Origin: a virus
Lineage: Duplodnaviria; Caudoviricetes
Direction: 5' to 3' (one strand)
IMG/VR virus record: IMGVR_UViG_3300013901_000008
Coordinates: 32,001-96,000 of that record
DNA length: 64,000 nucleotides
The notes beneath the pieces were generated by a model that saw only the letters and a list, made by a program, of their open reading frames with translations, was not told where the DNA came from and searched no databases. How positions within the stretch are numbered: position 1 is the first letter of the stretch; each line of letters opens with the position of its first letter. The position numbers and the translations under genes are program-made. Positions 1-64,000 of this stretch are shown piece after piece.

Positions 1-2
1 CT

Positions 3-341
3 CGCGGTCAGCAAGACCCAGACGTTTTTGGTTATGTTTGTGTCAGAGTCAACTTGTGCAGCGAAGACAAGGATGATATTATATTCCATTTCATGTTGAC
101 GAGAGCACTTTACGGTCGTATGCTTTATGTAATTGACGATAAATGCGAGCATCTTTGCAGCGAACGAACGGCTAATTTCGCCAACATCATCGCTCCATAT
201 TACAATACTCCGCCGCTTGCTGACTACGTTTTTGCCATGGCGACAAAGAAAGAGGTGGCGGAATTGGACGACATTCTCCGTCAGGTAGGTTATGAGTTTA
301 AGGACTACGAAATGCAAAAGATAGATTGGAACAAAGAATAA
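3..341 (+). CDS. hypothetical phage protein, 5'-truncated by window edge
   Basis: Frame is open from position 3 to TAA at 341; the ORF track starts at an internal TTG (54). Confidence 0.6.
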   Translation, partial: RGQQDPDVFGYVCVRVNLCSEDKDDIIFHFMLTRALYGRMLYVIDDKCEHLCSERTANFANIIAPYYNTPPLADYVFAMATKKEVAELDDILRQVGYEFKDYEMQKIDWNKE

Positions 342-540
342 GCAAACTTCCACCTCTTCGCCAAGGCGCAACAGTCATCCTAACGATAAGGGATTTGATA
401 AACATATACAAGACGGCGCAGTTATTAGTAAAGTACAGCGATCCGTTTTACCCGAAAGATAAATAATAATTCGCTTAACTAACGAATCAATAGGAAAAAT
501 AAATAAACAACAAGTTAAATAAACAAACAACAAGAAGTCT

Positions 541-972
541 ATGGAAGAAGAAGAAATTTTGACCCTCCATCTCACCGATGAATGGTACCAGAAGGTAGCC
601 AGTGGCGAGAAGACGGAGGAGTATCGGGAAATCTCTCTCTATTGGACCAGGCGACTCCTTTCCGATGAAGCCTACAATCGAGAGGATGTAATCAGAGTGG
701 TGAAGTCTCGATGCAAGCAAGATTACTTCATGCTTGGCTACCTTTGTGGCGGTCCCTATTCTACGGAAGAGGAAAAGAAAGATAGATGGGAGCGCAAGCT
801 GAAGCCATTCAAGAAAGTTCGCTTCGTTCTCGGTTATCCCAAGGACAACGAGCCTTGCATCATCAAGGAGATAGACGACATCACCGTCGATAAGCCCAAG
901 TCAGGCATGTGCCCTGACGAGTGGCTGGATAAGTATATGTATGTAATAAGATTCAAAAATAATGTGCTATAA
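541..972 (+). CDS. ASCH/PUA-like domain protein
   Basis: LHLTDEWYQKVASGEKTEEYRE...YWTRRL and V.F.LGY motifs typical of phage ASCH-like proteins. Confidence 0.65.
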   Translation: MEEEEILTLHLTDEWYQKVASGEKTEEYREISLYWTRRLLSDEAYNREDVIRVVKSRCKQDYFMLGYLCGGPYSTEEEKKDRWERKLKPFKKVRFVLGYPKDNEPCIIKEIDDITVDKPKSGMCPDEWLDKYMYVIRFKNNVL

Positions 973-1354
973 AAGTCTTTATTATCCAGTTGAAATCTTT
1001 CAGCGTTTTTGTGGTTGCGAAGTAATATATAAAGATTGCTACATAGGTGCGTTTTTAGTGGGTTTCACGAAAGATTGCAAATATTTCATTGTAGGTTTTG
1101 AGGATTACACTGGCTGTATTGCATCTTTTACCCCTAATCATAATATCGTATTACGCAATGGACTTATAGAGCGATATAAAAGTTTTCGTTTTGTAAAGGC
1201 GAAGCACCTCAAAATTGCTATGACGAATGGAGCCATTTTCGATGCAGGCAAGCTTACGGAGATACGTAACCCTTTCGCGCCGTTAAAGTATTTTTTCAAA
1301 ACAATATTTGTAGGATTATGGAAAATCATAAAAGAATTTACAAAGACGAAATAG
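962..1354 (+). CDS. hypothetical protein
   Basis: 130-aa ORF overlapping its neighbours in a co-oriented operon. Confidence 0.6.
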   Translation: MCYKSLYYPVEIFQRFCGCEVIYKDCYIGAFLVGFTKDCKYFIVGFEDYTGCIASFTPNHNIVLRNGLIERYKSFRFVKAKHLKIAMTNGAIFDAGKLTEIRNPFAPLKYFFKTIFVGLWKIIKEFTKTK

Positions 1355-1956
1355 GAGCCGATAAAACCCATATTCATCTGATGGTAAACTTAAAATGCAC
1401 TAACAAGTGCCGCGACTGCTGCAATCTCCAGTACGACCTGACTTCCGTACCCGTGGTGGCAGTCGAAGAGTTGAAGCAAGCCGATACCGTCATGATAACA
1501 GGTGGAGAGCCTTTTGCGATGAAAGGCTTGTTAGGGTTTCTTCGCAGTTTGCGTCATCAATACAAAAATATTCGTCGATTATACGTTTATACATCCGGTG
1601 CAGCGATGTATCTCACTAAAGACTATTGGATGTCAAAAGAGTTCGCTATACTGGTGGATGGCATCAATTTTTCCCCAAAGGGCTACTTCGATGAATATTG
1701 CATTCGTGATTTATTCAGCAATCGTACGTTTTGTGGCTACATGAAGGATATTCCAGAGAATAGATTTATCCTTATCGATTATTTTGGAAAGCAAACCAAC
1801 GATGATGAATTTATCAAAAGCTTGCATCTCGAAAATGCGTGTTATGCCCAAAGTAACCTTTGTAAGCAATACAAGATAGAGCAGCGCAAGTTTCAGCAAG
1901 AGTTTCAGCCTAACGGCGGTGTGTGGCGCAGATTGCCGATATTTATGGATAATTAA
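1318..1956 (+). CDS. radical SAM protein (activase-like, short)
   Basis: CxxxCxxC (CTNKCRDC) and ITGGEPF motif. Confidence 0.85.
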   Translation: MENHKRIYKDEIGADKTHIHLMVNLKCTNKCRDCCNLQYDLTSVPVVAVEELKQADTVMITGGEPFAMKGLLGFLRSLRHQYKNIRRLYVYTSGAAMYLTKDYWMSKEFAILVDGINFSPKGYFDEYCIRDLFSNRTFCGYMKDIPENRFILIDYFGKQTNDDEFIKSLHLENACYAQSNLCKQYKIEQRKFQQEFQPNGGVWRRLPIFMDN

Positions 1957-1983
1957 TTTAATGTTAAAAGGATTTATAGAGTT

Positions 1984-2631
1984 ATGATAAAACGAATAAA
2001 ATTTTTGATAGCGGGCTATATCGTATTGCTTGATACCGAGACAAGCATGATAGCCTACATCATGCAGCCATGGAACAAGAAGCCGCTGCAATGGATGAAG
2101 CCTACCCATTTGGCTTACGGATGCAGTTCTTGCGATTGCCGAGCTTGTCGTGATGGTTATAATAAGGATTACGGTCCATGCGGTAGATTGCTTAATGAAG
2201 AGTTCTCTTTTCTTCCTTATGACTTGAATTGTTTCCATATCATAAGAGACGAACACATCATTGCAGAGCTAAACAAAAAGGCAGCGCGGTTAGACCTAAA
2301 TGTTATTGACGTGTATTTGGATGATAGCCCACAATATGATGAAACATATTGTTCCTGGAAGCAGGCTTTGCAAGACTTATGCGATAAAAAGGGTTACACC
2401 TTGTATCATCATCAGCTCGATGGTACATCTTATCAAATTCACGCTGGAGGTATATCGGTAAATGGTTATCTAAGTCTTGCACCGAATAGGAATATCTCAG
2501 ACTTGAAGAGTATGATGTACGCCTATCTCTATTTTGCTCTTTTGAATAGTCCAAATTATCGTCAGCGCATGGATACTTTCTATAATTTTCAATGTCTGGA
2601 GCTAAAAGAGGATAAGCGCAAGAAGTATTAA
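1984..2631 (+). CDS. hypothetical protein with Cys cluster (CSSCDCRAC), flanked by 30-bp direct repeats
   Basis: 215-aa ORF; identical 30-mers at 1967-1996 and 2641-2670. Confidence 0.65.
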   Translation: MIKRIKFLIAGYIVLLDTETSMIAYIMQPWNKKPLQWMKPTHLAYGCSSCDCRACRDGYNKDYGPCGRLLNEEFSFLPYDLNCFHIIRDEHIIAELNKKAARLDLNVIDVYLDDSPQYDETYCSWKQALQDLCDKKGYTLYHHQLDGTSYQIHAGGISVNGYLSLAPNRNISDLKSMMYAYLYFALLNSPNYRQRMDTFYNFQCLELKEDKRKKY

Positions 2632-2657
2632 TTTTTGATTAAAGGATTTATAGAGTT

Positions 2658-3386
2658 ATGATAAAACGAACTTCACCCCCTCTCATCGCCAAGGACGACG
2701 TATCGGAACTCCTCTTGCAGCAGCACTTACGTACCTACAAGAGCAACCCGAAGTACATCGCCGAGAACCTATACGTTTTCGGCTGGGAGAGCGATATGCT
2801 CATCAAGACCCGCAGCGGGTATTGGTATGAGATGGAATGCAAGATTTCCTTTGCCGACTTCGAGAAGGACTTCACTTCCAAGTGGCAGAAGCACGAGTTG
2901 TTGCGCACAGGCAAGTGGTACAATTCTACGTTCCTTCGCCGTGAGACCGATGCCGATGCACTCGAAAAGTACGAAGACTACCCTGGCTACCACATCGAGC
3001 CAACCAAGGGAGGCTGGAACGTCTTCATCAAGGCACAGTCGCCTACAAATAGCAAGGCACGCCGACCCAACTACTTTTCCTATTGCGTACCATGGTACCT
3101 TAGTGGAAAAGTACTTCCGCACATTCCCCCTTACGCTGGCTTGATAGTGTTGATGGAGGACGGCAGATTGAACGAAATCAAGAAGCCGCCGATGTTGCAT
3201 GACAACAAGTACACCGACGAGGAACTGAAGCTTTGCGACAAGTTTTATTACAACTGGCGCAACCGAGTGAACATCATGGAGCGCAATGCGCCCGATGAGC
3301 AAATTAAGAAACTAAGGCAGCAAGTCGCCTTCCTGAAAGCAGAATACAAAGCCGTGGCAGGGTGCGACATCAAAGATGCTTTCTAA
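2658..3386 (+). CDS. PD-(D/E)XK nuclease-fold protein (MmcB-like)
   Basis: WESDML...YEMECKISFADFEKD and RPNYFSYCVP motifs. Confidence 0.65.
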   Translation: MIKRTSPPLIAKDDVSELLLQQHLRTYKSNPKYIAENLYVFGWESDMLIKTRSGYWYEMECKISFADFEKDFTSKWQKHELLRTGKWYNSTFLRRETDADALEKYEDYPGYHIEPTKGGWNVFIKAQSPTNSKARRPNYFSYCVPWYLSGKVLPHIPPYAGLIVLMEDGRLNEIKKPPMLHDNKYTDEELKLCDKFYYNWRNRVNIMERNAPDEQIKKLRQQVAFLKAEYKAVAGCDIKDAF

Positions 3387-3398
3387 AGTGTTGGCACA

Positions 3399-3614
3399 AT
3401 GAAGAAAGCCACTATTTACATCGTTACGGTAAAGGGGAGTAAAATCCCCTTCCGTATCACACCAAGGAAAGCTACGGTGGATAACATCACTGCCACCTAT
3501 CCCGGCAAGGATTTCGATGTACAGAAAAAAGCCATGGAGGATTGGAGGCTGTCGAACCTACTGATAGAGTTTCCTTGGTCGTTCGACAAAGAAGAGTTCA
3601 GAAACTTATATTGA
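3399..3614 (+). CDS. hypothetical protein
   Basis: 71-aa ORF in operon context. Confidence 0.55.
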   Translation: MKKATIYIVTVKGSKIPFRITPRKATVDNITATYPGKDFDVQKKAMEDWRLSNLLIEFPWSFDKEEFRNLY

Positions 3615-3635
3615 TTCGTGTAAATTCATATAGCT

Positions 3636-4613
3636 ATGGAGCAAAATCATCAAGATATAACTGCAAAGAATAAACAGCCTATTAATGGCACCCTCATTTA
3701 TCAGCCCAAGGGACCAGCAGGCGAATATGCCAAGTGGGCGATAAACCTATGCAATGGTTGCAGCAATGGGTGTGAGTATTGTTATAACCGAAGAGGCGTG
3801 TTGAGTCATGCCTTTGGCGATGAGCCAAAGCTGGCGGCACCTATCAAGGAATTGAAAGAAAAGTTGGTACGTTCCTACGTCAAGACTAACCAGCTAACCA
3901 GTAATCAGATTAAGAAGCACTGGGATTGGATGGAGCAAGAGTCTATTTACGAGGCTCTCGCTCAGATTTTCGAGAAGGACGTAAACAAGATAGGCTTAGA
4001 AAGACTTCGCAAGGAAGGAATATTTCTGTCGTTCAAGTGTGATCCTTTCGAGCCAAGCACCACTGCTGTCACCACCAAGGCTCTGACACTGCTGATATAT
4101 TATTTCAAGATTCCTGTTACCATTCTTACCAAGAACACCGCTTGGCTTGATGATGAAGATAGCGAGATATATACAACAAGCATGAGGAGTAGCAACCTCC
4201 TTACCATCGGCTTCACCATCACAGGCATGGACGAGATGGAGGGTAAGGCTCCATCTACAGCCGAGCGCATCAATGCCCTGGAACGAGTGAGAGCCTTGGG
4301 CTATAAGACCTTTGTTTCCATGGAGCCTATCGTTAAGTTCTGTCGTGCTAAGGACGTATTGATGGATGTGATGGGCGAGACCGACGAGATACGCCTGGGC
4401 TTGCAGTCGCCATTCAAGAAGGATAGGTACGAGCCTGATGAGTTGATAGAGTTCTTGCAGTACTTGGTGGCAGCTTCGAGAGCCACACCAGAAACCGAGG
4501 TGGTACTGAAGAAGAGTTTCTTCGATGAGCGATTATACAGACAGATACCAGCCTACCTGCACGATGACTATATGCAGTTGGTGAACGAGTTGAAATGTAA
4601 TGAACCTTTGTAA
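3636..4613 (+). CDS. radical SAM protein (SplB-like fold)
   Basis: GCSNGCEYCY, FLSFKCDPF, ILTK and TFVSMEP motifs. Confidence 0.85.
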   Translation: MEQNHQDITAKNKQPINGTLIYQPKGPAGEYAKWAINLCNGCSNGCEYCYNRRGVLSHAFGDEPKLAAPIKELKEKLVRSYVKTNQLTSNQIKKHWDWMEQESIYEALAQIFEKDVNKIGLERLRKEGIFLSFKCDPFEPSTTAVTTKALTLLIYYFKIPVTILTKNTAWLDDEDSEIYTTSMRSSNLLTIGFTITGMDEMEGKAPSTAERINALERVRALGYKTFVSMEPIVKFCRAKDVLMDVMGETDEIRLGLQSPFKKDRYEPDELIEFLQYLVAASRATPETEVVLKKSFFDERLYRQIPAYLHDDYMQLVNELKCNEPL

Positions 4614-4658
4614 GAGTAAAAAGGCAAAAAGGTAAAAAAGTAAAAGAGTAAAAAGACA

Positions 4659-4974
4659 ATGCCACAATACAAGCGAGGTACCATCGTCAAGAATGGCAAG
4701 CGATACGGCTTCTATCCCGATGGTACATTATATAGAATATACGACACATCACTACCATTCCTTCAGATGGTGAGCGATGCCGCATCGGGCGATACCTTCC
4801 TTCGCATTCGCCAAGCCACGGAACAGGGTTACACCGATTGTCCCGTGGGTGGCGTTTGCGACCTCGCCTATCCTACGTCGGCGATACGTCGAAGTAGAAC
4901 AATCGGGGGGGGGTAGGCTCGCCAATGCCCTTACAAGCCAAGGGCAGCAGCTATGCGTGTTCGTAGAGTTGTAG
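4659..4974 (+). CDS. stand-alone C5-methyltransferase TRD-like module, frameshifted at G9 (4905-4913)
   Basis: IRQATEQGYTDCPVGGVCDLAYPTSAIRRSRTIGGG stops at 4916. Removing one G continues it as RLANALTSQGQQLCVFVEL to 4974. Confidence 0.6.
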
Positions 4975-5082
4975 AGAATAATAAGTAAGAAAGCAAAAAG
5001 ATGATTCTTCATTTTGTACTGTATGTTTTTCTCGGCGGAGAAAAAATCTCTAATTGTTTGAAAGGTTAATTATCAAAAACAA

Positions 5083-5117
5083 GAAGGGCAGGACGTTGTG
5101 ATAACGTTCTGCCCTTC
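5083..5117. terminator. probable bidirectional terminator hairpin
   Basis: GAAGGGCAGGACGTT-GTGAT-AACGTTCTGCCCTTC between convergent operons. Confidence 0.65.
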
Positions 5118-5195
5118 GCATTTCTCTATCATTTTCCCAATGATGGGAAATGATAGCCTAATTTCATTTTGCTAACGTCGGCAAAATGGTGGCTA

Positions 5196-6106
5196 TCAGT
5201 TGAACCATTTCACAATGGTGTCGCCCTTGTAACCTTTCTCCCATACGAACCAAGCGTAAGCGGCTGCACTACCCTGCAAAGCGTTGAAGTCGCCATTAGG
5301 CGCACATTTCAAGCGGCTGCTTGATACCCAAACCCTTGAGGGGGGGTAGTGTTAAACAGATGTCTTCTACCCTTACCCTCTAAGAAAGTAAGCTTCAAAA
5401 ACATCGCTACCTTATGCCCATCTGGAATAATCGCCAAAGACTTCTCTACAAACTCTTTGGCATATTTGTATGGCGGATTGGTAACAATATCGCCGTTCCA
5501 CGAGAGGTTGTCTATCGCCAAGAAGTCTATGCCTCCATCGCCGTAACCTCTATCTACCAAGTCTCGACTCTCTACCTCGTAGCCATTCTTCAGCAAGACC
5601 TTACTGATATGACCCTCGCCGCACGATGGCTCCAATATCGGACCATCGAATTTCTCAATCTTGCATAGCCACTCCGTAGCCGCAGGCTCCGTGGCATAAT
5701 AGTCTTCACGCTGGCGGTCGGTATCGGTATGATTACTTGCGCCTAATGTTTTAAAGACGGAAGCAGTCCCGCCTACCCAATCTTTTTTGTTATCCATATT
5801 ATTATTGTTATTTGAAATGTTATCCCCATCGGTTTCTTCACTCTCGGCAGAAACATTGATTTGACGGTTTATCCACTCTATGATGTCTTCATCAGCATCC
5901 TCGGCCAACTCGTTTAGCGTAACGTAGCCATACGCGTCTTCCATCGGATCATCCTCTGTCACCATATAGCTGATTTGGGAATCCTTAAATCCTAAGGCAT
6001 ATAGGATAGCTTCTATATCGTCATTCTGCAAATTCTTAGTCGCATTATCCTCGTCGTTGATAATTGTGACAGTTCCACTACTGTAATCTAAAATTGAAAT
6101 ATACAT
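5196..6106 (-). CDS. phage adenine-specific DNA methyltransferase (likely internal start at 5797), frameshifted at a C7 tract; in-frame N-terminal small protein
   Basis: DYYATEP, ILEPSCGEGHIS and IVTNPPY motifs. The conserved C-terminus SRVWVSSSRLKCAPNGDF...AYAWFVWEKGYKGDTIVKWFN lies in the -1 frame and ends at 5196. Confidence 0.8.
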
Positions 6107-6128
6107 ATCTTTCTATCTTTTTAAAAAG

Positions 6129-8129
6129 TTACACATTCCTTCCATCCGGCAACACAAACCAACCGATATTTCCTCGCCAATACTTGCAGCCAAGGAAGAG
6201 GCTATCGAAGGCATCGGTGAAATCCGTTCTCTGCTGCAATGGCAAGTTATCCTCCGTCTCGGCTTTCTTCTCCTGACTTTTATCCTTACGGAAGCCCTGG
6301 TAGCCGATACTCACCTCGCAAAGTTGGAGGGCGATGATGAGGTCTGGATTTTGCGTTTGATTGATACGGATGGCAGGATATTCGATACCAGCCAAGGCAT
6401 CGTTGATGATGCGATGCTTAATCTCGTGCTTCTCCGGCACACCCATATCTATCGCAACCACGTTCCAACCATTGCGCTCCAACTCTTTTATTACCGCCAT
6501 GTAGAAACGCTCATCGGTCAAGGCGTAACTGGCACCCTGCTTTGCCGTGGCATCGTAGAAATACGTCACGTCTCGGTTGATGGCTCGCTTTGGTGCGTAA
6601 TAATGAGAGAAATCGGAAATCAGCTCCCGAAGTTTTCGCTCATTCTTCACATAAAAACTCTTGATAACATTCACTGCCTGCACGCCGTCTCGCTCATATA
6701 CTTCCCCTACCACGAGCGTATTGATATTGGCATTGTAATCGAGGGCTATGTAGAGAGGCAAGTCCATGATGCAGTCGGCATCCATGCGGCAATCGTTTCT
6801 TTCAGCCAACTCCTGGAAGTCGGGCTGATAACTTTCGGCGGTTACTTTCTTGCCGTCGATGATGCCCGTAGCCTTGGTGGTCTTGAAGTTGGCATTGGAT
6901 AGAGGGTCTATCTCGTCGGGTATGTAACCATGTACGTGCTCGATGTCGAGGTTGGAATAAAAGCCATCGTTCGACTTCTTGATTTTCACGTTCAGAATTG
7001 AAATAGCGAAGGTCGCCGCAGGCAAATCTCTTTTCATTTGGCGGATGTAACTCTCACCCAAAACGTCCACATTATCGAGGGTAGAGGCACGGCGAACCAG
7101 GAAGGCGACACGGCGTAGCTCCCTCAAATATCCATCGTGGAACTTCTTGGAACGGTCGAACATCTGCATCTCAAAGTATTGGTCGGGAGTCATTAGATAC
7201 TCGTAATCGAAGATGCACTCCGCATCCTCGGCAGAGACGAGCTTGTAATTTACCGCCATATCCACCATATTCTTGGTAAGCTTATCACCATGGTTCGGCA
7301 GAATCTTAAACTGTCCCTCATGGCGAATCATCTTGAGAGCCACGGCACGATATATCTGCCTTTGCTCCGGTTGCACCACACGAGGCGTGTGCCCAGTCTT
7401 CTTGGCATTGTAAAATAGGTCGTTGTAAAAGATAATCTTGTCGGCATACTCCTCCAGTTGCTCCTGCACCCATCGGTAAGTCTTGCCTTTGAACATACCC
7501 GTCTCCACCATAAGGTCAAGCTTCTCTTCCTCTCGTTCCAGCCAACTGCCCTTGGTGGTGAGCGAGGCATCGCTGAGGAATCGGGTGGATTTGTAGAGCG
7601 GATTGTAATCGGTGAATGCGATGTTGCCCAAGGGGTGAGTCTGACCGGATAGGGCAGGCATCAATTCATCGGTTACTTTCTTATAAGGGAAGAATCGCGC
7701 CTCGTCGCCTACCATCGCCGAGAAAGTATAAGAGTTGGCGGAAGCAGTCTGCGAGAGGGAAATCAGCACCCATTGTGCGCCATTGGCAAACCAGATGATA
7801 TTGTCGTAGCTCTTCGGCTTGAAGATACTTTCCTTAACGTGTTTGGGTGGTCGCCCCCAGCCGAAGTGAACGCCTTGGGTGAAGCCAAACATTCGCTCCA
7901 TCGCCGACATGGTACCAGGGATGGTCTTGCCGAAACCCTGTTGGCGAGATACGGCTACCCAGGCTCCCAACATACCAGGCATCGAGTTGGATGCCATCCA
8001 AACGTAGGGAGCCACCAATCCGTCGGTCTTACCCAGACGGCGGGCAGCGATAACTCGCTCGTCCTTGGCAGCCATGTAGAGCGACTGCTGCTGGAACTTG
8101 TTGAGATATATTTGATGTGGTTGTAGCAT
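6129..8129 (-). CDS. terL: terminase large subunit
   Basis: Walker A AARRLGKT, Walker B MVGDEAR, RNase H-like IALDYNAN and C-terminal TDFTDAFDSL. Confidence 0.88.
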   Translation of the reverse strand: MLQPHQIYLNKFQQQSLYMAAKDERVIAARRLGKTDGLVAPYVWMASNSMPGMLGAWVAVSRQQGFGKTIPGTMSAMERMFGFTQGVHFGWGRPPKHVKESIFKPKSYDNIIWFANGAQWVLISLSQTASANSYTFSAMVGDEARFFPYKKVTDELMPALSGQTHPLGNIAFTDYNPLYKSTRFLSDASLTTKGSWLEREEEKLDLMVETGMFKGKTYRWVQEQLEEYADKIIFYNDLFYNAKKTGHTPRVVQPEQRQIYRAVALKMIRHEGQFKILPNHGDKLTKNMVDMAVNYKLVSAEDAECIFDYEYLMTPDQYFEMQMFDRSKKFHDGYLRELRRVAFLVRRASTLDNVDVLGESYIRQMKRDLPAATFAISILNVKIKKSNDGFYSNLDIEHVHGYIPDEIDPLSNANFKTTKATGIIDGKKVTAESYQPDFQELAERNDCRMDADCIMDLPLYIALDYNANINTLVVGEVYERDGVQAVNVIKSFYVKNERKLRELISDFSHYYAPKRAINRDVTYFYDATAKQGASYALTDERFYMAVIKELERNGWNVVAIDMGVPEKHEIKHRIINDALAGIEYPAIRINQTQNPDLIIALQLCEVSIGYQGFRKDKSQEKKAETEDNLPLQQRTDFTDAFDSLFLGCKYWRGNIGWFVLPDGRNV

Positions 8130-8188
8130 TTGAGTCTTGCAATGTTAAATGTTAAGTGTTATCCTGAATACAAATCCTTTTGAGAAAG

Positions 8189-8455
8189 CTAATCGAAATC
8201 CCCATTTATCAATTTATGGGCAGCTGTCTCTGCGTCGCTAACGGCGATTTGAGCCGTGTCGATGATGGTTTGAAGAACATCATCCGATACGCCCAAATCC
8301 TTTTGGATATTCTTGAATCGCTTTTCTATGGTAGTTTGTGCAACAGCATTCATATAATTTACGTAAGATTCACTAATCGCCTTACGTGGTTCCTTTACCC
8401 AGTCAAGGAAATCTTTCTTCCAGTCTTTCCAAGTTTTAATCCTAATTACAATCAT
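8189..8455 (-). CDS. hypothetical protein
   Basis: 88-aa ORF in the minus-strand operon. Confidence 0.6.
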   Translation of the reverse strand: MIVIRIKTWKDWKKDFLDWVKEPRKAISESYVNYMNAVAQTTIEKRFKNIQKDLGVSDDVLQTIIDTAQIAVSDAETAAHKLINGDFD

Positions 8456-8460
8456 AGTCC

Positions 8461-8784
8461 TTACATATTGAATTGTCGTTTCAGAAACTTATCGCCTTTT
8501 ATGAGGTTGACGATTTCCTCTTCAGTATGTTTGCCTTCCCAGAATAGTTCAGTATGGTCCATGCATCGCTTTTCATCAACAGAAAAAGGTACCCCGTAGT
8601 TAGTGTAAACCACTCCATGATGTGTGATGAGATGGCGACCTGGATTCTTTTGAATGTTATGAATCCACATCTCGTTATCGCATTCATACCATATAGAATA
8701 CTCCTCTGGTGTCAAAGTCTTATCCATACCTATTGGGGCATGACCCGAACCTCCGTTCGTTCCGAAATAAATAATTTTAGCCAT
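8461..8784 (-). CDS. hypothetical protein
   Basis: 107-aa ORF in the minus-strand operon. Confidence 0.65.
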   Translation of the reverse strand: MAKIIYFGTNGGSGHAPIGMDKTLTPEEYSIWYECDNEMWIHNIQKNPGRHLITHHGVVYTNYGVPFSVDEKRCMDHTELFWEGKHTEEEIVNLIKGDKFLKRQFNM

Positions 8785-8805
8785 AATCTTAATGTTTTGA
8801 AATCT

Positions 8806-9475
8806 TTAGAATAGGGTAGGCTGCATCATCTCCAATTCGATGCGCTTGCAAGCCTTGTCGTAATACTCCTTGTTTAGTTCAAACCCGATGAAGTTGCGCT
8901 TCTCCTTGATGCAAGCGATGGCAGTAGTGCCGCTGCCCAAAAATGGGTCTAAAACCGTATCGTTTTCATTAGTGCTTGCAAGAATCAGCTTACGAAACAG
9001 TTTAGTGGGCTTTTGTGTGGGGTGTATATTGCTATGTCCGCAAGGATAACGTAACACGGTATTCTTACAATGAAGGTTAAACACCCCCCCCCGTTTTCTT
9101 GCCATATACGCACAGCTCTACACCGCTTAACCAAATTTTATTGCCATTCATCGGCGAAGGGTTTGTCTTTTCCCAAACTATAACCCTCGTGCTAAGCTTA
9201 TACTCTTGCATCACGGAACGAATAGTAGAAAGTTGATTAATACCACAGAACATATAAATGCTACCTTTTGTTTTTCTGCAAAGGGTAGATGTTAATTCTT
9301 TTAGATTAAACAAACCTACATCCGCATATTCTTTATTTAAACTACGCAATCCATTATCTGGGCGATTACATTCGTTATAAGGAATATCCGTAAGTACGAG
9401 CGACACACTTGCATCGGGTATTCGCTTCATGCCCTCCAAGCAATCCTCATTATATACTTTATTCAGTTCTATCAT
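8806..9475 (-). CDS. N4/N6 DNA methyltransferase (beta class), split by a frameshift at G9 (9084-9092)
   Basis: N-half has DCLEGMK and LTDIPY; C-half has HPTQKP and VLDPFLGSGTT...FIGFE. A G8 tract would join the halves. Confidence 0.85.
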
Positions 9476-9726
9476 CTGTCTTTAAATGTTAATGTATTTT
9501 CGTGCCCGATATGCCATTTCTGGCAAACCTTGCACTGGTACGCCCGATACCCTTGCGCCACAATCTTAGGGTGCAACTGCAAGTATTCGCAGGCATCGTC
9601 CTCCGTCTCATAAGCCACCTTCGCCTTCCACCCATGCGGGCCTTTACGAGTCCAGTGTTCAGGATCGGGACGGAACGGCGGAATCTTATTATGGTAATGG
9701 TTGCTCTTTTTGCTCCTCATCGCCAT
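9472..9726 (-). CDS. small Zn-binding hypothetical protein
   Basis: AYQCKVCQKWHIG motif. Confidence 0.65.
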   Translation of the reverse strand: MAMRSKKSNHYHNKIPPFRPDPEHWTRKGPHGWKAKVAYETEDDACEYLQLHPKIVAQGYRAYQCKVCQKWHIGHENTLTFKDR

Positions 9727-10477
9727 TACCTCCTTTCTCCTTATCGTCCATCATCTCCTCCATATACTCCATATAGTCCGGCACCTTGCCATCGCCTACG
9801 GAATGAAGGTTCTCTTCCTCGGCTATCTCCTGCATATCCTTTTGCGTAAGACCATACTTGCGAGCCATCTTGCGCTTGTACTCATCGGTATAGTTCACGC
9901 GGTCGTGCTTCACGATGCTCACGTCTTGCGTAATGGCAATGCGGCTCATGTCCGGCATCTCCTCGGTGGCATCCTTCTCCTCCTGGAAGTTACCGTAGAT
10001 ATTCGCCAAGGCATCCATGCCCTTGGAAACAGAGCGGTCGTTGTTCTGCATCTTGCCAGTGCGAATGAGCCATTCGGCGGAAGAGATATACATCTGCTTG
10101 TGTCGGGGACTCTCGTCGGTAGTGAAGAAGCGAATGATATGGTTGCAGACAGCCACATCATTGTTGAGTTCGGTGATGGTGCGAGGCTTAATGTCGCCAT
10201 TCTCGTCGATGTCGATATGCAGAGCCATCACCATCGCCTGTGCCTCCTGGTTGCCCTGTCCTGCTTGGTTCAAGAGCATCTCGTAGTCACGTCGTGCGAT
10301 GTTGCGGCAGGTGGTGCGAGGGTCTATGTCCTTGTTTTGCACCCATCGGGTATAAAACTCCTTGCAGAGCTGCATCCGGTAGCGTTGCTCCAGCTTGGGG
10401 AACATCGTTTCCAGGCTTACCCCATTGGATAGCCACTTGTCGATGCGGGCAAGGGTGTTTTGTGTCAGTTGACTCAT
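9689..10477 (-). CDS. putative terminase small subunit
   Basis: First gene of the terL operon, helical, with an acidic C-terminus; positional inference. Confidence 0.5.
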   Translation of the reverse strand: MSQLTQNTLARIDKWLSNGVSLETMFPKLEQRYRMQLCKEFYTRWVQNKDIDPRTTCRNIARRDYEMLLNQAGQGNQEAQAMVMALHIDIDENGDIKPRTITELNNDVAVCNHIIRFFTTDESPRHKQMYISSAEWLIRTGKMQNNDRSVSKGMDALANIYGNFQEEKDATEEMPDMSRIAITQDVSIVKHDRVNYTDEYKRKMARKYGLTQKDMQEIAEEENLHSVGDGKVPDYMEYMEEMMDDKEKGGNGDEEQKEQPLP

Positions 10478-10556
10478 GTTTGTATCATTGTCTTATAGTG
10501 TTTATGTATGTTATGTATCGTTCTCTTTCTCTTCCGAGAAATCTTTACTTCGCCTA

Positions 10557-10593
10557 CAAAATTATAAAATTCCCCATAAACGGTAGGGACAAA
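10557..10593 (-). promoter_or_regulatory. late promoter (leftward, terminase operon)
   Basis: Minus strand reads TTTGTCCC-N21-TAATTTTG. Confidence 0.7.
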
Positions 10594-10603
10594 GCTAAAG
10601 GCC

Positions 10604-10640
10604 TTTGTCCCCACCAATCAGAGCAAAACCATTACCTTTG
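10604..10640 (+). promoter_or_regulatory. late promoter (holin/neck/tape measure operon)
   Basis: TTTGTCCC-N21-TACCTTTG. Confidence 0.75.
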
Positions 10641-10724
10641 CCTTAGATTTTTGGTTTCATCATCGCAAAACGAGAAACCGAGACTCAGGATAACATACAT
10701 TTATTATATAACAAAGAAAAGACA

Positions 10725-11408
10725 ATGCAAACTATCATTCCTTATGTCACAAGGTTCCTGGCAGCCATCATCGGCATCATCTGGTGCTACATCGAACCTT
10801 CCATCAATTACATCGCCGTATGCGCCTTCGCTCTCCTCCTGGATTGCTATACAGCCTGGCGATTGAACCGACGCATCTACAGCCGCTATCGAGAAGCCAT
10901 TAAGAAAGACCCTCGATGTAAGATAGACGGCAAGCTGAAATCGAAGAAGATGGCAAAGATGGTGCAAGATTTCTCGGTGCTCATCATGGCGATATTCCTT
11001 GCCACGCTCGTAGATACCGTGATACTCGACTACATGAATCCTCTTCACCTCGCCAACTATCTCGCCGCCATCTATTGCAGCGTCCAGTTTATCAGTGTTC
11101 TCGAAAACGAGAGTACCTGCAATGGTGCAGCCTGGGCAAAAGTGATGCAGAAGATTGTGGCTGATAAGACGGAACGACATTTCAATGTCAAGATGAAAGA
11201 CTTGATAGAAGAGGAAGAGGAAATCAAAGGCAAAGACCCCTACGGGCATAAAAGCAATTCCGAGATAGAGGAGGACGAAAGAAGCAATGTTTCTTCTGGC
11301 AGGAAATCCCCATCGCCCGACAACGATTCTGCACCATCAGGAGAAGAGTCTGCATCAAATGAAGATGAAGATGATGCAGATAAATCGGAAGATACCAACT
11401 ACCCTTAA
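10725..11408 (+). CDS. phage holin family protein with acidic disordered tail
   Basis: Several hydrophobic segments and an ISVLEN motif typical of Bacteroidetes phage holins. Confidence 0.7.
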   Translation: MQTIIPYVTRFLAAIIGIIWCYIEPSINYIAVCAFALLLDCYTAWRLNRRIYSRYREAIKKDPRCKIDGKLKSKKMAKMVQDFSVLIMAIFLATLVDTVILDYMNPLHLANYLAAIYCSVQFISVLENESTCNGAAWAKVMQKIVADKTERHFNVKMKDLIEEEEEIKGKDPYGHKSNSEIEEDERSNVSSGRKSPSPDNDSAPSGEESASNEDEDDADKSEDTNYP

Positions 11409-11454
11409 TTTCGGTACGGAATAAGTTAATAATGTGTTAATAATCCATTGAATT

Positions 11455-12081
11455 ATGACAATATCAAACGTTTTGGAGCATTGGGCTGAAATCTACAAGC
11501 CCCTCTCTCACGACCCATTGAGCAAGAAACTGGAAGAGAAGAGCTTCTTCAGAATCCGATATATCGACCTGGAGAATGTTTTCTCTCGTAATGCCAATAT
11601 CATCCACTCGCCATGTATGCTTTACAGTACCATCAATACAGGAGAGTTTCTTGCGGTCAATAAGATGCAAGTCTCCCATCAGATATGGTTCCTTACCAAG
11701 ATTAAGGACACACCACAAACCCTTGGTAGATACGATGGCATACAGATAGAGCAAGCCTCCATCAGTTTGATGGAGTATTGCAAGGATTTGGTGTCGTGGA
11801 TGGTAGAAGTGAAGCGCACAGGTAAGTGCCCTATCACCAATCGCTCCTTCGCCGATGAACCTGCGGTAATGAGCGAATTGCAGAGCATCGACATTAGCTC
11901 TATCTCCTGCGGACTGATAGGCGACATCTATAATGGGCAGTGGCTGGTGGCAGGTGTCGATTGGAAAGCCATCCAACCCCTCTATAAGTTCGGCTGTGGT
12001 GGCAATGATAAGTACATCGTTCCCAAGAATGATGATGCAGACGGCGACACCGAAGGCGATGCAAACGAGAAAGACGAATAA
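11455..12081 (+). CDS. putative tail terminator/completion protein
   Basis: Size and position upstream of the tape measure gene. Confidence 0.45.
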   Translation: MTISNVLEHWAEIYKPLSHDPLSKKLEEKSFFRIRYIDLENVFSRNANIIHSPCMLYSTINTGEFLAVNKMQVSHQIWFLTKIKDTPQTLGRYDGIQIEQASISLMEYCKDLVSWMVEVKRTGKCPITNRSFADEPAVMSELQSIDISSISCGLIGDIYNGQWLVAGVDWKAIQPLYKFGCGGNDKYIVPKNDDADGDTEGDANEKDE

Positions 12082-12189
12082 AGAAAATCATAGTTGTATC
12101 AAAACCATATTGCCCTATTCCTATCCCATTATCCCTACATAGCGGATAGTGGAGAGGGTAGGGCAAAGGTTTTCTAAAACAAAAACGAT

Positions 12190-12720
12190 ATGGGTGAACC
12201 GATAAAAAATCCGATGTTCCCTTTTAGCAGGGTAGCACGGCGATACTTCCAGCAAACCATCAATCAGTTGGAGGTGAATACCATGACCCAGTGCATATTC
12301 CCCAAGGAAGTGTATAATGGTTATGCCATCGTCAACCAGAAGCGCAAGGAAATGAAAAACGCCTGGTATTCTACTGGCGAGGGTGTGAAATCCTTTGCGG
12401 GCAAGATTATCGAGGCTGGCGATTATGGCAAGGTAACGATGGCGTTTGAGTTTAACGACTATATGCGCTTCGTGGATATGGGTGTGGGTCAAGGTACTAA
12501 GTACGAGGACGTGCAGAATGGCAAGAAAGCCCGATACCAAACTCGATATATTTCCAAGTGGAACAGAAAGGCGGGTAGTTCCCAGCGTCCTGCCATCATG
12601 ATGGAGCTTCGCCACTTACAACAGCGCATAGCCAACTATCTCGTAGATTTCTACGGATATGAGGGAGGCGTGAAACTCCTGAATACTTTTGCGGATGCAA
12701 GCCCTATCCAGTTATTCTGA
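12190..12720 (+). CDS. putative neck/tail-completion protein
   Basis: YMRFVDMGVGQG motif, basic protein, directly before the tape measure gene. Confidence 0.55.
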   Translation: MGEPIKNPMFPFSRVARRYFQQTINQLEVNTMTQCIFPKEVYNGYAIVNQKRKEMKNAWYSTGEGVKSFAGKIIEAGDYGKVTMAFEFNDYMRFVDMGVGQGTKYEDVQNGKKARYQTRYISKWNRKAGSSQRPAIMMELRHLQQRIANYLVDFYGYEGGVKLLNTFADASPIQLF

Positions 12721-12780
12721 TTTCCCCATTATATATTTCTCATTATATATATTGTATCATATTTAATCTAAACATAAAAT

Positions 12781-15700
12781 ATGGCAACAGCAAAGAAAAC
12801 TCAGATAGTCATAACCGCCAACGCCGCCGTAGCCAAGAAGGTGATGGATGAGCTTCAGCAGCGCATCGACGGAATTAAGCAGAAGATGCAATCGCTCGAT
12901 ATGACTCTCGATAAGGATAAGAAGGAATTTAAGAGGCTGAATAAAGAATTGGTTTCTTACAATTCTGCAGTGGCGCAAAATATCACAAATACCGAGCGAA
13001 TAAAGAAAGCTATCAACAATCTTTCAGGTACATCGCTCAAAGAACTGCGACGTGCCTTGGTAGCCGCGAAGAGCGAACTTGGCAAGATGTCTGAAAACAG
13101 CGCAGGCCTTGGTAGGGCACGCCAAAACGTTAAGACCCTGCAAGACCAGATAGACAAGCTTACAGGTACTGTTAGAAAGAATGGCAGCGCATGGCAAACG
13201 GCGATGAAGAACCTCGTGGCATATGTGGGTCTTTTCGGTGCTTTTAATATGCTCAAGCAGAAGCTTACGGATATTATCAATCTGAATCTGAAGTATTCCG
13301 ACTCCCTCGCCAACATCCGAAAGGTTACTAACTGGTCTATGGATTCTGTGGAGCAACTTTCTAATAGATTATCAAAACTCGATACCCGAACCAGTCTTGA
13401 AGGTCTCACACAGCTTGCCTATGTAGGCTCTCGTATGGGTATGGGTAAATATGGAGTTGAAGGCTTGGCGGAATTTGCAAAAGCCAGTGACCGTGTAAAT
13501 GTAGCCCTTAAAGAAGATCTCGGCGATGATGCCATGCTCATTCTCTCTAAGTTCGTAGAGACCATGGGCGAGGTAGAGAAGCACGGAGGCAATGTGAGCG
13601 ATGCGTTCGATGCAGTATCAAGTTCTATCTTTAAGTTGGCATCTACATCTACTGCCAATGGCGGTAATATCCTGGAGTTTGCCAAACGATTGACCGGTCT
13701 TTCTAAATCGGCGCATATCACGAGCGACCAGCTTCTCGGTCTTGCCTCTGCCAGCGACTCCCTTATGCTTATGCCGGAAGTTGCATCTACAGCCTTTGGT
13801 AAGTTGATAACAAGTCTGTGGACCAACTACCACGAGATAGAGAAGATGCTGGGCATGCAGGAAGATTCCCTGAAAGGTATGATGGAGAAGGGACAGACGA
13901 TGCAAGCCTTGGTTAAGGTTCTCGAAAACGTAAGCGACAAAAACCTTAGCTCCATGGACGAATACTTCAAAGAGTTTGGTTCTGATGGTCAGCGATTGAA
14001 GAGCGTGGTTGTTACTATGGCGCAAAACGTCGATGTGCTTAAAAGTCATTTGCAAGAGTCGAGTGAGGCATATCGCGACGGTACCGCAACCGCAAAAGAG
14101 TATGCCATCCAGCAGCAGACGGCACAAGCTATCATCGAGCGAGCCAATAACATGTGGGAGAAAGCTTTCGTGAATCCCGCTGGTATCGATTCTGTAAAAG
14201 AGATGGCAAAGGTGTGGTACAACTTTTCCAAAGAGCTTACGCAATCCAAGCCTTTCCTCGCCTCCGTGCAGTTGCTTTTTTGGGAGTTGAAGAAATCTGT
14301 AGAAGCTGTGCTATTGGTTCTTCCTGGTATGTTGGCGTATCTTGGAACTCGTGGCTTGGTAATGGCTTTCTCGAAGCTCATACCACTTATTACTGGTCTG
14401 AAAGCTACGGGCATTGCAACGTTTTTCTCTTTACTTACTGCATCTATAAAGGGTAGCCATATAGCAACACTTCGTCTTATTGTATCGTGGAAGCAACTTA
14501 GCCTTGCGATGAAGACTAACGTCATCGGTCTTGCTCTGTCCGTGGTTACGTCTCTCGGCTTCGCTCTTTACGATTTATTTAAAAATACCGAGAAAGCTGC
14601 ATCCTCGATGCAGAAATTCGATAAATCGTTCAAAGGCGTGCAATCTGCCGCAAACAGTGCAGTAGCTGAACTTGATGCCTATTATAATGCCATAAAGCGA
14701 GCTAAGAAGGGTTCTCACGAATATCAGGCTGCCATGCAAACATACACCGAGAAGTTCGGCGTATATTTCAAGGGGTTAAAGAAAGAGAACGGAATAGTTC
14801 AAGACCTTGCAGCGTCCTATCGAGCCGCCGCTAAAGCGATCCGTGCTAAGATTTTCTTGCAAATGCAGGAGGATGATATAAACAAACAGTATAAGCCTCG
14901 TGTAGCTTGGAGTCTTGACAAACTTGATGCTTACGGCAAGATTGCCCCTAAGGGTTTTGGTGCAGACGTATTAAAAGGCTACGAAGAAGATAGTAGAGGC
15001 AAGAATATGGGCACTATTATCACGGAACTCGCAAAGCGTTTTGGTTCTAAGAATGTGGCAAGGGTATTGGCTTCGGAAAAAGAAGGCAGAAATTCTGCAC
15101 AGGTTAAGAAGTACTACAAAGATACGCTTGGCGATGGTACCGTGCATCAGTATGTAAAGTACGAAGATTTACCTACAGCCGACCAGCAGTTGTTTAGAGC
15201 GATCCGCTATATCCGTCAATCACGTTCCGCTAATAATACTCTTAGCGGGGTTAAAGACAAGTATTCGGGTGTGCAGAAGGACATAGATGAATACTTGCAG
15301 TCTATAAATGGCACTAACGAAGTCCTTGGTGCGAGTGGTGGTGATATTGGCAGCGGCAAGGGTGGCGGCAAGGGCGGTCACACCGACAAGGGTGGTAACA
15401 CCGATAACAAAGAAAAGAAGCTCGCCGAGACTCGTGCCAATGCTCTCATTGCCAATATCAAGGCATTCTATGAGGAGCAGAAACGCAAGTACTTGGAGTG
15501 GGTAACAAAGATGAATGCCGATGGCGAGAAGATTAGCGAGGGTCAGCAAAAACAAATGATTGATTACCTCGATACTCGTGTGCAGACAGTTCTCGGTACT
15601 GCTAAGAAGTCTATCGCTACCCTCGATGATGGCTGGAGTAGAATCAAACAGACTATCGACGAAGATGTAATGGTCTTCGATGATGAAACCTCCAAAGAAC

Positions 15701-18348
15701 TTTTGGAGTCCATCAATAAGTCGGACATCAAGGGATTGCATGATCTATTCGAGAAACTATCGGGCGATTTATCTCGTGAAAACAACAAAACCCTATCCGA
15801 AAACTTAGGTGCGCTCCTCGACCAAATCTTTGCCAACGGTACGGCTGCAATGCGTGAGGCAGCCGAGAAGCTTATCGCTCACCAGCGAGAAATCCAAAAG
15901 ATTCTCAATGAGAACGATTATACCGGTGCAGTGGATCGTAACACTCGCAGCAACTTCGACACCATCGGACTCCTGCATCCTGCCAAAGAGATCAATGCCG
16001 ACACCAAGGAGGGATTGAACCAGATGAACAAATCTTTCGATGCGCTCACCAAGAAAGCTCGCTCTACAGTTTCAGAACTCTACGAGCTGAATCCTGCAAG
16101 CGATACCTTCCGAGATAGCTTCTTGGAATACCTTTCTGTGGCTAACGATGGCTTTGATTTCACGGTATTGAAGACGCAAGAATTGAAAGCCCTATATTTG
16201 GAGCTTATCAAATACACGGATAACTATACCGATGCAGAGAAACGTAAATACGACCAGGCTAAAAAGATTGCAGACCAAGCCTGGAGCGTTAATCAGCGTA
16301 ATCTCGCTAACCAAGAGAAACTACGCAAGATACAGCAGGAAAGCAGTCTCTTTGGCAAGAGAACCAACCTTCTTTCTAATCTCGGTCTTGCCGACCTCAC
16401 AGCCGACCCAGAGGTGGAGCTGATGAAGATGAAGATGAAGATGGCGGAAGACTATTATGCTTTCGTCGCCAAGAACTCGCAGAATATGCAGCTTATCCGT
16501 GAGGCTGACCGTGCAAGGGAGGAGGCTGAACTTGCCTATGCCAACCAAATGGCTTCGGCGATGAAAGAACGTCTCTCGCAGATGCAGAGTCTTGTGCAGC
16601 CTATCGTTACCTTTGGTGGCGAAGTAGGTAAAGCATTTGCCGAGATGCGCAACGACGTATCGAGCGCACAGGAAGCTATCAAGAATGCCCTCAAATCCAT
16701 GTTGGAGAGTTGGGGCAACATGGCTCTCAACGATGTAAACACGCAGATGTGGAAAGCCATTAACGATGCGGGAGCCAAGCGAGGTAAGAAAAACGCACAG
16801 CCTACCATCAATGCAGCTCGTGCCAATGCCGAGGCAAATACTCCTACTATCAAGGAGAACTTGACCGACATCGGCACAAAAACTAACCCGATGTATGTGC
16901 GGCTTGTGGACGAGGGTGCGCCTTACGTAACACAGCAGCCTCAATCCAGCTTCGAGAATATGCCAGTACAGCAGCAGCCTGTGGGCTGGAATCCAGACGG
17001 TTCGCCTAAGATGCCTAACGCTAGCTCGCCTATCGTTCCTCCTTACGCTCCTACCGATGCCCAGGGCAATCCTGTCGCTAACCAAGGAACGACCGAACAA
17101 AAAAACAATGTGCCTCATGCGTGGGCAAAGCGCAACAGAGACAATGCAGGTGCAGCTTATGAGGGCGCAGGCGATATGGCTGGCTCTGCCATCGCTGACG
17201 CAGCCACTGGCAATGGCAGCTCTTTCGCCAACGTAGCCGCTGGCATCGGTGGCAGTATCATCGGAGGCGTGATGAACATGGACTTCAATACCGGAGTCGG
17301 CAAGAAAGGCAAGGATGGTACCGATACCGATGCAGAACAGAAGAAGCAGCTCAAGAAAGAGAAGAAGCACCAAAAAGACCTTACCAAGGAGGTAAAGAAG
17401 GGCGCAAAGGATCGCTCCAGCGAGACTAAGAAAGGCGCGAAGGAAATTGTGCAGGCTACCGAGGAGGGTAATAATGAGCAGAGCAAGGGAACAGAGCTGA
17501 CACAGAAAGCTATCAGCACAGCCATTACTACTGGTCTTACTACCAACCTGGCAGCCAAGCGAGCCAACAACCAGGAAGTGGCAGCGGAAGATGCAGCCAT
17601 GGCGCAAACCGAAACTACCTTTTCAATCGTAGGTGCCATTGGTAAGTGCTTCGAGTTCTTGGGTCCTATCGCTGGCCCTATCGCCGCAGCAGTAGTGATG
17701 AGCACCCTTACTGGCTTGCTCAACTGGGCACTCTCTTCCGCCTTTGGCAGTAAGAAGAAGTCTTCTTCCTCTTCCACCAACACCAAGCTGGTAACAGGTA
17801 TGCTTACCTATGATTCGGGTAACGTTCAAGACTTGAAGCCTTTCGTCGCCGATAATGGCGAGGTATATTGGGCAAAGGAAGACGATGCGCCTAAGCAGGG
17901 TGGGGTACAGATGTTGTCGCAGCCTACAGCCACCACCATCAACGGACAGCCATCTCTGGTAGCAGAGAAAGGTCCCGAAATTGTGATTGGTCGAGAAACC
18001 ACCCATGCCATGATGATGAACAACCCTCAACTGTTGAAGGCTCTCGTCAACTATGACAGCAACTATTCAGGGAGAAACTCAGCACGCAGGGCATTTGATA
18101 ATGGCAACGTAGCCGATACCCTTGCAACAAGCTTGCAAGCAAGCAATGGTAATCTTTCGCCTGACGCGTCAGCGGCTGGCGACCTATTGGCAAGTAGTGC
18201 AGCGAGCAATGCAGCCCTCCTGCAAGCCGTCAATGCACTCCTGGAGCGATTGTCGCAGCCTATCAGCGCAAAGATTGATATGTATGGGCGTGGCAACCTC
18301 TATGATAGTATGACGAAAGCCAATCAGTTTATGAAGGGCAAATCATAA
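12781..18348 (+). CDS. tail tape measure protein
   Basis: 1855 aa, helical and Ala-rich; TP901-type core (SLANIRKVT...SKLDTRTS), hydrophobic segment, and C-terminal LVAEKGPEIVI. Confidence 0.9.
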   Translation: MATAKKTQIVITANAAVAKKVMDELQQRIDGIKQKMQSLDMTLDKDKKEFKRLNKELVSYNSAVAQNITNTERIKKAINNLSGTSLKELRRALVAAKSELGKMSENSAGLGRARQNVKTLQDQIDKLTGTVRKNGSAWQTAMKNLVAYVGLFGAFNMLKQKLTDIINLNLKYSDSLANIRKVTNWSMDSVEQLSNRLSKLDTRTSLEGLTQLAYVGSRMGMGKYGVEGLAEFAKASDRVNVALKEDLGDDAMLILSKFVETMGEVEKHGGNVSDAFDAVSSSIFKLASTSTANGGNILEFAKRLTGLSKSAHITSDQLLGLASASDSLMLMPEVASTAFGKLITSLWTNYHEIEKMLGMQEDSLKGMMEKGQTMQALVKVLENVSDKNLSSMDEYFKEFGSDGQRLKSVVVTMAQNVDVLKSHLQESSEAYRDGTATAKEYAIQQQTAQAIIERANNMWEKAFVNPAGIDSVKEMAKVWYNFSKELTQSKPFLASVQLLFWELKKSVEAVLLVLPGMLAYLGTRGLVMAFSKLIPLITGLKATGIATFFSLLTASIKGSHIATLRLIVSWKQLSLAMKTNVIGLALSVVTSLGFALYDLFKNTEKAASSMQKFDKSFKGVQSAANSAVAELDAYYNAIKRAKKGSHEYQAAMQTYTEKFGVYFKGLKKENGIVQDLAASYRAAAKAIRAKIFLQMQEDDINKQYKPRVAWSLDKLDAYGKIAPKGFGADVLKGYEEDSRGKNMGTIITELAKRFGSKNVARVLASEKEGRNSAQVKKYYKDTLGDGTVHQYVKYEDLPTADQQLFRAIRYIRQSRSANNTLSGVKDKYSGVQKDIDEYLQSINGTNEVLGASGGDIGSGKGGGKGGHTDKGGNTDNKEKKLAETRANALIANIKAFYEEQKRKYLEWVTKMNADGEKISEGQQKQMIDYLDTRVQTVLGTAKKSIATLDDGWSRIKQTIDEDVMVFDDETSKELLESINKSDIKGLHDLFEKLSGDLSRENNKTLSENLGALLDQIFANGTAAMREAAEKLIAHQREIQKILNENDYTGAVDRNTRSNFDTIGLLHPAKEINADTKEGLNQMNKSFDALTKKARSTVSELYELNPASDTFRDSFLEYLSVANDGFDFTVLKTQELKALYLELIKYTDNYTDAEKRKYDQAKKIADQAWSVNQRNLANQEKLRKIQQESSLFGKRTNLLSNLGLADLTADPEVELMKMKMKMAEDYYAFVAKNSQNMQLIREADRAREEAELAYANQMASAMKERLSQMQSLVQPIVTFGGEVGKAFAEMRNDVSSAQEAIKNALKSMLESWGNMALNDVNTQMWKAINDAGAKRGKKNAQPTINAARANAEANTPTIKENLTDIGTKTNPMYVRLVDEGAPYVTQQPQSSFENMPVQQQPVGWNPDGSPKMPNASSPIVPPYAPTDAQGNPVANQGTTEQKNNVPHAWAKRNRDNAGAAYEGAGDMAGSAIADAATGNGSSFANVAAGIGGSIIGGVMNMDFNTGVGKKGKDGTDTDAEQKKQLKKEKKHQKDLTKEVKKGAKDRSSETKKGAKEIVQATEEGNNEQSKGTELTQKAISTAITTGLTTNLAAKRANNQEVAAEDAAMAQTETTFSIVGAIGKCFEFLGPIAGPIAAAVVMSTLTGLLNWALSSAFGSKKKSSSSSTNTKLVTGMLTYDSGNVQDLKPFVADNGEVYWAKEDDAPKQGGVQMLSQPTATTINGQPSLVAEKGPEIVIGRETTHAMMMNNPQLLKALVNYDSNYSGRNSARRAFDNGNVADTLATSLQASNGNLSPDASAAGDLLASSAASNAALLQAVNALLERLSQPISAKIDMYGRGNLYDSMTKANQFMKGKS

Positions 18349-18454
18349 GACTATCAAGGTAGGCCAAGGAAACTGACAGAAGAAAACTCATATTTTCTCT
18401 AATGTTATATAGATTTGTTGGTTTATTTATTTAAATTTATGTTGTTTTGTTTAG

Positions 18455-18486
18455 AACCGCTTCGTTGTGATAACGAGGCGGTTTTT
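18455..18486 (+). terminator. intrinsic terminator
   Basis: AACCGCTTCGTT-GTGAT-AACGAGGCGGTT followed by a T-run. Confidence 0.75.
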
Positions 18487-18528
18487 CTATTCCCCGAACC
18501 CCTCGCCTGGGGCAGATTTTTTGCAAAG

Positions 18529-19109
18529 GTGGGAAAAGTGGGAAAATACCCCGAACACCGTGTATAATTTTTGCACATTTGTAACTCGTTGATTTTTTGC
18601 ACTTTACAACATACCCTCGTGTCAAAAGTGGGAAAATATTGCGAAAATCGCTATTATATATAAAATTTTTCCGCAATTTTTTCTCCTCCCAAAAATCAAA
18701 ATCCCCCAACTCCAAACATAAAGTAGGTAGCATATACGGCTATACCGTAAACATCAAACAATCAGTTAGTTATGAGGATAAGTTAAGAAGCAGATATGGG
18801 CTGAAAACATAGATTTTTCGCCTATTTTTCTATATTTCTCAAAATATATTTTTACCATTGCGCTCCGTGTATTTAGAAAAAATAATTAAATTTTCCCACT
18901 TTTATAAGATAACTTGCTGAATTTGTGGTAGATAAGGGCAAAAATAAGTTGTACAAAGCGTGAACAATATATGAACAATGCGTGAACTTTACAAGCCTTC
19001 TAAAAATTTTCCCACTTTTGAAAATTGGGCATTCAAAACGATTTTCCCACTTTTCGAGAATTTTCCCACTTTTCAAAAACACATTTCCCACTTTTCCCAC
19101 TTTTCCCAC
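18529..19109. repeat. iteron cluster (TTTTCCCAC), putative replication origin
   Basis: 3 copies as GTGGGAAAA (18529, 18538, 18628) and 7 as (T)TTTCCCAC (18891, 19007, 19042, 19061, 19084, 19092, 19101), in a ~930-bp AT-rich gap upstream of the primase. Confidence 0.7.
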
Positions 19110-19134
19110 TTTTGGGATTTCTTGGATTGTAAGT

Positions 19135-19250
19135 ATATCCCAAATAACCGTTCGTTAGTATAAAAAGCATTAAAATATAGGTATATCAAATAAATAAATA
19201 TCCCAAATATTGCATATTTAAAATTTATTTCTTAATTTTGCACCCGAATA
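19135..19250 (+). promoter_or_regulatory. early promoter with ATATCCCAAA boxes
   Basis: TTG...TAATTTTG (19233-19240); boxes at 19135 and 19198; strongly resembles the promoter at ~29800. Confidence 0.65.
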
Positions 19251-19282
19251 AGTATATATAGGTATATAACAATATCCGAGCT

Positions 19283-20404
19283 ATGTTTGAGGAAATATGC
19301 AGCATCTATGAGTCAGCCAAGGACGCACAAGGTCGCTTCGTAGATAGAGAGACAGGCGAGTGCATTCAGCAGATGTCTATCCGTGAGTTTTGTCTGACGG
19401 ATAGATGGAAGCCGCATGTGGAGCGATTAAGAGCGATGCGCCAGGAATATGGCGACAAGGCGAAGAAGATGCCCGAATATATCGAAACCAAGAAAATGTT
19501 GCCTGGAGCCACGTTGAGCGGTCTCTTCTCTCTCTACGAGGACGTGAGCCTTACCCACCCAGGGCAGATGGTGATGGTATCTCGAAGAGAGACCCACCTG
19601 AAGCAGCATACTGGCTGGCTCGCCATCGACATCGACTTGCAGGACAATGAGCAGCTTTCCAACTTCGAGAACATTAAGATGGTAGCTCGCTTCCGTCCGG
19701 AGATAGGCTTGCTGATGCGCTCCTGTTCGGGCACTGGATATTTCGGATTGGTTCGCTTGGCTTATCCAGATAAGCACAAGGAACAATTCAAAGCCTTGCT
19801 TCGAGATTACGCAGCCCTCGGCATCGTGCTCGACAAGCAATGTGGCAATATCGGACGAGTGCGCTTCGCATCCTGGGATGATGCAGCCCATATATATATC
19901 AATGAGAATGTGCAGCCATACCGAGGTATGCTAATGGATGAGCCGCAGGTGGTACCGCAAGCACAGAGAGGCTATTCGGGGAGTTATCCACAGCGTTATC
20001 CACAGTCGGGACAGAGTGGTATGTCGGAAATTCCGAACAACCACTCTTCGGGCTACAACCAGGAGGCAAGCAAGGCTTTTTGGAACGATCCTCGCACACA
20101 AGACCGATTGATAGAGCTGATGGTGAAGGCTCTCGTTGGCAGAGGCATCAATATCACCGAAAGCTATGACGAGTGGACCAAGTGCGGTTGGGCATTAAAG
20201 GCTCACCCTTACGGAGGACAGCTATTTCACGACCTTTCCGCTTGCAGCAAGAAATACAATTCGGCTCAAACTTCGCAAAAGTGGAGGCAGTTGGGTAGCA
20301 GTAATACGGTAACGTACAACTATCTGATTCACGCCTTCCGTCAGAACTTGGGCGATGCGGAATATCACGCCATCAAACAGCAGGTATGGAGAGAGCGAGG
20401 GTAA
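19283..20404 (+). CDS. primase-like protein (VirE N-terminal/BT4734-like domain plus PriCT-2)
   Basis: KKMLPGATLSG, HTGWLAIDID, RSCSGTG and ESYDEWTKCGWALK...FHDLS...SKKY motifs. Confidence 0.8.
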   Translation: MFEEICSIYESAKDAQGRFVDRETGECIQQMSIREFCLTDRWKPHVERLRAMRQEYGDKAKKMPEYIETKKMLPGATLSGLFSLYEDVSLTHPGQMVMVSRRETHLKQHTGWLAIDIDLQDNEQLSNFENIKMVARFRPEIGLLMRSCSGTGYFGLVRLAYPDKHKEQFKALLRDYAALGIVLDKQCGNIGRVRFASWDDAAHIYINENVQPYRGMLMDEPQVVPQAQRGYSGSYPQRYPQSGQSGMSEIPNNHSSGYNQEASKAFWNDPRTQDRLIELMVKALVGRGINITESYDEWTKCGWALKAHPYGGQLFHDLSACSKKYNSAQTSQKWRQLGSSNTVTYNYLIHAFRQNLGDAEYHAIKQQVWRERG

Positions 20405-20463
20405 TGATGATTAAGAATTAATAATTAATGATTAATAATTAAGAATTGATAAAGTTATAGATT

Positions 20464-20757
20464 ATGAAGACTAAAAGAAGAATGCCGCAGCCTCCTAAAG
20501 GTAGTTGGCTCGACAGAAATGGACAGCGATGGATTAAAATATTCTTCGATGTGATGTCCGGTTTCGGGGGGGGTGAAAAGTTCCTTCGTCAGGTAGGTAT
20601 CGTATTCCCGATGTTTTTCAGTTTTGAGCTGGGGCAATATGTGATAGATATGGATGCCTGTAATCTTCAAGAGAAGATACAGGATAGCTATCCTACATTA
20701 AAGAGATACTCGAATCTGCATTTCGAGATAACGAGTAATAAAATCTTACAAAGATAA
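20464..20757 (+). CDS. hypothetical protein containing an in-frame G8 tract
   Basis: 97-aa ORF; G8 at 20566-20573. Confidence 0.6.
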   Translation: MKTKRRMPQPPKGSWLDRNGQRWIKIFFDVMSGFGGGEKFLRQVGIVFPMFFSFELGQYVIDMDACNLQEKIQDSYPTLKRYSNLHFEITSNKILQR

Positions 20758-20775
20758 ACGGAAAGAGCCATTGGT

Positions 20776-20819
20776 GGATATTTCACTGATATTTCACGGA
20801 TATTTCATGGATATTTCAT
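20776..20819. repeat. 4 x 11-bp tandem repeat (GGATATTTCAY)
   Basis: ggatatttcac tgatatttcac ggatatttcat ggatatttcat. Confidence 0.85.
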
Positions 20820-20875
20820 GGTTGCTTCACATCCCCTGCTTATTTTGTGCGACAAAATTATAATACAAATTAAAT

Positions 20876-21406
20876 ATGAGAATAATAACAATAGTAGGTC
20901 CCAGTGGGGCTGGCAAAGATACGGTGGCAACGATGTTGTCTTCCATCCTTAATTACGAGGTGATATGCTCTTATACCACTCGTCCGATGCGTGAGGGCGA
21001 GGTGGAAGGCAGGGAGCATCACTTTGTAAAGCATTGTCCTTACCTTCCTGAAGATAAGGAAGTGTTGGCTTACACCCGATATGGCGACTACGAATATTGG
21101 ACGGAAGTGAAGCAAGTATGGGGCACCGTTATCTATGTTATCGACGAGAAAGGCTTGATGAACTTGATGGAGAAGTTTCCGAAAGCGGAAATCATCGCCA
21201 TCTATGTGTCGGCGAAGCCCGAAACCATACGCAAGAGAGGCATCGCCGATGAGCGAACAGACAGAGACCAGTATCGCATTAAGTTTGACATCAATAGCTA
21301 CGATTATTTTATCCCAAATAATCGTTCGATGTTTCATCTTTGGGATTGGGTCTCCTTTGTGGCAAAGAAGATACGTGAGCGGGAACTTGGTATTCCCTGC
21401 AAATAA
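20876..21406 (+). CDS. gmk: guanylate kinase-like protein
   Basis: P-loop GPSGAGKDT and SYTTRPMREGEVEGREHHFV. Confidence 0.85.
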   Translation: MRIITIVGPSGAGKDTVATMLSSILNYEVICSYTTRPMREGEVEGREHHFVKHCPYLPEDKEVLAYTRYGDYEYWTEVKQVWGTVIYVIDEKGLMNLMEKFPKAEIIAIYVSAKPETIRKRGIADERTDRDQYRIKFDINSYDYFIPNNRSMFHLWDWVSFVAKKIRERELGIPCK

Positions 21407-21474
21407 GTAGGGATGCCGAATAAGCAAATGAATGATATACCGACTCAATAATAAGTTAAAATATACGATAAGAA

Positions 21475-22371
21475 ATGAAAATGATTATTCCAGGCGTGGA
21501 GTGGTGGCCGCAGAAGACCGCTGCACAGCAAATCGCCAAAGTGGGCAGAATCTGCTACAAAAGCAAAGGCAAGGAGCCTGATGCAGATATGCCCGAAGAC
21601 AAGAAAGAAGAGTTTCTTGAGGAACAGGCTACCGAGCTTTCCAACCGATTTTGGAAGAGTGGGCATCGTTCGACGTATCGCCATGGCACGCTCTATTTCT
21701 TCATCAAGAACAGTAACCAGCTACCAAGGGACGTTTGGGCTTTCTTAGTTTCATCACCCTACATTAACTATAATGTAAAGGATCGCAAAGTGTGGATTTC
21801 TGCCAATATGCAGTTTCTTTGCGAGCATGGCAATGTGCTCCAGATGCTTTCTCCCTACAATGTCAAGGAAGAGGAGTTTATCGAGAAGGCGAAGAAATAT
21901 GATTACTTGGAGGCTCTTTGGCTCCTTCGTATGACGATGGTGGTAACTACCCAGATAAGCACCAGCCGAGAGCTGAACCGTACATCGCCTAACTGCATCA
22001 GCGAGCAGAGCACTCGCTATGTGAATATGGAGAAAAAGGGTGGCGTGCAGATAGCCAAGCCTCACTGGTATCATGATGGTAGTCGATGGCAGAAGTTTCT
22101 CTTCAAGCTTAGCTGCAAGGTGAGCGAGTGGGCATATTTGCGATTGCTGAAGAGCGGAATGAAGCCGCAAGATGCAAGGGGTGTTCTTCCGCTAGACTGC
22201 TATACGGTGGTGGCTTATACCTACGACCTCACCGAGTGGAAACATATCCTGGACCTTCGATTCCATGAGACCACTGGCAAAGCTCATCCTAACGCTAAGA
22301 TGATAGGTACTTTGATACATAATATCATCGTGGAACGTATGCAGCAGTACATTTCAGATTTTAAGATATAA
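21475..22371 (+). CDS. thyX: FAD-dependent thymidylate synthase ThyX (variant motif)
   Basis: GRICYKS, SGHRS, EQSTRY, PQDARGVLP and WKHILDLR...AHP motifs. Confidence 0.8.
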   Translation: MKMIIPGVEWWPQKTAAQQIAKVGRICYKSKGKEPDADMPEDKKEEFLEEQATELSNRFWKSGHRSTYRHGTLYFFIKNSNQLPRDVWAFLVSSPYINYNVKDRKVWISANMQFLCEHGNVLQMLSPYNVKEEEFIEKAKKYDYLEALWLLRMTMVVTTQISTSRELNRTSPNCISEQSTRYVNMEKKGGVQIAKPHWYHDGSRWQKFLFKLSCKVSEWAYLRLLKSGMKPQDARGVLPLDCYTVVAYTYDLTEWKHILDLRFHETTGKAHPNAKMIGTLIHNIIVERMQQYISDFKI

Positions 22372-22432
22372 TTCTTTCCAATTTGAAAAAGATTGGAAAA
22401 TATTACAATAGATAGAAAATAACGCAAATAAA

Positions 22433-22822
22433 ATGGCAAATATTACAATGAATGAATATCAGGAAAAGGCAATGTCAACTTGCCTTCCTGAAAGCGACAA
22501 TCTTTTTTATATGTTGGCTAACCTTGCAGGTGAGGTTGGCGAGTTTGCATCCAAGGCTGGTAAGCACATGCGCAAGGGCAAACTTCATATCACAACCATC
22601 GAGAGAGACGAGGAAGGCCATATCCGCCATACCCAGGTATGGAATGTAACCGACGAAGAGCGAAAACTGATGCTTTCTGAAATCGGCGATATTCTTTGGC
22701 AGACCGCTGGCTTGGCTCATGTGATGGGCGTATCGCTCGAAGATGTGGCAGAAGAGAACTTGGCTAAGCTCGCTTCTCGTAAGCAACGCAATGTAATAGC
22801 TGGAGAAGGAGATGAACGCTAA
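22433..22822 (+). CDS. MazG-like nucleotide pyrophosphohydrolase
   Basis: LAGEVGE...SEIGDILW...NLAKLASRKQRNVI. Confidence 0.85.
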   Translation: MANITMNEYQEKAMSTCLPESDNLFYMLANLAGEVGEFASKAGKHMRKGKLHITTIERDEEGHIRHTQVWNVTDEERKLMLSEIGDILWQTAGLAHVMGVSLEDVAEENLAKLASRKQRNVIAGEGDER

Positions 22823-22983
22823 TGCCACGCCGTATCAATAAAGATTGCCCATTCACAGCCGAGGAAATCGACGAGTTTCACGCTATGCTTTATAGCGTGA
22901 ATTGCTCGTTCAATTGTGCGAACCCAGCACCTGCATCTTGGCTAAAGGGCTATCAAAACCATCATAGTCGGACGAAAGGATAA
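22822..22983 (+). CDS. small hypothetical protein (53 aa), absent from the ORF track
   Basis: TAATG coupling to mazG; begins MPRRINKDCPFTAEEIDEFHAMLYSVNCSFNCANP. Confidence 0.5.
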   Translation: MPRRINKDCPFTAEEIDEFHAMLYSVNCSFNCANPAPASWLKGYQNHHSRTKG

Positions 22984-23072
22984 ACTTTCTATAAGGGCTA
23001 TTATGGTAAATAGAGGATTTATAGAGTAAAAATCGGGGTGTCTTCGGGCATCCCCACCAATAGGAAATAACT

Positions 23073-24074
23073 ATGTCGAAGAACAATAAAAAGAATAAAA
23101 ACAAGCAGGAAGCCAAACAGGAGGCAGAGGCAAGACGTGAGGCGAAAATCAAGATGCAGCCTACTTGCTATACCTTCAACTTCAAAGATGTACCTATCGA
23201 GACGTATGCCAAGACGTTGGATCTCCTTTTCCACGACCCCGACTTCGTGGAAATGGTTCAGAAGCGCAACAACCTGGTGAATACCGCCGCGCGTATCAAT
23301 CCGCTTTCGGCTGAAATGCAAAACTTGGTACGTACTATCCAGCAGCGAGACCGCAAGTTGGCTGATATGCTCTTTGCCATCTTGGTGCAGAGCAACCTTC
23401 GCTCGGAGGTAACGTTCGATTTCCTCTCGTTCAATCACCTACTGCAGTATTATGTAGATTATAGCAAGGAAGGTATGCAAGAGCGAGTAAACAAACTATC
23501 CGCCAACCTGGATAAAATGACGTTTTTGGCTGATATGCTGGAGTCATTGCTGACCGACATCAAGGCAGATATGCGAGATGTATTCGGCGGTGGCATCGAG
23601 TTTAACCAGTTTGATGCAGTGGCACAGGTGATGCAGCAGCTTCGAGGTTATTTCAATTCGGCTCGCTCCAAGGATGATAGTAGTCCGGAAGCCCAGTTGT
23701 ACTTCGACTATGCGGATAGCATCAACGAGTATCTGGATAAGCGATTGAAGACCTACAGCGACAAATATCGCAAACTGAAGCCGATGATACCATCTTACAC
23801 CAAGGAGCAGATGGTGGAAGCCATCAATCTCTTCTTTGGTACCAAGGATAAGTTTGATGAAACCTACATCGGTCATACAGAGAATGGCGGTTGCTATATC
23901 GACGCTGTGCGCCTCGCCTTCAATCTCTCGCCAAGCGAGACCAAGCTTCTCGATGATGTGATGAAGAAAGCCAAGTGCAAAGTGGATGCCACCAAGGATG
24001 CGCTCAACTACTCTCTCCAGGTATCAGATGCCATCATGCTCTGCTATAAGATGAGCAAGAAGCCGAAGAAGTAA
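23073..24074 (+). CDS. hypothetical helical protein
   Basis: 333-aa ORF. Confidence 0.7.
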   Translation: MSKNNKKNKNKQEAKQEAEARREAKIKMQPTCYTFNFKDVPIETYAKTLDLLFHDPDFVEMVQKRNNLVNTAARINPLSAEMQNLVRTIQQRDRKLADMLFAILVQSNLRSEVTFDFLSFNHLLQYYVDYSKEGMQERVNKLSANLDKMTFLADMLESLLTDIKADMRDVFGGGIEFNQFDAVAQVMQQLRGYFNSARSKDDSSPEAQLYFDYADSINEYLDKRLKTYSDKYRKLKPMIPSYTKEQMVEAINLFFGTKDKFDETYIGHTENGGCYIDAVRLAFNLSPSETKLLDDVMKKAKCKVDATKDALNYSLQVSDAIMLCYKMSKKPKK

Positions 24075-24137
24075 GCCGCCCCCTCATTCTTCATCATAAA
24101 TTATAAATTATTCATTATAAATTATAAATTATTCCTC

Positions 24138-24869
24138 ATGCCGAACATATACCTTCGCCTCCCCACGTCTCGATGCCAGTTCTTCAGACACCGAGACCCG
24201 AACTACATCTTGCAGCGAGAAGAGCCTGTGATATTCAATGCTTATACCCACGAGCATTTCATTATGCGCAATTCGCTCATCAACGCCCCTGCCCGAAGCA
24301 ACCGCATCGACATGGCTTGCTTCTCGCAACAGCAATGGTGCAATATGCTGGTGGGCAAGCATCCAGCAGGAGGCAAGGCTATCGTGACACGCGACGAGCG
24401 AAGCTGGCTCACCTATAACGAGGTACAGCGACTCAATGGTCGTAAGGACATTGCCAAGGGTGTCAACGAGGATTATCTTTGCATTCGCCTGCCCAGCGAA
24501 GTGGAGATAGTAGATACCGTCTATCCCGTGAAGCCTACCTTCAATCTCGATACCCATGGCATCAGAGCATTGGTTGTGTCGCTCAACAATGAGTTTAAGC
24601 GCAGCTTGGTAGAATGGGCTTTATCTACCTTTGATTTTTGCACGTCAAGAGGCAAGGTTATCGCTCGCTCGCAGAACGCTATGCTGGAGCGGTATTTGAT
24701 GCGCTACGGTATCGAACCCAGCGAAGAGGAAAAATGCGTATTACGCCGTATCATTGGCAGATGGTTCCGCACCGAACACTGTTATTTCAAGGCTTACTCC
24801 TGTATGGATATGCAGTACGAGGATAGCCGAGATAAGGTAAAACGCATAGATGCGATACAGTGGGTATAA
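24138..24869 (+). CDS. hypothetical protein (candidate late-gene regulator by position)
   Basis: 243-aa basic ORF at the end of the early operon, before the head genes. Confidence 0.5.
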   Translation: MPNIYLRLPTSRCQFFRHRDPNYILQREEPVIFNAYTHEHFIMRNSLINAPARSNRIDMACFSQQQWCNMLVGKHPAGGKAIVTRDERSWLTYNEVQRLNGRKDIAKGVNEDYLCIRLPSEVEIVDTVYPVKPTFNLDTHGIRALVVSLNNEFKRSLVEWALSTFDFCTSRGKVIARSQNAMLERYLMRYGIEPSEEEKCVLRRIIGRWFRTEHCYFKAYSCMDMQYEDSRDKVKRIDAIQWV

Positions 24870-24943
24870 GTTTATTCATGTTATAATAGACGTTAATACG
24901 CAATATAAACAATGTTAAACTATTAAGAAATCAAGGAAACGAT

Positions 24944-25432
24944 ATGAAAATACCCGAAAGTTGTAGAGAAATATTTCTCGATGGCATCACGGATGCCTAT
25001 TTCTATTCGATGCAAGATAGCACCATCCCTATCCCATCCAGTATGCCACGTATCTTGCAGATAAATGGCTGCAAGTTTGCTGGCGAAGCCCTACATATCT
25101 CGTTGAGCGAGGGCGACAATTATGTGGTGGCGGATAGCATCACTGCCAAGCAGACATCTTCGGAGGCTGGCAATGGTACCGTCTTCTCGTTCGAGATAAC
25201 CGCCAATATCGAGGCTGGCAAGGAGAATATTGCCGAAATCAGTAAGAATATGCACGGAAAAGACTATTATATAGTCCTGCGGAAGCAAGATGATTCGCTC
25301 TATCTCTGTTATACGTTAGCCAACACCTTCGCTTTCGCTGACAGCAGGACACATCAAAACAATGCCGAAACGTGCAGCGTGACGGCTACCTGCAAGGCGA
25401 TGTCGGAGTATATCCCTATCACCATTGGATAG
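24944..25432 (+). CDS. hypothetical protein, possibly structural (beta-rich)
   Basis: 162-aa ORF upstream of the prohead protease. Confidence 0.55.
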   Translation: MKIPESCREIFLDGITDAYFYSMQDSTIPIPSSMPRILQINGCKFAGEALHISLSEGDNYVVADSITAKQTSSEAGNGTVFSFEITANIEAGKENIAEISKNMHGKDYYIVLRKQDDSLYLCYTLANTFAFADSRTHQNNAETCSVTATCKAMSEYIPITIG

Positions 25433-25495
25433 CTTGCAATCCCATTTTCAGATATATCTATATAAACTTTGTGGAAAAAATTCCATTGTTTCATT

Positions 25496-25528
25496 GCCCT
25501 GCCGACCGTGAGGTTAGCAGGGCTTTTT
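25496..25528 (+). terminator. intrinsic terminator
   Basis: GCCCTGCCGACC-GTGA-GGTTAGCAGGGC followed by TTTTT. Confidence 0.75.
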
Positions 25529-25567
25529 CGTTTATATACATTCCTTATATCCCTTATATAGCCTATT

Positions 25568-25604
25568 TTTGTCCCTATCTCGAAAGTAAAAAGCCTTACC
25601 TTTG
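25568..25604 (+). promoter_or_regulatory. late promoter (protease/capsid/tail tube operon)
   Basis: TTTGTCCC-N21-TACCTTTG. Confidence 0.75.
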
Positions 25605-25696
25605 CCCACAGAAAAAGCGAAACATTCTTAGGTAAAAAGAATTGTTTTCAAGGATAACAGCAAACATACATTAATATTAAACTTTTGATTCTCCAC

Positions 25697-27376
25697 ATGA
25701 AAGGACTTTTAGAAATCCTTACCGAAAAGAAGTGGATGGTATCGCCAACCTTTGTGCATGGCATCAAGAAAGCCTTGGAGCAGAACCTGAATACCCATGC
25801 GGTATTCGAGAAGCCCGAAAGGACTTGTGGTTTCGTCAAGGAGACACTTCCTGATGGTGCGATGATTTATCCGGAGGAATATCAGATTTCCGAGGATGGC
25901 AAGCTGGTACGTGGCAACTGGGCTTTGGATGAGGACGACCTTCAGACGTTCCCATTCGTGAGCGTGCTCACCGTGGATGGTCCTATCACTCGCAATGGCG
26001 GTGGTTGCTCGTATGGCAGCATCGACCATCGAGACATGATGATCCGTGCGGCCAATCATCCGCTCTGTCGAGGTCACATCTTTATCATCAATACGCCTGG
26101 TGGTTCGGCTTGGGCTAAGAACGATTATCAGCAAGCCATCGAGTATGCCCGTTCCTTGGGTCAGCCAGTTATCGCCTTCGTAGATGGCATGTGTGCCAGC
26201 GCAGGTATGTACCTCGCTTCTCTTTGCGACGAGCGATACTACATGCACCCGAAAGACGAAATCGGTTGCATCGGTGTGATGGCAGCATTCTACACCCAGG
26301 CAGATGGTAGCAAAAACCAGTTTACGGATGAGACCTACCACGAGTTGTACGACCCTGAGAGTTTCGACAAGAACCGTGAGTTCCGTGATATAGCCAACGA
26401 TGGCAACACCAAGGCACTCGTAAAAGAACTTGCCGAGTTGGGCGTGGAATTTAGAGCCGACGTTAAAGCGGCTTGCCCTAACGCCAAGGATGAGCATCTA
26501 CACGGAAAGATATTCGATGCAGAAAAGGTAAAGGGTATCTTGATGGACGACCAGAGTGATTTCTTCTCTTGCGTACATCGTTGCTTCGACATCTACGATG
26601 GTAAGGCAGAACCTATCAGCCGTGAGGCTCCCGATGAGCCGGAAGACGAGCCAAGTAGCGACCCAGCCGAAGACCCTAACAAGGCTTCTTCTCGAAAACA
26701 GGATAACAACAATTCTAAACTCAATATCAATATGGCAAACTATCCACTTATCAGTGCTGCCTTGTGTCTGAAAGATGGTGATTTGGCAGTTAAGGAGGAT
26801 GGCGCATTTATGAATGCCCCTCTTCTCGATACGCTCGAAGCACATCTTAACACAACCAAGCAGCAGGTAGTCGATGCACAGCAGAAGGCTACCCAGGCAG
26901 AGCAGAGTCTTGCCGACTTGCAGGCTAAACTCGATGCAGCCAACGCGCAGATAGCAGAAGCTAAGAATGCACAGACGGTGGCTGAAAAAGCACTCGCCGA
27001 TGCAAACCAGGCTCACGCTAAGGCAATCGAAAATCTCAACACCGAGCATTCTGATGCCCTCGCCAAAAAAGACGAGACTATCGCCAAGAAGGACGAGGAA
27101 ATCAAAAATCTTACTTCCGACAAGGCTAAGGCTGACGAGGAGTTGAAGGGTGCAAAGGATGCACTCGCCACCGCCGAGCAGACCATCGCCGACAAGGATG
27201 CACAGATCAAGGCTCTCGGCGAGGATGCAGGTGAGGCACCTGATGCAGGTGCGGCTCCTGAGAACAATGGCGAGGGTGCAAAGGTTCAGACTCTCCGTGA
27301 GTTCGACCCATCTCCTTACAAGACCAACAAGGAACGTAAGGAAGCATTCGAGCGTTACAAGCGTGGTGAGGAGTAA
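25697..27376 (+). CDS. S49 (ClpP/SppA-like) prohead protease fused to a coiled-coil scaffold
   Basis: INTPGG, DGMCASAGMYLAS and IGCIGV motifs; C-terminal Ala/Lys/Glu coiled coil. ATG at 25697 preferred over TTG at 25685. Confidence 0.88.
   Translation: MKGLLEILTEKKWMVSPTFVHGIKKALEQNLNTHAVFEKPERTCGFVKETLPDGAMIYPEEYQISEDGKLVRGNWALDEDDLQTFPFVSVLTVDGPITRNGGGCSYGSIDHRDMMIRAANHPLCRGHIFIINTPGGSAWAKNDYQQAIEYARSLGQPVIAFVDGMCASAGMYLASLCDERYYMHPKDEIGCIGVMAAFYTQADGSKNQFTDETYHELYDPESFDKNREFRDIANDGNTKALVKELAELGVEFRADVKAACPNAKDEHLHGKIFDAEKVKGILMDDQSDFFSCVHRCFDIYDGKAEPISREAPDEPEDEPSSDPAEDPNKASSRKQDNNNSKLNINMANYPLISAALCLKDGDLAVKEDGAFMNAPLLDTLEAHLNTTKQQVVDAQQKATQAEQSLADLQAKLDAANAQIAEAKNAQTVAEKALADANQAHAKAIENLNTEHSDALAKKDETIAKKDEEIKNLTSDKAKADEELKGAKDALATAEQTIADKDAQIKALGEDAGEAPDAGAAPENNGEGAKVQTLREFDPSPYKTNKERKEAFERYKRGEE
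26732..27376 (+). CDS. probable nested in-frame scaffold protein (MANYPLIS...)
   Basis: AT-rich leader with CAGGATAACA (26699) before an in-frame ATG that follows a disordered linker. Confidence 0.55.
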   Translation: MANYPLISAALCLKDGDLAVKEDGAFMNAPLLDTLEAHLNTTKQQVVDAQQKATQAEQSLADLQAKLDAANAQIAEAKNAQTVAEKALADANQAHAKAIENLNTEHSDALAKKDETIAKKDEEIKNLTSDKAKADEELKGAKDALATAEQTIADKDAQIKALGEDAGEAPDAGAAPENNGEGAKVQTLREFDPSPYKTNKERKEAFERYKRGEE

Positions 27377-27476
27377 GCACTCGTAGCTCCATCCCCCATC
27401 GGGTAATACTAAAGATTCAGTTTAAGCAAAAATTTTCTTTTCATTTTTTATTTAATTTTTAAAAGGATAACAAATT

Positions 27477-28772
27477 ATGGCAACAACTCCTAAAGATTTT
27501 ATCGGCAAAGATGCCCTTCAGCACGTTGCCGAGCAGGTAACTAAGGAAATCCTCATGGGTCCTGGTTATACTGATGCCGAGGAGATGGATCGCTTGGGCA
27601 TCGACATCGTGTCTGGTGTTCAGTACAAGCGTACCATCCACATCCTTCTCCGTAAGGGTGGTACCACTCGCCGTAAGGACGTTCATACCAAGGTGAACAG
27701 CGAGGTAGGTTTCCTCAAAGAGCGTACATTGACCGTGAAGCTCGCTTGGGACCATTATACCGACAATATCGACAAGTACTGCGAGACAGTATTTGGCACA
27801 GACGCACAGGGTCAGTACCCTCTCTCTACAGAGGCTGCTACCGCTATCCTTGCCAACTATGCCGACAACTTGACCGCTTGCTTGTGGAACGGTGATATTG
27901 ACCTCGACAAGGGCGAAGCAAGCACACCTGCATCCGACCAGGCTTTGGCTCTCTATGATGGTTTCCACACCTGTGTGAAGCACGACGTAGAGGACGGTCT
28001 TATCAGCGAGGCTAACGGCAACTTGATTCCTTGTGATGCAATCACAGAGCCTGCTGACAACAACGACTCTACTCCTTACGACAACTTCTTGGCTTGGCAC
28101 TTGAAGTGGGATGCACGTCTTCGCAAGCAGAATGTACTCGTTTACATGAGCGAGCAGACAGCCCAGTACATCGCAGCAGGTTACGCCAACAAGTTCCATG
28201 GCAACTTTAAGGTTGACTATGAGGACGGTGGTAACTTCAAGCTTCCTGGCTTGAGCCGTGTTACTATCTGCCCTATCGCAGACTTCGGCGAGGGTGATCG
28301 CATGTACGTAACCATCCCTAAGAACTTCGTTTATGCTGTTGACTCTGAGGGCAACCAGACCTACGTAGGCGTTAAGGTTGGCACCGACGACGATATGCGT
28401 GATATTCAGTTCCAGATTCAGTCAATCCAGGGTGCAGGTATTCGCAACCCATTCAAGTATGCGTTTGCGATGTCTGATGGCTCTCTTGCCAAGGCTGAGT
28501 ATGTGGCTGGCGATTACACCAACACCAAGTTGGTAGTAAACATCGTAGGCGACAAGGAAGGTACTGTTGATGGCGAGGTTAGTGTAAACGGCACTAAGTA
28601 CGAGGCTCCTGTAGATACATCTATCAACCAGGTTCTCTCTTTGGAGGCTAAGGATGGCACCAACTTCACATTCTCTCACTGGGAGAATGGTGACACCAAC
28701 AAGAAGCGTCAGATGATTGCCACCGGCATGAGTATGGGTGTTACAGCCTTCTTTAAGAAGGCTAACGGGTAA
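27477..28772 (+). CDS. major capsid protein with C-terminal InlB B-repeat/Ig-like domain
   Basis: Follows the protease; LWNGD and LYDGFHT motifs; C-terminal EAKDGTNFTFSHWENG. Confidence 0.8.
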   Translation: MATTPKDFIGKDALQHVAEQVTKEILMGPGYTDAEEMDRLGIDIVSGVQYKRTIHILLRKGGTTRRKDVHTKVNSEVGFLKERTLTVKLAWDHYTDNIDKYCETVFGTDAQGQYPLSTEAATAILANYADNLTACLWNGDIDLDKGEASTPASDQALALYDGFHTCVKHDVEDGLISEANGNLIPCDAITEPADNNDSTPYDNFLAWHLKWDARLRKQNVLVYMSEQTAQYIAAGYANKFHGNFKVDYEDGGNFKLPGLSRVTICPIADFGEGDRMYVTIPKNFVYAVDSEGNQTYVGVKVGTDDDMRDIQFQIQSIQGAGIRNPFKYAFAMSDGSLAKAEYVAGDYTNTKLVVNIVGDKEGTVDGEVSVNGTKYEAPVDTSINQVLSLEAKDGTNFTFSHWENGDTNKKRQMIATGMSMGVTAFFKKANG

Positions 28773-28808
28773 GTTTCGGCTTCTCCACAAACTCTAAATA
28801 AATCCTTT

Positions 28809-28862
28809 GGGCGGCGGATAGCTTGACTTGACGGAACACAGCTTCCGTCGCCCTTTTCTTTT
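28809..28862 (+). terminator. hairpin/terminator after the capsid gene
   Basis: GGGCGGCGGA...TCCGTCGCCC followed by a T-run. Confidence 0.6.
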
Positions 28863-28897
28863 CGTTTTTATTTGTTTGATTAAAAATTGATACAACT

Positions 28898-29455
28898 ATG
28901 GCAGATACAGTAACATGCCCCCAGCTCCACGATGTACTCAACGATGATGAGTGCTTGGAGAACCGCGCTGGTCTTGGCATTAACGTCTATATCGGATTGA
29001 AGAGTGAACTTTCCGCCCCCCTCACTGCTACGGAGAATGTCTATTCCACCCCATCCTTCCAGAGTGGAAAGGGTCTCTACAAGGTAGAGGGTAAGGATGA
29101 CGCGCAGCAGATTCAGGGTTCTTCCCTTGGTTATCGCAAGGGATTTGAACTTACTTGCAATTTCGCCATTGACTCTGTAAATGAGGCTGGTGGTAAGTTG
29201 GCTCGTGCAATCAATAACCGTGATATTTTTATTATCGTAAAGGATAACGAGAAGTCACAGATTATGTATGACCCTGACAAGAAGGTTAAGTTTGACTCAG
29301 GCGGCATTAAAACAGACACGGGAGCCAAAAGCGACGACGACCGTAGCACGACCTTCGAGGCAAAACTTTCGAGCGTAAATTATCCAAACCTTTACGTGAC
29401 TGAGCCTTCCGCTGGCGGTTGGGATTCCCTCTTGGCTTCTAAGGCGGGGGAATAG
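28898..29455 (+). CDS. major tail (tube) protein; possible -1 frameshift extension to 29613
   Basis: 185 aa after the capsid gene with a tube-like TDTGAKSDDDRSTTFE motif; ends GCG GGG GAA TAG. Confidence 0.7.
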   Translation: MADTVTCPQLHDVLNDDECLENRAGLGINVYIGLKSELSAPLTATENVYSTPSFQSGKGLYKVEGKDDAQQIQGSSLGYRKGFELTCNFAIDSVNEAGGKLARAINNRDIFIIVKDNEKSQIMYDPDKKVKFDSGGIKTDTGAKSDDDRSTTFEAKLSSVNYPNLYVTEPSAGGWDSLLASKAGE

Positions 29456-29666
29456 TAGGCGGAACTGATAAGAGCGACATTAATTCCGCCAACACACCGT
29501 CTTCGGATAGCGCAGCCGAGAATGCTGCATCCAAGCAGTCTTCTAAGTCGAGCGCAAAGAACGTAGCTTCCATCAATGATGAGACGGATACTCCCACTGA
29601 AGACGAAGAATAATCGCTCCCCGAAATTCTGATGGATTTCGATTGGCAATTTAAACTCATATTTCC

Positions 29667-29720
29667 AAAAGCCTCGGTATCGAGCCTTCTATGATGTAAG
29701 GCAAGGTATCGGGGCTTTTT
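29667..29720. terminator. terminator hairpin
   Basis: AAAAGCCTCGGTATC...GGTATCGGGGCTTTTT. Confidence 0.65.
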
Positions 29721-29772
29721 CTATGAATATATCCAAGATATAGCCAATAATGTATAATTTACGTTAAACGCT

Positions 29773-29870
29773 ATATCCCAAACATTATTTATATATCTAA
29801 AAATTTGCGTATATTATATTTATTTCTTAAATTTGCAGCCGAATTTAAATAATAAATATAACTGGGATAT
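29773..29870 (+). promoter_or_regulatory. early promoter with ATATCCCA boxes
   Basis: TTTG...TAAATTTG (29828-29835); ATATCCCAAA at 29773 and inverted TGGGATAT at 29863. Confidence 0.65.
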
Positions 29871-29897
29871 TTTCGTATAAGATACACAAAGACGAAT

Positions 29898-30059
29898 ATG
29901 GCAGTCAATTTGAAACATTGTTCCATGAAGCCAGATACCAAGCCATGCTGGGTATGTTTGCATGGTGCTCTCTGCATCGGTGGCTTATACTGCATGAAGC
30001 ACAAGCGATACATACAGTATCAAGATATAGCAGAATGCGAGGACAAAGAAATCGCATAA
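29898..30059 (+). CDS. small Cys-rich protein (53 aa), absent from the ORF track
   Basis: MAVNLKHCSMKPDTKPCWVCLHGALCIGGLYCMKHKRYIQY...; first gene after the promoter. Confidence 0.6.
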   Translation: MAVNLKHCSMKPDTKPCWVCLHGALCIGGLYCMKHKRYIQYQDIAECEDKEIA

Positions 30060-30146
30060 CACATCGTAGGCAATAAACGAACAATGGATGATAGATAATA
30101 AACAAATAAACAATAAACAACAGATAGTAAACAACAAATTACGACT

Positions 30147-30539
30147 ATGGCAGAATTTAAATCCATACTCCTTACGGAGCAGGCTTGGATGAACAGCCAT
30201 CTAAGCGTTGCCCGATACAGCGGAGGCGTAAGCATTCCAACCGAGGACGGACAGAAGACGTTCCTCATCGTGGATGAGTTGGGCAGAGACCTCACACAGG
30301 TCAGCATTCCGCCCGGTAAGCCAGCCGACTTGATAGACCAAGAGTTTATCCCTTATTACAAGACCTTGGGCAGAGATGTGTTCATCGGTATCGTAAAAGC
30401 CAATCCGCTTGTTTCCCGAAAAGAAATGAAGAAAATCCTAAAGGAGGCAGCAGACTGCAAGAAGTTGGGAGACAAGAAGAAGAAAGAGGCTGAGGAGGCA
30501 AAGATAAAAGCAATGTCGCCCACCCTCGATTTCGAGTAG
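30147..30539 (+). CDS. hypothetical protein
   Basis: 130-aa ORF. Confidence 0.7.
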   Translation: MAEFKSILLTEQAWMNSHLSVARYSGGVSIPTEDGQKTFLIVDELGRDLTQVSIPPGKPADLIDQEFIPYYKTLGRDVFIGIVKANPLVSRKEMKKILKEAADCKKLGDKKKKEAEEAKIKAMSPTLDFE

Positions 30540-30732
30540 TATATATTATATATAAGGAGTAAGAGCAAGACGATTCTTCATTCTTCGTTCTTCACTCTTC
30601 ACTTAAAAGGTAAATGACTTCGGAGTTTTGGCTTCCGTCAAGATTATCGCCGAACTACCTATCATCATTTGCCGATAAATAGATAAGAATCATTTTTATT
30701 AACAACAAAAATATTAAAGGATTTATTGAGAA

Positions 30733-31176
30733 ATGAGAACATTAACAGAGTTTCAGAACGAGGTGCTCACTCCCCTTCGTGAGGAGCGAGACAAGAAGAT
30801 GGCGGCAACCTACGCCAAGGAGCATGAGATTAAGAAGACGTACATGGATATAAAGAACCAGTACTCTCTCGAACAGATTGCTTTTGAGCGTCAGCAGAAG
30901 AAAGAACTTGATGATTTCACCGCCGAGCAGGAACGCAAGTTCCGTGAGTTTTGCATCAAGGCGAAAGCTGCAAAGGGAAAAGCCTACGATACTTGGCACC
31001 AGGGTTGCTGCGAGGTGAAGATTCAACGCCGTAGTATTCACGAGACCTATCAAAATCAGTTTGACCTCGCCATCTCCGAATATAATAAGGAGCGAGTGGC
31101 AGCAGGTACCCCCCCATTAATGTTCCATTACCCAGGACAAACACTGGAGGAAGTGAGTCAAGAAAGTAAGTCATGA
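30733..31176 (+). CDS. hypothetical coiled-coil protein
   Basis: 147-aa ORF with ATGA overlap to the next gene; in-frame C7 at 31109-31115. Confidence 0.7.
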   Translation: MRTLTEFQNEVLTPLREERDKKMAATYAKEHEIKKTYMDIKNQYSLEQIAFERQQKKELDDFTAEQERKFREFCIKAKAAKGKAYDTWHQGCCEVKIQRRSIHETYQNQFDLAISEYNKERVAAGTPPLMFHYPGQTLEEVSQESKS

Positions 31177-31886
31177 GTTTTAATGGAACGAAAACACCTC
31201 TCAAACCTACGGGTAAGGCGAAGTATCAGATACCTTTGCGAGAAACGCCCACCAGCCATGGTGCGAAGAAGTATTGCTTAGAGGGAGAGCTGAAGGAGAA
31301 GTTCATCAAGCTCTTCCCCAAAAACTCCAACCGCAGAATGATGAAATGGTTTGGTATCTCCTTTTCCACCCTTCGCCGATTGAAGACCGACTTGGGATTA
31401 GAGAAGGACATGAAAGCCATCAAGCACCAACAGGCGATGGACGTAAAGAAGGTTTGCGAGAAGAACGGATATTACGATTCCTTACGAGGCAAGCCCATGC
31501 CCGATGCTTGCCAGGAGGCTTGCAAACAGCTAAGGGCATCAGGATTCCACCCGATGAGAGTTATCAAGGAGCGACAGCCCCGAAGATACAAGAATATTCT
31601 CCGTAGGCGCAGCGAGGCAAGGAAGAAGTTGATGGCAGACGAGAAGCGCAGATTGCTTTATGGTTTGGACCAACATACCAAGCTTCACGTCACATTGAAA
31701 CCGATGAACTCCTCTGCATCCTCTTTCAAACATCTTATGAAGAGAAAGTACAATTACTTTTCCATTCGTGAGCATCCATGGTGGATATGTTACGATAAGC
31801 ATACTGACCGCCGACCTCGAAGCGAAGAGACTGCCAAGAAACATGGCTTCATTATCGTAGAGGGAGAGGATGATCCTGATGAGTAG
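31173..31886 (+). CDS. basic hypothetical protein with HTH-like segment
   Basis: NRRMMKWFGISFSTLRRLKTDLGL. Confidence 0.6.
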   Translation: MSFNGTKTPLKPTGKAKYQIPLRETPTSHGAKKYCLEGELKEKFIKLFPKNSNRRMMKWFGISFSTLRRLKTDLGLEKDMKAIKHQQAMDVKKVCEKNGYYDSLRGKPMPDACQEACKQLRASGFHPMRVIKERQPRRYKNILRRRSEARKKLMADEKRRLLYGLDQHTKLHVTLKPMNSSASSFKHLMKRKYNYFSIREHPWWICYDKHTDRRPRSEETAKKHGFIIVEGEDDPDE

Positions 31887-31912
31887 ATTATAACATAAAA
31901 GGTAAAGAAGAA

Positions 31913-33013
31913 ATGAACACAAAACAGCAAAACGTTCTTCGCTCATTGCTGAAGAAGTATCAATATAAGAATGTGAGCAACATGGTGCGCATGGCTCTCG
32001 GCATCAACTACGAGAATTTCTTGCAGAAGACAGAGCCGCTCTATGTGGTACCACGCATCGCTTCCTGCTATCCCGAAGGCGAAGACAGAAATTGTCTGAA
32101 TGGCAAGGTATATAAGGAGTGGCTGGATATGTTGGTGCGCAAGCGTTGGGTGAACCCTATCAATGAATACACCGACCAATATGGAGCGCATATCGTGCTG
32201 CAAGCTATCTACTATCTTATCGACAACAATCTTTGGGATGTTTATGAGGGCAGACTTGCCCTGGATGCCAAGGAGGATAATTACTACGATAAGTTGGGTG
32301 ATATGCCTTCCGCCATCGCCATGATGGAGGAAAATAACAAGAAAGAGGCAGAGGCAGTTCAAGAGGAAGAGAAGACGCAGCCATCATTGCCAAGCGAGGG
32401 AAATAGCAAAAACAACAACCAACGCCCTGAATGGTGGAACGCTCCAGATTATATTTTAAATGCAGACGAAGCGATGTCTTTGATGGGAGAGTCCGATGAA
32501 ATGTTCTTGCATCTTACGCAAAATATGAAGCGTCTGGCCAACTATATATATACTGCTGCCGAATCTGATGTTTTGCGTGAGAAAATATCCGACCAGCAGA
32601 GTGAGCTGGAAAACGAAAAAATGGTGCATCAAAAGCAAGTTTCCGTCTTGCAGGTACAGATTGATGACTATAAAGCCAAACTAGATGATGCCATCGCCAC
32701 GGCAAAGAAAGCGAGCGATTACATCGCCAATCTAAAGTTGAAACTTTCTGCCAAGGAGACCGAGGCTCAAAGGGAATATGATGAGCTGAATGCCAAGTAT
32801 AAGAAAGCCCTCGATGAGCGAGACGCAGCCGACCGAGACTTGGAGGCTTGCAAGAAGCTTCTTGACGAGGAAGCCAACAAGCAGCAGTTGCCTAAGAAGA
32901 AGGTGATACCTTTCAGCGTTCTTGATGCAGTTCCTCTGCTGGGCAAGGGAGTAATGACAGGCTTGGTTCCGGTACTCGCAAGATATAACATTGTGGTGGA
33001 CTATGACAAATAG
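31913..33013 (+). CDS. hypothetical protein with C-terminal coiled coil
   Basis: 366-aa ORF. Confidence 0.7.
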   Translation: MNTKQQNVLRSLLKKYQYKNVSNMVRMALGINYENFLQKTEPLYVVPRIASCYPEGEDRNCLNGKVYKEWLDMLVRKRWVNPINEYTDQYGAHIVLQAIYYLIDNNLWDVYEGRLALDAKEDNYYDKLGDMPSAIAMMEENNKKEAEAVQEEEKTQPSLPSEGNSKNNNQRPEWWNAPDYILNADEAMSLMGESDEMFLHLTQNMKRLANYIYTAAESDVLREKISDQQSELENEKMVHQKQVSVLQVQIDDYKAKLDDAIATAKKASDYIANLKLKLSAKETEAQREYDELNAKYKKALDERDAADRDLEACKKLLDEEANKQQLPKKKVIPFSVLDAVPLLGKGVMTGLVPVLARYNIVVDYDK

Positions 33014-33027
33014 GGAGGCAAGAGCGT

Positions 33028-33870
33028 ATGGAGAATCATATACCAGGCGAAATCATGCGCAAGGTTAAACAAGACCTGATACACGAGGTATTGGCTATCC
33101 CGAACAGAATGACGCCGAGCAATGAGCCTATCAAACTAGAACCCACCTTTCGAGGCAGTGAATACTACGACTCTAGTATGTATCTGAAGTTTAACAACGC
33201 CATCGAGCGAATGGCGCAGCCGAGGGAGGTAGAGCAGGTAGAGATAGACGTGGAGTCTGTTTGTCGAAACGAATGGGGCAGTGTCTATGCTGTGGCGGCG
33301 CATTACCCAAGCGGATTGGTAGATACGGATATGCTCACGAAGATGAGGGGCACCGACAAGATGTCGAAGGGCAGAGGTTACGGATGGTCTTCTTACCAGA
33401 CTAAGTTTCGTTTTCACCCTCTTTTTGTTAGTGCTTACATCGCTTCAATATATGGCTTTCAGAAGGTAAGTGATTTGCAAATAGCCAAGGAGTTGATGGT
33501 CGGTTTTACAGCTTTAGGTAAGTCTGTATTTTATGGCAACTATTGTCTTTCAATCTGTGCTGGCGGCATCGAAATCATAAGGTGCATCGAGATTAGCAAG
33601 GGGGAGGGAATGACAGTAGAGGGCAATGTTTATCCAAGACCAACGGAAGCCATTGACTTTATTCCTTATGAGGAGATTGATAGTGCAAGCATCAAGAATC
33701 TGTATAGCCACGTCTTGCATAGATATGTGGAAGGCGAGGATTATAATGTAGATGATGTGGTAAATGATGATCTCGCCAAGGAAATCTTTGAGTTGAGTCT
33801 TTCGAGGCTCAAGAAGAAAGTGGGCGACAAGGGTATGGATCTTTTAACCAAGATGGATGAAAGAGGATAG
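33028..33870 (+). CDS. hypothetical protein
   Basis: 280-aa ORF. Confidence 0.65.
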   Translation: MENHIPGEIMRKVKQDLIHEVLAIPNRMTPSNEPIKLEPTFRGSEYYDSSMYLKFNNAIERMAQPREVEQVEIDVESVCRNEWGSVYAVAAHYPSGLVDTDMLTKMRGTDKMSKGRGYGWSSYQTKFRFHPLFVSAYIASIYGFQKVSDLQIAKELMVGFTALGKSVFYGNYCLSICAGGIEIIRCIEISKGEGMTVEGNVYPRPTEAIDFIPYEEIDSASIKNLYSHVLHRYVEGEDYNVDDVVNDDLAKEIFELSLSRLKKKVGDKGMDLLTKMDERG

Positions 33871-34045
33871 TTGGAAGATAAGGGTGAATATCGACGGTGA
33901 TACACTTCACCTGAAGGCATCGCTCAATGGCAAGCAGATAGATGTAACCAACAAGACTTCGGCTTGCAATATAGCGGGGTTGTCGTCGAAAGTATCTGCC
34001 AAGATAGTAGCACACTTTAATCAAGTGGAAATTAATAAAGAATAG
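33857..34045 (+). CDS. hypothetical protein
   Basis: 62-aa ORF overlapping the upstream stop. Confidence 0.5.
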   Translation: MKEDSWKIRVNIDGDTLHLKASLNGKQIDVTNKTSACNIAGLSSKVSAKIVAHFNQVEINKE

Positions 34046-34066
34046 AGGTTAATAAAGAAAAAGAAA

Positions 34067-34813
34067 ATGGGAAAGGGAAATAACATCGGATATATCCGAA
34101 GAAGTGAGGATACGGAGGATTTCCAGTTTGGCGAATTGAGTAATGGCGATATGGTGTATGGCTATATGCTTGGCGATGATGGCAAGCCAAAGGACAAGGA
34201 GGTTTGCATTGTGAGTGATACGTCCAAACTCTTCGCTGGTGTATATACGGCTCGCTACCGTCTGAAGATATGGACGGGCATAGCTACACAAGAGGACATG
34301 GCGAACAGTCATAATCGAATGCCTATCCGTGAACTCACCATTGTTCCTATCAGTGAGGATTGGTTCGCCGAGAACTCTGCGATATTCCGCGAGATAAAAG
34401 GAAGTGAGGATATTAAGCCAAGAGACAGCGATATGCGTGTGGCATTCTGCTATGAGTTTAAGGCTCGTCGATGGCAAGCCACTTATTACGCCGTAGGCTT
34501 CGAGTTGAGTTTTACCGACCTTACCTTGTACGACAAGCTGCAGCAGGAGGGCTTGCAGTTTACGGCTTGCGAGGCGCAATCGAGAGGCAAAGCCACCATC
34601 GTTCAGATTGTGAAGCCAGTAAAACGTGCGGCAAGCAATAGCAAGGTGCATGATACCTTTACTGCGGCAGCCGTGGCGCAATTCATCGCCGTGCATGAGT
34701 TACAGCATTTCCTCAGACTCTGCGGTATCTTTGATACATTTAATGTGCCTAAAGAGCTGTTGAGCGACGAGAAATTATCGCATAAGGTAGTAGATGGAAA
34801 GGTTGTGGAATGA
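34067..34813 (+). CDS. hypothetical protein
   Basis: 248-aa ORF; C-terminal AVHELQHFLRLCGI motif common in Bacteroidales phage accessory proteins. Confidence 0.65.
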   Translation: MGKGNNIGYIRRSEDTEDFQFGELSNGDMVYGYMLGDDGKPKDKEVCIVSDTSKLFAGVYTARYRLKIWTGIATQEDMANSHNRMPIRELTIVPISEDWFAENSAIFREIKGSEDIKPRDSDMRVAFCYEFKARRWQATYYAVGFELSFTDLTLYDKLQQEGLQFTACEAQSRGKATIVQIVKPVKRAASNSKVHDTFTAAAVAQFIAVHELQHFLRLCGIFDTFNVPKELLSDEKLSHKVVDGKVVE

Positions 34814-34848
34814 CGTAAGTAAACAATAAAAACAAAAAGCAAAAAGAA

Positions 34849-35652
34849 ATGAAGACATTTTTCAAAGAGCTGGGCATATCATTAGTGCCCGTTATTCTCG
34901 CACTATTGGCAGCAATCGCCATGCGGTTGATAATGGATTCTGCATTCAGAGTCTTGCATCCGTCAATATTCTCTAATGAAGTGTATGAGTGCTGCGTATC
35001 GGCTATGTGGTATGTAGTATTGAGTAGCATCGTCGTATGCTGGGTATTTATCCCTTTGATGGCTTGGCGCAAGCGAAAGATTATTGCCTGGCGTTTGGCT
35101 GACCTCGAAAAGGAAGACGGCGGCAACCATTCATCTGGGGATGAAAAGGATAATAACGGTTCATCGGACACCACAGACAAGGAAACGGTAAACGTTCAGA
35201 TTTGCCCAATGAGACAAAAGTGGTACCGTACTATTCGCTTTATCTTTTGCGCCAATATTAAGGATATGACGTTCGGTAGCGTGCAGATGGATATACCTAC
35301 GGAAGATGAAAAAGAGTTTGAGCCGTTTTGGAGAGATTGCGATGCTTTCATCTATGCCCTGTGTGTAGATAATGTAGCAAGAAAACATGGTGTCGGCGGC
35401 TCGCTATTGTTCGCCGTAGAGAACCAGGCTAAAATAGAGGGTTGCAAGACGGTAGCCCTGCGTTGGGATGATAGGGAGAGTGAGCCTTGGGTGTTAGATT
35501 GGTATAAGCGCAAGGGATATAAGGAAACAAAGATAGAAGGCGACGGACACAGCCATTTCCTTGTAAAGCAACTCGGCAAGAGCGAGACTGGCGGACCATC
35601 GAATGATGATGAGGAGCCATCTGGTAGCGATAACAATGCAGCCGATGAGTAG
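34849..35652 (+). CDS. membrane-anchored GNAT acetyltransferase
   Basis: Two N-terminal TM helices; FIYALCVDNVARKHGVGGSLL and WYKRKGY GNAT motifs. Confidence 0.75.
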   Translation: MKTFFKELGISLVPVILALLAAIAMRLIMDSAFRVLHPSIFSNEVYECCVSAMWYVVLSSIVVCWVFIPLMAWRKRKIIAWRLADLEKEDGGNHSSGDEKDNNGSSDTTDKETVNVQICPMRQKWYRTIRFIFCANIKDMTFGSVQMDIPTEDEKEFEPFWRDCDAFIYALCVDNVARKHGVGGSLLFAVENQAKIEGCKTVALRWDDRESEPWVLDWYKRKGYKETKIEGDGHSHFLVKQLGKSETGGPSNDDEEPSGSDNNAADE

Positions 35653-35824
35653 TAAGGTTAGTAACAGCAGTATTCGTACCATCGTGGTGGGCAGCTTAGA
35701 CATCCCTCCCTTTGATAAGCGGTTCGACATCGCCCGTCGGGTATATTCGCCCGACGGCATCGCTCCCGCTTGTCATACATGTGGGGGGGGTGGCTTGCAG
35801 CCTAAGATATTGATTGAGTTATGA
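35645..35824 (+). CDS. stand-alone C5-methyltransferase TRD-like module (59 aa), with in-frame G8
   Basis: RRVYSPDGIAPACHTCGGGGLQPKILIE; G8 at 35783-35790. Confidence 0.6.
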   Translation: MSSKVSNSSIRTIVVGSLDIPPFDKRFDIARRVYSPDGIAPACHTCGGGGLQPKILIEL

Positions 35825-35952
35825 GAGCAATCGGCATCTTTCAATATCCGAGAGGTTTTAATAAGGGCTTGTTTCTAAAGACGAGACTTAGCCCTACGAT
35901 AACCATCCACGCTTGGCAAGAGAATACTTATCTCTTCGAGAGGTATGAGTAA
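35821..35952 (+). CDS. stand-alone C5-methyltransferase TRD-like module (43 aa), absent from the ORF track
   Basis: MRAIGIFQYPRGFNKGLFLKTRLSPTITIHAWQENTYLFERYE; ATGA-coupled to the upstream module. Confidence 0.55.
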   Translation: MRAIGIFQYPRGFNKGLFLKTRLSPTITIHAWQENTYLFERYE

Positions 35953-35994
35953 TGGTTTTTGAGTAATAATAAAACAACAAGAATTTATAGTATT

Positions 35995-36366
35995 ATGGAA
36001 CATAAGGAAAAAGATAACCAGAACGAGCAGAACACTCGTGAGGAGCACAATGATGTTCTTGGTAACAAGAGCGAGTTGGGTAGTCTAACACAAAAAGAAA
36101 AGGATAGTTTGGCGTATTACCACAAGTCGAAAGCTCTTACCGACACCATCGTTGATATGTATAATGATGATGCGGAATTGACTCCCGCTTGCGTACTCAT
36201 GGCTTTCGGCTTCTTCATTGCTTGCCTCGAAAGAGGCTGTGCAAAGGAGCACCGAGGCGAGGTTTTTCCCAGGGCTTTGTCTGTTATAGGCAAGGGCTAT
36301 ACACTCGACAATACCTTGCAGCGAGAGGTGGAAAAATCGGAAGATGAGAATAAAAAAGAACAGTGA
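35995..36366 (+). CDS. hypothetical protein
   Basis: ATG at 35995 after an AT-rich leader. Confidence 0.6.
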   Translation: MEHKEKDNQNEQNTREEHNDVLGNKSELGSLTQKEKDSLAYYHKSKALTDTIVDMYNDDAELTPACVLMAFGFFIACLERGCAKEHRGEVFPRALSVIGKGYTLDNTLQREVEKSEDENKKEQ

Positions 36367-36367
36367 T

Positions 36368-37063
36368 ATGGAGTTACAAAAAGCAATATTAGCGTATAGC
36401 GGCAACGAGAGTTTCAAGGAGAACTCTCGTGTGGGTAAGGAAACTGCGGCAAGCCCCACCCTGTCTGAACTGATGGATAGGGACGATGTTTCTGGCTCCA
36501 ATTTCGCAGGGCTTGGCACCGATGTTTGGATTATACCAAGAAAAAAGATGGCGGCATCTTTTACCAAAGGCATCGGACTATATAAGGGAGATGGCGACGA
36601 GAATGAAAATCATATAGACTTCGATGAGTTATGTAAGAATGGCACACACCTGACTATATCGGATAATTCTAATGATGATGAATCAGGTATAGGTTGTACC
36701 AAGCCATTGCCGCTTGACAATCCTTTCGTGCATAGTATTCCTATCACTGTGGATTTTGATTTGAGTGATCACCTTCGCTCGGCTTGCAAGTTGGCGAAAT
36801 GCATTCTTCCTTATGGTAGTAATATCCCACTCATCGAACGATATGAGTATGCTCTTGGTAAGGATATATCGTCATTAGGAATGAAGAAACCTTGGAGATA
36901 TTATCATATCCCAAGTCTCGAAATTCTCTCTGCAACCCATCAGAACGACATGTTAGGTCTATTGTTCGTGGTAAATGGCAAAGCGATCGGAAGCATGACG
37001 TGTGACGAATATCTTAGCCATCTTACTTGCGAAAAATGGGAAAGTGTTTTCGGAAAAAGATAG
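36368..37063 (+). CDS. hypothetical protein containing a segment similar to the major tail protein N-terminus
   Basis: SPTLSELMDRDDVSGSNFAGLGTDVWI...SFTKGIGLYKGDGD resembles ORF 28898. Confidence 0.6.
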   Translation: MELQKAILAYSGNESFKENSRVGKETAASPTLSELMDRDDVSGSNFAGLGTDVWIIPRKKMAASFTKGIGLYKGDGDENENHIDFDELCKNGTHLTISDNSNDDESGIGCTKPLPLDNPFVHSIPITVDFDLSDHLRSACKLAKCILPYGSNIPLIERYEYALGKDISSLGMKKPWRYYHIPSLEILSATHQNDMLGLLFVVNGKAIGSMTCDEYLSHLTCEKWESVFGKR

Positions 37064-37194
37064 CGCATTTAGTCATACGTTTTATGTCGCATTTTTTTTG
37101 AAGGAGTATATTTATCAAGTTTAAAGATTATAGATTATGGGTGAAATTATCTGTAGTCCGGAACTTTTTAGTGAACGAATAAATTGATTGAATT

Positions 37195-37488
37195 ATGGCA
37201 TGTAATTGTATATTAAATATCGAGAAGCTCATCAAGGAGCGAACTAACGAAACCGGTTGCGTAGATTCTGGTATCACCTGCCCAGATGGAAATCTTCGCA
37301 TGAATGTTTATGGCTTGTATCATAAACAAAAGAAAGATGGCACCTACCAAGATAAGTGGCAGCAAGTAAACCTGATGGCAGAATATTGCCCTTTCTGTGG
37401 CAAGAAGTATGTAGAGGATGAGGTTCTTATTCCTATTGGAGGTGGCAGTCTTAATGATGCAATCGAGAAAATGAGAAAAAATAAGTAG
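37195..37488 (+). CDS. Zn-finger hypothetical protein
   Basis: N-terminal CNC and YCPFCGKKY. Confidence 0.7.
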   Translation: MACNCILNIEKLIKERTNETGCVDSGITCPDGNLRMNVYGLYHKQKKDGTYQDKWQQVNLMAEYCPFCGKKYVEDEVLIPIGGGSLNDAIEKMRKNK

Positions 37489-37492
37489 TGAT

Positions 37493-37876
37493 ATGGAAGT
37501 AAGTACGAAAACAAAGATATACGACGCGAGTAAGCAAGATCGAGGCTTCGACTATCAGTTTTACCTCGCCACCCTTCGCACGGCTGATGCAGCCGAGCTG
37601 CCCATGGTGAAGCGAGACGACCTGGCGAGGGCTATGGCAATCGTCTATGCCGACCAGGGAGGCAACGAGCAAATCACATCCAGCTACAAGCTGATGGCAG
37701 AGATGCAGTTTGCCCAGGAGAAATATCATATCCAGGGAGGTGAGAAGCCCGATACCAAGTTTATCACCCTCGTAAAAAGATATATCCGAGAAATCGAAAT
37801 ATACCAAGAGCAACTCGACGGCTTCCCAGATTGGGCACATCTTTTAATGAAGGAGCGATATGGCATTATGATATGA
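37493..37876 (+). CDS. hypothetical protein
   Basis: 127-aa ORF. Confidence 0.65.
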   Translation: MEVSTKTKIYDASKQDRGFDYQFYLATLRTADAAELPMVKRDDLARAMAIVYADQGGNEQITSSYKLMAEMQFAQEKYHIQGGEKPDTKFITLVKRYIREIEIYQEQLDGFPDWAHLLMKERYGIMI

Positions 37877-38018
37877 GGATATAAACTATGATGTTTTATC
37901 GAAAATTTATCCTATCATTAGCATTTTTAATACAAGCGCAAATGTTTTACGAAATATTTTATTTACTTTTGCAGTCATATAAATTTGATTTATCATTTAG
38001 ACTAAAAAGTAAGAGAGT

Positions 38019-38924
38019 ATGGAACTAAGACATTTGCGCTCGTTTGTTTATGTGGCAGATACGCTTTCGTTTAGCGTAGCTGCATCCTATTGTTGTGTCA
38101 CCCAATCGGCAGTTAGCCAACATATCAAGGCTTTGGAAGATGAGTTAGGTTGCAAATTATTGATACGTACCTCGCATGACATCATGCTAACCGAAAGCGG
38201 AGAGGCTTTGCTACCTCGCGCCAAGGAGATACTGAAGCAGACGGAAGACTGCAAGGAACATATTCATGCCATCAACAACTGCATCACAGGCGAATTGCGT
38301 ATTGGGGTTGGTTCTTTTATCGCTCCTTATATACGTGTAGCTGCACTTACTTTCATGGAGCGATACCCTAACGTCCTTATCAATGCGGATTTCAATAAGG
38401 CACATATTCTGAACCGTTCGCTTCGATCACATAACATCGACCTTGCGTTCACGATGAATACTGCCTACAAGCATGAGGGCATTGAGTCTAAGCCATGCAT
38501 CCCTTTTCATATCTATACTATCATGCGTAATACTCATCCTTTGGCCAACAAGGATAAATTAGCATACGAAGACCTTTTGAAACATCCTGTTGTCATGCCA
38601 GATGTCGGAGAGCGAGAGTTTGAGACTTGCCAACGCTATATCCAGCGAGACCTCACCAAACTAAATGCAAGATGTATCGTAAGTGACCCTGATGAAGCCC
38701 TTGCAGCCGTAGAGGAAACGCATTGGATAACCTTTGCGCCTAAGCTATATCTAAAGAACCACCCTACCCTCGTAGCTCGACCTATCATAAGCCTTGAGCA
38801 AGGTTTTGTGAGTAACGTACATTATATGCAAGATGTTCCGATGAAACGTTCTGCGCAACTTTTCCTTGACATTATCAAGGAAGAAGCAATACCTTATATC
38901 GCCGCTTTGGAAGAGACGATGTAA
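38019..38924 (+). CDS. LysR-family transcriptional regulator
   Basis: MELRHLRSF...SFSVAA...VTQSAVSQHIKALEDELG HTH, followed by a GELRIG substrate-binding domain. Confidence 0.95.
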   Translation: MELRHLRSFVYVADTLSFSVAASYCCVTQSAVSQHIKALEDELGCKLLIRTSHDIMLTESGEALLPRAKEILKQTEDCKEHIHAINNCITGELRIGVGSFIAPYIRVAALTFMERYPNVLINADFNKAHILNRSLRSHNIDLAFTMNTAYKHEGIESKPCIPFHIYTIMRNTHPLANKDKLAYEDLLKHPVVMPDVGEREFETCQRYIQRDLTKLNARCIVSDPDEALAAVEETHWITFAPKLYLKNHPTLVARPIISLEQGFVSNVHYMQDVPMKRSAQLFLDIIKEEAIPYIAALEETM

Positions 38925-39066
38925 GATGAGTTATCAATTTTGATAATTATATAAGATGAGTTATCAAAAATTATAATCATAAGATAAGCGTTTCTTCCTT
39001 ATAATTTTGTTGCAACGACATTTAATGGAAACCACATTTCTGTTTACCTGTTTCGCTTTACCTTTG
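38922..39066 (+). promoter_or_regulatory. putative LysR operator repeats plus promoter of the Cys-rich operon
   Basis: TAAGATGAGTTATCAA at 38922 and 38952; TACCTTTG at 39059-39066; a related box at 37887 upstream of lysR. Confidence 0.6.
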
Positions 39067-39107
39067 CATACGATTCCGATATTGGAAGAATTTAATACAA
39101 TGAAGTT

Positions 39108-39626
39108 ATGCAGGTAAAAACGAATGATGGTAACTACGATGTTGCCAGCAAGGGATTGGGCAACACAGCCCTTGGCCTCGGTATCGCTGGTTTGGCTACT
39201 AGTTTGCTGGGCGGCGGTGCCTCGCTTTTTAATCTTGGGCGAGGAAACAATGGTATGACTGCCAACCCTACCGACCCTGATGCTCGTTTCGTCACTAAGA
39301 GCGAGACGAACCTTATTCAGGAAAACTCTACTCTCAAGACAGAGCTTGCTATCCAGAAGAGCGAGAACTACACCGATAAGAAATTGGTGGAGGTTACTCA
39401 GTATTTGGATGGCAAGGTACGTCAGCTTGAGAACAAAGTGGATGCCAACAAGGATGCACAGCAAGCCGTAAATGCACAGCAGATGGCATACAATGCCGCT
39501 GCCAATGCCAACATCGACGTGCTTAAATCGCAGGTGGCAGCACTCACCAGTGTTACCAAGTTGATGATTCCGTCGGGCAATGTTTGCCAGACGGGTTGCG
39601 GATGTGGATGTGCTTGTAATCAGTAA
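39108..39626 (+). CDS. Gly-zipper/coiled-coil protein with Cys-rich tail
   Basis: GLGNTALGLGIAGLATSLLGGG; ends CQTGCGCGCACNQ. Confidence 0.75.
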   Translation: MQVKTNDGNYDVASKGLGNTALGLGIAGLATSLLGGGASLFNLGRGNNGMTANPTDPDARFVTKSETNLIQENSTLKTELAIQKSENYTDKKLVEVTQYLDGKVRQLENKVDANKDAQQAVNAQQMAYNAAANANIDVLKSQVAALTSVTKLMIPSGNVCQTGCGCGCACNQ

Positions 39627-39638
39627 AGCTTAGGCGAT

Positions 39639-40061
39639 ATGGAATACAAGAACTCCCAAATTTTGGCAGCGGTCGTGTCCGAATGGGCACGCCCTGCCAT
39701 TTCTCAGATAGCCGCTGGCAATCTGATGCGCCTTCCTATGTTGCAATCTCTGCAAGCTACCATCGGTGGCATGGGGCTTGTGAGTGGAAGCTATTCCCTA
39801 CAAGCAGATATGGAACCTATGATTCAACCTGTAGTGAATGCACTCGTTACCCCGATGCTTACCAAGTATTTTGGTAACATTCCAGAAGAGAGTATTCCGC
39901 AGATGGCTCATGATGTAGTGAACAGTCTTCGCTACAAGGGTCCACTGTCGGTATTGGAGGGGTTGGTTACTTTCGAGGAAGAAGATCTCGATGAACTCGC
40001 AGACCTTCTTCAGAAGAATCTACCAGTAGAGAGTAATCAGGGCTATCAAGTAAAACATTAA
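39639..40061 (+). CDS. hypothetical helical protein
   Basis: 140-aa ORF in operon. Confidence 0.7.
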   Translation: MEYKNSQILAAVVSEWARPAISQIAAGNLMRLPMLQSLQATIGGMGLVSGSYSLQADMEPMIQPVVNALVTPMLTKYFGNIPEESIPQMAHDVVNSLRYKGPLSVLEGLVTFEEEDLDELADLLQKNLPVESNQGYQVKH

Positions 40062-40093
40062 TATCGAAAAGCTTTTCGGCGACTTAAACAGAA

Positions 40094-40528
40094 ATGATTA
40101 TGAACAAAAGAACGTTTCCGGCTAATATCATAGCCACGCTTGCAGTAGGCTCTTCCACCACTGCACCTTATTACGACATCAATATCACACAACAGCTTTG
40201 CGTTCCGGCATGTGCGGACGAGACTCCTGTCTTTGCGCCTAAGTTTACCATCAAAAGTATTGCCAATGTTGGAACCTCGCAATACCTTGTTGTGTTGCAT
40301 GTAGAGGGAGTTATCAGTTATGTACCTTGCGGCTGTGGCTCTTGTTGCACTCGCTCGCAGGTGGTGAGCCAGGACTTTACGATACCAGTCTTTAGCGCAA
40401 CCGCTATTAGCGGCATCACTGCATCGGTGGGTAGCATACAGAATGGTATCGCAAAAGTGTCTTGCCAGTCATGCAGTAAGACCTTTGTGTGCGATGCGCC
40501 TCTCACGCTCACGATTGCCACGGCGTAA
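40094..40528 (+). CDS. Cys-rich beta-strand protein
   Basis: LCVPAC, VPCGCGSCC and SCQSCSK...VC. Confidence 0.7.
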   Translation: MIMNKRTFPANIIATLAVGSSTTAPYYDINITQQLCVPACADETPVFAPKFTIKSIANVGTSQYLVVLHVEGVISYVPCGCGSCCTRSQVVSQDFTIPVFSATAISGITASVGSIQNGIAKVSCQSCSKTFVCDAPLTLTIATA

Positions 40529-40546
40529 CGTAAAGTTCCCCTTGCG

Positions 40547-40897
40547 ATGATGATGTATCTGTTTGTAGCCATCGCTATGATGATGGCGGCTACCCTTATT
40601 CAACACCTTGGTTTGGCAGAAGCGATAACCGAGATATTGGTTAAGGTGTTAAGCAAGGTTGCAAGTTGTAATCAATGTTTTACGTTTTGGTTGTCGCTTG
40701 CAGCTTTGCTTTGCGAGGGTTGTACTATAGTCTGGGCTATCGCTCTTGCAATCCTCATGGCTTATTTGTCTAATTGGTTTGTCTTGTTGTTGATGATCCT
40801 TCAAAGGTTGTTCTCCAAGATATATAATCGGGAAAAAGAATATGAGCAAGAAAGAAAATACGAACGAAAGAAAGTTGAAAGAAAGAAAGCAGGATGA
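40547..40897 (+). CDS. membrane protein with CxxC (DUF1360-like)
   Basis: Three hydrophobic segments; SCNQCFTFW. Confidence 0.6.
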   Translation: MMMYLFVAIAMMMAATLIQHLGLAEAITEILVKVLSKVASCNQCFTFWLSLAALLCEGCTIVWAIALAILMAYLSNWFVLLLMILQRLFSKIYNREKEYEQERKYERKKVERKKAG

Positions 40898-40982
40898 AGT
40901 TTCTTTCTTTCAGCCTTTGGGTAAGTATCAAACATTGATACCTGTCATTCCTCATTTCAAGGGCATCTGCCCGAATTGTTGA
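40842..40982 (+). CDS. small protein (46 aa) ending in CPNC, absent from the ORF track
   Basis: MSKKENTNERK...IPVIPHFKGICPNC. Confidence 0.5.
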   Translation: MSKKENTNERKLKERKQDEVSFFQPLGKYQTLIPVIPHFKGICPNC

Positions 40983-41012
40983 ACTTTTGTGATATAAAAT
41001 GTAGAAGAAAAC

Positions 41013-41513
41013 ATGAGATATATTCAGTTGATAGAACAGGCTCGCTTGCATGGCGTTACTTCAGAAAAGAAAATGTGGGCAGCCATCGAACAAATGTCTT
41101 GCGACTTGATGGTTCTTGAGAACGACCATTCAGAGTTGTATTGGCAAATATTAAGAAATCAGCACGCCATTCTTTACGACCGCCATTACAGCGAGAAGTT
41201 TGCTAACCATGATGTAAATCGCCTTGTACATAGCAAACTCAATGGCAAGGGAGAGTCTGTAGGTATGGGTGCGCATTGGACGAAATCGGAGATAGTGGAT
41301 GCTACCAAGGGAATGCAATTCCACGAAAAAGTGAACGATTGGGATAAGTATGTAGCATTTAATGCTATGTATGCAGACCTTTGCGCCGATATGACCGATG
41401 AAGAGATTATCAAGGCGGCTTATCTTTTCTATTTTCATGATGCAGACTGGCAACCATCGGAGGATGATTGCACCAAGGTTTGGGATTACATGAGTAGTCA
41501 TGCCAAGATGTAA
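41013..41513 (+). CDS. conserved hypothetical helical protein (His/Asp/Trp-rich)
   Basis: GAHWT, WDKYVAFNAMYAD and FHDAD...KVWDY. Confidence 0.7.
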   Translation: MRYIQLIEQARLHGVTSEKKMWAAIEQMSCDLMVLENDHSELYWQILRNQHAILYDRHYSEKFANHDVNRLVHSKLNGKGESVGMGAHWTKSEIVDATKGMQFHEKVNDWDKYVAFNAMYADLCADMTDEEIIKAAYLFYFHDADWQPSEDDCTKVWDYMSSHAKM

Positions 41514-41565
41514 GGTAAGGAAAGTGTTCAGGATAACTTGTAATTTTAAGATTGATGTTTATATT

Positions 41566-41604
41566 GAAGCCTCTTTGCGCCTATGGTAGCCGCAAAGGGG
41601 CTTC
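41566..41604 (+). terminator. hairpin closing the Cys-rich operon
   Basis: GAAGCCTCTTTGCG...CGCAAAGGGGCTTC. Confidence 0.6.
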
Positions 41605-41610
41605 CACTGT

Positions 41611-41647
41611 TTTGTCCCCACTAAAAAAATCCTTTTTTCTATCTTTG
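41611..41647 (+). promoter_or_regulatory. late promoter (endolysin/portal/tail operon)
   Basis: TTTGTCCC-N21-TATCTTTG. Confidence 0.75.
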
Positions 41648-41674
41648 CATCATCAATACAAAAAATATAAGATT

Positions 41675-42229
41675 ATGGCAAAAATAGAACCAATCGCAAA
41701 ATTCATTCTCTCCTTTGAGGGAGGTTTCGTCAACGACCCGAAAGACAAGGGTGGTGCGACCAATAAAGGCGTAACCATCGCCACCTGGCGTATGCAAGGC
41801 TATGACAAGGATGGCGACGGCGACATCGACGTGGATGATTTGAAGCTCATCACCGATGCCGATGCCACCGAAGTTATGCGCCGCTGTTATTGGAAGCGAT
41901 GGCGTGCGGACGAAATCAAGAACCAGAGTATTGCCAACCTACTTGTGGATTGGATTTGGTGCAGCGGAACGCCATCTATCACCATCACCCAGTCGATGCT
42001 TGGGCTGAAAGCAGATGGCATCCCTGGTAAGCAGACGATTGCGGCTATCAATCGGCAGAACCCTAAGACGTTCTTCAATCGCTTGAAGGCTCGCCGTAAG
42101 CAATTCTATGAGGGCATTGTAAAGAACAATCCTTCGCAAAAAAGATTCATCAATGGTTGGTTGCGAAGACTCGAAGCTATCAAGTATGGCTCGCTTGTTA
42201 CCAATAGAGGCACTATCATAAAGTGCTAA
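41675..42229 (+). CDS. endolysin, glycoside hydrolase family 108 with peptidoglycan-binding domain
   Basis: EGGFVNDPKDKGGATNKGVT and QKRFINGWLRR; the likely start is MAKIEP at 41675. Confidence 0.9.
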   Translation: MAKIEPIAKFILSFEGGFVNDPKDKGGATNKGVTIATWRMQGYDKDGDGDIDVDDLKLITDADATEVMRRCYWKRWRADEIKNQSIANLLVDWIWCSGTPSITITQSMLGLKADGIPGKQTIAAINRQNPKTFFNRLKARRKQFYEGIVKNNPSQKRFINGWLRRLEAIKYGSLVTNRGTIIKC

Positions 42230-42337
42230 GGTAGCAATGTACGAATATACAAACACATAAAAGCACTAACGTACAAAAGCATAAACGTACAGAAGTACTG
42301 AAGTACTAACGTACAAAAATATTAAAGTATCAATACA

Positions 42338-43429
42338 ATGGCATTACCTACAGGCAGTAAGATGCAAGCACCTTTTGATTCCCGACGTATCGACCTCAAT
42401 CTTCCGAAGCATTGGAATGGTTGCAGCCGAGAGCAACTGGAAATAATAGCCGATATATTCCGCGACCAAGTGGAGCGAGAAGACCGGTACCATCCTTTCT
42501 CCATGGAGAATGTGAAGCTGGCGGCATTCTTCCTTTTGGCTAACTTGGAGATACTCGCCTACCCCGACACCCGATTGCCACAAGACGAGCAATTCTATCT
42601 CTGTAGAGTTGTTACTCCTGCGGATAAGAATCACCCTACCGATGATTCCTTCCCTCTCTACCTTTGGCAAATCAACTACTGGCTGTCTCCGAAGGCAAAG
42701 ACCGACAACAAGCAATCGGCTGAATACATTGCCCATGGTGCCGACATCTTGGGATGGATGGATAGCAAGAACGGAATGTTCCTTACTTGGTTCCCATACG
42801 ATGAGATAAGCCGCAAGAAGCAAGGTGCAGGTATCTTCGCAAAGAAAAAGCGATTCCGTGGCCCGCGAACGGATCTTGATGGTTTCTCCTGGGCACAATA
42901 TCGTTTTGCATCGGATATGATGGGTACCTACACCCAACTTAGCAACTCTCTCATCAAGATGCAACAGATGAAAAAATTCACCCCAGAGCAGATAGAGAAG
43001 CAAGCCAAGAACGTAGAACTTGCCAAGGCGATGTTCCTGGCAGTTATCTTCAATGGCGAGGTGAAGTATTTAGATGCCAATTCGGGATTGGTGCGCAAAG
43101 GTTTTCATTACGACAGCCTGCAATGCACCGAGAATGCCGACTACTTCAAGGGATTTCCCGAAAACCAATGGCAGGTTATCTTGTTTTGGTGGACGGGTAC
43201 CATGCACGTTCTTAGCAAGCGATTCCCTCACGTCTTCAAGGTGCAGCCTACCAAAAAGCAGAAGCCAAGCGCACCTTTGGAGATTTACACCGCCACCACT
43301 GCCACGATGCAGAAGTATGCAGGGCTGACCGAAGACCAGGTGAACAACCAAAGTTACTCCTTGGTACTCGAACACCTGGAACGCCTATCCAAGGAAAACG
43401 AGGAGATGGAGAAAATGAGACGTAAATAG
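42338..43429 (+). CDS. conserved hypothetical phage morphogenesis protein
   Basis: 363 aa with LPKHWN motif, in the late operon before the portal. Confidence 0.6.
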   Translation: MALPTGSKMQAPFDSRRIDLNLPKHWNGCSREQLEIIADIFRDQVEREDRYHPFSMENVKLAAFFLLANLEILAYPDTRLPQDEQFYLCRVVTPADKNHPTDDSFPLYLWQINYWLSPKAKTDNKQSAEYIAHGADILGWMDSKNGMFLTWFPYDEISRKKQGAGIFAKKKRFRGPRTDLDGFSWAQYRFASDMMGTYTQLSNSLIKMQQMKKFTPEQIEKQAKNVELAKAMFLAVIFNGEVKYLDANSGLVRKGFHYDSLQCTENADYFKGFPENQWQVILFWWTGTMHVLSKRFPHVFKVQPTKKQKPSAPLEIYTATTATMQKYAGLTEDQVNNQSYSLVLEHLERLSKENEEMEKMRRK

Positions 43430-43469
43430 ATATAAATATTCAGGATAACATTTAAAAAAGTAAAACGCT

Positions 43470-45293
43470 ATGACAAGAAAAAACAGAGTCACAAACTTGC
43501 GGCAGTTCCAACATCGTAGTGAGGAACTCAAGCGAGAAGGCTATGTAGCCGTGCGCCCTGATGCCTACGTGTCGCCCAAGAACGGCGGCTGCAAGGTATT
43601 CTCTTGGAATGACTACGTTCGCTCCATGCTCCTTAGCGAGGCCGGCATGAGTGCCAGCAGTGCATCGGGCGAGGGCAGCGCAGCTCGGCAGCAGGTATCT
43701 ACCATCTTCGCATCGAGCGGAGGCGAAAGCCTGTCAAAGCCAAAGGATGTTGGCACACCCGACCTTGGCTACATGGAATGGGGATTCGGCAACCGCAAAC
43801 CTAACATCGTATGGTTGCTTACTCGTATGTCGCCATTCACTGCGGCTGGCTACGATTTCATCAAGAAAATCTTGGTGGGTCGCGGTCCTATGCCTAAGTA
43901 TCACTATACACAATATGTGGGTGGCAACATCACGGAGAAGTATATCCCCTACGAGACGGCAGGCGTGTTGCTTCGCGGTCGTATCGCCGAGTTGAAGGCG
44001 CAGGAGGAAAAGGCTAAGTTGGAACGTCAGCAAGCCGAGCAAGCGCAGCAGAACCAGCAACAGGGTGAATCTGATAATACTTCAGAAGAAAAGCCTATAT
44101 CTCTTAACCTTTCCTATCCTGCCCAGGATGAAGAGGATTCCGATGAGATGAAATCTCTTAAAGAGGATTTGAAGAAATGGGAAGAGACGAATGCCTGGGT
44201 TCGTCAATTCATCGACGATAACGACTTGATGCAGACTTACCTCAATATGGCTGGCGATATGGCTCTGATGTCGCAGTGTTTTGCAGAGATCCAGTTGAAC
44301 CAACGTCAGTTGGGCGATAATGGCAAACCAGTAGATACAGCCAACTGGAAGCCAAAGGCAATCGGGCTAAAACATCGCAGTATCTTTACTACCCGACTGG
44401 AGCGACAAGATAGCAAGTATCGCATCAACTATGCGTACATTTCTAATCAATGGCTCGATGCCACCCAGTCTGCCAACACCCTCAAAGAGGAAGACCGAAA
44501 AATATCTGCCTTGCCTTTCTTGCAATCCACATCGGCTGTAAAAGACTTGCAGCGATACATTAGGGAGGCGAGACAGAAGCGAGTGAGCGTAAAGAAACGC
44601 CCTACCCGATTCATCATGTCGCCAAGAGATTATGGTGGCCCATACTATGCCGATGCTTCTTGGCACTCCATCTTTGCCGGCAGTATCTTTGAGTATGCTT
44701 TCACCATCGTGGATGATAGACTCACGAGAAAGCGCAACAGCAACATCATCGGTCGAGTTATCTACATTCACCAAGACTACATCAACAAGCTCTATCAGCA
44801 GCAAGGCGAGAGCAAGAAGAAGACCATTGGCGAGATTCAGAACGAAATCTTCACATCCATCAATACATGGCTCGCCAATCCCGACAATGCAGGTCAAGCC
44901 CTCGTCTCTTCCGCCTTCACGGGTAGCGACGGTAAGGAGCACAAGGCTTGGGAAATCGTGGAAATCGAAAGCAAGGCCAACGACCAAGCGAATGCCGACA
45001 AGACCGAGTTGCAGGAGATTTCGAGCATCATCTTCTTTGCCATGGGTCTTGATGCCAAGCTTATCGGCAACACGCCTGGCGACACGGCTTCATCGGGTGG
45101 TACCGACCTTAGAGAGCGATTCTTGGTTAAGCAAATCCAGTTTGCTCCTATGCAGCAAGCGATGCTGAGACCGCTGGAGGTTATCTCCCGATTCAACGAG
45201 TGGGATGAGCATCTCGTTTGGCAGATAGACAGAGAGGTGCTGACTACCCTCGATAACTCGAAAACTGGAGTAGCAAAGCAGGGACAGGAGTAA
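43470..45293 (+). CDS. portal protein
   Basis: WGFGNRKPN, IIFFAMGLDAKLIGNTPG...GGTDLRE and LTTLDNSKTG motifs of Bacteroidetes phage portals. Confidence 0.8.
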   Translation: MTRKNRVTNLRQFQHRSEELKREGYVAVRPDAYVSPKNGGCKVFSWNDYVRSMLLSEAGMSASSASGEGSAARQQVSTIFASSGGESLSKPKDVGTPDLGYMEWGFGNRKPNIVWLLTRMSPFTAAGYDFIKKILVGRGPMPKYHYTQYVGGNITEKYIPYETAGVLLRGRIAELKAQEEKAKLERQQAEQAQQNQQQGESDNTSEEKPISLNLSYPAQDEEDSDEMKSLKEDLKKWEETNAWVRQFIDDNDLMQTYLNMAGDMALMSQCFAEIQLNQRQLGDNGKPVDTANWKPKAIGLKHRSIFTTRLERQDSKYRINYAYISNQWLDATQSANTLKEEDRKISALPFLQSTSAVKDLQRYIREARQKRVSVKKRPTRFIMSPRDYGGPYYADASWHSIFAGSIFEYAFTIVDDRLTRKRNSNIIGRVIYIHQDYINKLYQQQGESKKKTIGEIQNEIFTSINTWLANPDNAGQALVSSAFTGSDGKEHKAWEIVEIESKANDQANADKTELQEISSIIFFAMGLDAKLIGNTPGDTASSGGTDLRERFLVKQIQFAPMQQAMLRPLEVISRFNEWDEHLVWQIDREVLTTLDNSKTGVAKQGQE

Positions 45294-45303
45294 GGGTATG
45301 TTT

Positions 45304-45560
45304 TAGCCGATTTCTTCAAATCGGTTAACCGATTTCATCAAATTGGTTAACCCTTTTGATAAAATCGGTTAGCCGTTTGAAAAATGAGGCAGAAAACTCG
45401 ACGAAAACTATACCTATCTTTTTCGGAAACTATACCTATGGTTTTAGAAAGTGATACCTATACTTTTTTACAACAATGCCCATTCCTGATATATAACAAT
45501 GCCCATTGTATGAAGGCAACAATGCCCATTGTATGAAGGCAACAATGCCCATTCCTATAT
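45304..45560. repeat. three adjacent tandem-repeat blocks with 22, 22 and 23 bp periods
   Basis: A: TAACCGATTTNNNNAAATCGGT-type x3 (45304). B: AAACTATACCTAT-type x3 (45403). C: AACAATGCCCATT x4 (45472, 45495, 45518, 45541). Confidence 0.85.
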
Positions 45561-45613
45561 GGATGGTATGGCAATACTATATAATGTTTCAAAGAACAAA
45601 AATATAAAAAGAT

Positions 45614-46864
45614 ATGATACTCTTCACAAATCAAGAACTTCGGCTTCACCTCCCCAGCAACGCTGTGGACGAGGTGGCTAACTTGCAGGGTATGCTCGAT
45701 AATAGTGAAAAAGATTTCTTGAAGCCTCGCTTGGGTGAATCGCTCTACAATCGCTTGTGCGAATATTACAGAGGCATAGAGCCATCTGATTTTTGCGACG
45801 CTGTTATCAACGGCGATTATGACAAAAACCCATGGAACGAGGTCTTACTGTATGCCCAGCGCATGATCGTAAACGATGCGATGGCGAAAAACATCGAAAA
45901 GCAACTTCTTTCGATGAATGGCACTGGCATCAATGTGGCTTCGAGTAACGACTATTCTGTGGCAACCGATAAGCAGATAGCCCAGGGCAAGGAAAGTTAT
46001 CGCGAGACTGCGATGATTTCTCTCAATAACTTGCTATCTCTCTTGGAGGGATGGGCAAAGAAAATCAATACCCCAATGGAGATTGATACCTTATCGGGCG
46101 ATAACACATCTTTAAGTGATAGCGCATCTGGTGATACAGAAACATCTGATAGCGCAGGTTCTTCCGATAACGCTGGCTCTTCGGATAACACTGGCTCATC
46201 TGATGATACAGGTTCTTCCGATAACACTGGTTCTTCTGATGAAACCGAGGCGGATAAACTGCAAGCCATCGGCGAGATAGTCTTACTGTGGGAAGAAAGC
46301 AAGTACTATTATTATCATTCAGACTTGCTCTTCCCTACCTGCGAGAGCTTGCAGCCGTACCTCGATATTTACGACAATCGAGACAAGTTTGTTCGCTTGA
46401 TTCCCGATATGCGATTCATCCAGAGCGAATATCTGGAAGAGGCATTTGGCGAAGACTTCATCCCTCGCCTTCTGCAAGCAAGCGAAGACGATAAGCTTCT
46501 GAAGAAAGCCCGTCAACTCATAGCCGCATATCTCAAAGAAAGAACGTCGGTTATCAATTTCGATAAGCTGGCTCGTTCTACTGCCCACAATGATGCCATT
46601 ACCGTAAGGGAAAGCATTCATCGCTTACTAAAGAAAGAGGAAGTCGAGAAGCAAGCTGCACTCGATGCAGCCAACGGCGGAAGCGATGGTACCAACACTG
46701 GAAACAACTCTGGAGCAAGCGGCTCTTCCGCATCGACGAGTAACTCCTCCTGTAGTTCATCGTCGGCTTCATCGCCTGGTTCATCATCGGGCGATAATGG
46801 CAACGAGGGCTATCAGAACAACCAAGCTGGCTCCCGAATATTCGTAACCCCTATCCTGTGCTGA
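45614..46864 (+). CDS. putative head-tail adaptor (DUF6712-like) with Ser/Gly/Asp-rich insertions
   Basis: Follows the portal; SEKDFLKPRLGESLY; GSSDNT repeats. Confidence 0.6.
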   Translation: MILFTNQELRLHLPSNAVDEVANLQGMLDNSEKDFLKPRLGESLYNRLCEYYRGIEPSDFCDAVINGDYDKNPWNEVLLYAQRMIVNDAMAKNIEKQLLSMNGTGINVASSNDYSVATDKQIAQGKESYRETAMISLNNLLSLLEGWAKKINTPMEIDTLSGDNTSLSDSASGDTETSDSAGSSDNAGSSDNTGSSDDTGSSDNTGSSDETEADKLQAIGEIVLLWEESKYYYYHSDLLFPTCESLQPYLDIYDNRDKFVRLIPDMRFIQSEYLEEAFGEDFIPRLLQASEDDKLLKKARQLIAAYLKERTSVINFDKLARSTAHNDAITVRESIHRLLKKEEVEKQAALDAANGGSDGTNTGNNSGASGSSASTSNSSCSSSSASSPGSSSGDNGNEGYQNNQAGSRIFVTPILC

Positions 46865-46884
46865 TGTATGATTAAATTCTCGGC

Positions 46885-47105
46885 ATCGGTACACCCCATA
46901 AGCCACCGAAAGGAGTGGCAAAATTGGGGGGGTAAGGTACCCGCCCTAAGAGCTACGGATTATAAATGTCCGCATTGCATTTTGTATGAATACTCATAGG
47001 TTTCGTAAAAATGCACGTAGCGAAAAAGGCTTGTTTTCGATTTAATGTCGTTTTGGGCGTATTCAAAACCGCTTTATCTGCCATTAATCGGAAATCAAGC
47101 CGAAA
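46885..47105 (+). ncRNA. candidate structured RNA (three multi-stem domains)
   Basis: Stems GGTAC/GTACC, ACCCC/GGGGT, GCCAC/GTGGC (GAAA loop), GCTACG/CGTAGC, TGCATTTT/AAAATGCA, and GGCTTG-TTTTCGATTTAATG/CATTAATCGGAAA-T-CAAGCC. Confidence 0.5.
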
Positions 47106-47159
47106 TCGGGTAAATATTATCTTTAAATTTCAAATAAGCAAAAAAAAATAAAAGGATTT

Positions 47160-48320
47160 ATGGAAAATAACATTTTATCAGCCGAACAAATCGTTCAGAT
47201 TCTTGCCCCTGCAATAGGAGCGAGAATGCTTACTTCAGAACAGCGAGAAGCATTCGAGCAAGGTCTTAATCTCCTGAATGGTACCACCAAGGCAAACTCC
47301 TTCGTAAAGGATGCTCGCCGATTCAGAGATTATCATCGCCGTGTTCGTCAGATGGTAACTTACTTGCAAACCACCGACCTCACTGGCGGCACAGGCTCAT
47401 CTGCAAGTAATGGTAGCGATAAGCGACGTGTGGGCAGACCTACCAAGGAGGAGCAGGCTGCCTATATCGAGCAGCAGAAACAGAAAGCCTTGGAAGAGGC
47501 AAAACAATCCATCTTCCCAGAGCTGAAGCCGGACACATCCGTCCAACAGCTCACCTATAATGGTATCGTGGCTAACCCTAACGGAGACAGTATCGCTGCC
47601 ACCATGCCTAACTTGATGCAAATCCGTCCGTTCCTTACCCCAGCCCTACAAGAGCGCATCAACACCGTGCGTGACCTTCGTAACGAAATGGCAAGCAAGG
47701 CAGAGCAGGCTAAGACCATGGCAGAGGCAAACGAGAAAGCTATCTCTCAGGGTAAGGAGGCTATCTATACAGAGGATGAAATCGCAGAACTCGCGACTCG
47801 TGCCACCGAGATAGAGAGCAACATCTTGCCTTCCATCTATACCGATGTGGATAGAGAGATGGGAGAATGCTACCTTCGCTTGAGCGAGAAGACTGGCGAC
47901 CCAGAATACATTAACTACGTAAAGAAAACCTTTACCGTAGAGCCGCAGGAACTTCGTACCCAATTCAAGCCTTTCTTCGAGAAGGCGCAGAGCAGAGACC
48001 CTCGTTTTGCGGATGCCATCGCCGAAAAGATAGCCAACGACCGACCAGAGGTTAAGGCAAAGCGCGATGCCGAAGCCAAGCACAAGGCAGAAGCCGATGC
48101 TCTTATCAAGTACATCATGCGCAAGGATAAGCCATCTTCTCAAACGAGAGTGAAGGGTATCAAGGAGCGCATCGACCAGCTTAGACAGAAATATTCCGAC
48201 ATCGTAAGTGAGGATGAGTTGGCGGGATATGAAGCTATCCTTACCAAGACGATTGAGGAAGCCGAGGTAGGTACATCTTCAGATGCGCCTGCGCAGCCAG
48301 TTAAGAAAGAAAAAGTATAA
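47160..48320 (+). CDS. hypothetical helical protein with AT-hook-like RRVGRPTK
   Basis: 386-aa ORF in the late operon. Confidence 0.65.
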   Translation: MENNILSAEQIVQILAPAIGARMLTSEQREAFEQGLNLLNGTTKANSFVKDARRFRDYHRRVRQMVTYLQTTDLTGGTGSSASNGSDKRRVGRPTKEEQAAYIEQQKQKALEEAKQSIFPELKPDTSVQQLTYNGIVANPNGDSIAATMPNLMQIRPFLTPALQERINTVRDLRNEMASKAEQAKTMAEANEKAISQGKEAIYTEDEIAELATRATEIESNILPSIYTDVDREMGECYLRLSEKTGDPEYINYVKKTFTVEPQELRTQFKPFFEKAQSRDPRFADAIAEKIANDRPEVKAKRDAEAKHKAEADALIKYIMRKDKPSSQTRVKGIKERIDQLRQKYSDIVSEDELAGYEAILTKTIEEAEVGTSSDAPAQPVKKEKV

Positions 48321-48337
48321 GCTATTTTTACAAGAAT

Positions 48338-48982
48338 ATGACCGAGACGAAAGAAGAAAAGGCTCTTCGCTTCAAGCAGCTTTGTATTAGCATCCTTGCC
48401 CAGAGCGGCAACTGCCAAGACTCGCAGCGAGACTTTGGCAAGGTTTCGAGCATCAAGGATATGTGCGATACCTGGCACAAGTATTGGCATGGCATGATAA
48501 CCGAGGTACCACAACAGGTAGTGCAAGCCTTCAAGGATTTCTATCCCGACTTCAAGGCAGAAATCAATGCGGCTGGCATCTTCTACAATGAGGATTCTCG
48601 AACAGGCTACGTGTTGGTGGGTGATAGCGACGAACCTATTCATCTTTCGTTCGCTCATACAGCCTATGTGCTGGGCCAGGCTCATGTGGTATTGCACCTA
48701 CAAGCATCTGCCTTGGCGATGAATCCTGATTGCAAAATAGAATTACTCGACAACAGCCGAGCCACCATCAAGGATGGGTATGCCATCGCCAAAGGTTACT
48801 CCCAACTCACTACTGGCAGCGATGCAGAATGCAGCGAGCACGCCGTGGTACGTATCACGAATGGTACCTTGCGCGACCGAGGGCATAATGCCATCTATGC
48901 TTACGGCAAGGCGACCATCAATAGCTTCACATCTCGCCTTATCACATTGTACGACGAAGCGAAGTTGAATATCAAGAAATAA
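48338..48982 (+). CDS. hypothetical protein with beta-helix-like repeats
   Basis: 214 aa with repeated short beta units in the C-half. Confidence 0.6.
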   Translation: MTETKEEKALRFKQLCISILAQSGNCQDSQRDFGKVSSIKDMCDTWHKYWHGMITEVPQQVVQAFKDFYPDFKAEINAAGIFYNEDSRTGYVLVGDSDEPIHLSFAHTAYVLGQAHVVLHLQASALAMNPDCKIELLDNSRATIKDGYAIAKGYSQLTTGSDAECSEHAVVRITNGTLRDRGHNAIYAYGKATINSFTSRLITLYDEAKLNIKK

Positions 48983-49003
48983 CTCTTTAAGTTTTAGACT
49001 CAA

Positions 49004-51805
49004 ATGAAATCACATCTTACCATACTTATCGACGATAAACCTGCGGCGCAGTCTTCTGATTTCTCCATCGACATCGAGGATCAGAATCCTGTGTTCAATG
49101 ATACCGAGATGTTTTCCTATCCATTTACCTTACCACTCAATGGCAACCGGTGGTTACTGAAGAATATCGAGGACCCACGTGCATCTATCCGTGCGGTCAA
49201 CATGGAGCATAAGCCAACCAAGATTTATGCCGACGGATTGCCATTTCGCAGTGGTACCCTCGTGATGCAGGACGATGAGGAAATCAAGGATTCTCTCTCG
49301 ATGAATATTGATGCCAGCACCCAGTCGTTCAGCGACCTTATCGGTTCTCTGAATTGCCGTGATATTCCTGTGAAGGACACTATTATTATTGGCGAAAAGA
49401 TAGGCAATGTAAGGGTGGATATTGAGAGTGACCCTGTGGTTAAGGTGAATGTGTTCATAGAGGGTGGAAAGCATAAGAGCGATAAGAATGAGACAAGAAA
49501 GATACAGGCTGCCCATGTTAGTGTAAGTAAGGTATTAGAGCCACAAGCCCTTGGGTTTTCTTATCCAGCAACTTGCGCAGAATATACTACGACTTCAACG
49601 GATCATTATAAAGCGGACGCTTACCAGGCGACATCTAAATCTTACGGAAAAGATATATCGGTAAATGTGCCTAAAAAAATAAATAACGGCAATTACATCA
49701 ACGTTTCTGCTTCATACGGAGAAACGGATGCGGCAGGTCGTGCAGCAACTTATTGCAATGCCCGCGTCTGTTATAAACATCATGGTCTTGATGATGATGG
49801 ACAGACATCCAGCGATGTGATAGCTATCAAAGATTGTTCTTGGACTAATGAAGATCTTTATCCTTATTGGGTATTGGATGCGGACCGTCCTCAATCTGGT
49901 ATATGTTTTTACGTACTTTATTTTCTGGACTGTCTTTTTGATTACTTAGGTGTGTCGTTTGATAAATCAGCTTTGTTGGAAATCGAGGACTTTAAGCATC
50001 TTTGTTTCTTTACTACCGTTTGTTCTTATGATACCATGCAGCACCCTCATCATGGTACCTATTACACCGACGAGGATGAAGAAGTAATAGCCAAAAAGAA
50101 AAAGGCAGGAGAAATCAAGACTGGATATTTCCAATCACAAGAGCATATCAATAGCTGGTTAAATTCTCGTGGCTGTGGAGGTCAGATTAACATCGTTAAG
50201 GCAGAAGACAAAGATACCCAGGAACTGACTTTAAGGAAGCCAGATGGTACGTCAGAGCATGTGCAAGTAGGCGAGGCTACCGAAGATGGAGGAAAGGTTA
50301 CAGGTATTTCCATCGAAGCACAGATAGAGAAATTTTCTGTTCAGGCAAATGTGCTTTATATGGTGGCTAATAGCGACAATTTCCCCGATGAGACTGTGAG
50401 CACTGTGATTAGTTCGCTTGAGAGTGCCTTTGGAATCAAGTTTTCCTACGACTACGAGCAGAAGAAAGTAACCGCTTATCTCGTTCGTGATGTTCTACGC
50501 AAAAGTGGGCAAGAAGCAAGAAATTTCCATGGCAATATTCACTCCATCGTACCTATGACCGAAAAGATTACAGGCGTAAGGATGAGATATTCCGAGGAGA
50601 GCGACTCGAAAGACCAAAAGCAGAATGTTAAGGATAGTCGCAAGAATAAGAACATGAATTATGAAACCGACTACAATTATATCGACTATCCTGAGCCTGA
50701 TAGTGGAGATAATTCTACGGTCTATAACATGGACTATGTTGATTTCTTCCATAATTTAAGCAGTGGCGACAAGCATTGTTATATCGACCGAAAGACAGGC
50801 AATGCCTACCGTGTTAAGGTAAATAGCGATGCTACAACAACATCAGATTTGAAACCAGTTCTTTTCGAGGTAGGTCAGTATAAAGGTGTGGAATACGGTG
50901 ATTGCAGTGAAGAGAATGAAGATTTCATTCAGGATATTAGTATTGACTTTACTCCTGTACCTTTTAATGACGTGAATTATTTCAAAGAGATAGAATCTGC
51001 CTATGGTTCGCATGAGGCGGTAGATACCACTTCTGGCAAAAAGTATGGTGTTACCATCGAGAGTGGACAGCCTATTCTTTGCGCTTATGTGGATGAGGAT
51101 ATGAAGCATGAGTTTGTTGAGCAAATCATCAACCAAACTATATCCACTGCATTCTGCGATTTCTATATGCAGCAATCTTTAAAGTTGGTAGAAAGTTATG
51201 ATCCGTCGGGCACAGACGACGGTAACTCACCATTACAAGACGATTCCCGTTGGGGCTTTGCGCTTGCTATGATGCGAGGCGGTGGCAGCGATGCTACCGT
51301 GCAGAACTATGATTACAATTATGATGGTTTCGGTACTTCTAAGTGGCGCACAGCAGTAGGCAAGTATGCCCTTGCTTGTGATTCCATCGACATGATGGGC
51401 AACCTCTTCGACTATAATGGTGTGCAGGAAGGCTTGGGTAATGGCGAACGATTCTCTCTAAAGATACGAGCCTATAAGGAGCCGTCTTGGCTGAAAGACC
51501 CGAAATACAAAGACGTGGTTCTTTGCGACCCCGACGAGGTAGATGATAACGGCAACGTAGTAACCAAAATCAAGTCTCGTGGCTTGTTTGACACATTCAT
51601 CTTGCCATACGCCTATTTCTTGCTCAATCGCAAGAAATACAAGATACGTTGCTCCACTACCGTGGCGCAGGTAGCCGATATTCCTAACCATTGGAAGGAG
51701 TGGTGGAACATCGGAGGTATCAAGTGCATCATCGACAAGGTGAATACGACCATCAGCGCAGAGACGGGTCTTGGTGAGGTAGAGCTTACCGTCTATGCCT
51801 TGTAA
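49004..51805 (+). CDS. tail tip/baseplate hub-like structural protein
   Basis: SIDIEDQNPVFND.EMFSYPFTLP N-terminus typical of Bacteroidetes siphovirus tail proteins; 933 aa. Confidence 0.65.
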   Translation: MKSHLTILIDDKPAAQSSDFSIDIEDQNPVFNDTEMFSYPFTLPLNGNRWLLKNIEDPRASIRAVNMEHKPTKIYADGLPFRSGTLVMQDDEEIKDSLSMNIDASTQSFSDLIGSLNCRDIPVKDTIIIGEKIGNVRVDIESDPVVKVNVFIEGGKHKSDKNETRKIQAAHVSVSKVLEPQALGFSYPATCAEYTTTSTDHYKADAYQATSKSYGKDISVNVPKKINNGNYINVSASYGETDAAGRAATYCNARVCYKHHGLDDDGQTSSDVIAIKDCSWTNEDLYPYWVLDADRPQSGICFYVLYFLDCLFDYLGVSFDKSALLEIEDFKHLCFFTTVCSYDTMQHPHHGTYYTDEDEEVIAKKKKAGEIKTGYFQSQEHINSWLNSRGCGGQINIVKAEDKDTQELTLRKPDGTSEHVQVGEATEDGGKVTGISIEAQIEKFSVQANVLYMVANSDNFPDETVSTVISSLESAFGIKFSYDYEQKKVTAYLVRDVLRKSGQEARNFHGNIHSIVPMTEKITGVRMRYSEESDSKDQKQNVKDSRKNKNMNYETDYNYIDYPEPDSGDNSTVYNMDYVDFFHNLSSGDKHCYIDRKTGNAYRVKVNSDATTTSDLKPVLFEVGQYKGVEYGDCSEENEDFIQDISIDFTPVPFNDVNYFKEIESAYGSHEAVDTTSGKKYGVTIESGQPILCAYVDEDMKHEFVEQIINQTISTAFCDFYMQQSLKLVESYDPSGTDDGNSPLQDDSRWGFALAMMRGGGSDATVQNYDYNYDGFGTSKWRTAVGKYALACDSIDMMGNLFDYNGVQEGLGNGERFSLKIRAYKEPSWLKDPKYKDVVLCDPDEVDDNGNVVTKIKSRGLFDTFILPYAYFLLNRKKYKIRCSTTVAQVADIPNHWKEWWNIGGIKCIIDKVNTTISAETGLGEVELTVYAL

Positions 51806-51868
51806 TATCTATGTCTTAATATAAAGGTAGATTTACAGAACGTCTAAATGATATAAAAACAAAAAACT

Positions 51869-53092
51869 ATGAACAAAGAAAATATTTACATCACTGGCTT
51901 GGGCATCCACTCTTGCCTGGGCAGTGATATTCCGTCATTCGCCAAAGCCTTGCACGATGGCAAGTGCGGCTTACATCATGATAGCGAGCGAAAGGCAAAG
52001 GGCTATCAATCGGATTTGTGCGGTGCGGTACCATCAGTGCCTGAAGACTTGATAACGAGTCTCACAAGAGCGCAATATCAATGTTTCTCCCGACCTACGT
52101 TTTATGCACTTAGCGCAGTAAAGCAAGCCTTGCACCAAGCTTGCATATCGGATGATTTCTTATCCGAGCACCATGTATCGCTCATCGTAAGCAACGACTC
52201 TACGGCTGGCGAGATGATGCGCACGGGCACTACTATGCAGCAAAAGAATGATACTCGTTATTTGGGCGCAGGCGCAGTTTTTCGCTCTCTTAATTCTACG
52301 GTCAGTATGAACCTTGCATCCTTGCTTGGCATACATGGCTTGTCGCTTACCGTGAGTGCGGCTTGCGCTGGCGGCGGCCATGCCTTGGGCTTAGGTAAGA
52401 TGCTTCTTGATACCAAGCAAACGGAAATGGTGATAGTAGTAGGAGCACAAGAGGATGGCGTGGCTTCCATGCAGTCTTTTGACGCGCTGGGTGTCTTTAC
52501 CGATACCAAGGTGCAGCCTTTCGGGAAAGGACGCACAGGTCTTGCTCCTTCGGGTGGCGCAGCTTGTGTGATATTGGAACCGGAACACAACTTTCATCTA
52601 CGAGCAAAGAAACTCCAACCATGGGCGATATTATCGGGCTATGGCTTCTCATCGAATGGCACAGCTATCAGTACTCCCCTCGCCTACCAAGAATCCGTTT
52701 CCATGATTAAGGCGATGGATGATGCTGGTATCGACGAAGGTTTGATAGATGTGATTCTCGCCCATGCTACTGGCACTACCATGGGTGATGAAGCAGAAGC
52801 GACTGCCATTGGCGATACTTTCGGTATGTGTCCAAAAGTGGTTGCCACAAAAGGTATGACCGGACACGAGTGCTGGATGGCTGGCGTATCGCAAGCCGTG
52901 CAAGCCGCCCTCATATTGAATAAAGCATCCCTTCCTGGGTGCGTTGGCACCGAAAAAAATGCTTTCCCTAAGCTAAACCTCGTGATGAAGACAATGAATT
53001 ATCAACCGCACAACATTCTCTGCAATGCCTTTGGCTTCGGCGGTACCAATTCATCTTTCATTATCTCCAAATTCGATAACAATAAATTATAA
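51869..53092 (+). CDS. beta-ketoacyl-ACP synthase (KAS I/II family)
   Basis: Intact Cys-His-His triad (SAACAGG, AHATGT, TKGMTGHECW) and C-terminal NAFGFGGTN. Confidence 0.93.
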   Translation: MNKENIYITGLGIHSCLGSDIPSFAKALHDGKCGLHHDSERKAKGYQSDLCGAVPSVPEDLITSLTRAQYQCFSRPTFYALSAVKQALHQACISDDFLSEHHVSLIVSNDSTAGEMMRTGTTMQQKNDTRYLGAGAVFRSLNSTVSMNLASLLGIHGLSLTVSAACAGGGHALGLGKMLLDTKQTEMVIVVGAQEDGVASMQSFDALGVFTDTKVQPFGKGRTGLAPSGGAACVILEPEHNFHLRAKKLQPWAILSGYGFSSNGTAISTPLAYQESVSMIKAMDDAGIDEGLIDVILAHATGTTMGDEAEATAIGDTFGMCPKVVATKGMTGHECWMAGVSQAVQAALILNKASLPGCVGTEKNAFPKLNLVMKTMNYQPHNILCNAFGFGGTNSSFIISKFDNNKL

Positions 53093-53097
53093 GCAAT

Positions 53098-53355
53098 ATG
53101 GAAAAAGAAGAAATTAAGAAGCGGCTTCATACCATTATTGATGGCTTGAAATCTCCACTGAATGATATGGAAGTAGATGATAATTCCAACCTACGAGAGG
53201 ACATCGGGTTGGAATCCATTGATTTTCTTGATATGATCCTTCAGACGGAAACGATGTTTAATATCAAGATTACTCCCGAAGAGGCATCGTCTTGCAAGTT
53301 GGTTTCCGACTTCATCGGTCTTGTGGAGCGAAAGGTTGACGAGAACGGAAAGTAG
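53098..53355 (+). CDS. acyl carrier protein
   Basis: Acidic 85-aa protein; DIGLESIDFLDM phosphopantetheine Ser motif and FNIKITPEEA. Confidence 0.88.
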   Translation: MEKEEIKKRLHTIIDGLKSPLNDMEVDDNSNLREDIGLESIDFLDMILQTETMFNIKITPEEASSCKLVSDFIGLVERKVDENGK

Positions 53356-53393
53356 CACAAGAGTTTGTTGCCTAGATAGAAATATATAAAAGA

Positions 53394-53440
53394 CAAATCT
53401 CCTTTGCTCACCTTATTTATAAAGCGAGCAAAGAGATTTG
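53394..53440 (+). terminator. hairpin after the ACP gene
   Basis: CAAATCTCCTTTGCTC...GAGCAAAGAGATTTG; no U-tract. Confidence 0.4.
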
Positions 53441-53471
53441 AGAAGCATAAATCAATAATACATAAAACAAT

Positions 53472-54527
53472 ATGGCAAAGAAAATCAATCTAACGTCGGG
53501 TTCCATCCTTGCCGGCAACCCTATCACGTTCACCATACAGCCAGAGCAATATAAGAATCCGTCTTTTCATCGGGTAATCGTGGAAGTAACATACGATAAA
53601 GATGGAAGCTATGAGACGATCCAGCTAAATGTGCCTATCACCAAGGAAGGTAACGATGTAGAGATAGATGTATCATCCGCTTTGCGCGTACCTTTGGAGG
53701 ATTATGAATATACTCCACAAGCGGCTACCTATCCGATGGTAAAATGGTACATAAGGGCATACGATGAGTATATGGATAGTAATGGCGAAGTACATACCAA
53801 CGTAGGCGAACAATACTATCCGCAGAAGCCAGATGCAAGCACAGGTGGCGCAACCAACCTGCGCTGCATCATAGGCGCGTTCTCGGATATAGAGCGATTG
53901 ACATCCGGCGTAAGCAAGGATGTAACGTCTCTGTCTCGTAAGCCGAAGTCTTCGCCCGAAATGGCAGTGATAGGCGATGAATATGCTTATACTCCAGCCT
54001 ACGCCAAGGCTCAATCCCTGGCAACAAGTAGCAGCCTTGTTGCGCCCGCATCCAGGATAGAGACTATCACAAAGGAAGGCTTGCAAACTATCGGCGAACA
54101 TTCAGTATATGCCATTCCTCAAAGCGAGGCAACCCATCGCATGAATTTTCGCTTCATCAATTCCTTTGGAGTATTGGAGAGCATCAATGTGCCACGCTCC
54201 TACAGCGAGAAAATATCCATCCAAAGCGAGGAATATACGGTGGCAAAGATAGAAACCTTCAATAGTTTCTCCCGCTCTGCCATCAACAAGAGAAACAACC
54301 GGGAGTCCTGGCTATTTGTTACCGACCCATTGGATAAGTCTTGGTTGCGTTGGTACCTGCACGAGTTCTTGATGAGTGAGCATGTATGGATAGACGTAAA
54401 CTGCAACTGGATTCCCTGCACCCTAACATCGGAAGAAGAAATCACGATGATGGATAGGACTAATACCAATATGTATTCAGTATCGTTCACGGCGAAACTG
54501 GATATTTATGGTTCGCCAATATTATAG
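53472..54527 (+). CDS. tail structural protein (distal tail-like)
   Basis: FRFINSFGVLE and WYLHEFLMSEHVWI motifs common in Bacteroidetes phage tail proteins. Confidence 0.6.
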   Translation: MAKKINLTSGSILAGNPITFTIQPEQYKNPSFHRVIVEVTYDKDGSYETIQLNVPITKEGNDVEIDVSSALRVPLEDYEYTPQAATYPMVKWYIRAYDEYMDSNGEVHTNVGEQYYPQKPDASTGGATNLRCIIGAFSDIERLTSGVSKDVTSLSRKPKSSPEMAVIGDEYAYTPAYAKAQSLATSSSLVAPASRIETITKEGLQTIGEHSVYAIPQSEATHRMNFRFINSFGVLESINVPRSYSEKISIQSEEYTVAKIETFNSFSRSAINKRNNRESWLFVTDPLDKSWLRWYLHEFLMSEHVWIDVNCNWIPCTLTSEEEITMMDRTNTNMYSVSFTAKLDIYGSPIL

Positions 54528-54605
54528 GCTTATATTTGCATTCACTAAACAGTCTCATTATAAAAAGGCTTGTCGGCTTTATCAGAGAAGCCCATCCTTA
54601 CCTTT

Positions 54606-54648
54606 AACACCCAAGCGATTCACCTGCGGAATCGCTTGGGTGTTTTTT
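54606..54648 (+). terminator. intrinsic terminator
   Basis: AACACCCAAGCGATTC-N7-GAATCGCTTGGGTGTT followed by a T-run. Confidence 0.8.
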
Positions 54649-54682
54649 GTCCCAACAATAAAAAAGCCTTTTTGTAACTTTG
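54646..54682 (+). promoter_or_regulatory. late promoter (tail fibre operon)
   Basis: TTTGTCCC-N21-TAACTTTG. Confidence 0.75.
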
Positions 54683-54733
54683 CACCATAATCAAAACATA
54701 AAACATCAAGTAACGAGATAACGAGAGAACGAG

Positions 54734-57700
54734 ATGGCAACAGAAGCTAAGACTACAAATTATTGGATAGCGAGCAATGCGCTCTACATTCAACTCAATG
54801 CAATGGGTAATCCTAACCGCATACAAGGTAGTGCGGTTAGCGGAGCCTCCATACTCTGTTATATGCAGGGCATCGAGGGCTTGGGCTATGATGCAGGGCA
54901 CAATTATCAGCGTTGGCAGTTGGTAGCCTATCCTTCCGAGTTTCCGGACACAGCAGCAAGATACGTATATGCTGCCATTCCTCGTAAGCGAACATCTGAT
55001 AACGATGTTGCCATCATCTCCTACCCTAGCCAGCAGATAGACATCTACGGTAAGACTATAGAAGACAATCCTAAGCAGCTAGGAGATGAGAATTATTATT
55101 ATATCTTTTTGCAAGGTATCATATCCGAAGTAGAGACAGATGATAGCGGCAATCGTAGCCGAGAGTGGAAACAAAACTTCGACTGCGGTTCTCTTGCTAC
55201 CGATGAAGCCTTGGCAAGTGGTGGGGAAGGTAGTTGGTGGCAATATAATTCGGTTAGTGATTCTGTTACTTTCTTAAAGACAATCTTAAAAGCTACGTTT
55301 GATTCTTTATCAGCTAAAGTAGCTAATATTACTAAGCTTATTCTTGGTGGTAAAGAATTGAACGGTATTGCCGATGAAAATACTATCGAGACTAGTCAAG
55401 AAAAGGTGGTGACACCGCAGTACCTTGGGCAGTTTGGCGTAAAGCATTTCCTTGCAAAAGATAAGGATGATGAAGCAAGTGGAGTTATAACGTTCCTTTC
55501 TGGCATTAAGTTTGGAGCGGACAAACTTTGGGAAATTACCAAGGATGGTATTGCTCGTTTGTCAGCATTGGTCGTTAAAGGTGATGTGCAAGTAGGTGAA
55601 GTTGACAAACCTGTTTCTGCAAAGTTTGGTCACTACCAGGCTGACTCTACGGGTGCTCAGATTTCAGTCAAGCAGGACGGTACATCCATCGCCGAGTTTG
55701 ACTATATCACCATCCGCAGGGCGGCTGACTTCCGCAGCATCACCATCCACGAATTGCGTTATATCGGCGGTGAGCTTGCCATTACGCCTGCCGCCATGCA
55801 GGTGAGCAAGGTGGAACGGCTTGATGCGAATGGTAATGTGTTGACGGACGATGACACCACCGAGCCTAATAAGTACAAGTGCTACTTCGACACGACCGAT
55901 ACCAAGGGAGAGAAAAAGGCTTACAATGAGTTTATGGTGGGCGACCAGGCGAGGTGTCAGCAATTTGGCATTTCCGAGGGTACGCATGAGTTCGTGAAGA
56001 CCAAGTACTATTGGCGGTTGGTTGTGGAGGTTGGCGAGGACTATATTGTGCTATCCAACGTTGACAAAGACCCTTTGACCACCAGCGAACCGTCCGTGAA
56101 CGACAACATCGTGCAGCTTGGCTATCGCTACGACGACCAAGCCAACAGGCAGGCGGCCATCATCCTCTCTGCCACCTCCAATGATGCACCAAGCCAGAAG
56201 TACTACCAAGGTATCAACGACTACTCTCTTGACCATGTTGTCAAGGACGAGGGATATGATGCCGCATTGGGCGTGTTCCACTGCAACGTGTATGGTGATA
56301 GCTATACTGGCGACAAGGACGGACAGGGCTACTTCAAGTATGACTCGAAGACCAAGAAGGCGACCTTCAAGGGTACGATGGTGTTCAACTCGGACTCCAC
56401 CCTGCCCGACGGCTCTTCTGTTGACGAGATAGCGAAGAAGGAGGACTTGCACGACCTCAACATCAAGAGTGGAAATCTCTTGCGCAATACTTCCTTCTGT
56501 GGAGACTACGAGAGTGTTGACATATCGGAAGACACCGAGATTTCTGATGACAAGGAGGTGTATTCCGAGAAGTTGAAGTATTGGAAGATGGATGGTGCGT
56601 CTGTGATTGATGCCGATGAATCAACGAGCGGAAAGGTTGTGTTGGTAAATGGAACCTTGTCACAGGAGTTTGCCCAGCCATTGCTCGAAGGCAAGGACTA
56701 TGTACTCTCCTTCAAGGGAAAGGGCACGGCCGTGGAGGTGAGCGTGGGCGGCGAGTCGCACAGCGTGGATATGACTTCCACATTCGAGCGATACGAGCTT
56801 CATGTCAAGTGTGCGAATGCGACCGACAAGGTTTTCGCCATGTCTGGCAACGGCTGTACCGTCTGTGAGATTATGCTTTCCTACGGAACTATCGCCCCTG
56901 CTTGGTCTCCTGCCTACTCGGACAATGACAAGAGCGTGTCCGAATTTCAGAATTTGAAGTTTTTGACCGATGCCATGACGGAAGGTTCTACGACCATTGA
57001 CGGTGGCTTGGTCATGTCTCAGCAATTCAAGGTGGGCAATTTCCGTGACCGTAAGATGGTCAAGGAGACTGGCGGAATGAGCGGATATTACAACGATGAC
57101 AACTCTCCGTTCCTTTGGGGAGGTGGCTCGTTGGAGCAAGCCATTTACACGATTCAGAAGTACAAGGATGACCCTACTTACCAGCCTACGGATGACGAAC
57201 TAAAGAACATGGCTAATTTCGTCGTGACACATGGGGGGCGTGCTATTCTCAACGACATCGTGCTTCGTGGAATCATCTACGCCGAGGGTGGTGTCATGAA
57301 GTCCATTAAGTCACCGAATGGAAACTTCGAGATTGACGAAAGCGGAAACACTAAGCTCAAAGGTGAGATAAATGCCACCAAGGGAACGATTGGAGGGTTT
57401 GAAATCAACTCTGGTAGCATTGGCACTGCTGTAGTGAAGGAGAAAGATGACGAAGGCAATGAGGACATCGGCTATGGCAAGGATGACAAGATGTCTCTCT
57501 TGAACGATTTCATCGTGTTCAATGGAAAGAATCGACAAGCTATCTTGGGACAATGGAGTACGTTTGGCACACCTATATTGATGCGATTGCTTGATGAGGT
57601 CGATGACATCTTGACAAGATATGGTGCGTTTATTTCCGTAAAGAACAAAAAAGGCGAAGCTTGTGCCTTGGGTTTTGGCGGTGGCTACACATCTGGTTTG

Positions 57701-58081
57701 GCTTTGAAGACGAAAGGACTTACAGCAAGCAACAATGTCATTGACAGAAGTGTGAATGTAGCCTTGTTGATGGACTATAATTGTGATTATCAACTTCCAG
57801 ATATGTACCCTTATGATGATGGTCACATGGTGATGATTAAGCGTATGAACGGCGGTAGCAAAGATAATGCCGTAAAAGTCTTGGCAGGGAAATATTATGA
57901 TGCTGCTGGTGTCGAACATCAAACATATTTTATGATTGACCAAGGAGCGAAAGTTACGGAACTTGGCATAGGTAGTATCTCTGATGCCATGATTCTTATA
58001 TTTGCAAGTGGAATGTATCATAATGAGGATAAAAAAGAGTATGGTTGTTGGGTTCAATTCAAGTGCCCTCGTGATTGGTAA
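54734..58081 (+). CDS. tail fibre/tail tip protein with carbohydrate-binding-like domain
   Basis: 1115 aa; GDQARCQQF...KYYWRLV, GNLLRNTSF and GTIGGFEI motifs. Confidence 0.75.
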   Translation: MATEAKTTNYWIASNALYIQLNAMGNPNRIQGSAVSGASILCYMQGIEGLGYDAGHNYQRWQLVAYPSEFPDTAARYVYAAIPRKRTSDNDVAIISYPSQQIDIYGKTIEDNPKQLGDENYYYIFLQGIISEVETDDSGNRSREWKQNFDCGSLATDEALASGGEGSWWQYNSVSDSVTFLKTILKATFDSLSAKVANITKLILGGKELNGIADENTIETSQEKVVTPQYLGQFGVKHFLAKDKDDEASGVITFLSGIKFGADKLWEITKDGIARLSALVVKGDVQVGEVDKPVSAKFGHYQADSTGAQISVKQDGTSIAEFDYITIRRAADFRSITIHELRYIGGELAITPAAMQVSKVERLDANGNVLTDDDTTEPNKYKCYFDTTDTKGEKKAYNEFMVGDQARCQQFGISEGTHEFVKTKYYWRLVVEVGEDYIVLSNVDKDPLTTSEPSVNDNIVQLGYRYDDQANRQAAIILSATSNDAPSQKYYQGINDYSLDHVVKDEGYDAALGVFHCNVYGDSYTGDKDGQGYFKYDSKTKKATFKGTMVFNSDSTLPDGSSVDEIAKKEDLHDLNIKSGNLLRNTSFCGDYESVDISEDTEISDDKEVYSEKLKYWKMDGASVIDADESTSGKVVLVNGTLSQEFAQPLLEGKDYVLSFKGKGTAVEVSVGGESHSVDMTSTFERYELHVKCANATDKVFAMSGNGCTVCEIMLSYGTIAPAWSPAYSDNDKSVSEFQNLKFLTDAMTEGSTTIDGGLVMSQQFKVGNFRDRKMVKETGGMSGYYNDDNSPFLWGGGSLEQAIYTIQKYKDDPTYQPTDDELKNMANFVVTHGGRAILNDIVLRGIIYAEGGVMKSIKSPNGNFEIDESGNTKLKGEINATKGTIGGFEINSGSIGTAVVKEKDDEGNEDIGYGKDDKMSLLNDFIVFNGKNRQAILGQWSTFGTPILMRLLDEVDDILTRYGAFISVKNKKGEACALGFGGGYTSGLALKTKGLTASNNVIDRSVNVALLMDYNCDYQLPDMYPYDDGHMVMIKRMNGGSKDNAVKVLAGKYYDAAGVEHQTYFMIDQGAKVTELGIGSISDAMILIFASGMYHNEDKKEYGCWVQFKCPRDW

Positions 58082-58100
58082 AAACAAGAAATAAGATATT

Positions 58101-58919
58101 ATGGAACAACTTAACAAGACCCCGACATCGGGGAAATTCAGCGACGTGGCCAAGGTGCTTGACACCAATTTCGGACTTGTGGTGACGAAGCTCATGGAGC
58201 TAGACGAGTCGAGTAAGGCGAAGGAGATGAACTGTGGTTTCTACTCATCGCTATCCGAGTTGCAGACGGCTTACCCGAACCCCGACAAGGGCATGATGGC
58301 CTACGTGGGGAGCGGAACGGACTATACTGTGTATCGCTGCAAGGCGGATGGGACGTGGACTGTCACGACTGAGACGTTCAAGGTGAACATCAGTGTTGAC
58401 CTTTCGACCTATGCCACGAAGGAGGCGTTGCAAGCCGTGGGCGAGAAAGCGGATGCTCTCATGCAGGGTGCGGTGTATTGCGGACTTGCGGCGAGGGTAA
58501 CGAATCCTGGTACTCCCAAGACCAAGGTGTTCTACCTGCCTACCGAGGTGGGCGATTACACTAACTTCGGCGGTCTGTCCGTGGCAGAGAACGAAATAGC
58601 CTTCCTGTACTACGACGGCTCTGAGTGGAAGAAGCATTCCGTGGATTTCTCCACTGCTATCAAGGAAGCCAAGGACACGGCAACCACGGCGGCTACGGAC
58701 GCAGGCAACGCATTGGCTAAGGCTAATGCCGCCAATACAACCGCCAACACCAACAAGCAGAACTTGGAGACAGCTGTTGGGCGCATAGATACCTTGGAGA
58801 AAAACGTGGAAAGCATGGCATCGTCCATCCCCAAGATTATATCCATGACGGAGACCGCATACGAGGCGTTGGCGACGAAAGACCCGAACACTTACTATAT
58901 GCTCTACGAGGAGGAATAG
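58101..58919 (+). CDS. tail fibre protein
   Basis: Coiled-coil segment; C-terminal MTETAYEALATKDPNTYYML upper-fibre motif. Confidence 0.7.
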   Translation: MEQLNKTPTSGKFSDVAKVLDTNFGLVVTKLMELDESSKAKEMNCGFYSSLSELQTAYPNPDKGMMAYVGSGTDYTVYRCKADGTWTVTTETFKVNISVDLSTYATKEALQAVGEKADALMQGAVYCGLAARVTNPGTPKTKVFYLPTEVGDYTNFGGLSVAENEIAFLYYDGSEWKKHSVDFSTAIKEAKDTATTAATDAGNALAKANAANTTANTNKQNLETAVGRIDTLEKNVESMASSIPKIISMTETAYEALATKDPNTYYMLYEEE

Positions 58920-58922
58920 CCT

Positions 58923-59093
58923 ATGATAGTTATCAACAACAAGGAGGTTTCCGCCATCCGCTTGGGCGAGAAGGTGGTGAGTGCGGTATATAAGGGCGCA
59001 GTGCTTGTTTGGCAGGCTATTCGTTCCTGCTTTGGTATGGGCTATTGGGATGATGACCAACCATGGAAGGATGATGACGCATGGAAAGATTAG
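58923..59093 (+). CDS. small tail-fibre-associated protein (56 aa), absent from the ORF track
   Basis: MIVINNKEVSAIRLGEKVVSAVYKGAVLVWQAIRSCFGMGYWDDDQPWKDDDAWKD. Confidence 0.7.
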   Translation: MIVINNKEVSAIRLGEKVVSAVYKGAVLVWQAIRSCFGMGYWDDDQPWKDDDAWKD

Positions 59094-59132
59094 ATATTAA
59101 GAATGAATTTGTAATGTTAAAACACGTAGTTT

Positions 59133-62100
59133 ATGGCAAAGAATATCATAGATGAGGAAATCATGGACTTCACGACTGCATGGAATAACTATAAGGGTAG
59201 TCGTGTGCGTCAGTTTATCCAAAAATCATTGGAAAATGATGCACTTCTCATCAAAGAGATGAGGAACGCAAAAGCCTCCTATATCAATACTTTATCGACC
59301 GATACCGCAACAGGACTTGTAACGGTTGGTTTGTTTGCAGACGAGGAAGCTTATACGACATGGTTGAAAGACAAGGATAACCATGGTTTTTTACTACTGT
59401 CAAGTGCCGAGATACCTATGGGCAGCGGTGGAGGCTCTGCGGAGTCATCCTACATCGTGAAGCTCACCAACGCTGGTGAAAGGACCATCACGGCGACCAA
59501 GAAGAGTGACTTGGTGGCGAAGATTCGCTTCACCTCACAGCTCTACGACCCATCGGACGGCAGCAAGAGCGACACGAACGAGGAGGCGGACTTGCAGATT
59601 GAGACCCGAATGCAAAACTCATCCGAGTGGAAGGTGGCAGGGACTATATCAATAGGCTCGCAGCCATCAGACGGTTCGACATACACCGAGGTTGACCTGT
59701 CCCCTTATTGCGTGGACGGCACTCAGAGCGTGCGCATGATAGCTATCGGCAAGACATCGAACAAGAAGACGCCTTACGTGAACATCACCGTGACGCTCAC
59801 CAACATTCAGATTACCTATCAGACGAAGTGGCAGAATCCATTTGAGTACAAGGCTAATTCGGCTACAATCTCCATTCCGCTGAATATCACGGGAACCATC
59901 AGCAAGGTGCTGCACTTGAAGGTTGCTTCTGGCGACGGCACGTATTCTCGTACCTATGATTACAACATCGGTACGGATACCTATACGGAGACACCTTACA
60001 TAGCGTACATCGACCATCCTAACGCCCATGGTCTCTACACTATCGAGGCATGGATTACGTCGGGTGACAGCGTGAGAACGGAATCTGTGTCGCAGACCAT
60101 TATGTGTACGCTCTCGGGCAATACCACCCCACTCTTGGTTGTCAACAACGTGGGTACGTTCCAAAACTGGAGCAGCGTATCGGCTTTTGACTATGCCATA
60201 TACAACCCGAACACTGATAGCACGGACATTTCGTTTGTACTTACCAACTTGGAATCGGAGAATATCATCTATTCCGAGACCATTCAGAATGTGCAGAACG
60301 GCGTGATAGGCTCGCTCATCTTTGACTTGGAGGTGGAGACCGAGGACAACACCAACTTCCCAGCTTCCATGTCGTTCACATCGAACAAGGTGGTGTTGCG
60401 AGACCCATTGCGTGTCGTGGTGGACAATAGCGAGAACTTTGCTCCTACATCGGGTGCTGACTTCTTTCTGAACCCTAAGACCCGAAACAACAGCGAGAGT
60501 GCGCCTAACACCATCGTGAACGCCATGAATGGACAACAGGTGAAGGCTACCTTCGAGGGACTGTCTTTCATCAGTGACGGTTGGCTCGTGGACGAGAACA
60601 CCAAGGCTCGCTGCTTGCGTGTGCTTGATGGAGAGAAAATCAACATCAGCTATGACGCCTATTCGGACGATACTCCATCGCAGGGTCTTTCCATTGAGGT
60701 GGACTTTGCCACAAGAAACGTGACCGACGAGAACGGAACGTTGTTGCAGATGGGTACGCAATCGACCACCGACGATTACTTGGTGGGCTTTTGGCTGAAA
60801 GCGCAGGAGAGCTGCTTCATGACCATGGAGAAACGTGTGGAAGGCTCGCAGAACTGGATATATTCAAAGGAGACGAGAACGCACGTTGTAATCAACATCG
60901 TGCCTAACCTCTACAGCCAAGGCGTGAACTATGTGCGTGTGTTCATCAACGGCATCATCAGTCGTGAGTTCGTCTATACGGACAGCGACAACTTCTGGCA
61001 AGCCGTGAATGGAATCAAGAAGACTGGCGGAATCGTCATTGCTCCACAAGGTGCGGACATCGATATCTACGCTTTGCGCATTTACAAGAAATCCCTCTCT
61101 GCCAATGATATTCGCCAAAACCGCCTTTCCTCTTTCGCTACAATCGAGGAGAAGAAGGCATTCAAGAACGAAAACGACATCTTGGGCGAGAGTGGCTTGA
61201 TTTCGTATGCCAAGGCTTATGAGAAGTACAATACGTTGCTGTATAAGGGCAGCGTTCCGTCGTTGAAGTCACCAACATCGACCGTCGGCGACATCGTTAT
61301 CCACAAGGTTGGAGACCCTGCGCATTCGGGCACATTGTATAATATGACACGCAAGGGACAAGGCTCAACCTCCAAGAAGTATTGGACTTGGAACATTCAG
61401 AGTGACTTCAAGGGAGACCCAGAAACCAATTATTGGGAAGACGAGAACGGCGTGAACCACGGTCAATGCTATCAGAACGCGGACGGATTGCCTATGGCTA
61501 AGAAGCTCGTCGATAAGCGCAACTGGGCTTCGTCTCCACAGTCTCACAAGATGGGTGCGACCAAGCTCTACAATGACCTTTACCGAGAGGTTGTGGGCAA
61601 GAACGAGATTACAAGCCAAGAGGGTATGGAGAATTGCCGTGTGGCTGTCTATGAAGACCCATTCCTTGTGTTTCAGCAGACGGAGAATGACAGTTATCCT
61701 GTATTCATCGGCTTGGGCACTTTTGGCTCGGGCAAGGCTGACAAGCCTACCTTCGGCTACGACAAGGAGAAGTCGCCTGACATGCTGATGATAGAGGGCT
61801 CTGACAACAACCCACGACTTACGAAGCATCAAGTGCCTTGGATTCCTGGCGATGTAAACTACGATTCCGAGGAGGAAGGCTATGTGTATGCTGGGACTAC
61901 TTCATGGGACTACGACATGGGAAACCAAGACACCATATCACGGTTCATCGAGGCGTTCAACTTCGTGTATTCACTCAGCAACCGTTTGAAACCTTTCAAC
62001 GGCACGCTTACGCAGTTAAAGGCATCGAAAGACCTTGACATTAGCTATTGCTATTGGGTAACGAAGGTGGAAAACGGCTCGGCACGCTACGATATGTACC

Positions 62101-64000
62101 GCTACGACGAAATCAACAAGACATGGGTAGCTGGTGGTATCACCAAGAACGAGGATGGCAGCTATGCCACCTTGAACGTCAAGGACCAGATAGCGAGTCG
62201 CCTTGGCTCGGACTTCACCAACCATGAGACTTACTTGGAGTGGGACAAGGTGAACGAGGACTTCATAAAGGCTCGCCGTGCGGAGTTTGCCGACAAGGTG
62301 GGCAAGTACTTCCACAAGAAGGACATTCTCTTCTTCATGTGCATGATGAAGTTGCTGGCGGCTTGCGACAACAGAGCGAAAAACACCTACTTCTGGGTGT
62401 TCAACTCGACATCCCTCATCCGTGCGTTTCAAGACGACTTGGATTCCATCTTGCCTTTCGACAACCAGGGAAAGCTGACCAAGCCGTATTGGGTGGAGGA
62501 ACATGACTTCGACGAGACGCTTGGTAAGAACTACTGGAACGGCGAGGACAACGTGCTCTACAACTTGATGGAGGAGTGCTTTGTGGCTGACTTGCGCTCC
62601 ACCATGAAGGAAATCCTCTCTGCCATGGCGAAGCTGGGCGGTGGCACGGTGGAGGGCTGTTGGGAGAAGTACTTCCTTTCAACCAACAAGTATTTTCCTG
62701 CCGTGGCTTACAACGAGTTTGCGAGAATAGGATATGAGTATGCCCACTACCAGATGGTGAATGGCAACTACAACAACGACACCGACCCTATCACGCAGTC
62801 GCTCGGTAGCCAGGAGGAAGGCGAGAGACAATGGATGAGAGACAGGACTGTCTATATGAGTAGCTACGCCAAGTACGGTGAGTTTGACCCTGCGAGTCCA
62901 TCGGGAGGAAACATCAACTACCGCTCCACCGAGCAGATGGAAGTGAGGTTCGACCTAACGATGGCGATGTGGCTCTACCCTGTCGTGACCATCGGACAAA
63001 GCACCATTCTTGATGGTAAGCGTGTGAAGGCTGGGGAGCAGGTTTCAGTGTCGGGTGTCACGGACAGCAACACGCAGAACATCGTATGTGGCGTGAACTA
63101 CATGAGCGACATCGGCACATGGTACGACAAGCCAGCCAACGAGACCTTTGCTTTCAATGGTAGCCGTGTGAGGAAACTTATAGCAGGTACTGACAACAAG
63201 AGTGACATACACTTGAAGGCGACCTCCATGACGGTAGGGGCGATGAAGGCTCTTCGCACGATGGACGTGCATAACATTTTCTCCTTGACAGGAACGATTG
63301 ATGTGTCGAACAACGTAAGGCTGGAGTCTCTTGACGCTCGTGGAACTTCGCTTACGGGAGTCTCCTTGCCTACACAGGAGTTCTTGAAGTCAGTGAAGCT
63401 CCCTTCCACGATGACTAACCTTACACTCAACGGTCAGCGTGGCTTGACGGAGATTTCCTTGGAGGGATATTCCAATTTGCAAACCGTCTATATCAACCAA
63501 GAGACCTGTCCTAACATCAGTGCGCTCGACATCATCGGGAAAATCAAGGACAGCAAGAACCTCTCCAAGCTCACCATTCTTGGAGTGGATTGGACGGACG
63601 TGTCGGCTGACACGCTTTCCTGGCTGCTCGACAAGCAAGCCAAGCTGACAGGCAGGATTACCCTCTCTGAGAGCGTGAGCGTGGATGCTACCTTGAAGAT
63701 GCGCATGGTGGGTATGTGGGGGAAAATCGACGATGAGGATAACAGCCTCTATGTGACCTACACCAAGGTGGGGATAACGAGTGCGTCCTTGAAAGGAAAC
63801 CGTTACTTTGCATCTGATGGGAACTATACCTTGAAGCTATCCACTTCCCCATCCAACGGCAACGACATCGTGTATGTGTCATGGAAGATGAGCGACAACG
63901 CATTTGCCACCATCGACCAGAAGACAGGTGTGATTAGTGTTTCTGAGGTTGGTAGCCGTGAGAATGATGACAAGGCGACCGTGACAGTCACACTGCAACT
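59133..64000 (+). CDS. giant tail/adhesin protein (>1620 aa, 3'-truncated): Ig-like, LamG-like, CotH-kinase-like and LRR regions
   Basis: ATG at 59133 (MAKNIIDEE); spot checks at 62343 and 63963 are in the same frame. Contains AACDNRAKNTY...QDDLDSILPFDNQG and LESLDARGTSLTGVSLP. Missing from the track, consistent with having no stop in the window. Confidence 0.8.
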   Translation, partial: MAKNIIDEEIMDFTTAWNNYKGSRVRQFIQKSLENDALLIKEMRNAKASYINTLSTDTATGLVTVGLFADEEAYTTWLKDKDNHGFLLLSSAEIPMGSGGGSAESSYIVKLTNAGERTITATKKSDLVAKIRFTSQLYDPSDGSKSDTNEEADLQIETRMQNSSEWKVAGTISIGSQPSDGSTYTEVDLSPYCVDGTQSVRMIAIGKTSNKKTPYVNITVTLTNIQITYQTKWQNPFEYKANSATISIPLNITGTISKVLHLKVASGDGTYSRTYDYNIGTDTYTETPYIAYIDHPNAHGLYTIEAWITSGDSVRTESVSQTIMCTLSGNTTPLLVVNNVGTFQNWSSVSAFDYAIYNPNTDSTDISFVLTNLESENIIYSETIQNVQNGVIGSLIFDLEVETEDNTNFPASMSFTSNKVVLRDPLRVVVDNSENFAPTSGADFFLNPKTRNNSESAPNTIVNAMNGQQVKATFEGLSFISDGWLVDENTKARCLRVLDGEKINISYDAYSDDTPSQGLSIEVDFATRNVTDENGTLLQMGTQSTTDDYLVGFWLKAQESCFMTMEKRVEGSQNWIYSKETRTHVVINIVPNLYSQGVNYVRVFINGIISREFVYTDSDNFWQAVNGIKKTGGIVIAPQGADIDIYALRIYKKSLSANDIRQNRLSSFATIEEKKAFKNENDILGESGLISYAKAYEKYNTLLYKGSVPSLKSPTSTVGDIVIHKVGDPAHSGTLYNMTRKGQGSTSKKYWTWNIQSDFKGDPETNYWEDENGVNHGQCYQNADGLPMAKKLVDKRNWASSPQSHKMGATKLYNDLYREVVGKNEITSQEGMENCRVAVYEDPFLVFQQTENDSYPVFIGLGTFGSGKADKPTFGYDKEKSPDMLMIEGSDNNPRLTKHQVPWIPGDVNYDSEEEGYVYAGTTSWDYDMGNQDTISRFIEAFNFVYSLSNRLKPFNGTLTQLKASKDLDISYCYWVTKVENGSARYDMYRYDEINKTWVAGGITKNEDGSYATLNVKDQIASRLGSDFTNHETYLEWDKVNEDFIKARRAEFADKVGKYFHKKDILFFMCMMKLLAACDNRAKNTYFWVFNSTSLIRAFQDDLDSILPFDNQGKLTKPYWVEEHDFDETLGKNYWNGEDNVLYNLMEECFVADLRSTMKEILSAMAKLGGGTVEGCWEKYFLSTNKYFPAVAYNEFARIGYEYAHYQMVNGNYNNDTDPITQSLGSQEEGERQWMRDRTVYMSSYAKYGEFDPASPSGGNINYRSTEQMEVRFDLTMAMWLYPVVTIGQSTILDGKRVKAGEQVSVSGVTDSNTQNIVCGVNYMSDIGTWYDKPANETFAFNGSRVRKLIAGTDNKSDIHLKATSMTVGAMKALRTMDVHNIFSLTGTIDVSNNVRLESLDARGTSLTGVSLPTQEFLKSVKLPSTMTNLTLNGQRGLTEISLEGYSNLQTVYINQETCPNISALDIIGKIKDSKNLSKLTILGVDWTDVSADTLSWLLDKQAKLTGRITLSESVSVDATLKMRMVGMWGKIDDEDNSLYVTYTKVGITSASLKGNRYFASDGNYTLKLSTSPSNGNDIVYVSWKMSDNAFATIDQKTGVISVSEVGSRENDDKATVTVTLQ

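Follow-up and report, generated by a model that had tools for sequence, protein, structure and literature searches.

We identified four small genes, W1 to W4, in a 64,000-nt stretch of phage DNA (the window), each of which is supported by sequence comparison as encoding one DNA-reading module, or target-recognition domain (TRD), of a cytosine-5 (C5) DNA methyltransferase. The only gene for a C5 catalytic core in the same phage lies just outside the window and carries no TRD. The arrangement is probably best explained by a split C5 methyltransferase, in which a TRD-less, permuted core would be complemented in trans by TRDs expressed from minigenes, many of which may be switched by runs of G. 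In this scheme, the phage would assemble its methyltransferase from separate parts, namely one core gene and the 13 TRD modules of the whole phage genome (33-105 codons each), nine of which flank the core and four of which are those of the window.

All four minigenes of the window are on the plus strand, and every module is a separate gene, with no catalytic motifs within kilobases of W1-W4. A preliminary description of this DNA had listed three small ORFs as free-standing TRD units; these lie where it had placed them, and a fourth, W4, had been overlooked. W1 had been described as a plausible ORF at positions 4659-4974. Its boundaries hold, but W1 in this record is a frameshifted gene and not one open ORF: the upstream frame (4659-4916, 85 aa) ends at a TAG right after a G9 run (4905-4913) in its Gly-Gly-Gly codons, and the C-terminal segment continues in the +1 frame (4912-4974), reading G RLANALTSQGQQLCVFVEL before the stop at 4972-4974. 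A run of G8 or G11 would give a single ORF of 104-105 aa. The counterparts of W1 are intact at 105-108 aa in more than 40 relatives, and W1 is 75% identical to the ORFs of intact relatives over 90 aa (family HMM, E=1.5e-42). Residues 1-50 form a family-specific N-terminal part, TRD-like sequence begins at about residue 50 (IRQATEQGY...RRSRT.GGG), and the +1-frame end keeps the conserved NALT motif and a VEL tag.

W2 (35645-35824, 59 aa) contains a TRD module of the RVY..GI.P...T.GGG..PKI type and an ILIEL tag. The ATG of W2 lies within an 8-nt overlap, ATGAGTAG, with the stop of an upstream GNAT-like gene, and the G8 run in its Gly codons (35783-35790) is in frame, or ON, in the record. W3 (35821-35952, 43 aa), with a module of the QYPRG.N.G...PTIT..W..N type and an ERYE tag, starts inside the ATGA that ends W2, as the preliminary description had noted, and is the most divergent member of its own family (44-56% identity). 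W4 (46868-46999, 43 aa) sits between tail genes. Its module is of the P.L.A.DYK type and ends in ILYEYS, with an in-frame G7 run in the W-G-G codons (46926-46932); its family HMM gives E=1.5e-24, and its counterparts are cut short at the G run in several relatives. The minigene products have no Pfam or PHROGs match, and a megablast search of window positions 33000-38000 against deposited phages returned no match.

Profiles of all four families, searched against billions of proteins, hit genuine C5 methyltransferases (PF00145) in their variable region, with E values reaching 1e-14 to 1e-25. The W2 profile (A4) retrieves PF00145 proteins down to E=2.5e-25, among them a natural core-TRD fusion, and matches a named Brevibacillus enzyme at 6.6e-12. 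The W3 profile (A5) retrieves PF00145 proteins at E values from 4e-17 to 1e-4, and W3 aligns immediately ahead of motif IX in P0239, a canonical methyltransferase of 400 aa, at residues 293-328. For the W1 family there are 305 representative matches, and the long ones that were tested are PF00145 proteins in 10 of 10 cases; the match falls inside the enzyme and, where Pfam resolves that stretch, just before motif IX-X. Nearly all of the 261 matches to the W4 profile (A7) are PF00145 proteins, and W4 lines up with residues 274-311 in a C5 methyltransferase of 383 aa. Modules homologous to those of the window also occur in tandem within natural multi-TRD enzymes (P0014, P0059, P0239 and Dulem virus 40 beta): P0239 has a W2-like module, then a W3-like module and then motif IX in a single enzyme, and P0059 includes both W2-like and W1-like modules. 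These matches bear out the likeness to multispecific phage C5 methyltransferases that had been proposed at the outset, and they are the outcome of the HMM comparison with C5 variable regions that the preliminary description had recommended. Profile searches of the PDB gave weak matches for the W2 family (E about 1), located on the TRD of M.HhaI (239-257) and that of M.MpeI, and for the W1 family spurious beta-repeat matches to the N-terminal half only. AlphaFold2 gave low-confidence models of W1 alone (pLDDT 46) and, from a block alignment, of the P0001 fusion (pLDDT 55), neither good enough for a reading of the fold.

About 80 related phages of 50-110 kb, most of them from one large metagenome project, share the layout of core and minigenes, with the minigenes clustering tightly around the sole TRD-less core. 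Every minigene starts at an ATG of its own, conserved in position, and ends at its own stop, and ORF lengths are tightly held across dozens of genomes (43, 105-108, 49, 58 and 54 aa), the starts, stops and lengths being kept at a synonymous divergence of about 0.5. The ratio pN/pS is 0.15-0.22 in frame, compared with 1.06-2.9 out of frame and 0.16 for the core. By these comparative measures the small ORFs are real, conserved genes, and the comparison across relatives yielded purifying selection rather than the neutral decay that the preliminary description had named as a finding that would undo its proposal.

The core is a 467-aa circularly permuted C5 methyltransferase at positions 26960-28363 of the 106,521-bp record (G000), 3.6 kb upstream of the window, and is the only PF00145 gene in that record. 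Thus, the preliminary description was correct in seeing no C5 core within the window, and the TRD-less or split enzyme that it suggested seeking elsewhere in the genome is found just beyond the window boundary. Motifs IX-X come first and are followed by I-VIII and by a conserved C-terminal extension of about 110 aa; PF00145 positions 268-322 (genome 26951-27262) precede positions 23-219 (27500-28096) in one open frame. The protein has no TRD and begins about 15 residues ahead of motif IX and 17 ahead of the sequence IRKLTP. Its conserved counterparts in 80 viral contigs are 65-86% identical and all 432-467 aa long. In P0001, the same core occurs with a W2-type module fused in frame at its C-terminus, a natural fusion. 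W1 lies 8 kb from the core, W2 and W3 39 kb, and W4 50 kb. Stop-codon reassignment or readthrough from the core into the next unit was considered and rejected, as three different in-frame stops lie between them.

Co-folding of the core with W2, another check proposed at the outset, gave an ipSAE of 0.87, compared with 0.10 for the best of three controls. Among 80 solved complexes, 58 attain the mark passed by this pair, as do 2 of 110 mismatched pairs; at least 90% of contacts are common to the runs, and the pLDDT of the partner is at least 77. In the model, W2 residues 52-59 touch core residues 13-20, and W2 residues 33-44 touch core residues 319-323 (QNRD, motif VIII) and 342-354, so that W2 is predicted to occupy the usual site of a TRD. 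Because dividing the core from W2 amounts to splitting a fold whose structure has been solved, this result shows likeness to the canonical arrangement and is not proof of binding. As modeled, the C-terminal hydrophobic strand and tag of the module would pair with the N-terminal strand that the core has immediately ahead of motif IX, and motif VIII would be where the recognition loops of the module rest. Such docking would restore, noncovalently, the small domain that an ordinary C5 methyltransferase has. The minigene modules most likely plug singly into the rearranged TRD-less core and thereby vary the DNA sequences that are methylated: the target sequence of the one core would change with the module bound, and phage DNA might then be protected against several host restriction enzymes, like that of Bacillus phages with multispecific methylases, though here by TRDs acting in trans. 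We infer that core and minigene products bind one another physically, that the assembled enzyme methylates DNA, that the modules confer distinct specificities and that switching takes place in real time.

The minigenes of the relatives share a C-terminal tag, either hydrophobic-E-Y-E/D or VEL, whose pattern marks 21% of the small plus-strand ORFs in the neighborhood of the core and about 1% of those elsewhere. In 283 of 422 tag-bearing ORFs, the ATG of the next cistron falls within the last 8 or 4 nt, and it is supplied by the TAT-GAx of the Y-E/D codons of the tag. Clade-wide clustering produced 11 families in which at least half of the members have the tag pattern, along with other TRD-like families, among them the W2 and W3 families. 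Some tag-bearing families are without any TRD motif, for example an acidic 33-aa family present in 15 loci.

The preliminary description had offered three roles for the modules, and trans-acting specificity subunits fit best in view of the predicted docking, the natural core-TRD fusion and the common tag. The other two roles, as a recombination reservoir or as stand-alone anti-restriction binders, fit less well. A broader form of the last of these holds that the minigenes use a TRD-derived fold to bind DNA or host restriction and methylation enzymes, as anti-restriction proteins or regulators, and do not serve the core. Purifying selection indicates a function without specifying it, several copies are dispersed among unrelated genes, and the tag-bearing families that are devoid of a TRD motif could be competitors or regulators. 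Nevertheless, the tight clustering around the sole TRD-less core in 80 relatives, the fusion in P0001 and the predicted pairing of the common tag with the N-terminal strand of the core all argue against a role apart from the core, which without any TRD would have no means of reading DNA, and we consider such a role quite unlikely. It is also conceivable that the modules do serve the core but as parts of a single-chain multispecific enzyme, with programmed frameshifting, hopping or transcriptional slippage joining minigenes to each other or to the core. Consecutive minigenes are indeed in shifted frames with 8-nt or 4-nt overlaps, the G runs could favor slippage, and fused forms exist in nature, both as core plus TRD (P0001) and as TRD arrays with motifs IX-X (P0214 and Dulem virus 40 beta). 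This explanation is highly unlikely, however, given that each unit has its own conserved-position ATG and its own stop, that the core is followed by three in-frame stops before the next unit, and that W1, W2-W3 and W4, at 8, 39 and 50 kb, cannot fuse to the core. The overlap TATGAnTAA is a start/stop coupling signal and is not known as a slippery heptamer. Finally, the existence of fused relatives, the divergence of W3 in the window and the frameshifts of W1, D and F in the record might suggest that the minigenes are decaying remnants of a once-fused multispecific methylase that suffered ordinary inactivation. This last proposal is largely refuted and retains almost no probability: the pN/pS of the minigenes equals that of the core, with off-frame values above 1, dozens of genomes preserve the starts, stops and lengths, and the frameshifts are confined to long G runs past which the frame is open and conserved.

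In the split-enzyme reading, the G runs would have a regulatory part. Many modules have a run of G7-G9 in Gly-Gly-Gly codons, slippage at which could toggle single specificities on or off. The preliminary description had pointed to G8 and G9 tracts in two of its three ORFs, which are the runs of W2 and W1, respectively. The genome contains nine G/C runs of 8 or more bases, compared with about 1.7 expected (an estimate from base composition), and five of the nine are inside TRD minigenes, which cover about 1.5% of the genome. In long ORFs, GGG makes up 7.4% of Gly codons, and GGG-GGG accounts for 1 in 105 Gly-Gly pairs. Among relatives, the W1 run is in frame as G8 (12 cases) or G11 (one) and out of frame as G6, G7 or G9 (13), so that long runs divide into 13 on and 13 off; short or interrupted runs are on in 35 of 37 cases. 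Nearly all frameshifts in relatives fall at runs of 6 or more, beyond which the reading frame is still open and conserved. In the record itself, W1, D and F are frameshifted, or off, and the on state holds for W2, W4 and A. Besides the three runs of the window, G runs lie at genome positions 28637, 29044 and 29387. These observations describe coding-region homopolymers whose length sets the frame on or off, as at contingency loci. Assemblies of near-identical DNA have G7 or G8 where the record has G9 in W1, and the contigs of one sequencing run contain both the G7 and the G8 form, although these comparisons were made on assembled (Logan) contigs, and homopolymer sequencing or assembly error could explain part of the variation. 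It might accordingly be argued that the TRDs do act in trans, with the tract differences being artefacts of sequencing or assembly, or fixed strain differences, and with no working switch. That tract lengths come from contigs, that homopolymers are error-prone and that most relatives come from one metagenome project all favor this view. Against it, the runs use an otherwise avoided Gly codon, at least six minigene families unrelated to one another have them, as do two other methylase genes, G7 and G8 coexist in the contigs of a single run, and lengths span G6 to G11 rather than varying by one around a mode. We therefore judge the absence of a switch to be unlikely. The earlier suggestion that specificity may be switchable is supported by the tract variation between genomes.

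A fuller version of the split-enzyme reading, for and against which we hold the case to be evenly balanced, proposes that a single permuted core without a TRD is served by a genome-encoded library of free recognition subunits of 4-12 kDa (13 here, and many families in the clade) that share a common strand tag and are in many cases stochastically switched by poly-G, such that sister virions would differ in methylome and hedge between methylation-sensitive and methylation-dependent host restriction. If true, the system would show how multispecific enzymes present many TRDs to one active site, and it would constitute a new layer of phage counter-defence, with a phase-variable methylome in abundant gut phages. 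It would also provide a ready set of small (40-100 aa) swappable specificity modules for programmable cytosine methylation, for which engineered split enzymes have struggled (PMC5944983). The dozens of conserved small ORFs in these phages that Pfam and PHROGs do not recognize are real genes.

A literature search returned no C5 enzyme with free TRD subunits and no paper describing the present system. C5 methyltransferases are textbook single-chain enzymes, and the multispecific phage ones keep their recognition domains in cis. In the Bacillus-phage enzymes M.SPRI, M.Phi3TI, M.Rho11sI and M.H2I, studied by Trautner, Noyer-Weidner and colleagues, consecutive TRDs occupy one polypeptide between motifs VIII and IX. 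The system described here resembles these enzymes in being phage-encoded and in offering one catalytic framework to several short TRD modules, each thought to set one target, and it shares with the SPR/phi3T type the modular TRDs of about 40-60 aa and of several sequence types that accompany one core in one phage. In contrast to that type, with its tandem TRDs in one chain and canonical motif order, the TRDs here have their own genes, slippery G runs are present in many modules, and the permuted core is without a TRD. The ordinary PF00145 TRD likewise resides inside the enzyme, between motifs VIII and IX, whereas here the module is a separate gene.

Among permuted enzymes, M.BssHII, M.Alw26I, M2.Eco31I, M.Esp3I and M2.BsaI place motifs IX-X ahead of I-VIII (PMC5944983), and our core shares with the M.BssHII type a motif X that precedes motif I. 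Unlike the core, enzymes of that type have their N-terminus in the variable region and keep a TRD before motif IX. The closest engineered analogue, in which a permuted large-domain fragment was combined with the remaining fragment, gave no complementation for M.MpeI or M.SssI and counts against the proposed reading. A requirement for two polypeptides is known from the split enzymes M.AquI (alpha/beta) and M.EcoHK31I, which the core and minigene would resemble by prediction, and an alpha/beta split form exists in a related phage enzyme of Dulem virus 40 (PP511379.1). In M.AquI and M.EcoHK31I there is one fixed partner composed of the TRD and motifs IX-X, whereas here motifs IX-X are on the core and the TRD alone is detached, in many versions. 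By analogy with Type I HsdS and with the phase-variable Type I and Type III systems (phasevarions), a separate specificity part would guide a shared catalytic part, and simple-sequence repeats would act as the switch. Those systems belong to unrelated, adenine-methylating families that are cellular rather than phage-encoded, and HsdS is a protein of about 400 aa with two TRDs.

The window spans bases 32001-96000 of an IMG/VR virus record of 106,521 bp. The genome of this tailed phage, among whose genes are those for a large terminase and a tape measure, contains a single match to the C5 methyltransferase family PF00145, located at genome 26951-28096, 3.6 kb before the window. The corresponding core enzyme is one 467-aa ORF (genome 26960-28363) in which profile positions 268-322 (motifs IX-X) precede positions 23-219 (motifs I-VIII). 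No target-recognition domain (TRD) lies behind motif VIII of this circularly permuted core, where only a conserved stretch of ~50 aa is followed by a variable tail. Nine further TRD-like units, in alternating frames, surround the core, and a tRNA-Thr gene resides directly upstream of the core region. The TRD-less or split C5 methyltransferase that the preliminary description proposed seeking elsewhere in the genome is thus represented by this permuted enzyme.

All three small ORFs reported in that description (W1, W2 and W3) were found in the window, and scanning the six frames with family HMMs yielded a fourth, W4 (46868-46999), which carries a G7 run. W1 starts at 4659 and extends for 85 codons to a TAG directly behind a G9 run (4905-4913); its conserved end (..NALTSQGQQLCVFVEL) occupies the +1 frame and runs to 4974, and G8 or G11 in place of G9 would create a single ORF of 104-105 codons. 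W2 (35645-35824), with an in-frame G8 run at 35783-35790, begins with an ATG overlapping the stop of a GNAT-like gene upstream, and W3 (35821-35952) is coupled to W2 through ATGA. The GNAT-type acetyltransferase gene (34849-35652) has an N-terminal membrane-like region and is translationally coupled to W2. In 25 related loci, among them L050 and L025 (around 9000-10400), a GNAT gene likewise adjoins minigenes of the W2 type, and one database protein, P0006, is a frameshifted W2 that reads on into a GNAT domain. An A-rich leader ahead of W1 (4614-4658) contains repeated GTAAAAAG-like words and is represented in one run by many short contigs at a depth far above that of its flanks; it is apparently an intergenic repeat common to many phage genes or genomes. 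Directly downstream of W1 (4972-5080), the contig of one public run has 767 other bases replacing 107, a strain-level insertion or replacement.

The proposed likeness of these peptides to the TRD units of C5 methyltransferases is borne out by the family profiles of W1-W4, which match PF00145 enzymes. The W2-family profile identifies full-length representatives with E-values down to 2.5e-25 in a set of 5.8 billion proteins, the best E-value for W3 is 4e-17, and almost all of the 261 matches to W4 are PF00145 proteins. The W1 profile has 305 matches among 1.84 billion representatives, the top ~45 being small proteins; all ten of the long matches tested are PF00145 enzymes in which the matched segment is internal, falling just before motifs IX-X wherever Pfam resolves that stretch. 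The modules are arranged in tandem within canonical enzymes: the database protein P0239 carries a W2-like module, then a W3-like one, matching the window's W2-W3 order, followed by RIRKLTP (motif IX), and another, P0059, combines W2-like and W1-like modules. Profile matches in the PDB are weak, and map to the M.HhaI recognition loops (239-257) and to M.MpeI. Judged by sequence, the minigene products are TRDs. A two-subunit form is present at 2471-4411 of Dulem virus 40 (PP511379.1), a deposited lemur-gut phage, where a 258-aa alpha protein containing motifs I-VIII is followed by a 373-aa beta protein with at least six TRD module types fused ahead of motifs IX-X. This form probably marks an evolutionary step between TRDs that are fused and TRDs that are fully detached.

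Compared with 0.10 for the best-scoring of three controls, co-folding of the core with W2, both supplied as alignments, gave an ipSAE of 0.87 in three runs, a mark attained among solved complexes by 58 of 80 and among mismatched pairs by 2 of 110; because single-chain enzymes are solved, such a score reflects likeness to the single-chain arrangement rather than proof of binding. At least 90% of contacts are common to the runs, with a partner pLDDT of at least 77. In the predicted complex, the C-terminal tag of W2 (residues 52-59) pairs with the strand that runs up to motif IX (core residues 13-20), and the RVY..GI.P loop of W2 (33-44) contacts motif VIII (319-323) and residues 342-354, so that W2 is predicted to sit where the TRD resides in single-chain enzymes. 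Independent support for this docking comes from the database protein P0001, in which the same core bears a W2-type module fused in frame at its C-terminus.

Might these ORFs be pseudogene debris? At least 80 viral contigs, some 50-110 kb in length, carry the core with identities of 65-86%, and homologues of each window unit occur in 35-61 of the core-bearing loci, clustered directly upstream and downstream of the core; in one locus, L063, the units are ORFs of 39-108 codons that start with ATG and are tightly strung together. ORF lengths are conserved between genomes. Pooled pN/pS is 0.16-0.52 over seven families, and the dN/dS comparison suggested at the outset gives, in gap-free subsets, 0.15-0.22 in frame versus 1.06-2.9 in the two other frames, compared with 0.16 for the core block. 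A small W2 subset of closely related sequences is noisier (0.73). The minigenes are genes, not debris.

Unbiased clustering of small ORFs revealed many TRD-like families whose loops differ and whose products mostly end in a short tag, consisting of two hydrophobic residues plus E-Y-E/D/A, or of V-E-L. This tag terminates 21% of small plus-strand ORFs close to the core versus ~1% elsewhere. Of 422 tag-bearing ORFs, 283 have the ATG of the next cistron, supplied by the tag codons TAT-GAx, inside their last 8 or 4 nt, which explains why the array changes frame step by step. The usual TATGAGTAA junction is present at the end of W3 (35943-35952), where the embedded ATG opens just 5 codons, and a GTATGATTAA junction word precedes W4 (46858-46870) even though the upstream gene is a tail gene. 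These junctions look like vestiges of lost neighbours, suggesting that the minigenes moved along with their junctions. A 33-aa family in 15 related loci (median start ~7950) has the ..VLIEYE tag, with an acidic stretch (..SEEEEDDPNDM..) replacing the TRD loops, and might act as a blank plug, competitor or regulator of the core.

GGG accounts for 7.4% of Gly codons, and GGG-GGG for just one of 105 Gly-Gly pairs in long ORFs, yet five of the nine G/C runs of at least 8 bases lie in TRD minigenes, with one more in a beta-class methylase gene. Among genomes with long runs in the W1 family, 13 (G8 or G11) keep the reading frame and 13 (G6, G7 or G9) lose it; where the run is short or interrupted, 35 of 37 genomes keep it. 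W2, W4 and three families from beside the core (A, D and F) behave similarly. In the record, the reading frames of W2, W4 and A are intact, and those of W1 (G9), D (G8) and F (G8) are broken. Logan contigs of near-identical DNA contain G7 (two runs) or both G7 and G8 (one run) where the record has G9. As contigs rather than raw reads were compared, such tract-length differences may represent homopolymer error; the run-length pattern fits that of contingency loci.

Other genes are similarly interrupted. An NPPY-type adenine methyltransferase gene (5196-6106, minus strand) is broken at a run at 5340-5346, leaving a 265-aa ORF ending ..GFGYQAAA, with its conserved C-terminal end (..AYAWFVWEKGYKGDTIVKWFN) in another frame (5196-5312) downstream of the C7 run (G7 on the plus strand). 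A beta-class N6/N4 methyltransferase gene (8806-9475, minus strand) is split by a C9 run (9084-9092) into N-terminal (9077-9475) and C-terminal (8806-9105) halves that both match PF01555. Thus, this phage has long G/C runs in methylase genes of three kinds. Only two long runs occur outside recognisable methylation genes: a C8 run that lies beyond the window (genome 19130) and an in-frame G8 run (20566-20573; ..GFGGGEKF..) in a 97-aa ORF (20464-20757) beside a primase-like gene. A chimeric minigene in a related locus (L037, 5152-5274) joins a W4-type N-terminal half to a W1-type C-terminal end exactly at their G runs, which suggests that these runs also serve as recombination or deletion points creating hybrid modules.

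The observation in the preliminary description is confirmed, and its interpretation is supported. We consider it probable that a permuted, TRD-less C5 methyltransferase draws on a library of TRD minigenes that are phase-variable and act in trans. Multispecific phage enzymes carrying tandem TRDs are known, as are naturally split C5 enzymes such as M.AquI; no account of a C5 enzyme with freestanding TRD subunits was found in the literature searched. As a note of caution, complementation failed for M.MpeI and M.SssI when a large-domain fragment, engineered in permuted form, was combined with the rest of the enzyme. Permuted C5 enzymes also have precedents, including M.BssHII (PMC5944983), and the combination of a permuted core with a TRD library acting in trans would be an architecturally new form of an enzyme kind already known.

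Follow-up and report, generated by a model that had tools for sequence, protein, structure and literature searches.

To our knowledge, most gut Bacteroidales phage genes have no known role. Among the closest counterparts of the locus considered here is a block in crAssphage (Carjivirus communis), gp61-gp60-gp59-gp58, which has equivalents in cr3_1 and in Bacteroides phage BF1-TP2 and sits among tail genes; its members are annotated as hypothetical, except gp61, which carries the unsupported label 'putative tail protein'. In phage BS162P1 the genes BS162P1_00095 to 00101, also resembling this locus, are all annotated as hypothetical. More general points of reference are the phage morons, which in their classical form are expressed from prophages, and the lysis-inhibition set of phage T4 (holin T, RI and RIII), whose members lie near lysis genes or act on lysis.

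The window, that is, the whole stretch of 64,000 nucleotides that was analysed, belongs to a 106.5-kb phage genome. Within it, positions 38019-41604 hold an intact LysR gene, two 16-bp boxes, a promoter of non-late type, six co-oriented genes (g1 to g6) and a strong hairpin, with the late promoter of the endolysin directly beyond. The features are as follows:

38019-38924, plus strand: LysR-type transcriptional regulator, 301 aa (Pfam HTH_1 and LysR_substrate; phrog_3736 at 4e-48)
38922-38937 and 38952-38967, plus strand: two exact TAAGATGAGTTATCAA boxes, 30 bp apart
39059-39087, plus strand: putative cassette promoter, with a -7 box TACCTTTG (39059-39066) and then a palindrome TTCCGATATTGGAA (39074-39087), conserved in relatives
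39108-39626, plus strand: g1, anchor protein of 172 aa; conserved motif at the N-terminus, Gly-zipper segment, coiled coil, Cys tail
39639-40061, plus strand: g2, 140-aa acidic helical protein without Cys (ORF list)
40094-40528, plus strand: g3, 144-aa Cys-rich all-beta protein (alignment, AF2 model)
40547-40897, plus strand: g4, optional protein of 116 aa; three predicted membrane segments, CxxC motifs, C-terminus strongly charged (ORF and sequence features)
40842-40982, plus strand: g5, basic peptide of 46 aa with CPNC at its C-terminus; its frame overlaps the end of g4 (ORF; motif in relatives)
41013-41513, plus strand: g6, 166-aa helical DUF7841 protein (Pfam PF25223)
41566-41604, plus strand: terminator-like hairpin at the end of the unit (-25.3 kcal/mol, z -4.4)
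41611-42229, plus strand: late promoter (41611-41647) and GH108 endolysin (41675-42229), a neighbour outside the unit (motif, Pfam, PHROG)

The LysR gene and the six small genes are a real, self-contained phage operon, and its outline agrees with the initial annotation: the six co-oriented reading frames are all present in the ORF list, the closing hairpin is there, and the promoter described as devoid of the late motif has a -7 box of the Bacteroidetes type with no TTTGTCCC element ahead of it. The late motif of this phage, TTTGTCCC-N21-TAnnTTTG, occurs in five copies against none expected, one of which (41611-41647) heads the endolysin. Since the -7 box stands without the late element and a hairpin closes the series, the unit is predicted to be transcribed from its own promoter and not from a late one. 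The palindrome that follows the -7 box is conserved among relatives, becoming GTTCAAnnTTGAAC in L058-L062. Strong purifying selection acts on LysR, g1, g2 and g3, dN/dS being 0.09 or lower in at least one computable comparison, while for g6 dS was saturated in all comparisons and no ratio was obtained. No function can be assigned to any protein of the operon from its sequence, so that proposals about its role are inferential; LysR and g1 to g6 gave no match to the PADLOC anti-phage defence models at E up to 0.1.

The regulator itself was identified correctly, with Pfam matches to HTH_1 (2.7e-20, 72.5 bits) and LysR_substrate (8.4e-26, 91.1 bits), both above their cut-offs, and with the N-terminal winged HTH, C-terminal substrate-binding domain and length of about 300 aa of the family; no NCBIfam equivalog matched at its cut-off. 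The duplicated boxes are equally real, exact copies of TAAGATGAGTTATCAA starting at 38922 and 38952, the first of which overlaps the lysR stop codon and contains a perfect palindrome, TTATCAATTTTGATAA (38931-38946). A third box, proposed at 37887, does match at 12 of 16 positions by eye, but falls within chance expectation, as 0.87 sites per window would already be expected at 3 mismatches or fewer. LysR-type regulators bind a T-N11-A-type dyad near the promoter they regulate, and the boxes had been proposed as the LysR operator. This gained no support: the LysR recognition helix is identical in all the relatives read, yet relatives with this helix lack the boxes, and the palindrome is common only to this phage and L064, other relatives having 8-bp-period GTAC repeats or a different sequence at that position, and no conserved LysR site was identified upstream among relatives with the same helix. 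Control of the operon by LysR is therefore putative.

Judging from sequence comparison, the operon is one form of a module that many gut phages of Bacteroidales carry next to their lysis genes, widespread in these phages and so far undescribed. The module was defined as a series of co-oriented genes in which an anchor with a KG-x-GN-x-x-L-x-LGI-x-G-type motif comes first and a DUF7841 protein last, with small genes between, and the operon runs from such an anchor to DUF7841. Four parts are proposed: the anchor (g1 here, gp61 in crAssphage), with its N-terminal motif, Gly-zipper segment, coiled coil and Cys-rich tail; a small soluble protein such as g2, or two of them; an insert, not always present, of the Cys-rich beta-sandwich g3, to which the membrane protein g4 and the CPxC peptide g5 may be added; and the closing DUF7841 protein, g6.

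The synteny survey suggested in the initial annotation found the gene order kept across 67 IMG/VR loci, with LysR adjoining the cassette in 65 of them, g4 present in 13, and both g4 and g5 missing from most. In L058/59 the unit changed place along with the endolysin; in L060-62 it lies away from the endolysin, and in L052/53 it is inverted relative to its neighbours and the late genes. Because its place and orientation vary in this way, the unit counts as an accessory operon. Moreover, two related genomes, G405 and G406, have neither LysR nor g2 and retain only g6 and a fusion of g1 (residues 1-146) to the C-terminus of g3; G406 is complete, with terminal repeats, and the other is 92% complete. 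LysR, g2 and most of g3 were thus lost together, which ties the unit to its regulator.

In smaller gut phages (75 loci) an anchor was matched in 61 loci and a g2/gp59-like protein also in 61. There, the module comes after a holin-endolysin-spanin set, and in place of LysR a small putative HTH gene usually precedes it, present upstream in 66/75 loci. One relative adds an ECF sigma factor. The first view of LysR as the defining part of a new system is hence not supported. The fact that the module usually travels with a regulator of its own points to a conditional rather than a fixed structural function.

The first 30 residues of the anchor, g1, align with the gp61 family of crAssphage (hhalign probability 93.7%, E 1.9e-7), its hydrophobic Gly-zipper segment spans residues 22-40, and its C-terminal tail reads CxxxCxCxCxC. 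The segment is borderline (Kyte-Doolittle 1.3-1.9), its topology being ambiguous, with an acidic N side and a basic C side in most family members. In most relatives g1 is 91-97% identical. Its conservation exceeds that of a downstream protein of portal size (607 aa, 43470-45293), something that proteins of lysis or exclusion rarely show and that counts against the explanation preferred below. Such conservation would suit a virion component, g1 being a trimeric coiled-coil fibre or ejection protein in the tail, the trimer being cross-linked by its Cys tail and its Gly-rich segment entering the membrane of the host during infection, with g2, g3 and g6 as assembly partners. Virion proteins that insert into membranes typically have Gly-rich segments of moderate hydrophobicity, gp61 bears its tail label among tail genes, and the cassette lies between a putative tail-tube-like gene (28898-29455) and the portal-sized one. 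Nevertheless, virion parts are quite unlikely, given that the promoter is devoid of the motif heading the late operons, that a dedicated regulator adjoins the unit in several lineages, that L052/53 carry it inverted relative to the late genes and that a complete genome does without g2 and g3. Furthermore, no structural family of PHROG or Pfam was matched, and the module is common to Crassvirales and the present phage, with its putative tail-tube-like gene and a 1855-aa ORF.

As for the remaining proteins, g2 matched no family in Pfam, PHROG or a further family search. An exhaustive search for g3 homologues gave 67 representative clusters, with C36, C40, C84 and C124 nearly invariant in the family alignment. 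Its AF2 model (pLDDT 93.4) had no Foldseek match, the best VIA comparison (Z 5.5) being to HSP20/CS-type sandwiches, and coat proteins were absent among the matches. g5 accompanies g4, with a tblastn match in 12/13 of the g4 loci and, in L065, a readable ORF; its C-terminal P-x-F-[KR]-G-x-CPxC motif is kept in L027, L052, L058, L060 and L065. g6 scores 27.3 bits against PF25223 (curated cut-off 25.2), its relatives bear a precomputed PF25223 label, and invariant His, Asp, Trp and Lys positions are found in the family alignment; its AF2 model (pLDDT 92) gave no structural relative, the best VIA Z being 3.9. DUF7841 was also recognized in crAssphage gp58 (1e-37, 129 bits) and in a BS162P1 protein (5e-11). 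Being confidently modelled and without a known relative, g3 and g6 look like new folds.

The initial annotation had seen in these proteins a signal-inducible moron building a membrane-anchored, disulfide- or metal-cross-linked assembly, similar to a spore coat or exosporium, which would shield the lysogen against oxygen or metals, or else form a coat on virions. The unit is indeed autonomous, accessory, tied to an adjacent regulator and conserved in synteny, and its Cys-rich and membrane proteins are borne out, there being many conserved Cys clusters, several Cys-rich proteins and two with predicted membrane segments. The coat analogy found no support. DUF1360, suggested for g4, gave no PF07098 match at E up to 0.1 for g4 or up to 1 in the genome; SipL/SPOCS (PF12673) was matched neither at E up to 1 in the genome nor in a Pfam scan of g3; and no structural match to coat proteins appeared. 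A feature match of g3 to a SipL SPOCS cluster in the ESM Atlas (rank 25, score 0.93) is a lead only. Regarding the lysogen, no tyrosine integrase was found in the 106.5-kb genome and DUF7841 passes its cut-off in just 2 of 401 Bacteroidales genomes, making a long-lived lysogen doubtful, and the module is also found in crAss-like phages, for which this analysis found no evidence of lysogeny. The coat-like moron is consequently very unlikely.

The neighbourhood raises the further possibility that the unit belongs to the lysis machinery, in which case g1 would be a class III holin or an inner-membrane spanin, and g4 a holin of class I. Endolysins of at least three types adjoin it: GH108 has a family match, and reading by eye gave an amidase (L065) and, among the smaller phages, an M15-like peptidase and an L,D-carboxypeptidase-like protein. 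The unit also travelled with the endolysin in L058/59; g4, with its three predicted membrane segments and charged C-terminus, would suit a holin, and the general layout of g1 is that of an Rz-type spanin. However, canonical holins and spanin-like lipoproteins are already there. This phage has a Phage_holin_4_1 holin at 10725-11408; in sampled smaller-phage loci, read by eye, a two-segment holin-like ORF stands beside the endolysin in 2/5, and an endolysin and a spanin-like lipoprotein lie upstream of the module in 4/5. This speaks for a module that lies beside lysis genes without being one of them. In addition, g1 and g4 matched no holin family of Pfam or PHROG. In the test for a two-component spanin (Rz/Rz1), no ORF with a lipoprotein signal was found inside or beside g1 to serve as its outer-membrane partner, the spanin-like lipoproteins of relatives, which have a C-terminal membrane segment, sitting elsewhere. 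Since most relatives also lack g4, the promoter falls outside the late class and the endolysin is set apart from g6 by a hairpin, a lysis role proper is, in our estimate, improbable. The closeness to lysis genes may reflect only a common insertion spot for accessory genes.

The explanation that we prefer, tentatively and at somewhat less than even chances, is a regulator-led, self-contained accessory operon, a version of the widespread module, which would be located at the membrane and affect lysis timing or superinfection. A signal in the infected cell would act through LysR or another factor to turn on the operon, and its proteins would gather at the cytoplasmic membrane through g1, and through g4 where present. 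The Cys clusters would hold metal rather than disulfides, a cytoplasmic position of these sites being suggested by the g3 family, which has no signal peptide and whose N-terminus is a confident strand of the predicted fold, and by the acidic and basic flanks of the g1 segment. In the late stage of infection the assembly would then alter the behaviour of the envelope, most likely affecting when the cell lyses or whether a second phage can enter. Each of these steps is drawn from sequence features and gene neighbourhood, for proteins with no known function or fold. A bolder version, which we consider unlikely, makes the module a new kind of cytoplasmic-membrane machine built of metal-binding, Cys-rich new folds and switched by a sensor (LysR, a small HTH protein or an ECF sigma factor), adjusting lysis or keeping out rival phages as the condition of the host cell requires, and common to crAssphage and many gut Bacteroidales phages. 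If the module does tune lysis or superinfection in response to host signals, this would be relevant to the persistence of these abundant phages beside their hosts. Versions of the module exist in two cultured phages, BS162P1 and BF1-TP2, so that its function can be tested at the bench, and the structures of g3 and g6, as apparent new folds, are worth solving.

The LysR-linked cassette is now tied to a module shared by unrelated lineages of gut phages, with distant counterparts in crAssphage. There, gp61 resembles g1 in its N-terminal motif, Gly-zipper segment, coiled coil and Cys-containing C-terminus, and the order is identical, with small soluble proteins between and DUF7841 last; on the other hand, g3, g4, g5 and LysR are missing, a gp60-type protein is added, and homology between the g2 and gp59 families is not demonstrable. 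BS162P1 has a g1-like anchor ending PCCCNTGCGCNG, adjoining g3 and g4 homologues (30% and 34% identity) and DUF7841 in the same order, although other small proteins replace g2 and g5 and the gene upstream codes not for a LysR but for a protein of 96 aa whose HTH matches all fall below threshold. Like phage morons, the operon has its own promoter and terminator, is dispensable, varies in place and orientation and lies next to lysis and structural genes; unlike them, it is larger than most and has its own regulator, it stands in a genome where no tyrosine integrase was found, and its module is rare in bacterial genomes. Finally, with the T4 lysis-inhibition set the likeness is one of layout only, without similarity of sequence or fold, both apparently combining a single-pass membrane protein that has a large non-membrane domain with small soluble partners.

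The cassette is a regulator-led accessory operon, in which a LysR gene is followed by six co-oriented small genes (g1–g6), and it represents a variant of a widespread module. Apart from the assignment of g4 to DUF1360, for which no match was obtained, the initial annotation described it accurately: the regulator, the boxes, the promoter, all six open reading frames and the closing hairpin are present. The unit proposed there from a single genome also proved to be conserved in order, since among the 67 viral loci recovered with a g3 scan the arrangement LysR-g1-g2-g3-g6 is intact in 65, the endolysin usually being the next gene; g4 and g5 co-occur and are limited to 13 of the 67. The best-conserved gene is g1, with approximately 91–97% identity in most relatives versus about 64% for the endolysin. 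The dN/dS ratio, where computable, is at or below 0.09 for LysR, g1, g2 and g3, with synonymous sites saturated, and lies at about 0.25–0.38 for g4 and g5. Moreover, g5 keeps its C-terminal CPxC motif in relatives. The cassette genes are thus real genes under selection, the 46-aa g5 included. The features of the window used below are the following:

38019–38924, LysR gene, intact, with both Pfam domains
39059–39066, -7 box TACCTTTG upstream of g1, without the TTTGTCCC element
after g6, closing hairpin (-25.3 kcal/mol, z -4.4)
10557–10640, 25568–25604, 41611–41647 and 54646–54682, late motif TTTGTCCC-N21-TAnnTTTG, two of the five copies back to back
10725–11408, Phage_holin_4_1 protein of 227 aa (Pfam 26.8 bits, above the cut-off), far from the endolysin, with a C-terminal tail that is long and acidic

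The window contains five TTTGTCCC elements at a spacing of 21 nt from a -7 box, versus none expected, and one of these copies (41611–41647) heads the endolysin; the cassette promoter does lack this late element, as had been described. The duplicated boxes are two exact copies of TAAGATGAGTTATCAA (38922 and 38952), the first of them containing the perfect palindrome TTATCAATTTTGATAA, and the third box that had been placed at 37887 is a 12/16 match within chance expectation. Their reading as the LysR operator finds no support in the comparison with relatives, since this region is quite different in sequence where the LysR recognition helix is identical. In fact, in L001 and most other relatives the two boxes are replaced by tandem 8-bp GTAC-bearing units (TGTACTTN; e.g. 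L001:4810–4860), whose copy number varies by contig, the lysR–g1 intergenic length being 199, 207 or 215 nt. Conservation in the regulatory region is limited to the proximal promoter and to a palindrome that closely follows the -7 box. This 14-bp palindrome (TTCCGATATTGGAA, window 39074–39087) becomes GTTCAAnnTTGAAC in L058–L062 through a compensatory change (L058:4637–4650), and it may be a protein-binding site, as the alternative of an RNA hairpin in the leader gave -3.2 kcal/mol in this phage, no better than shuffled sequence.

The unit behaves as an accessory and mobile element. In L058 and L059 it has moved, along with the endolysin, to a different location. It has no adjoining endolysin in L060–L062 and is inverted with respect to the flanking late genes in L052 and L053, with LysR downstream. 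In L066 (5572–6126) and L067, an in-frame fusion links residues 1–146 of g1 to the C-terminal 40 or so residues of g3, with a shared SQV at the junction, and g2 is gone; the fusion swaps one Cys-rich tail for another and has been kept in these two diverged genomes. Neither genome contains LysR or g2 anywhere; completeness is rated 100% for one of them, which has terminal repeats, and 92% for the other. Therefore, LysR, g2 and an intact g3 are dispensable and are lost together, which ties LysR to the cassette and excludes it as a master regulator. A role as the late-gene activator of the phage was likewise ruled out by the complete genome without LysR. A host origin of the regulator was also rejected, the best cellular homologues being only 34% identical, and these therefore gave no clue as to its ligand. 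In the distant relative L065, a gene for an ECF-type sigma factor (Sigma70_r2 and r4_2; L065:4473–5003) lies between lysR and g1. This arrangement had prompted the consideration of g1 as an anti-sigma factor, which was discarded because the genome of the window phage encodes no sigma factor.

The window covers bases 32001–96000 of an IMG/VR phage record (106.5 kb, complete by CheckV), in which no tyrosine integrase was found. Related sequences occur in viral contigs of approximately 50–110 kb, and also in bins that carry a Prevotella or Bacteroidales label, so that the host is probably a Bacteroidales bacterium. The DUF7841 family, to which g6 belongs, scores above its cut-off in just 2 of 401 Bacteroidales genomes; it is a property of phages seldom found inside genomes. 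Elsewhere in the window, two open reading frames (1318–1956 and 3636–4613) carry CxxxCxxC motifs of radical-SAM type (CTNKCRDC and CSNGCEYC), as read from the translation only.

As regards the proteins, the N-terminal motif of g1 is conserved, the protein also has a Gly-zipper segment of borderline hydrophobicity and a coiled coil, and five of its last 13 residues are Cys. The g3 protein has four nearly invariant Cys, no signal peptide and a confident all-beta predicted model (pLDDT 93.4). The g3 family comprises only 67 representative clusters in an exhaustive profile search, almost all of them small and of comparable length, and scanning viral contigs with two distant g3 homologues gave no loci. 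No Foldseek match at E 0.001 or better was obtained for the g3 model in PDB and BFVD, nor for the confident helical model of g6 in PDB. VIA-align gave nothing convincing for either model, the best Z-score being 5.5 for g3 (HSP20/CS sandwiches); for g6 it was 3.9, to weak rows of CE-clan proteases, with no conserved Cys at the matching place. Sequence searches against PDB returned only chance-level rows for g1, g2 and g6, PADLOC, NCBIfam and PHROGs gave weak rows at most for g1–g6, and a g1+g6 complex prediction scored 0.00 against a mark of 0.32, which is evidence neither way.

A cytoplasmic orientation of the Cys clusters is suggested by the charges flanking the g1 segment and by the lack of signal peptides in g3 and g5, and would favour metal binding over disulfides. 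A conditional membrane role, in lysis timing or superinfection, appears the best reading of the cassette. It is placed ahead of the protective, crosslinked assembly put forward in the initial annotation, whose spore-coat relationship found no support; the presence of the cassette proteins in the virion also ranks behind it. The cassette matches no spore-coat family, defence model or enzyme.

A direct part in lysis would fit the position of the module. In four of five smaller-phage loci read closely, the genes upstream of the module include an endolysin and a spanin-like lipoprotein, and in two of the five a holin-like ORF with two segments adjoins the endolysin. Nevertheless, as holin, endolysin and spanin-like genes are already there in the window phage or the smaller phages, the module adjoins the lysis genes and is not itself lysis machinery, and this explanation too comes after the conditional membrane role. 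At L065:7345–8381, and at approximately 1700–2900 in L131, L173, L181 and L188, several endolysin types are followed by a 130–180-aa protein bearing a lipoprotein signal and, at the C-terminus, a membrane segment, the layout of a unimolecular spanin.

The module extends to other gut phages. Among 75 loci from smaller gut phages, the anchor is matched in 61, a g2/gp59-like protein also in 61 and g3 in 9, and a small upstream gene with a DARYxLV-type motif, taken to be a putative HTH regulator, is found in 66. In cr3_1, a 233-aa protein just upstream of the g1-like gene (L078:909–1610) has several hydrophobic segments and an HTH-looking C-terminal stretch, with no Pfam match. In crAss002 (MN917146, 32803–33339), the DUF7841 match covers the C-terminal half of the profile only, in a 70-aa open frame beside a 104-aa annotated gene; possibly the gene has been split or has decayed in this phage. 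PHROGs gave no match to the crAssphage module genes, and a literature search on DUF7841, crAssphage gp58/gp61 and crAss-like lysis genes found nothing relevant. By hhalign, the g1 and gp61 anchor families have their N-terminal 30 residues in common (probability 93.7%), and g2 and the gp59 family have no demonstrable relation (probability 2.2%, not significant). Two carriers are cultured phages, BS162P1 (host B. salyersiae BSC162) and BF1-TP2 (host B. fragilis BL19). BS162P1 carries its own g1-like anchor, g3, g4 and DUF7841 in the same order as the window cassette, and in each of BF1-TP2, cr3_1 and crAssphage an anchor of the gp61 type is accompanied by two small proteins and DUF7841.
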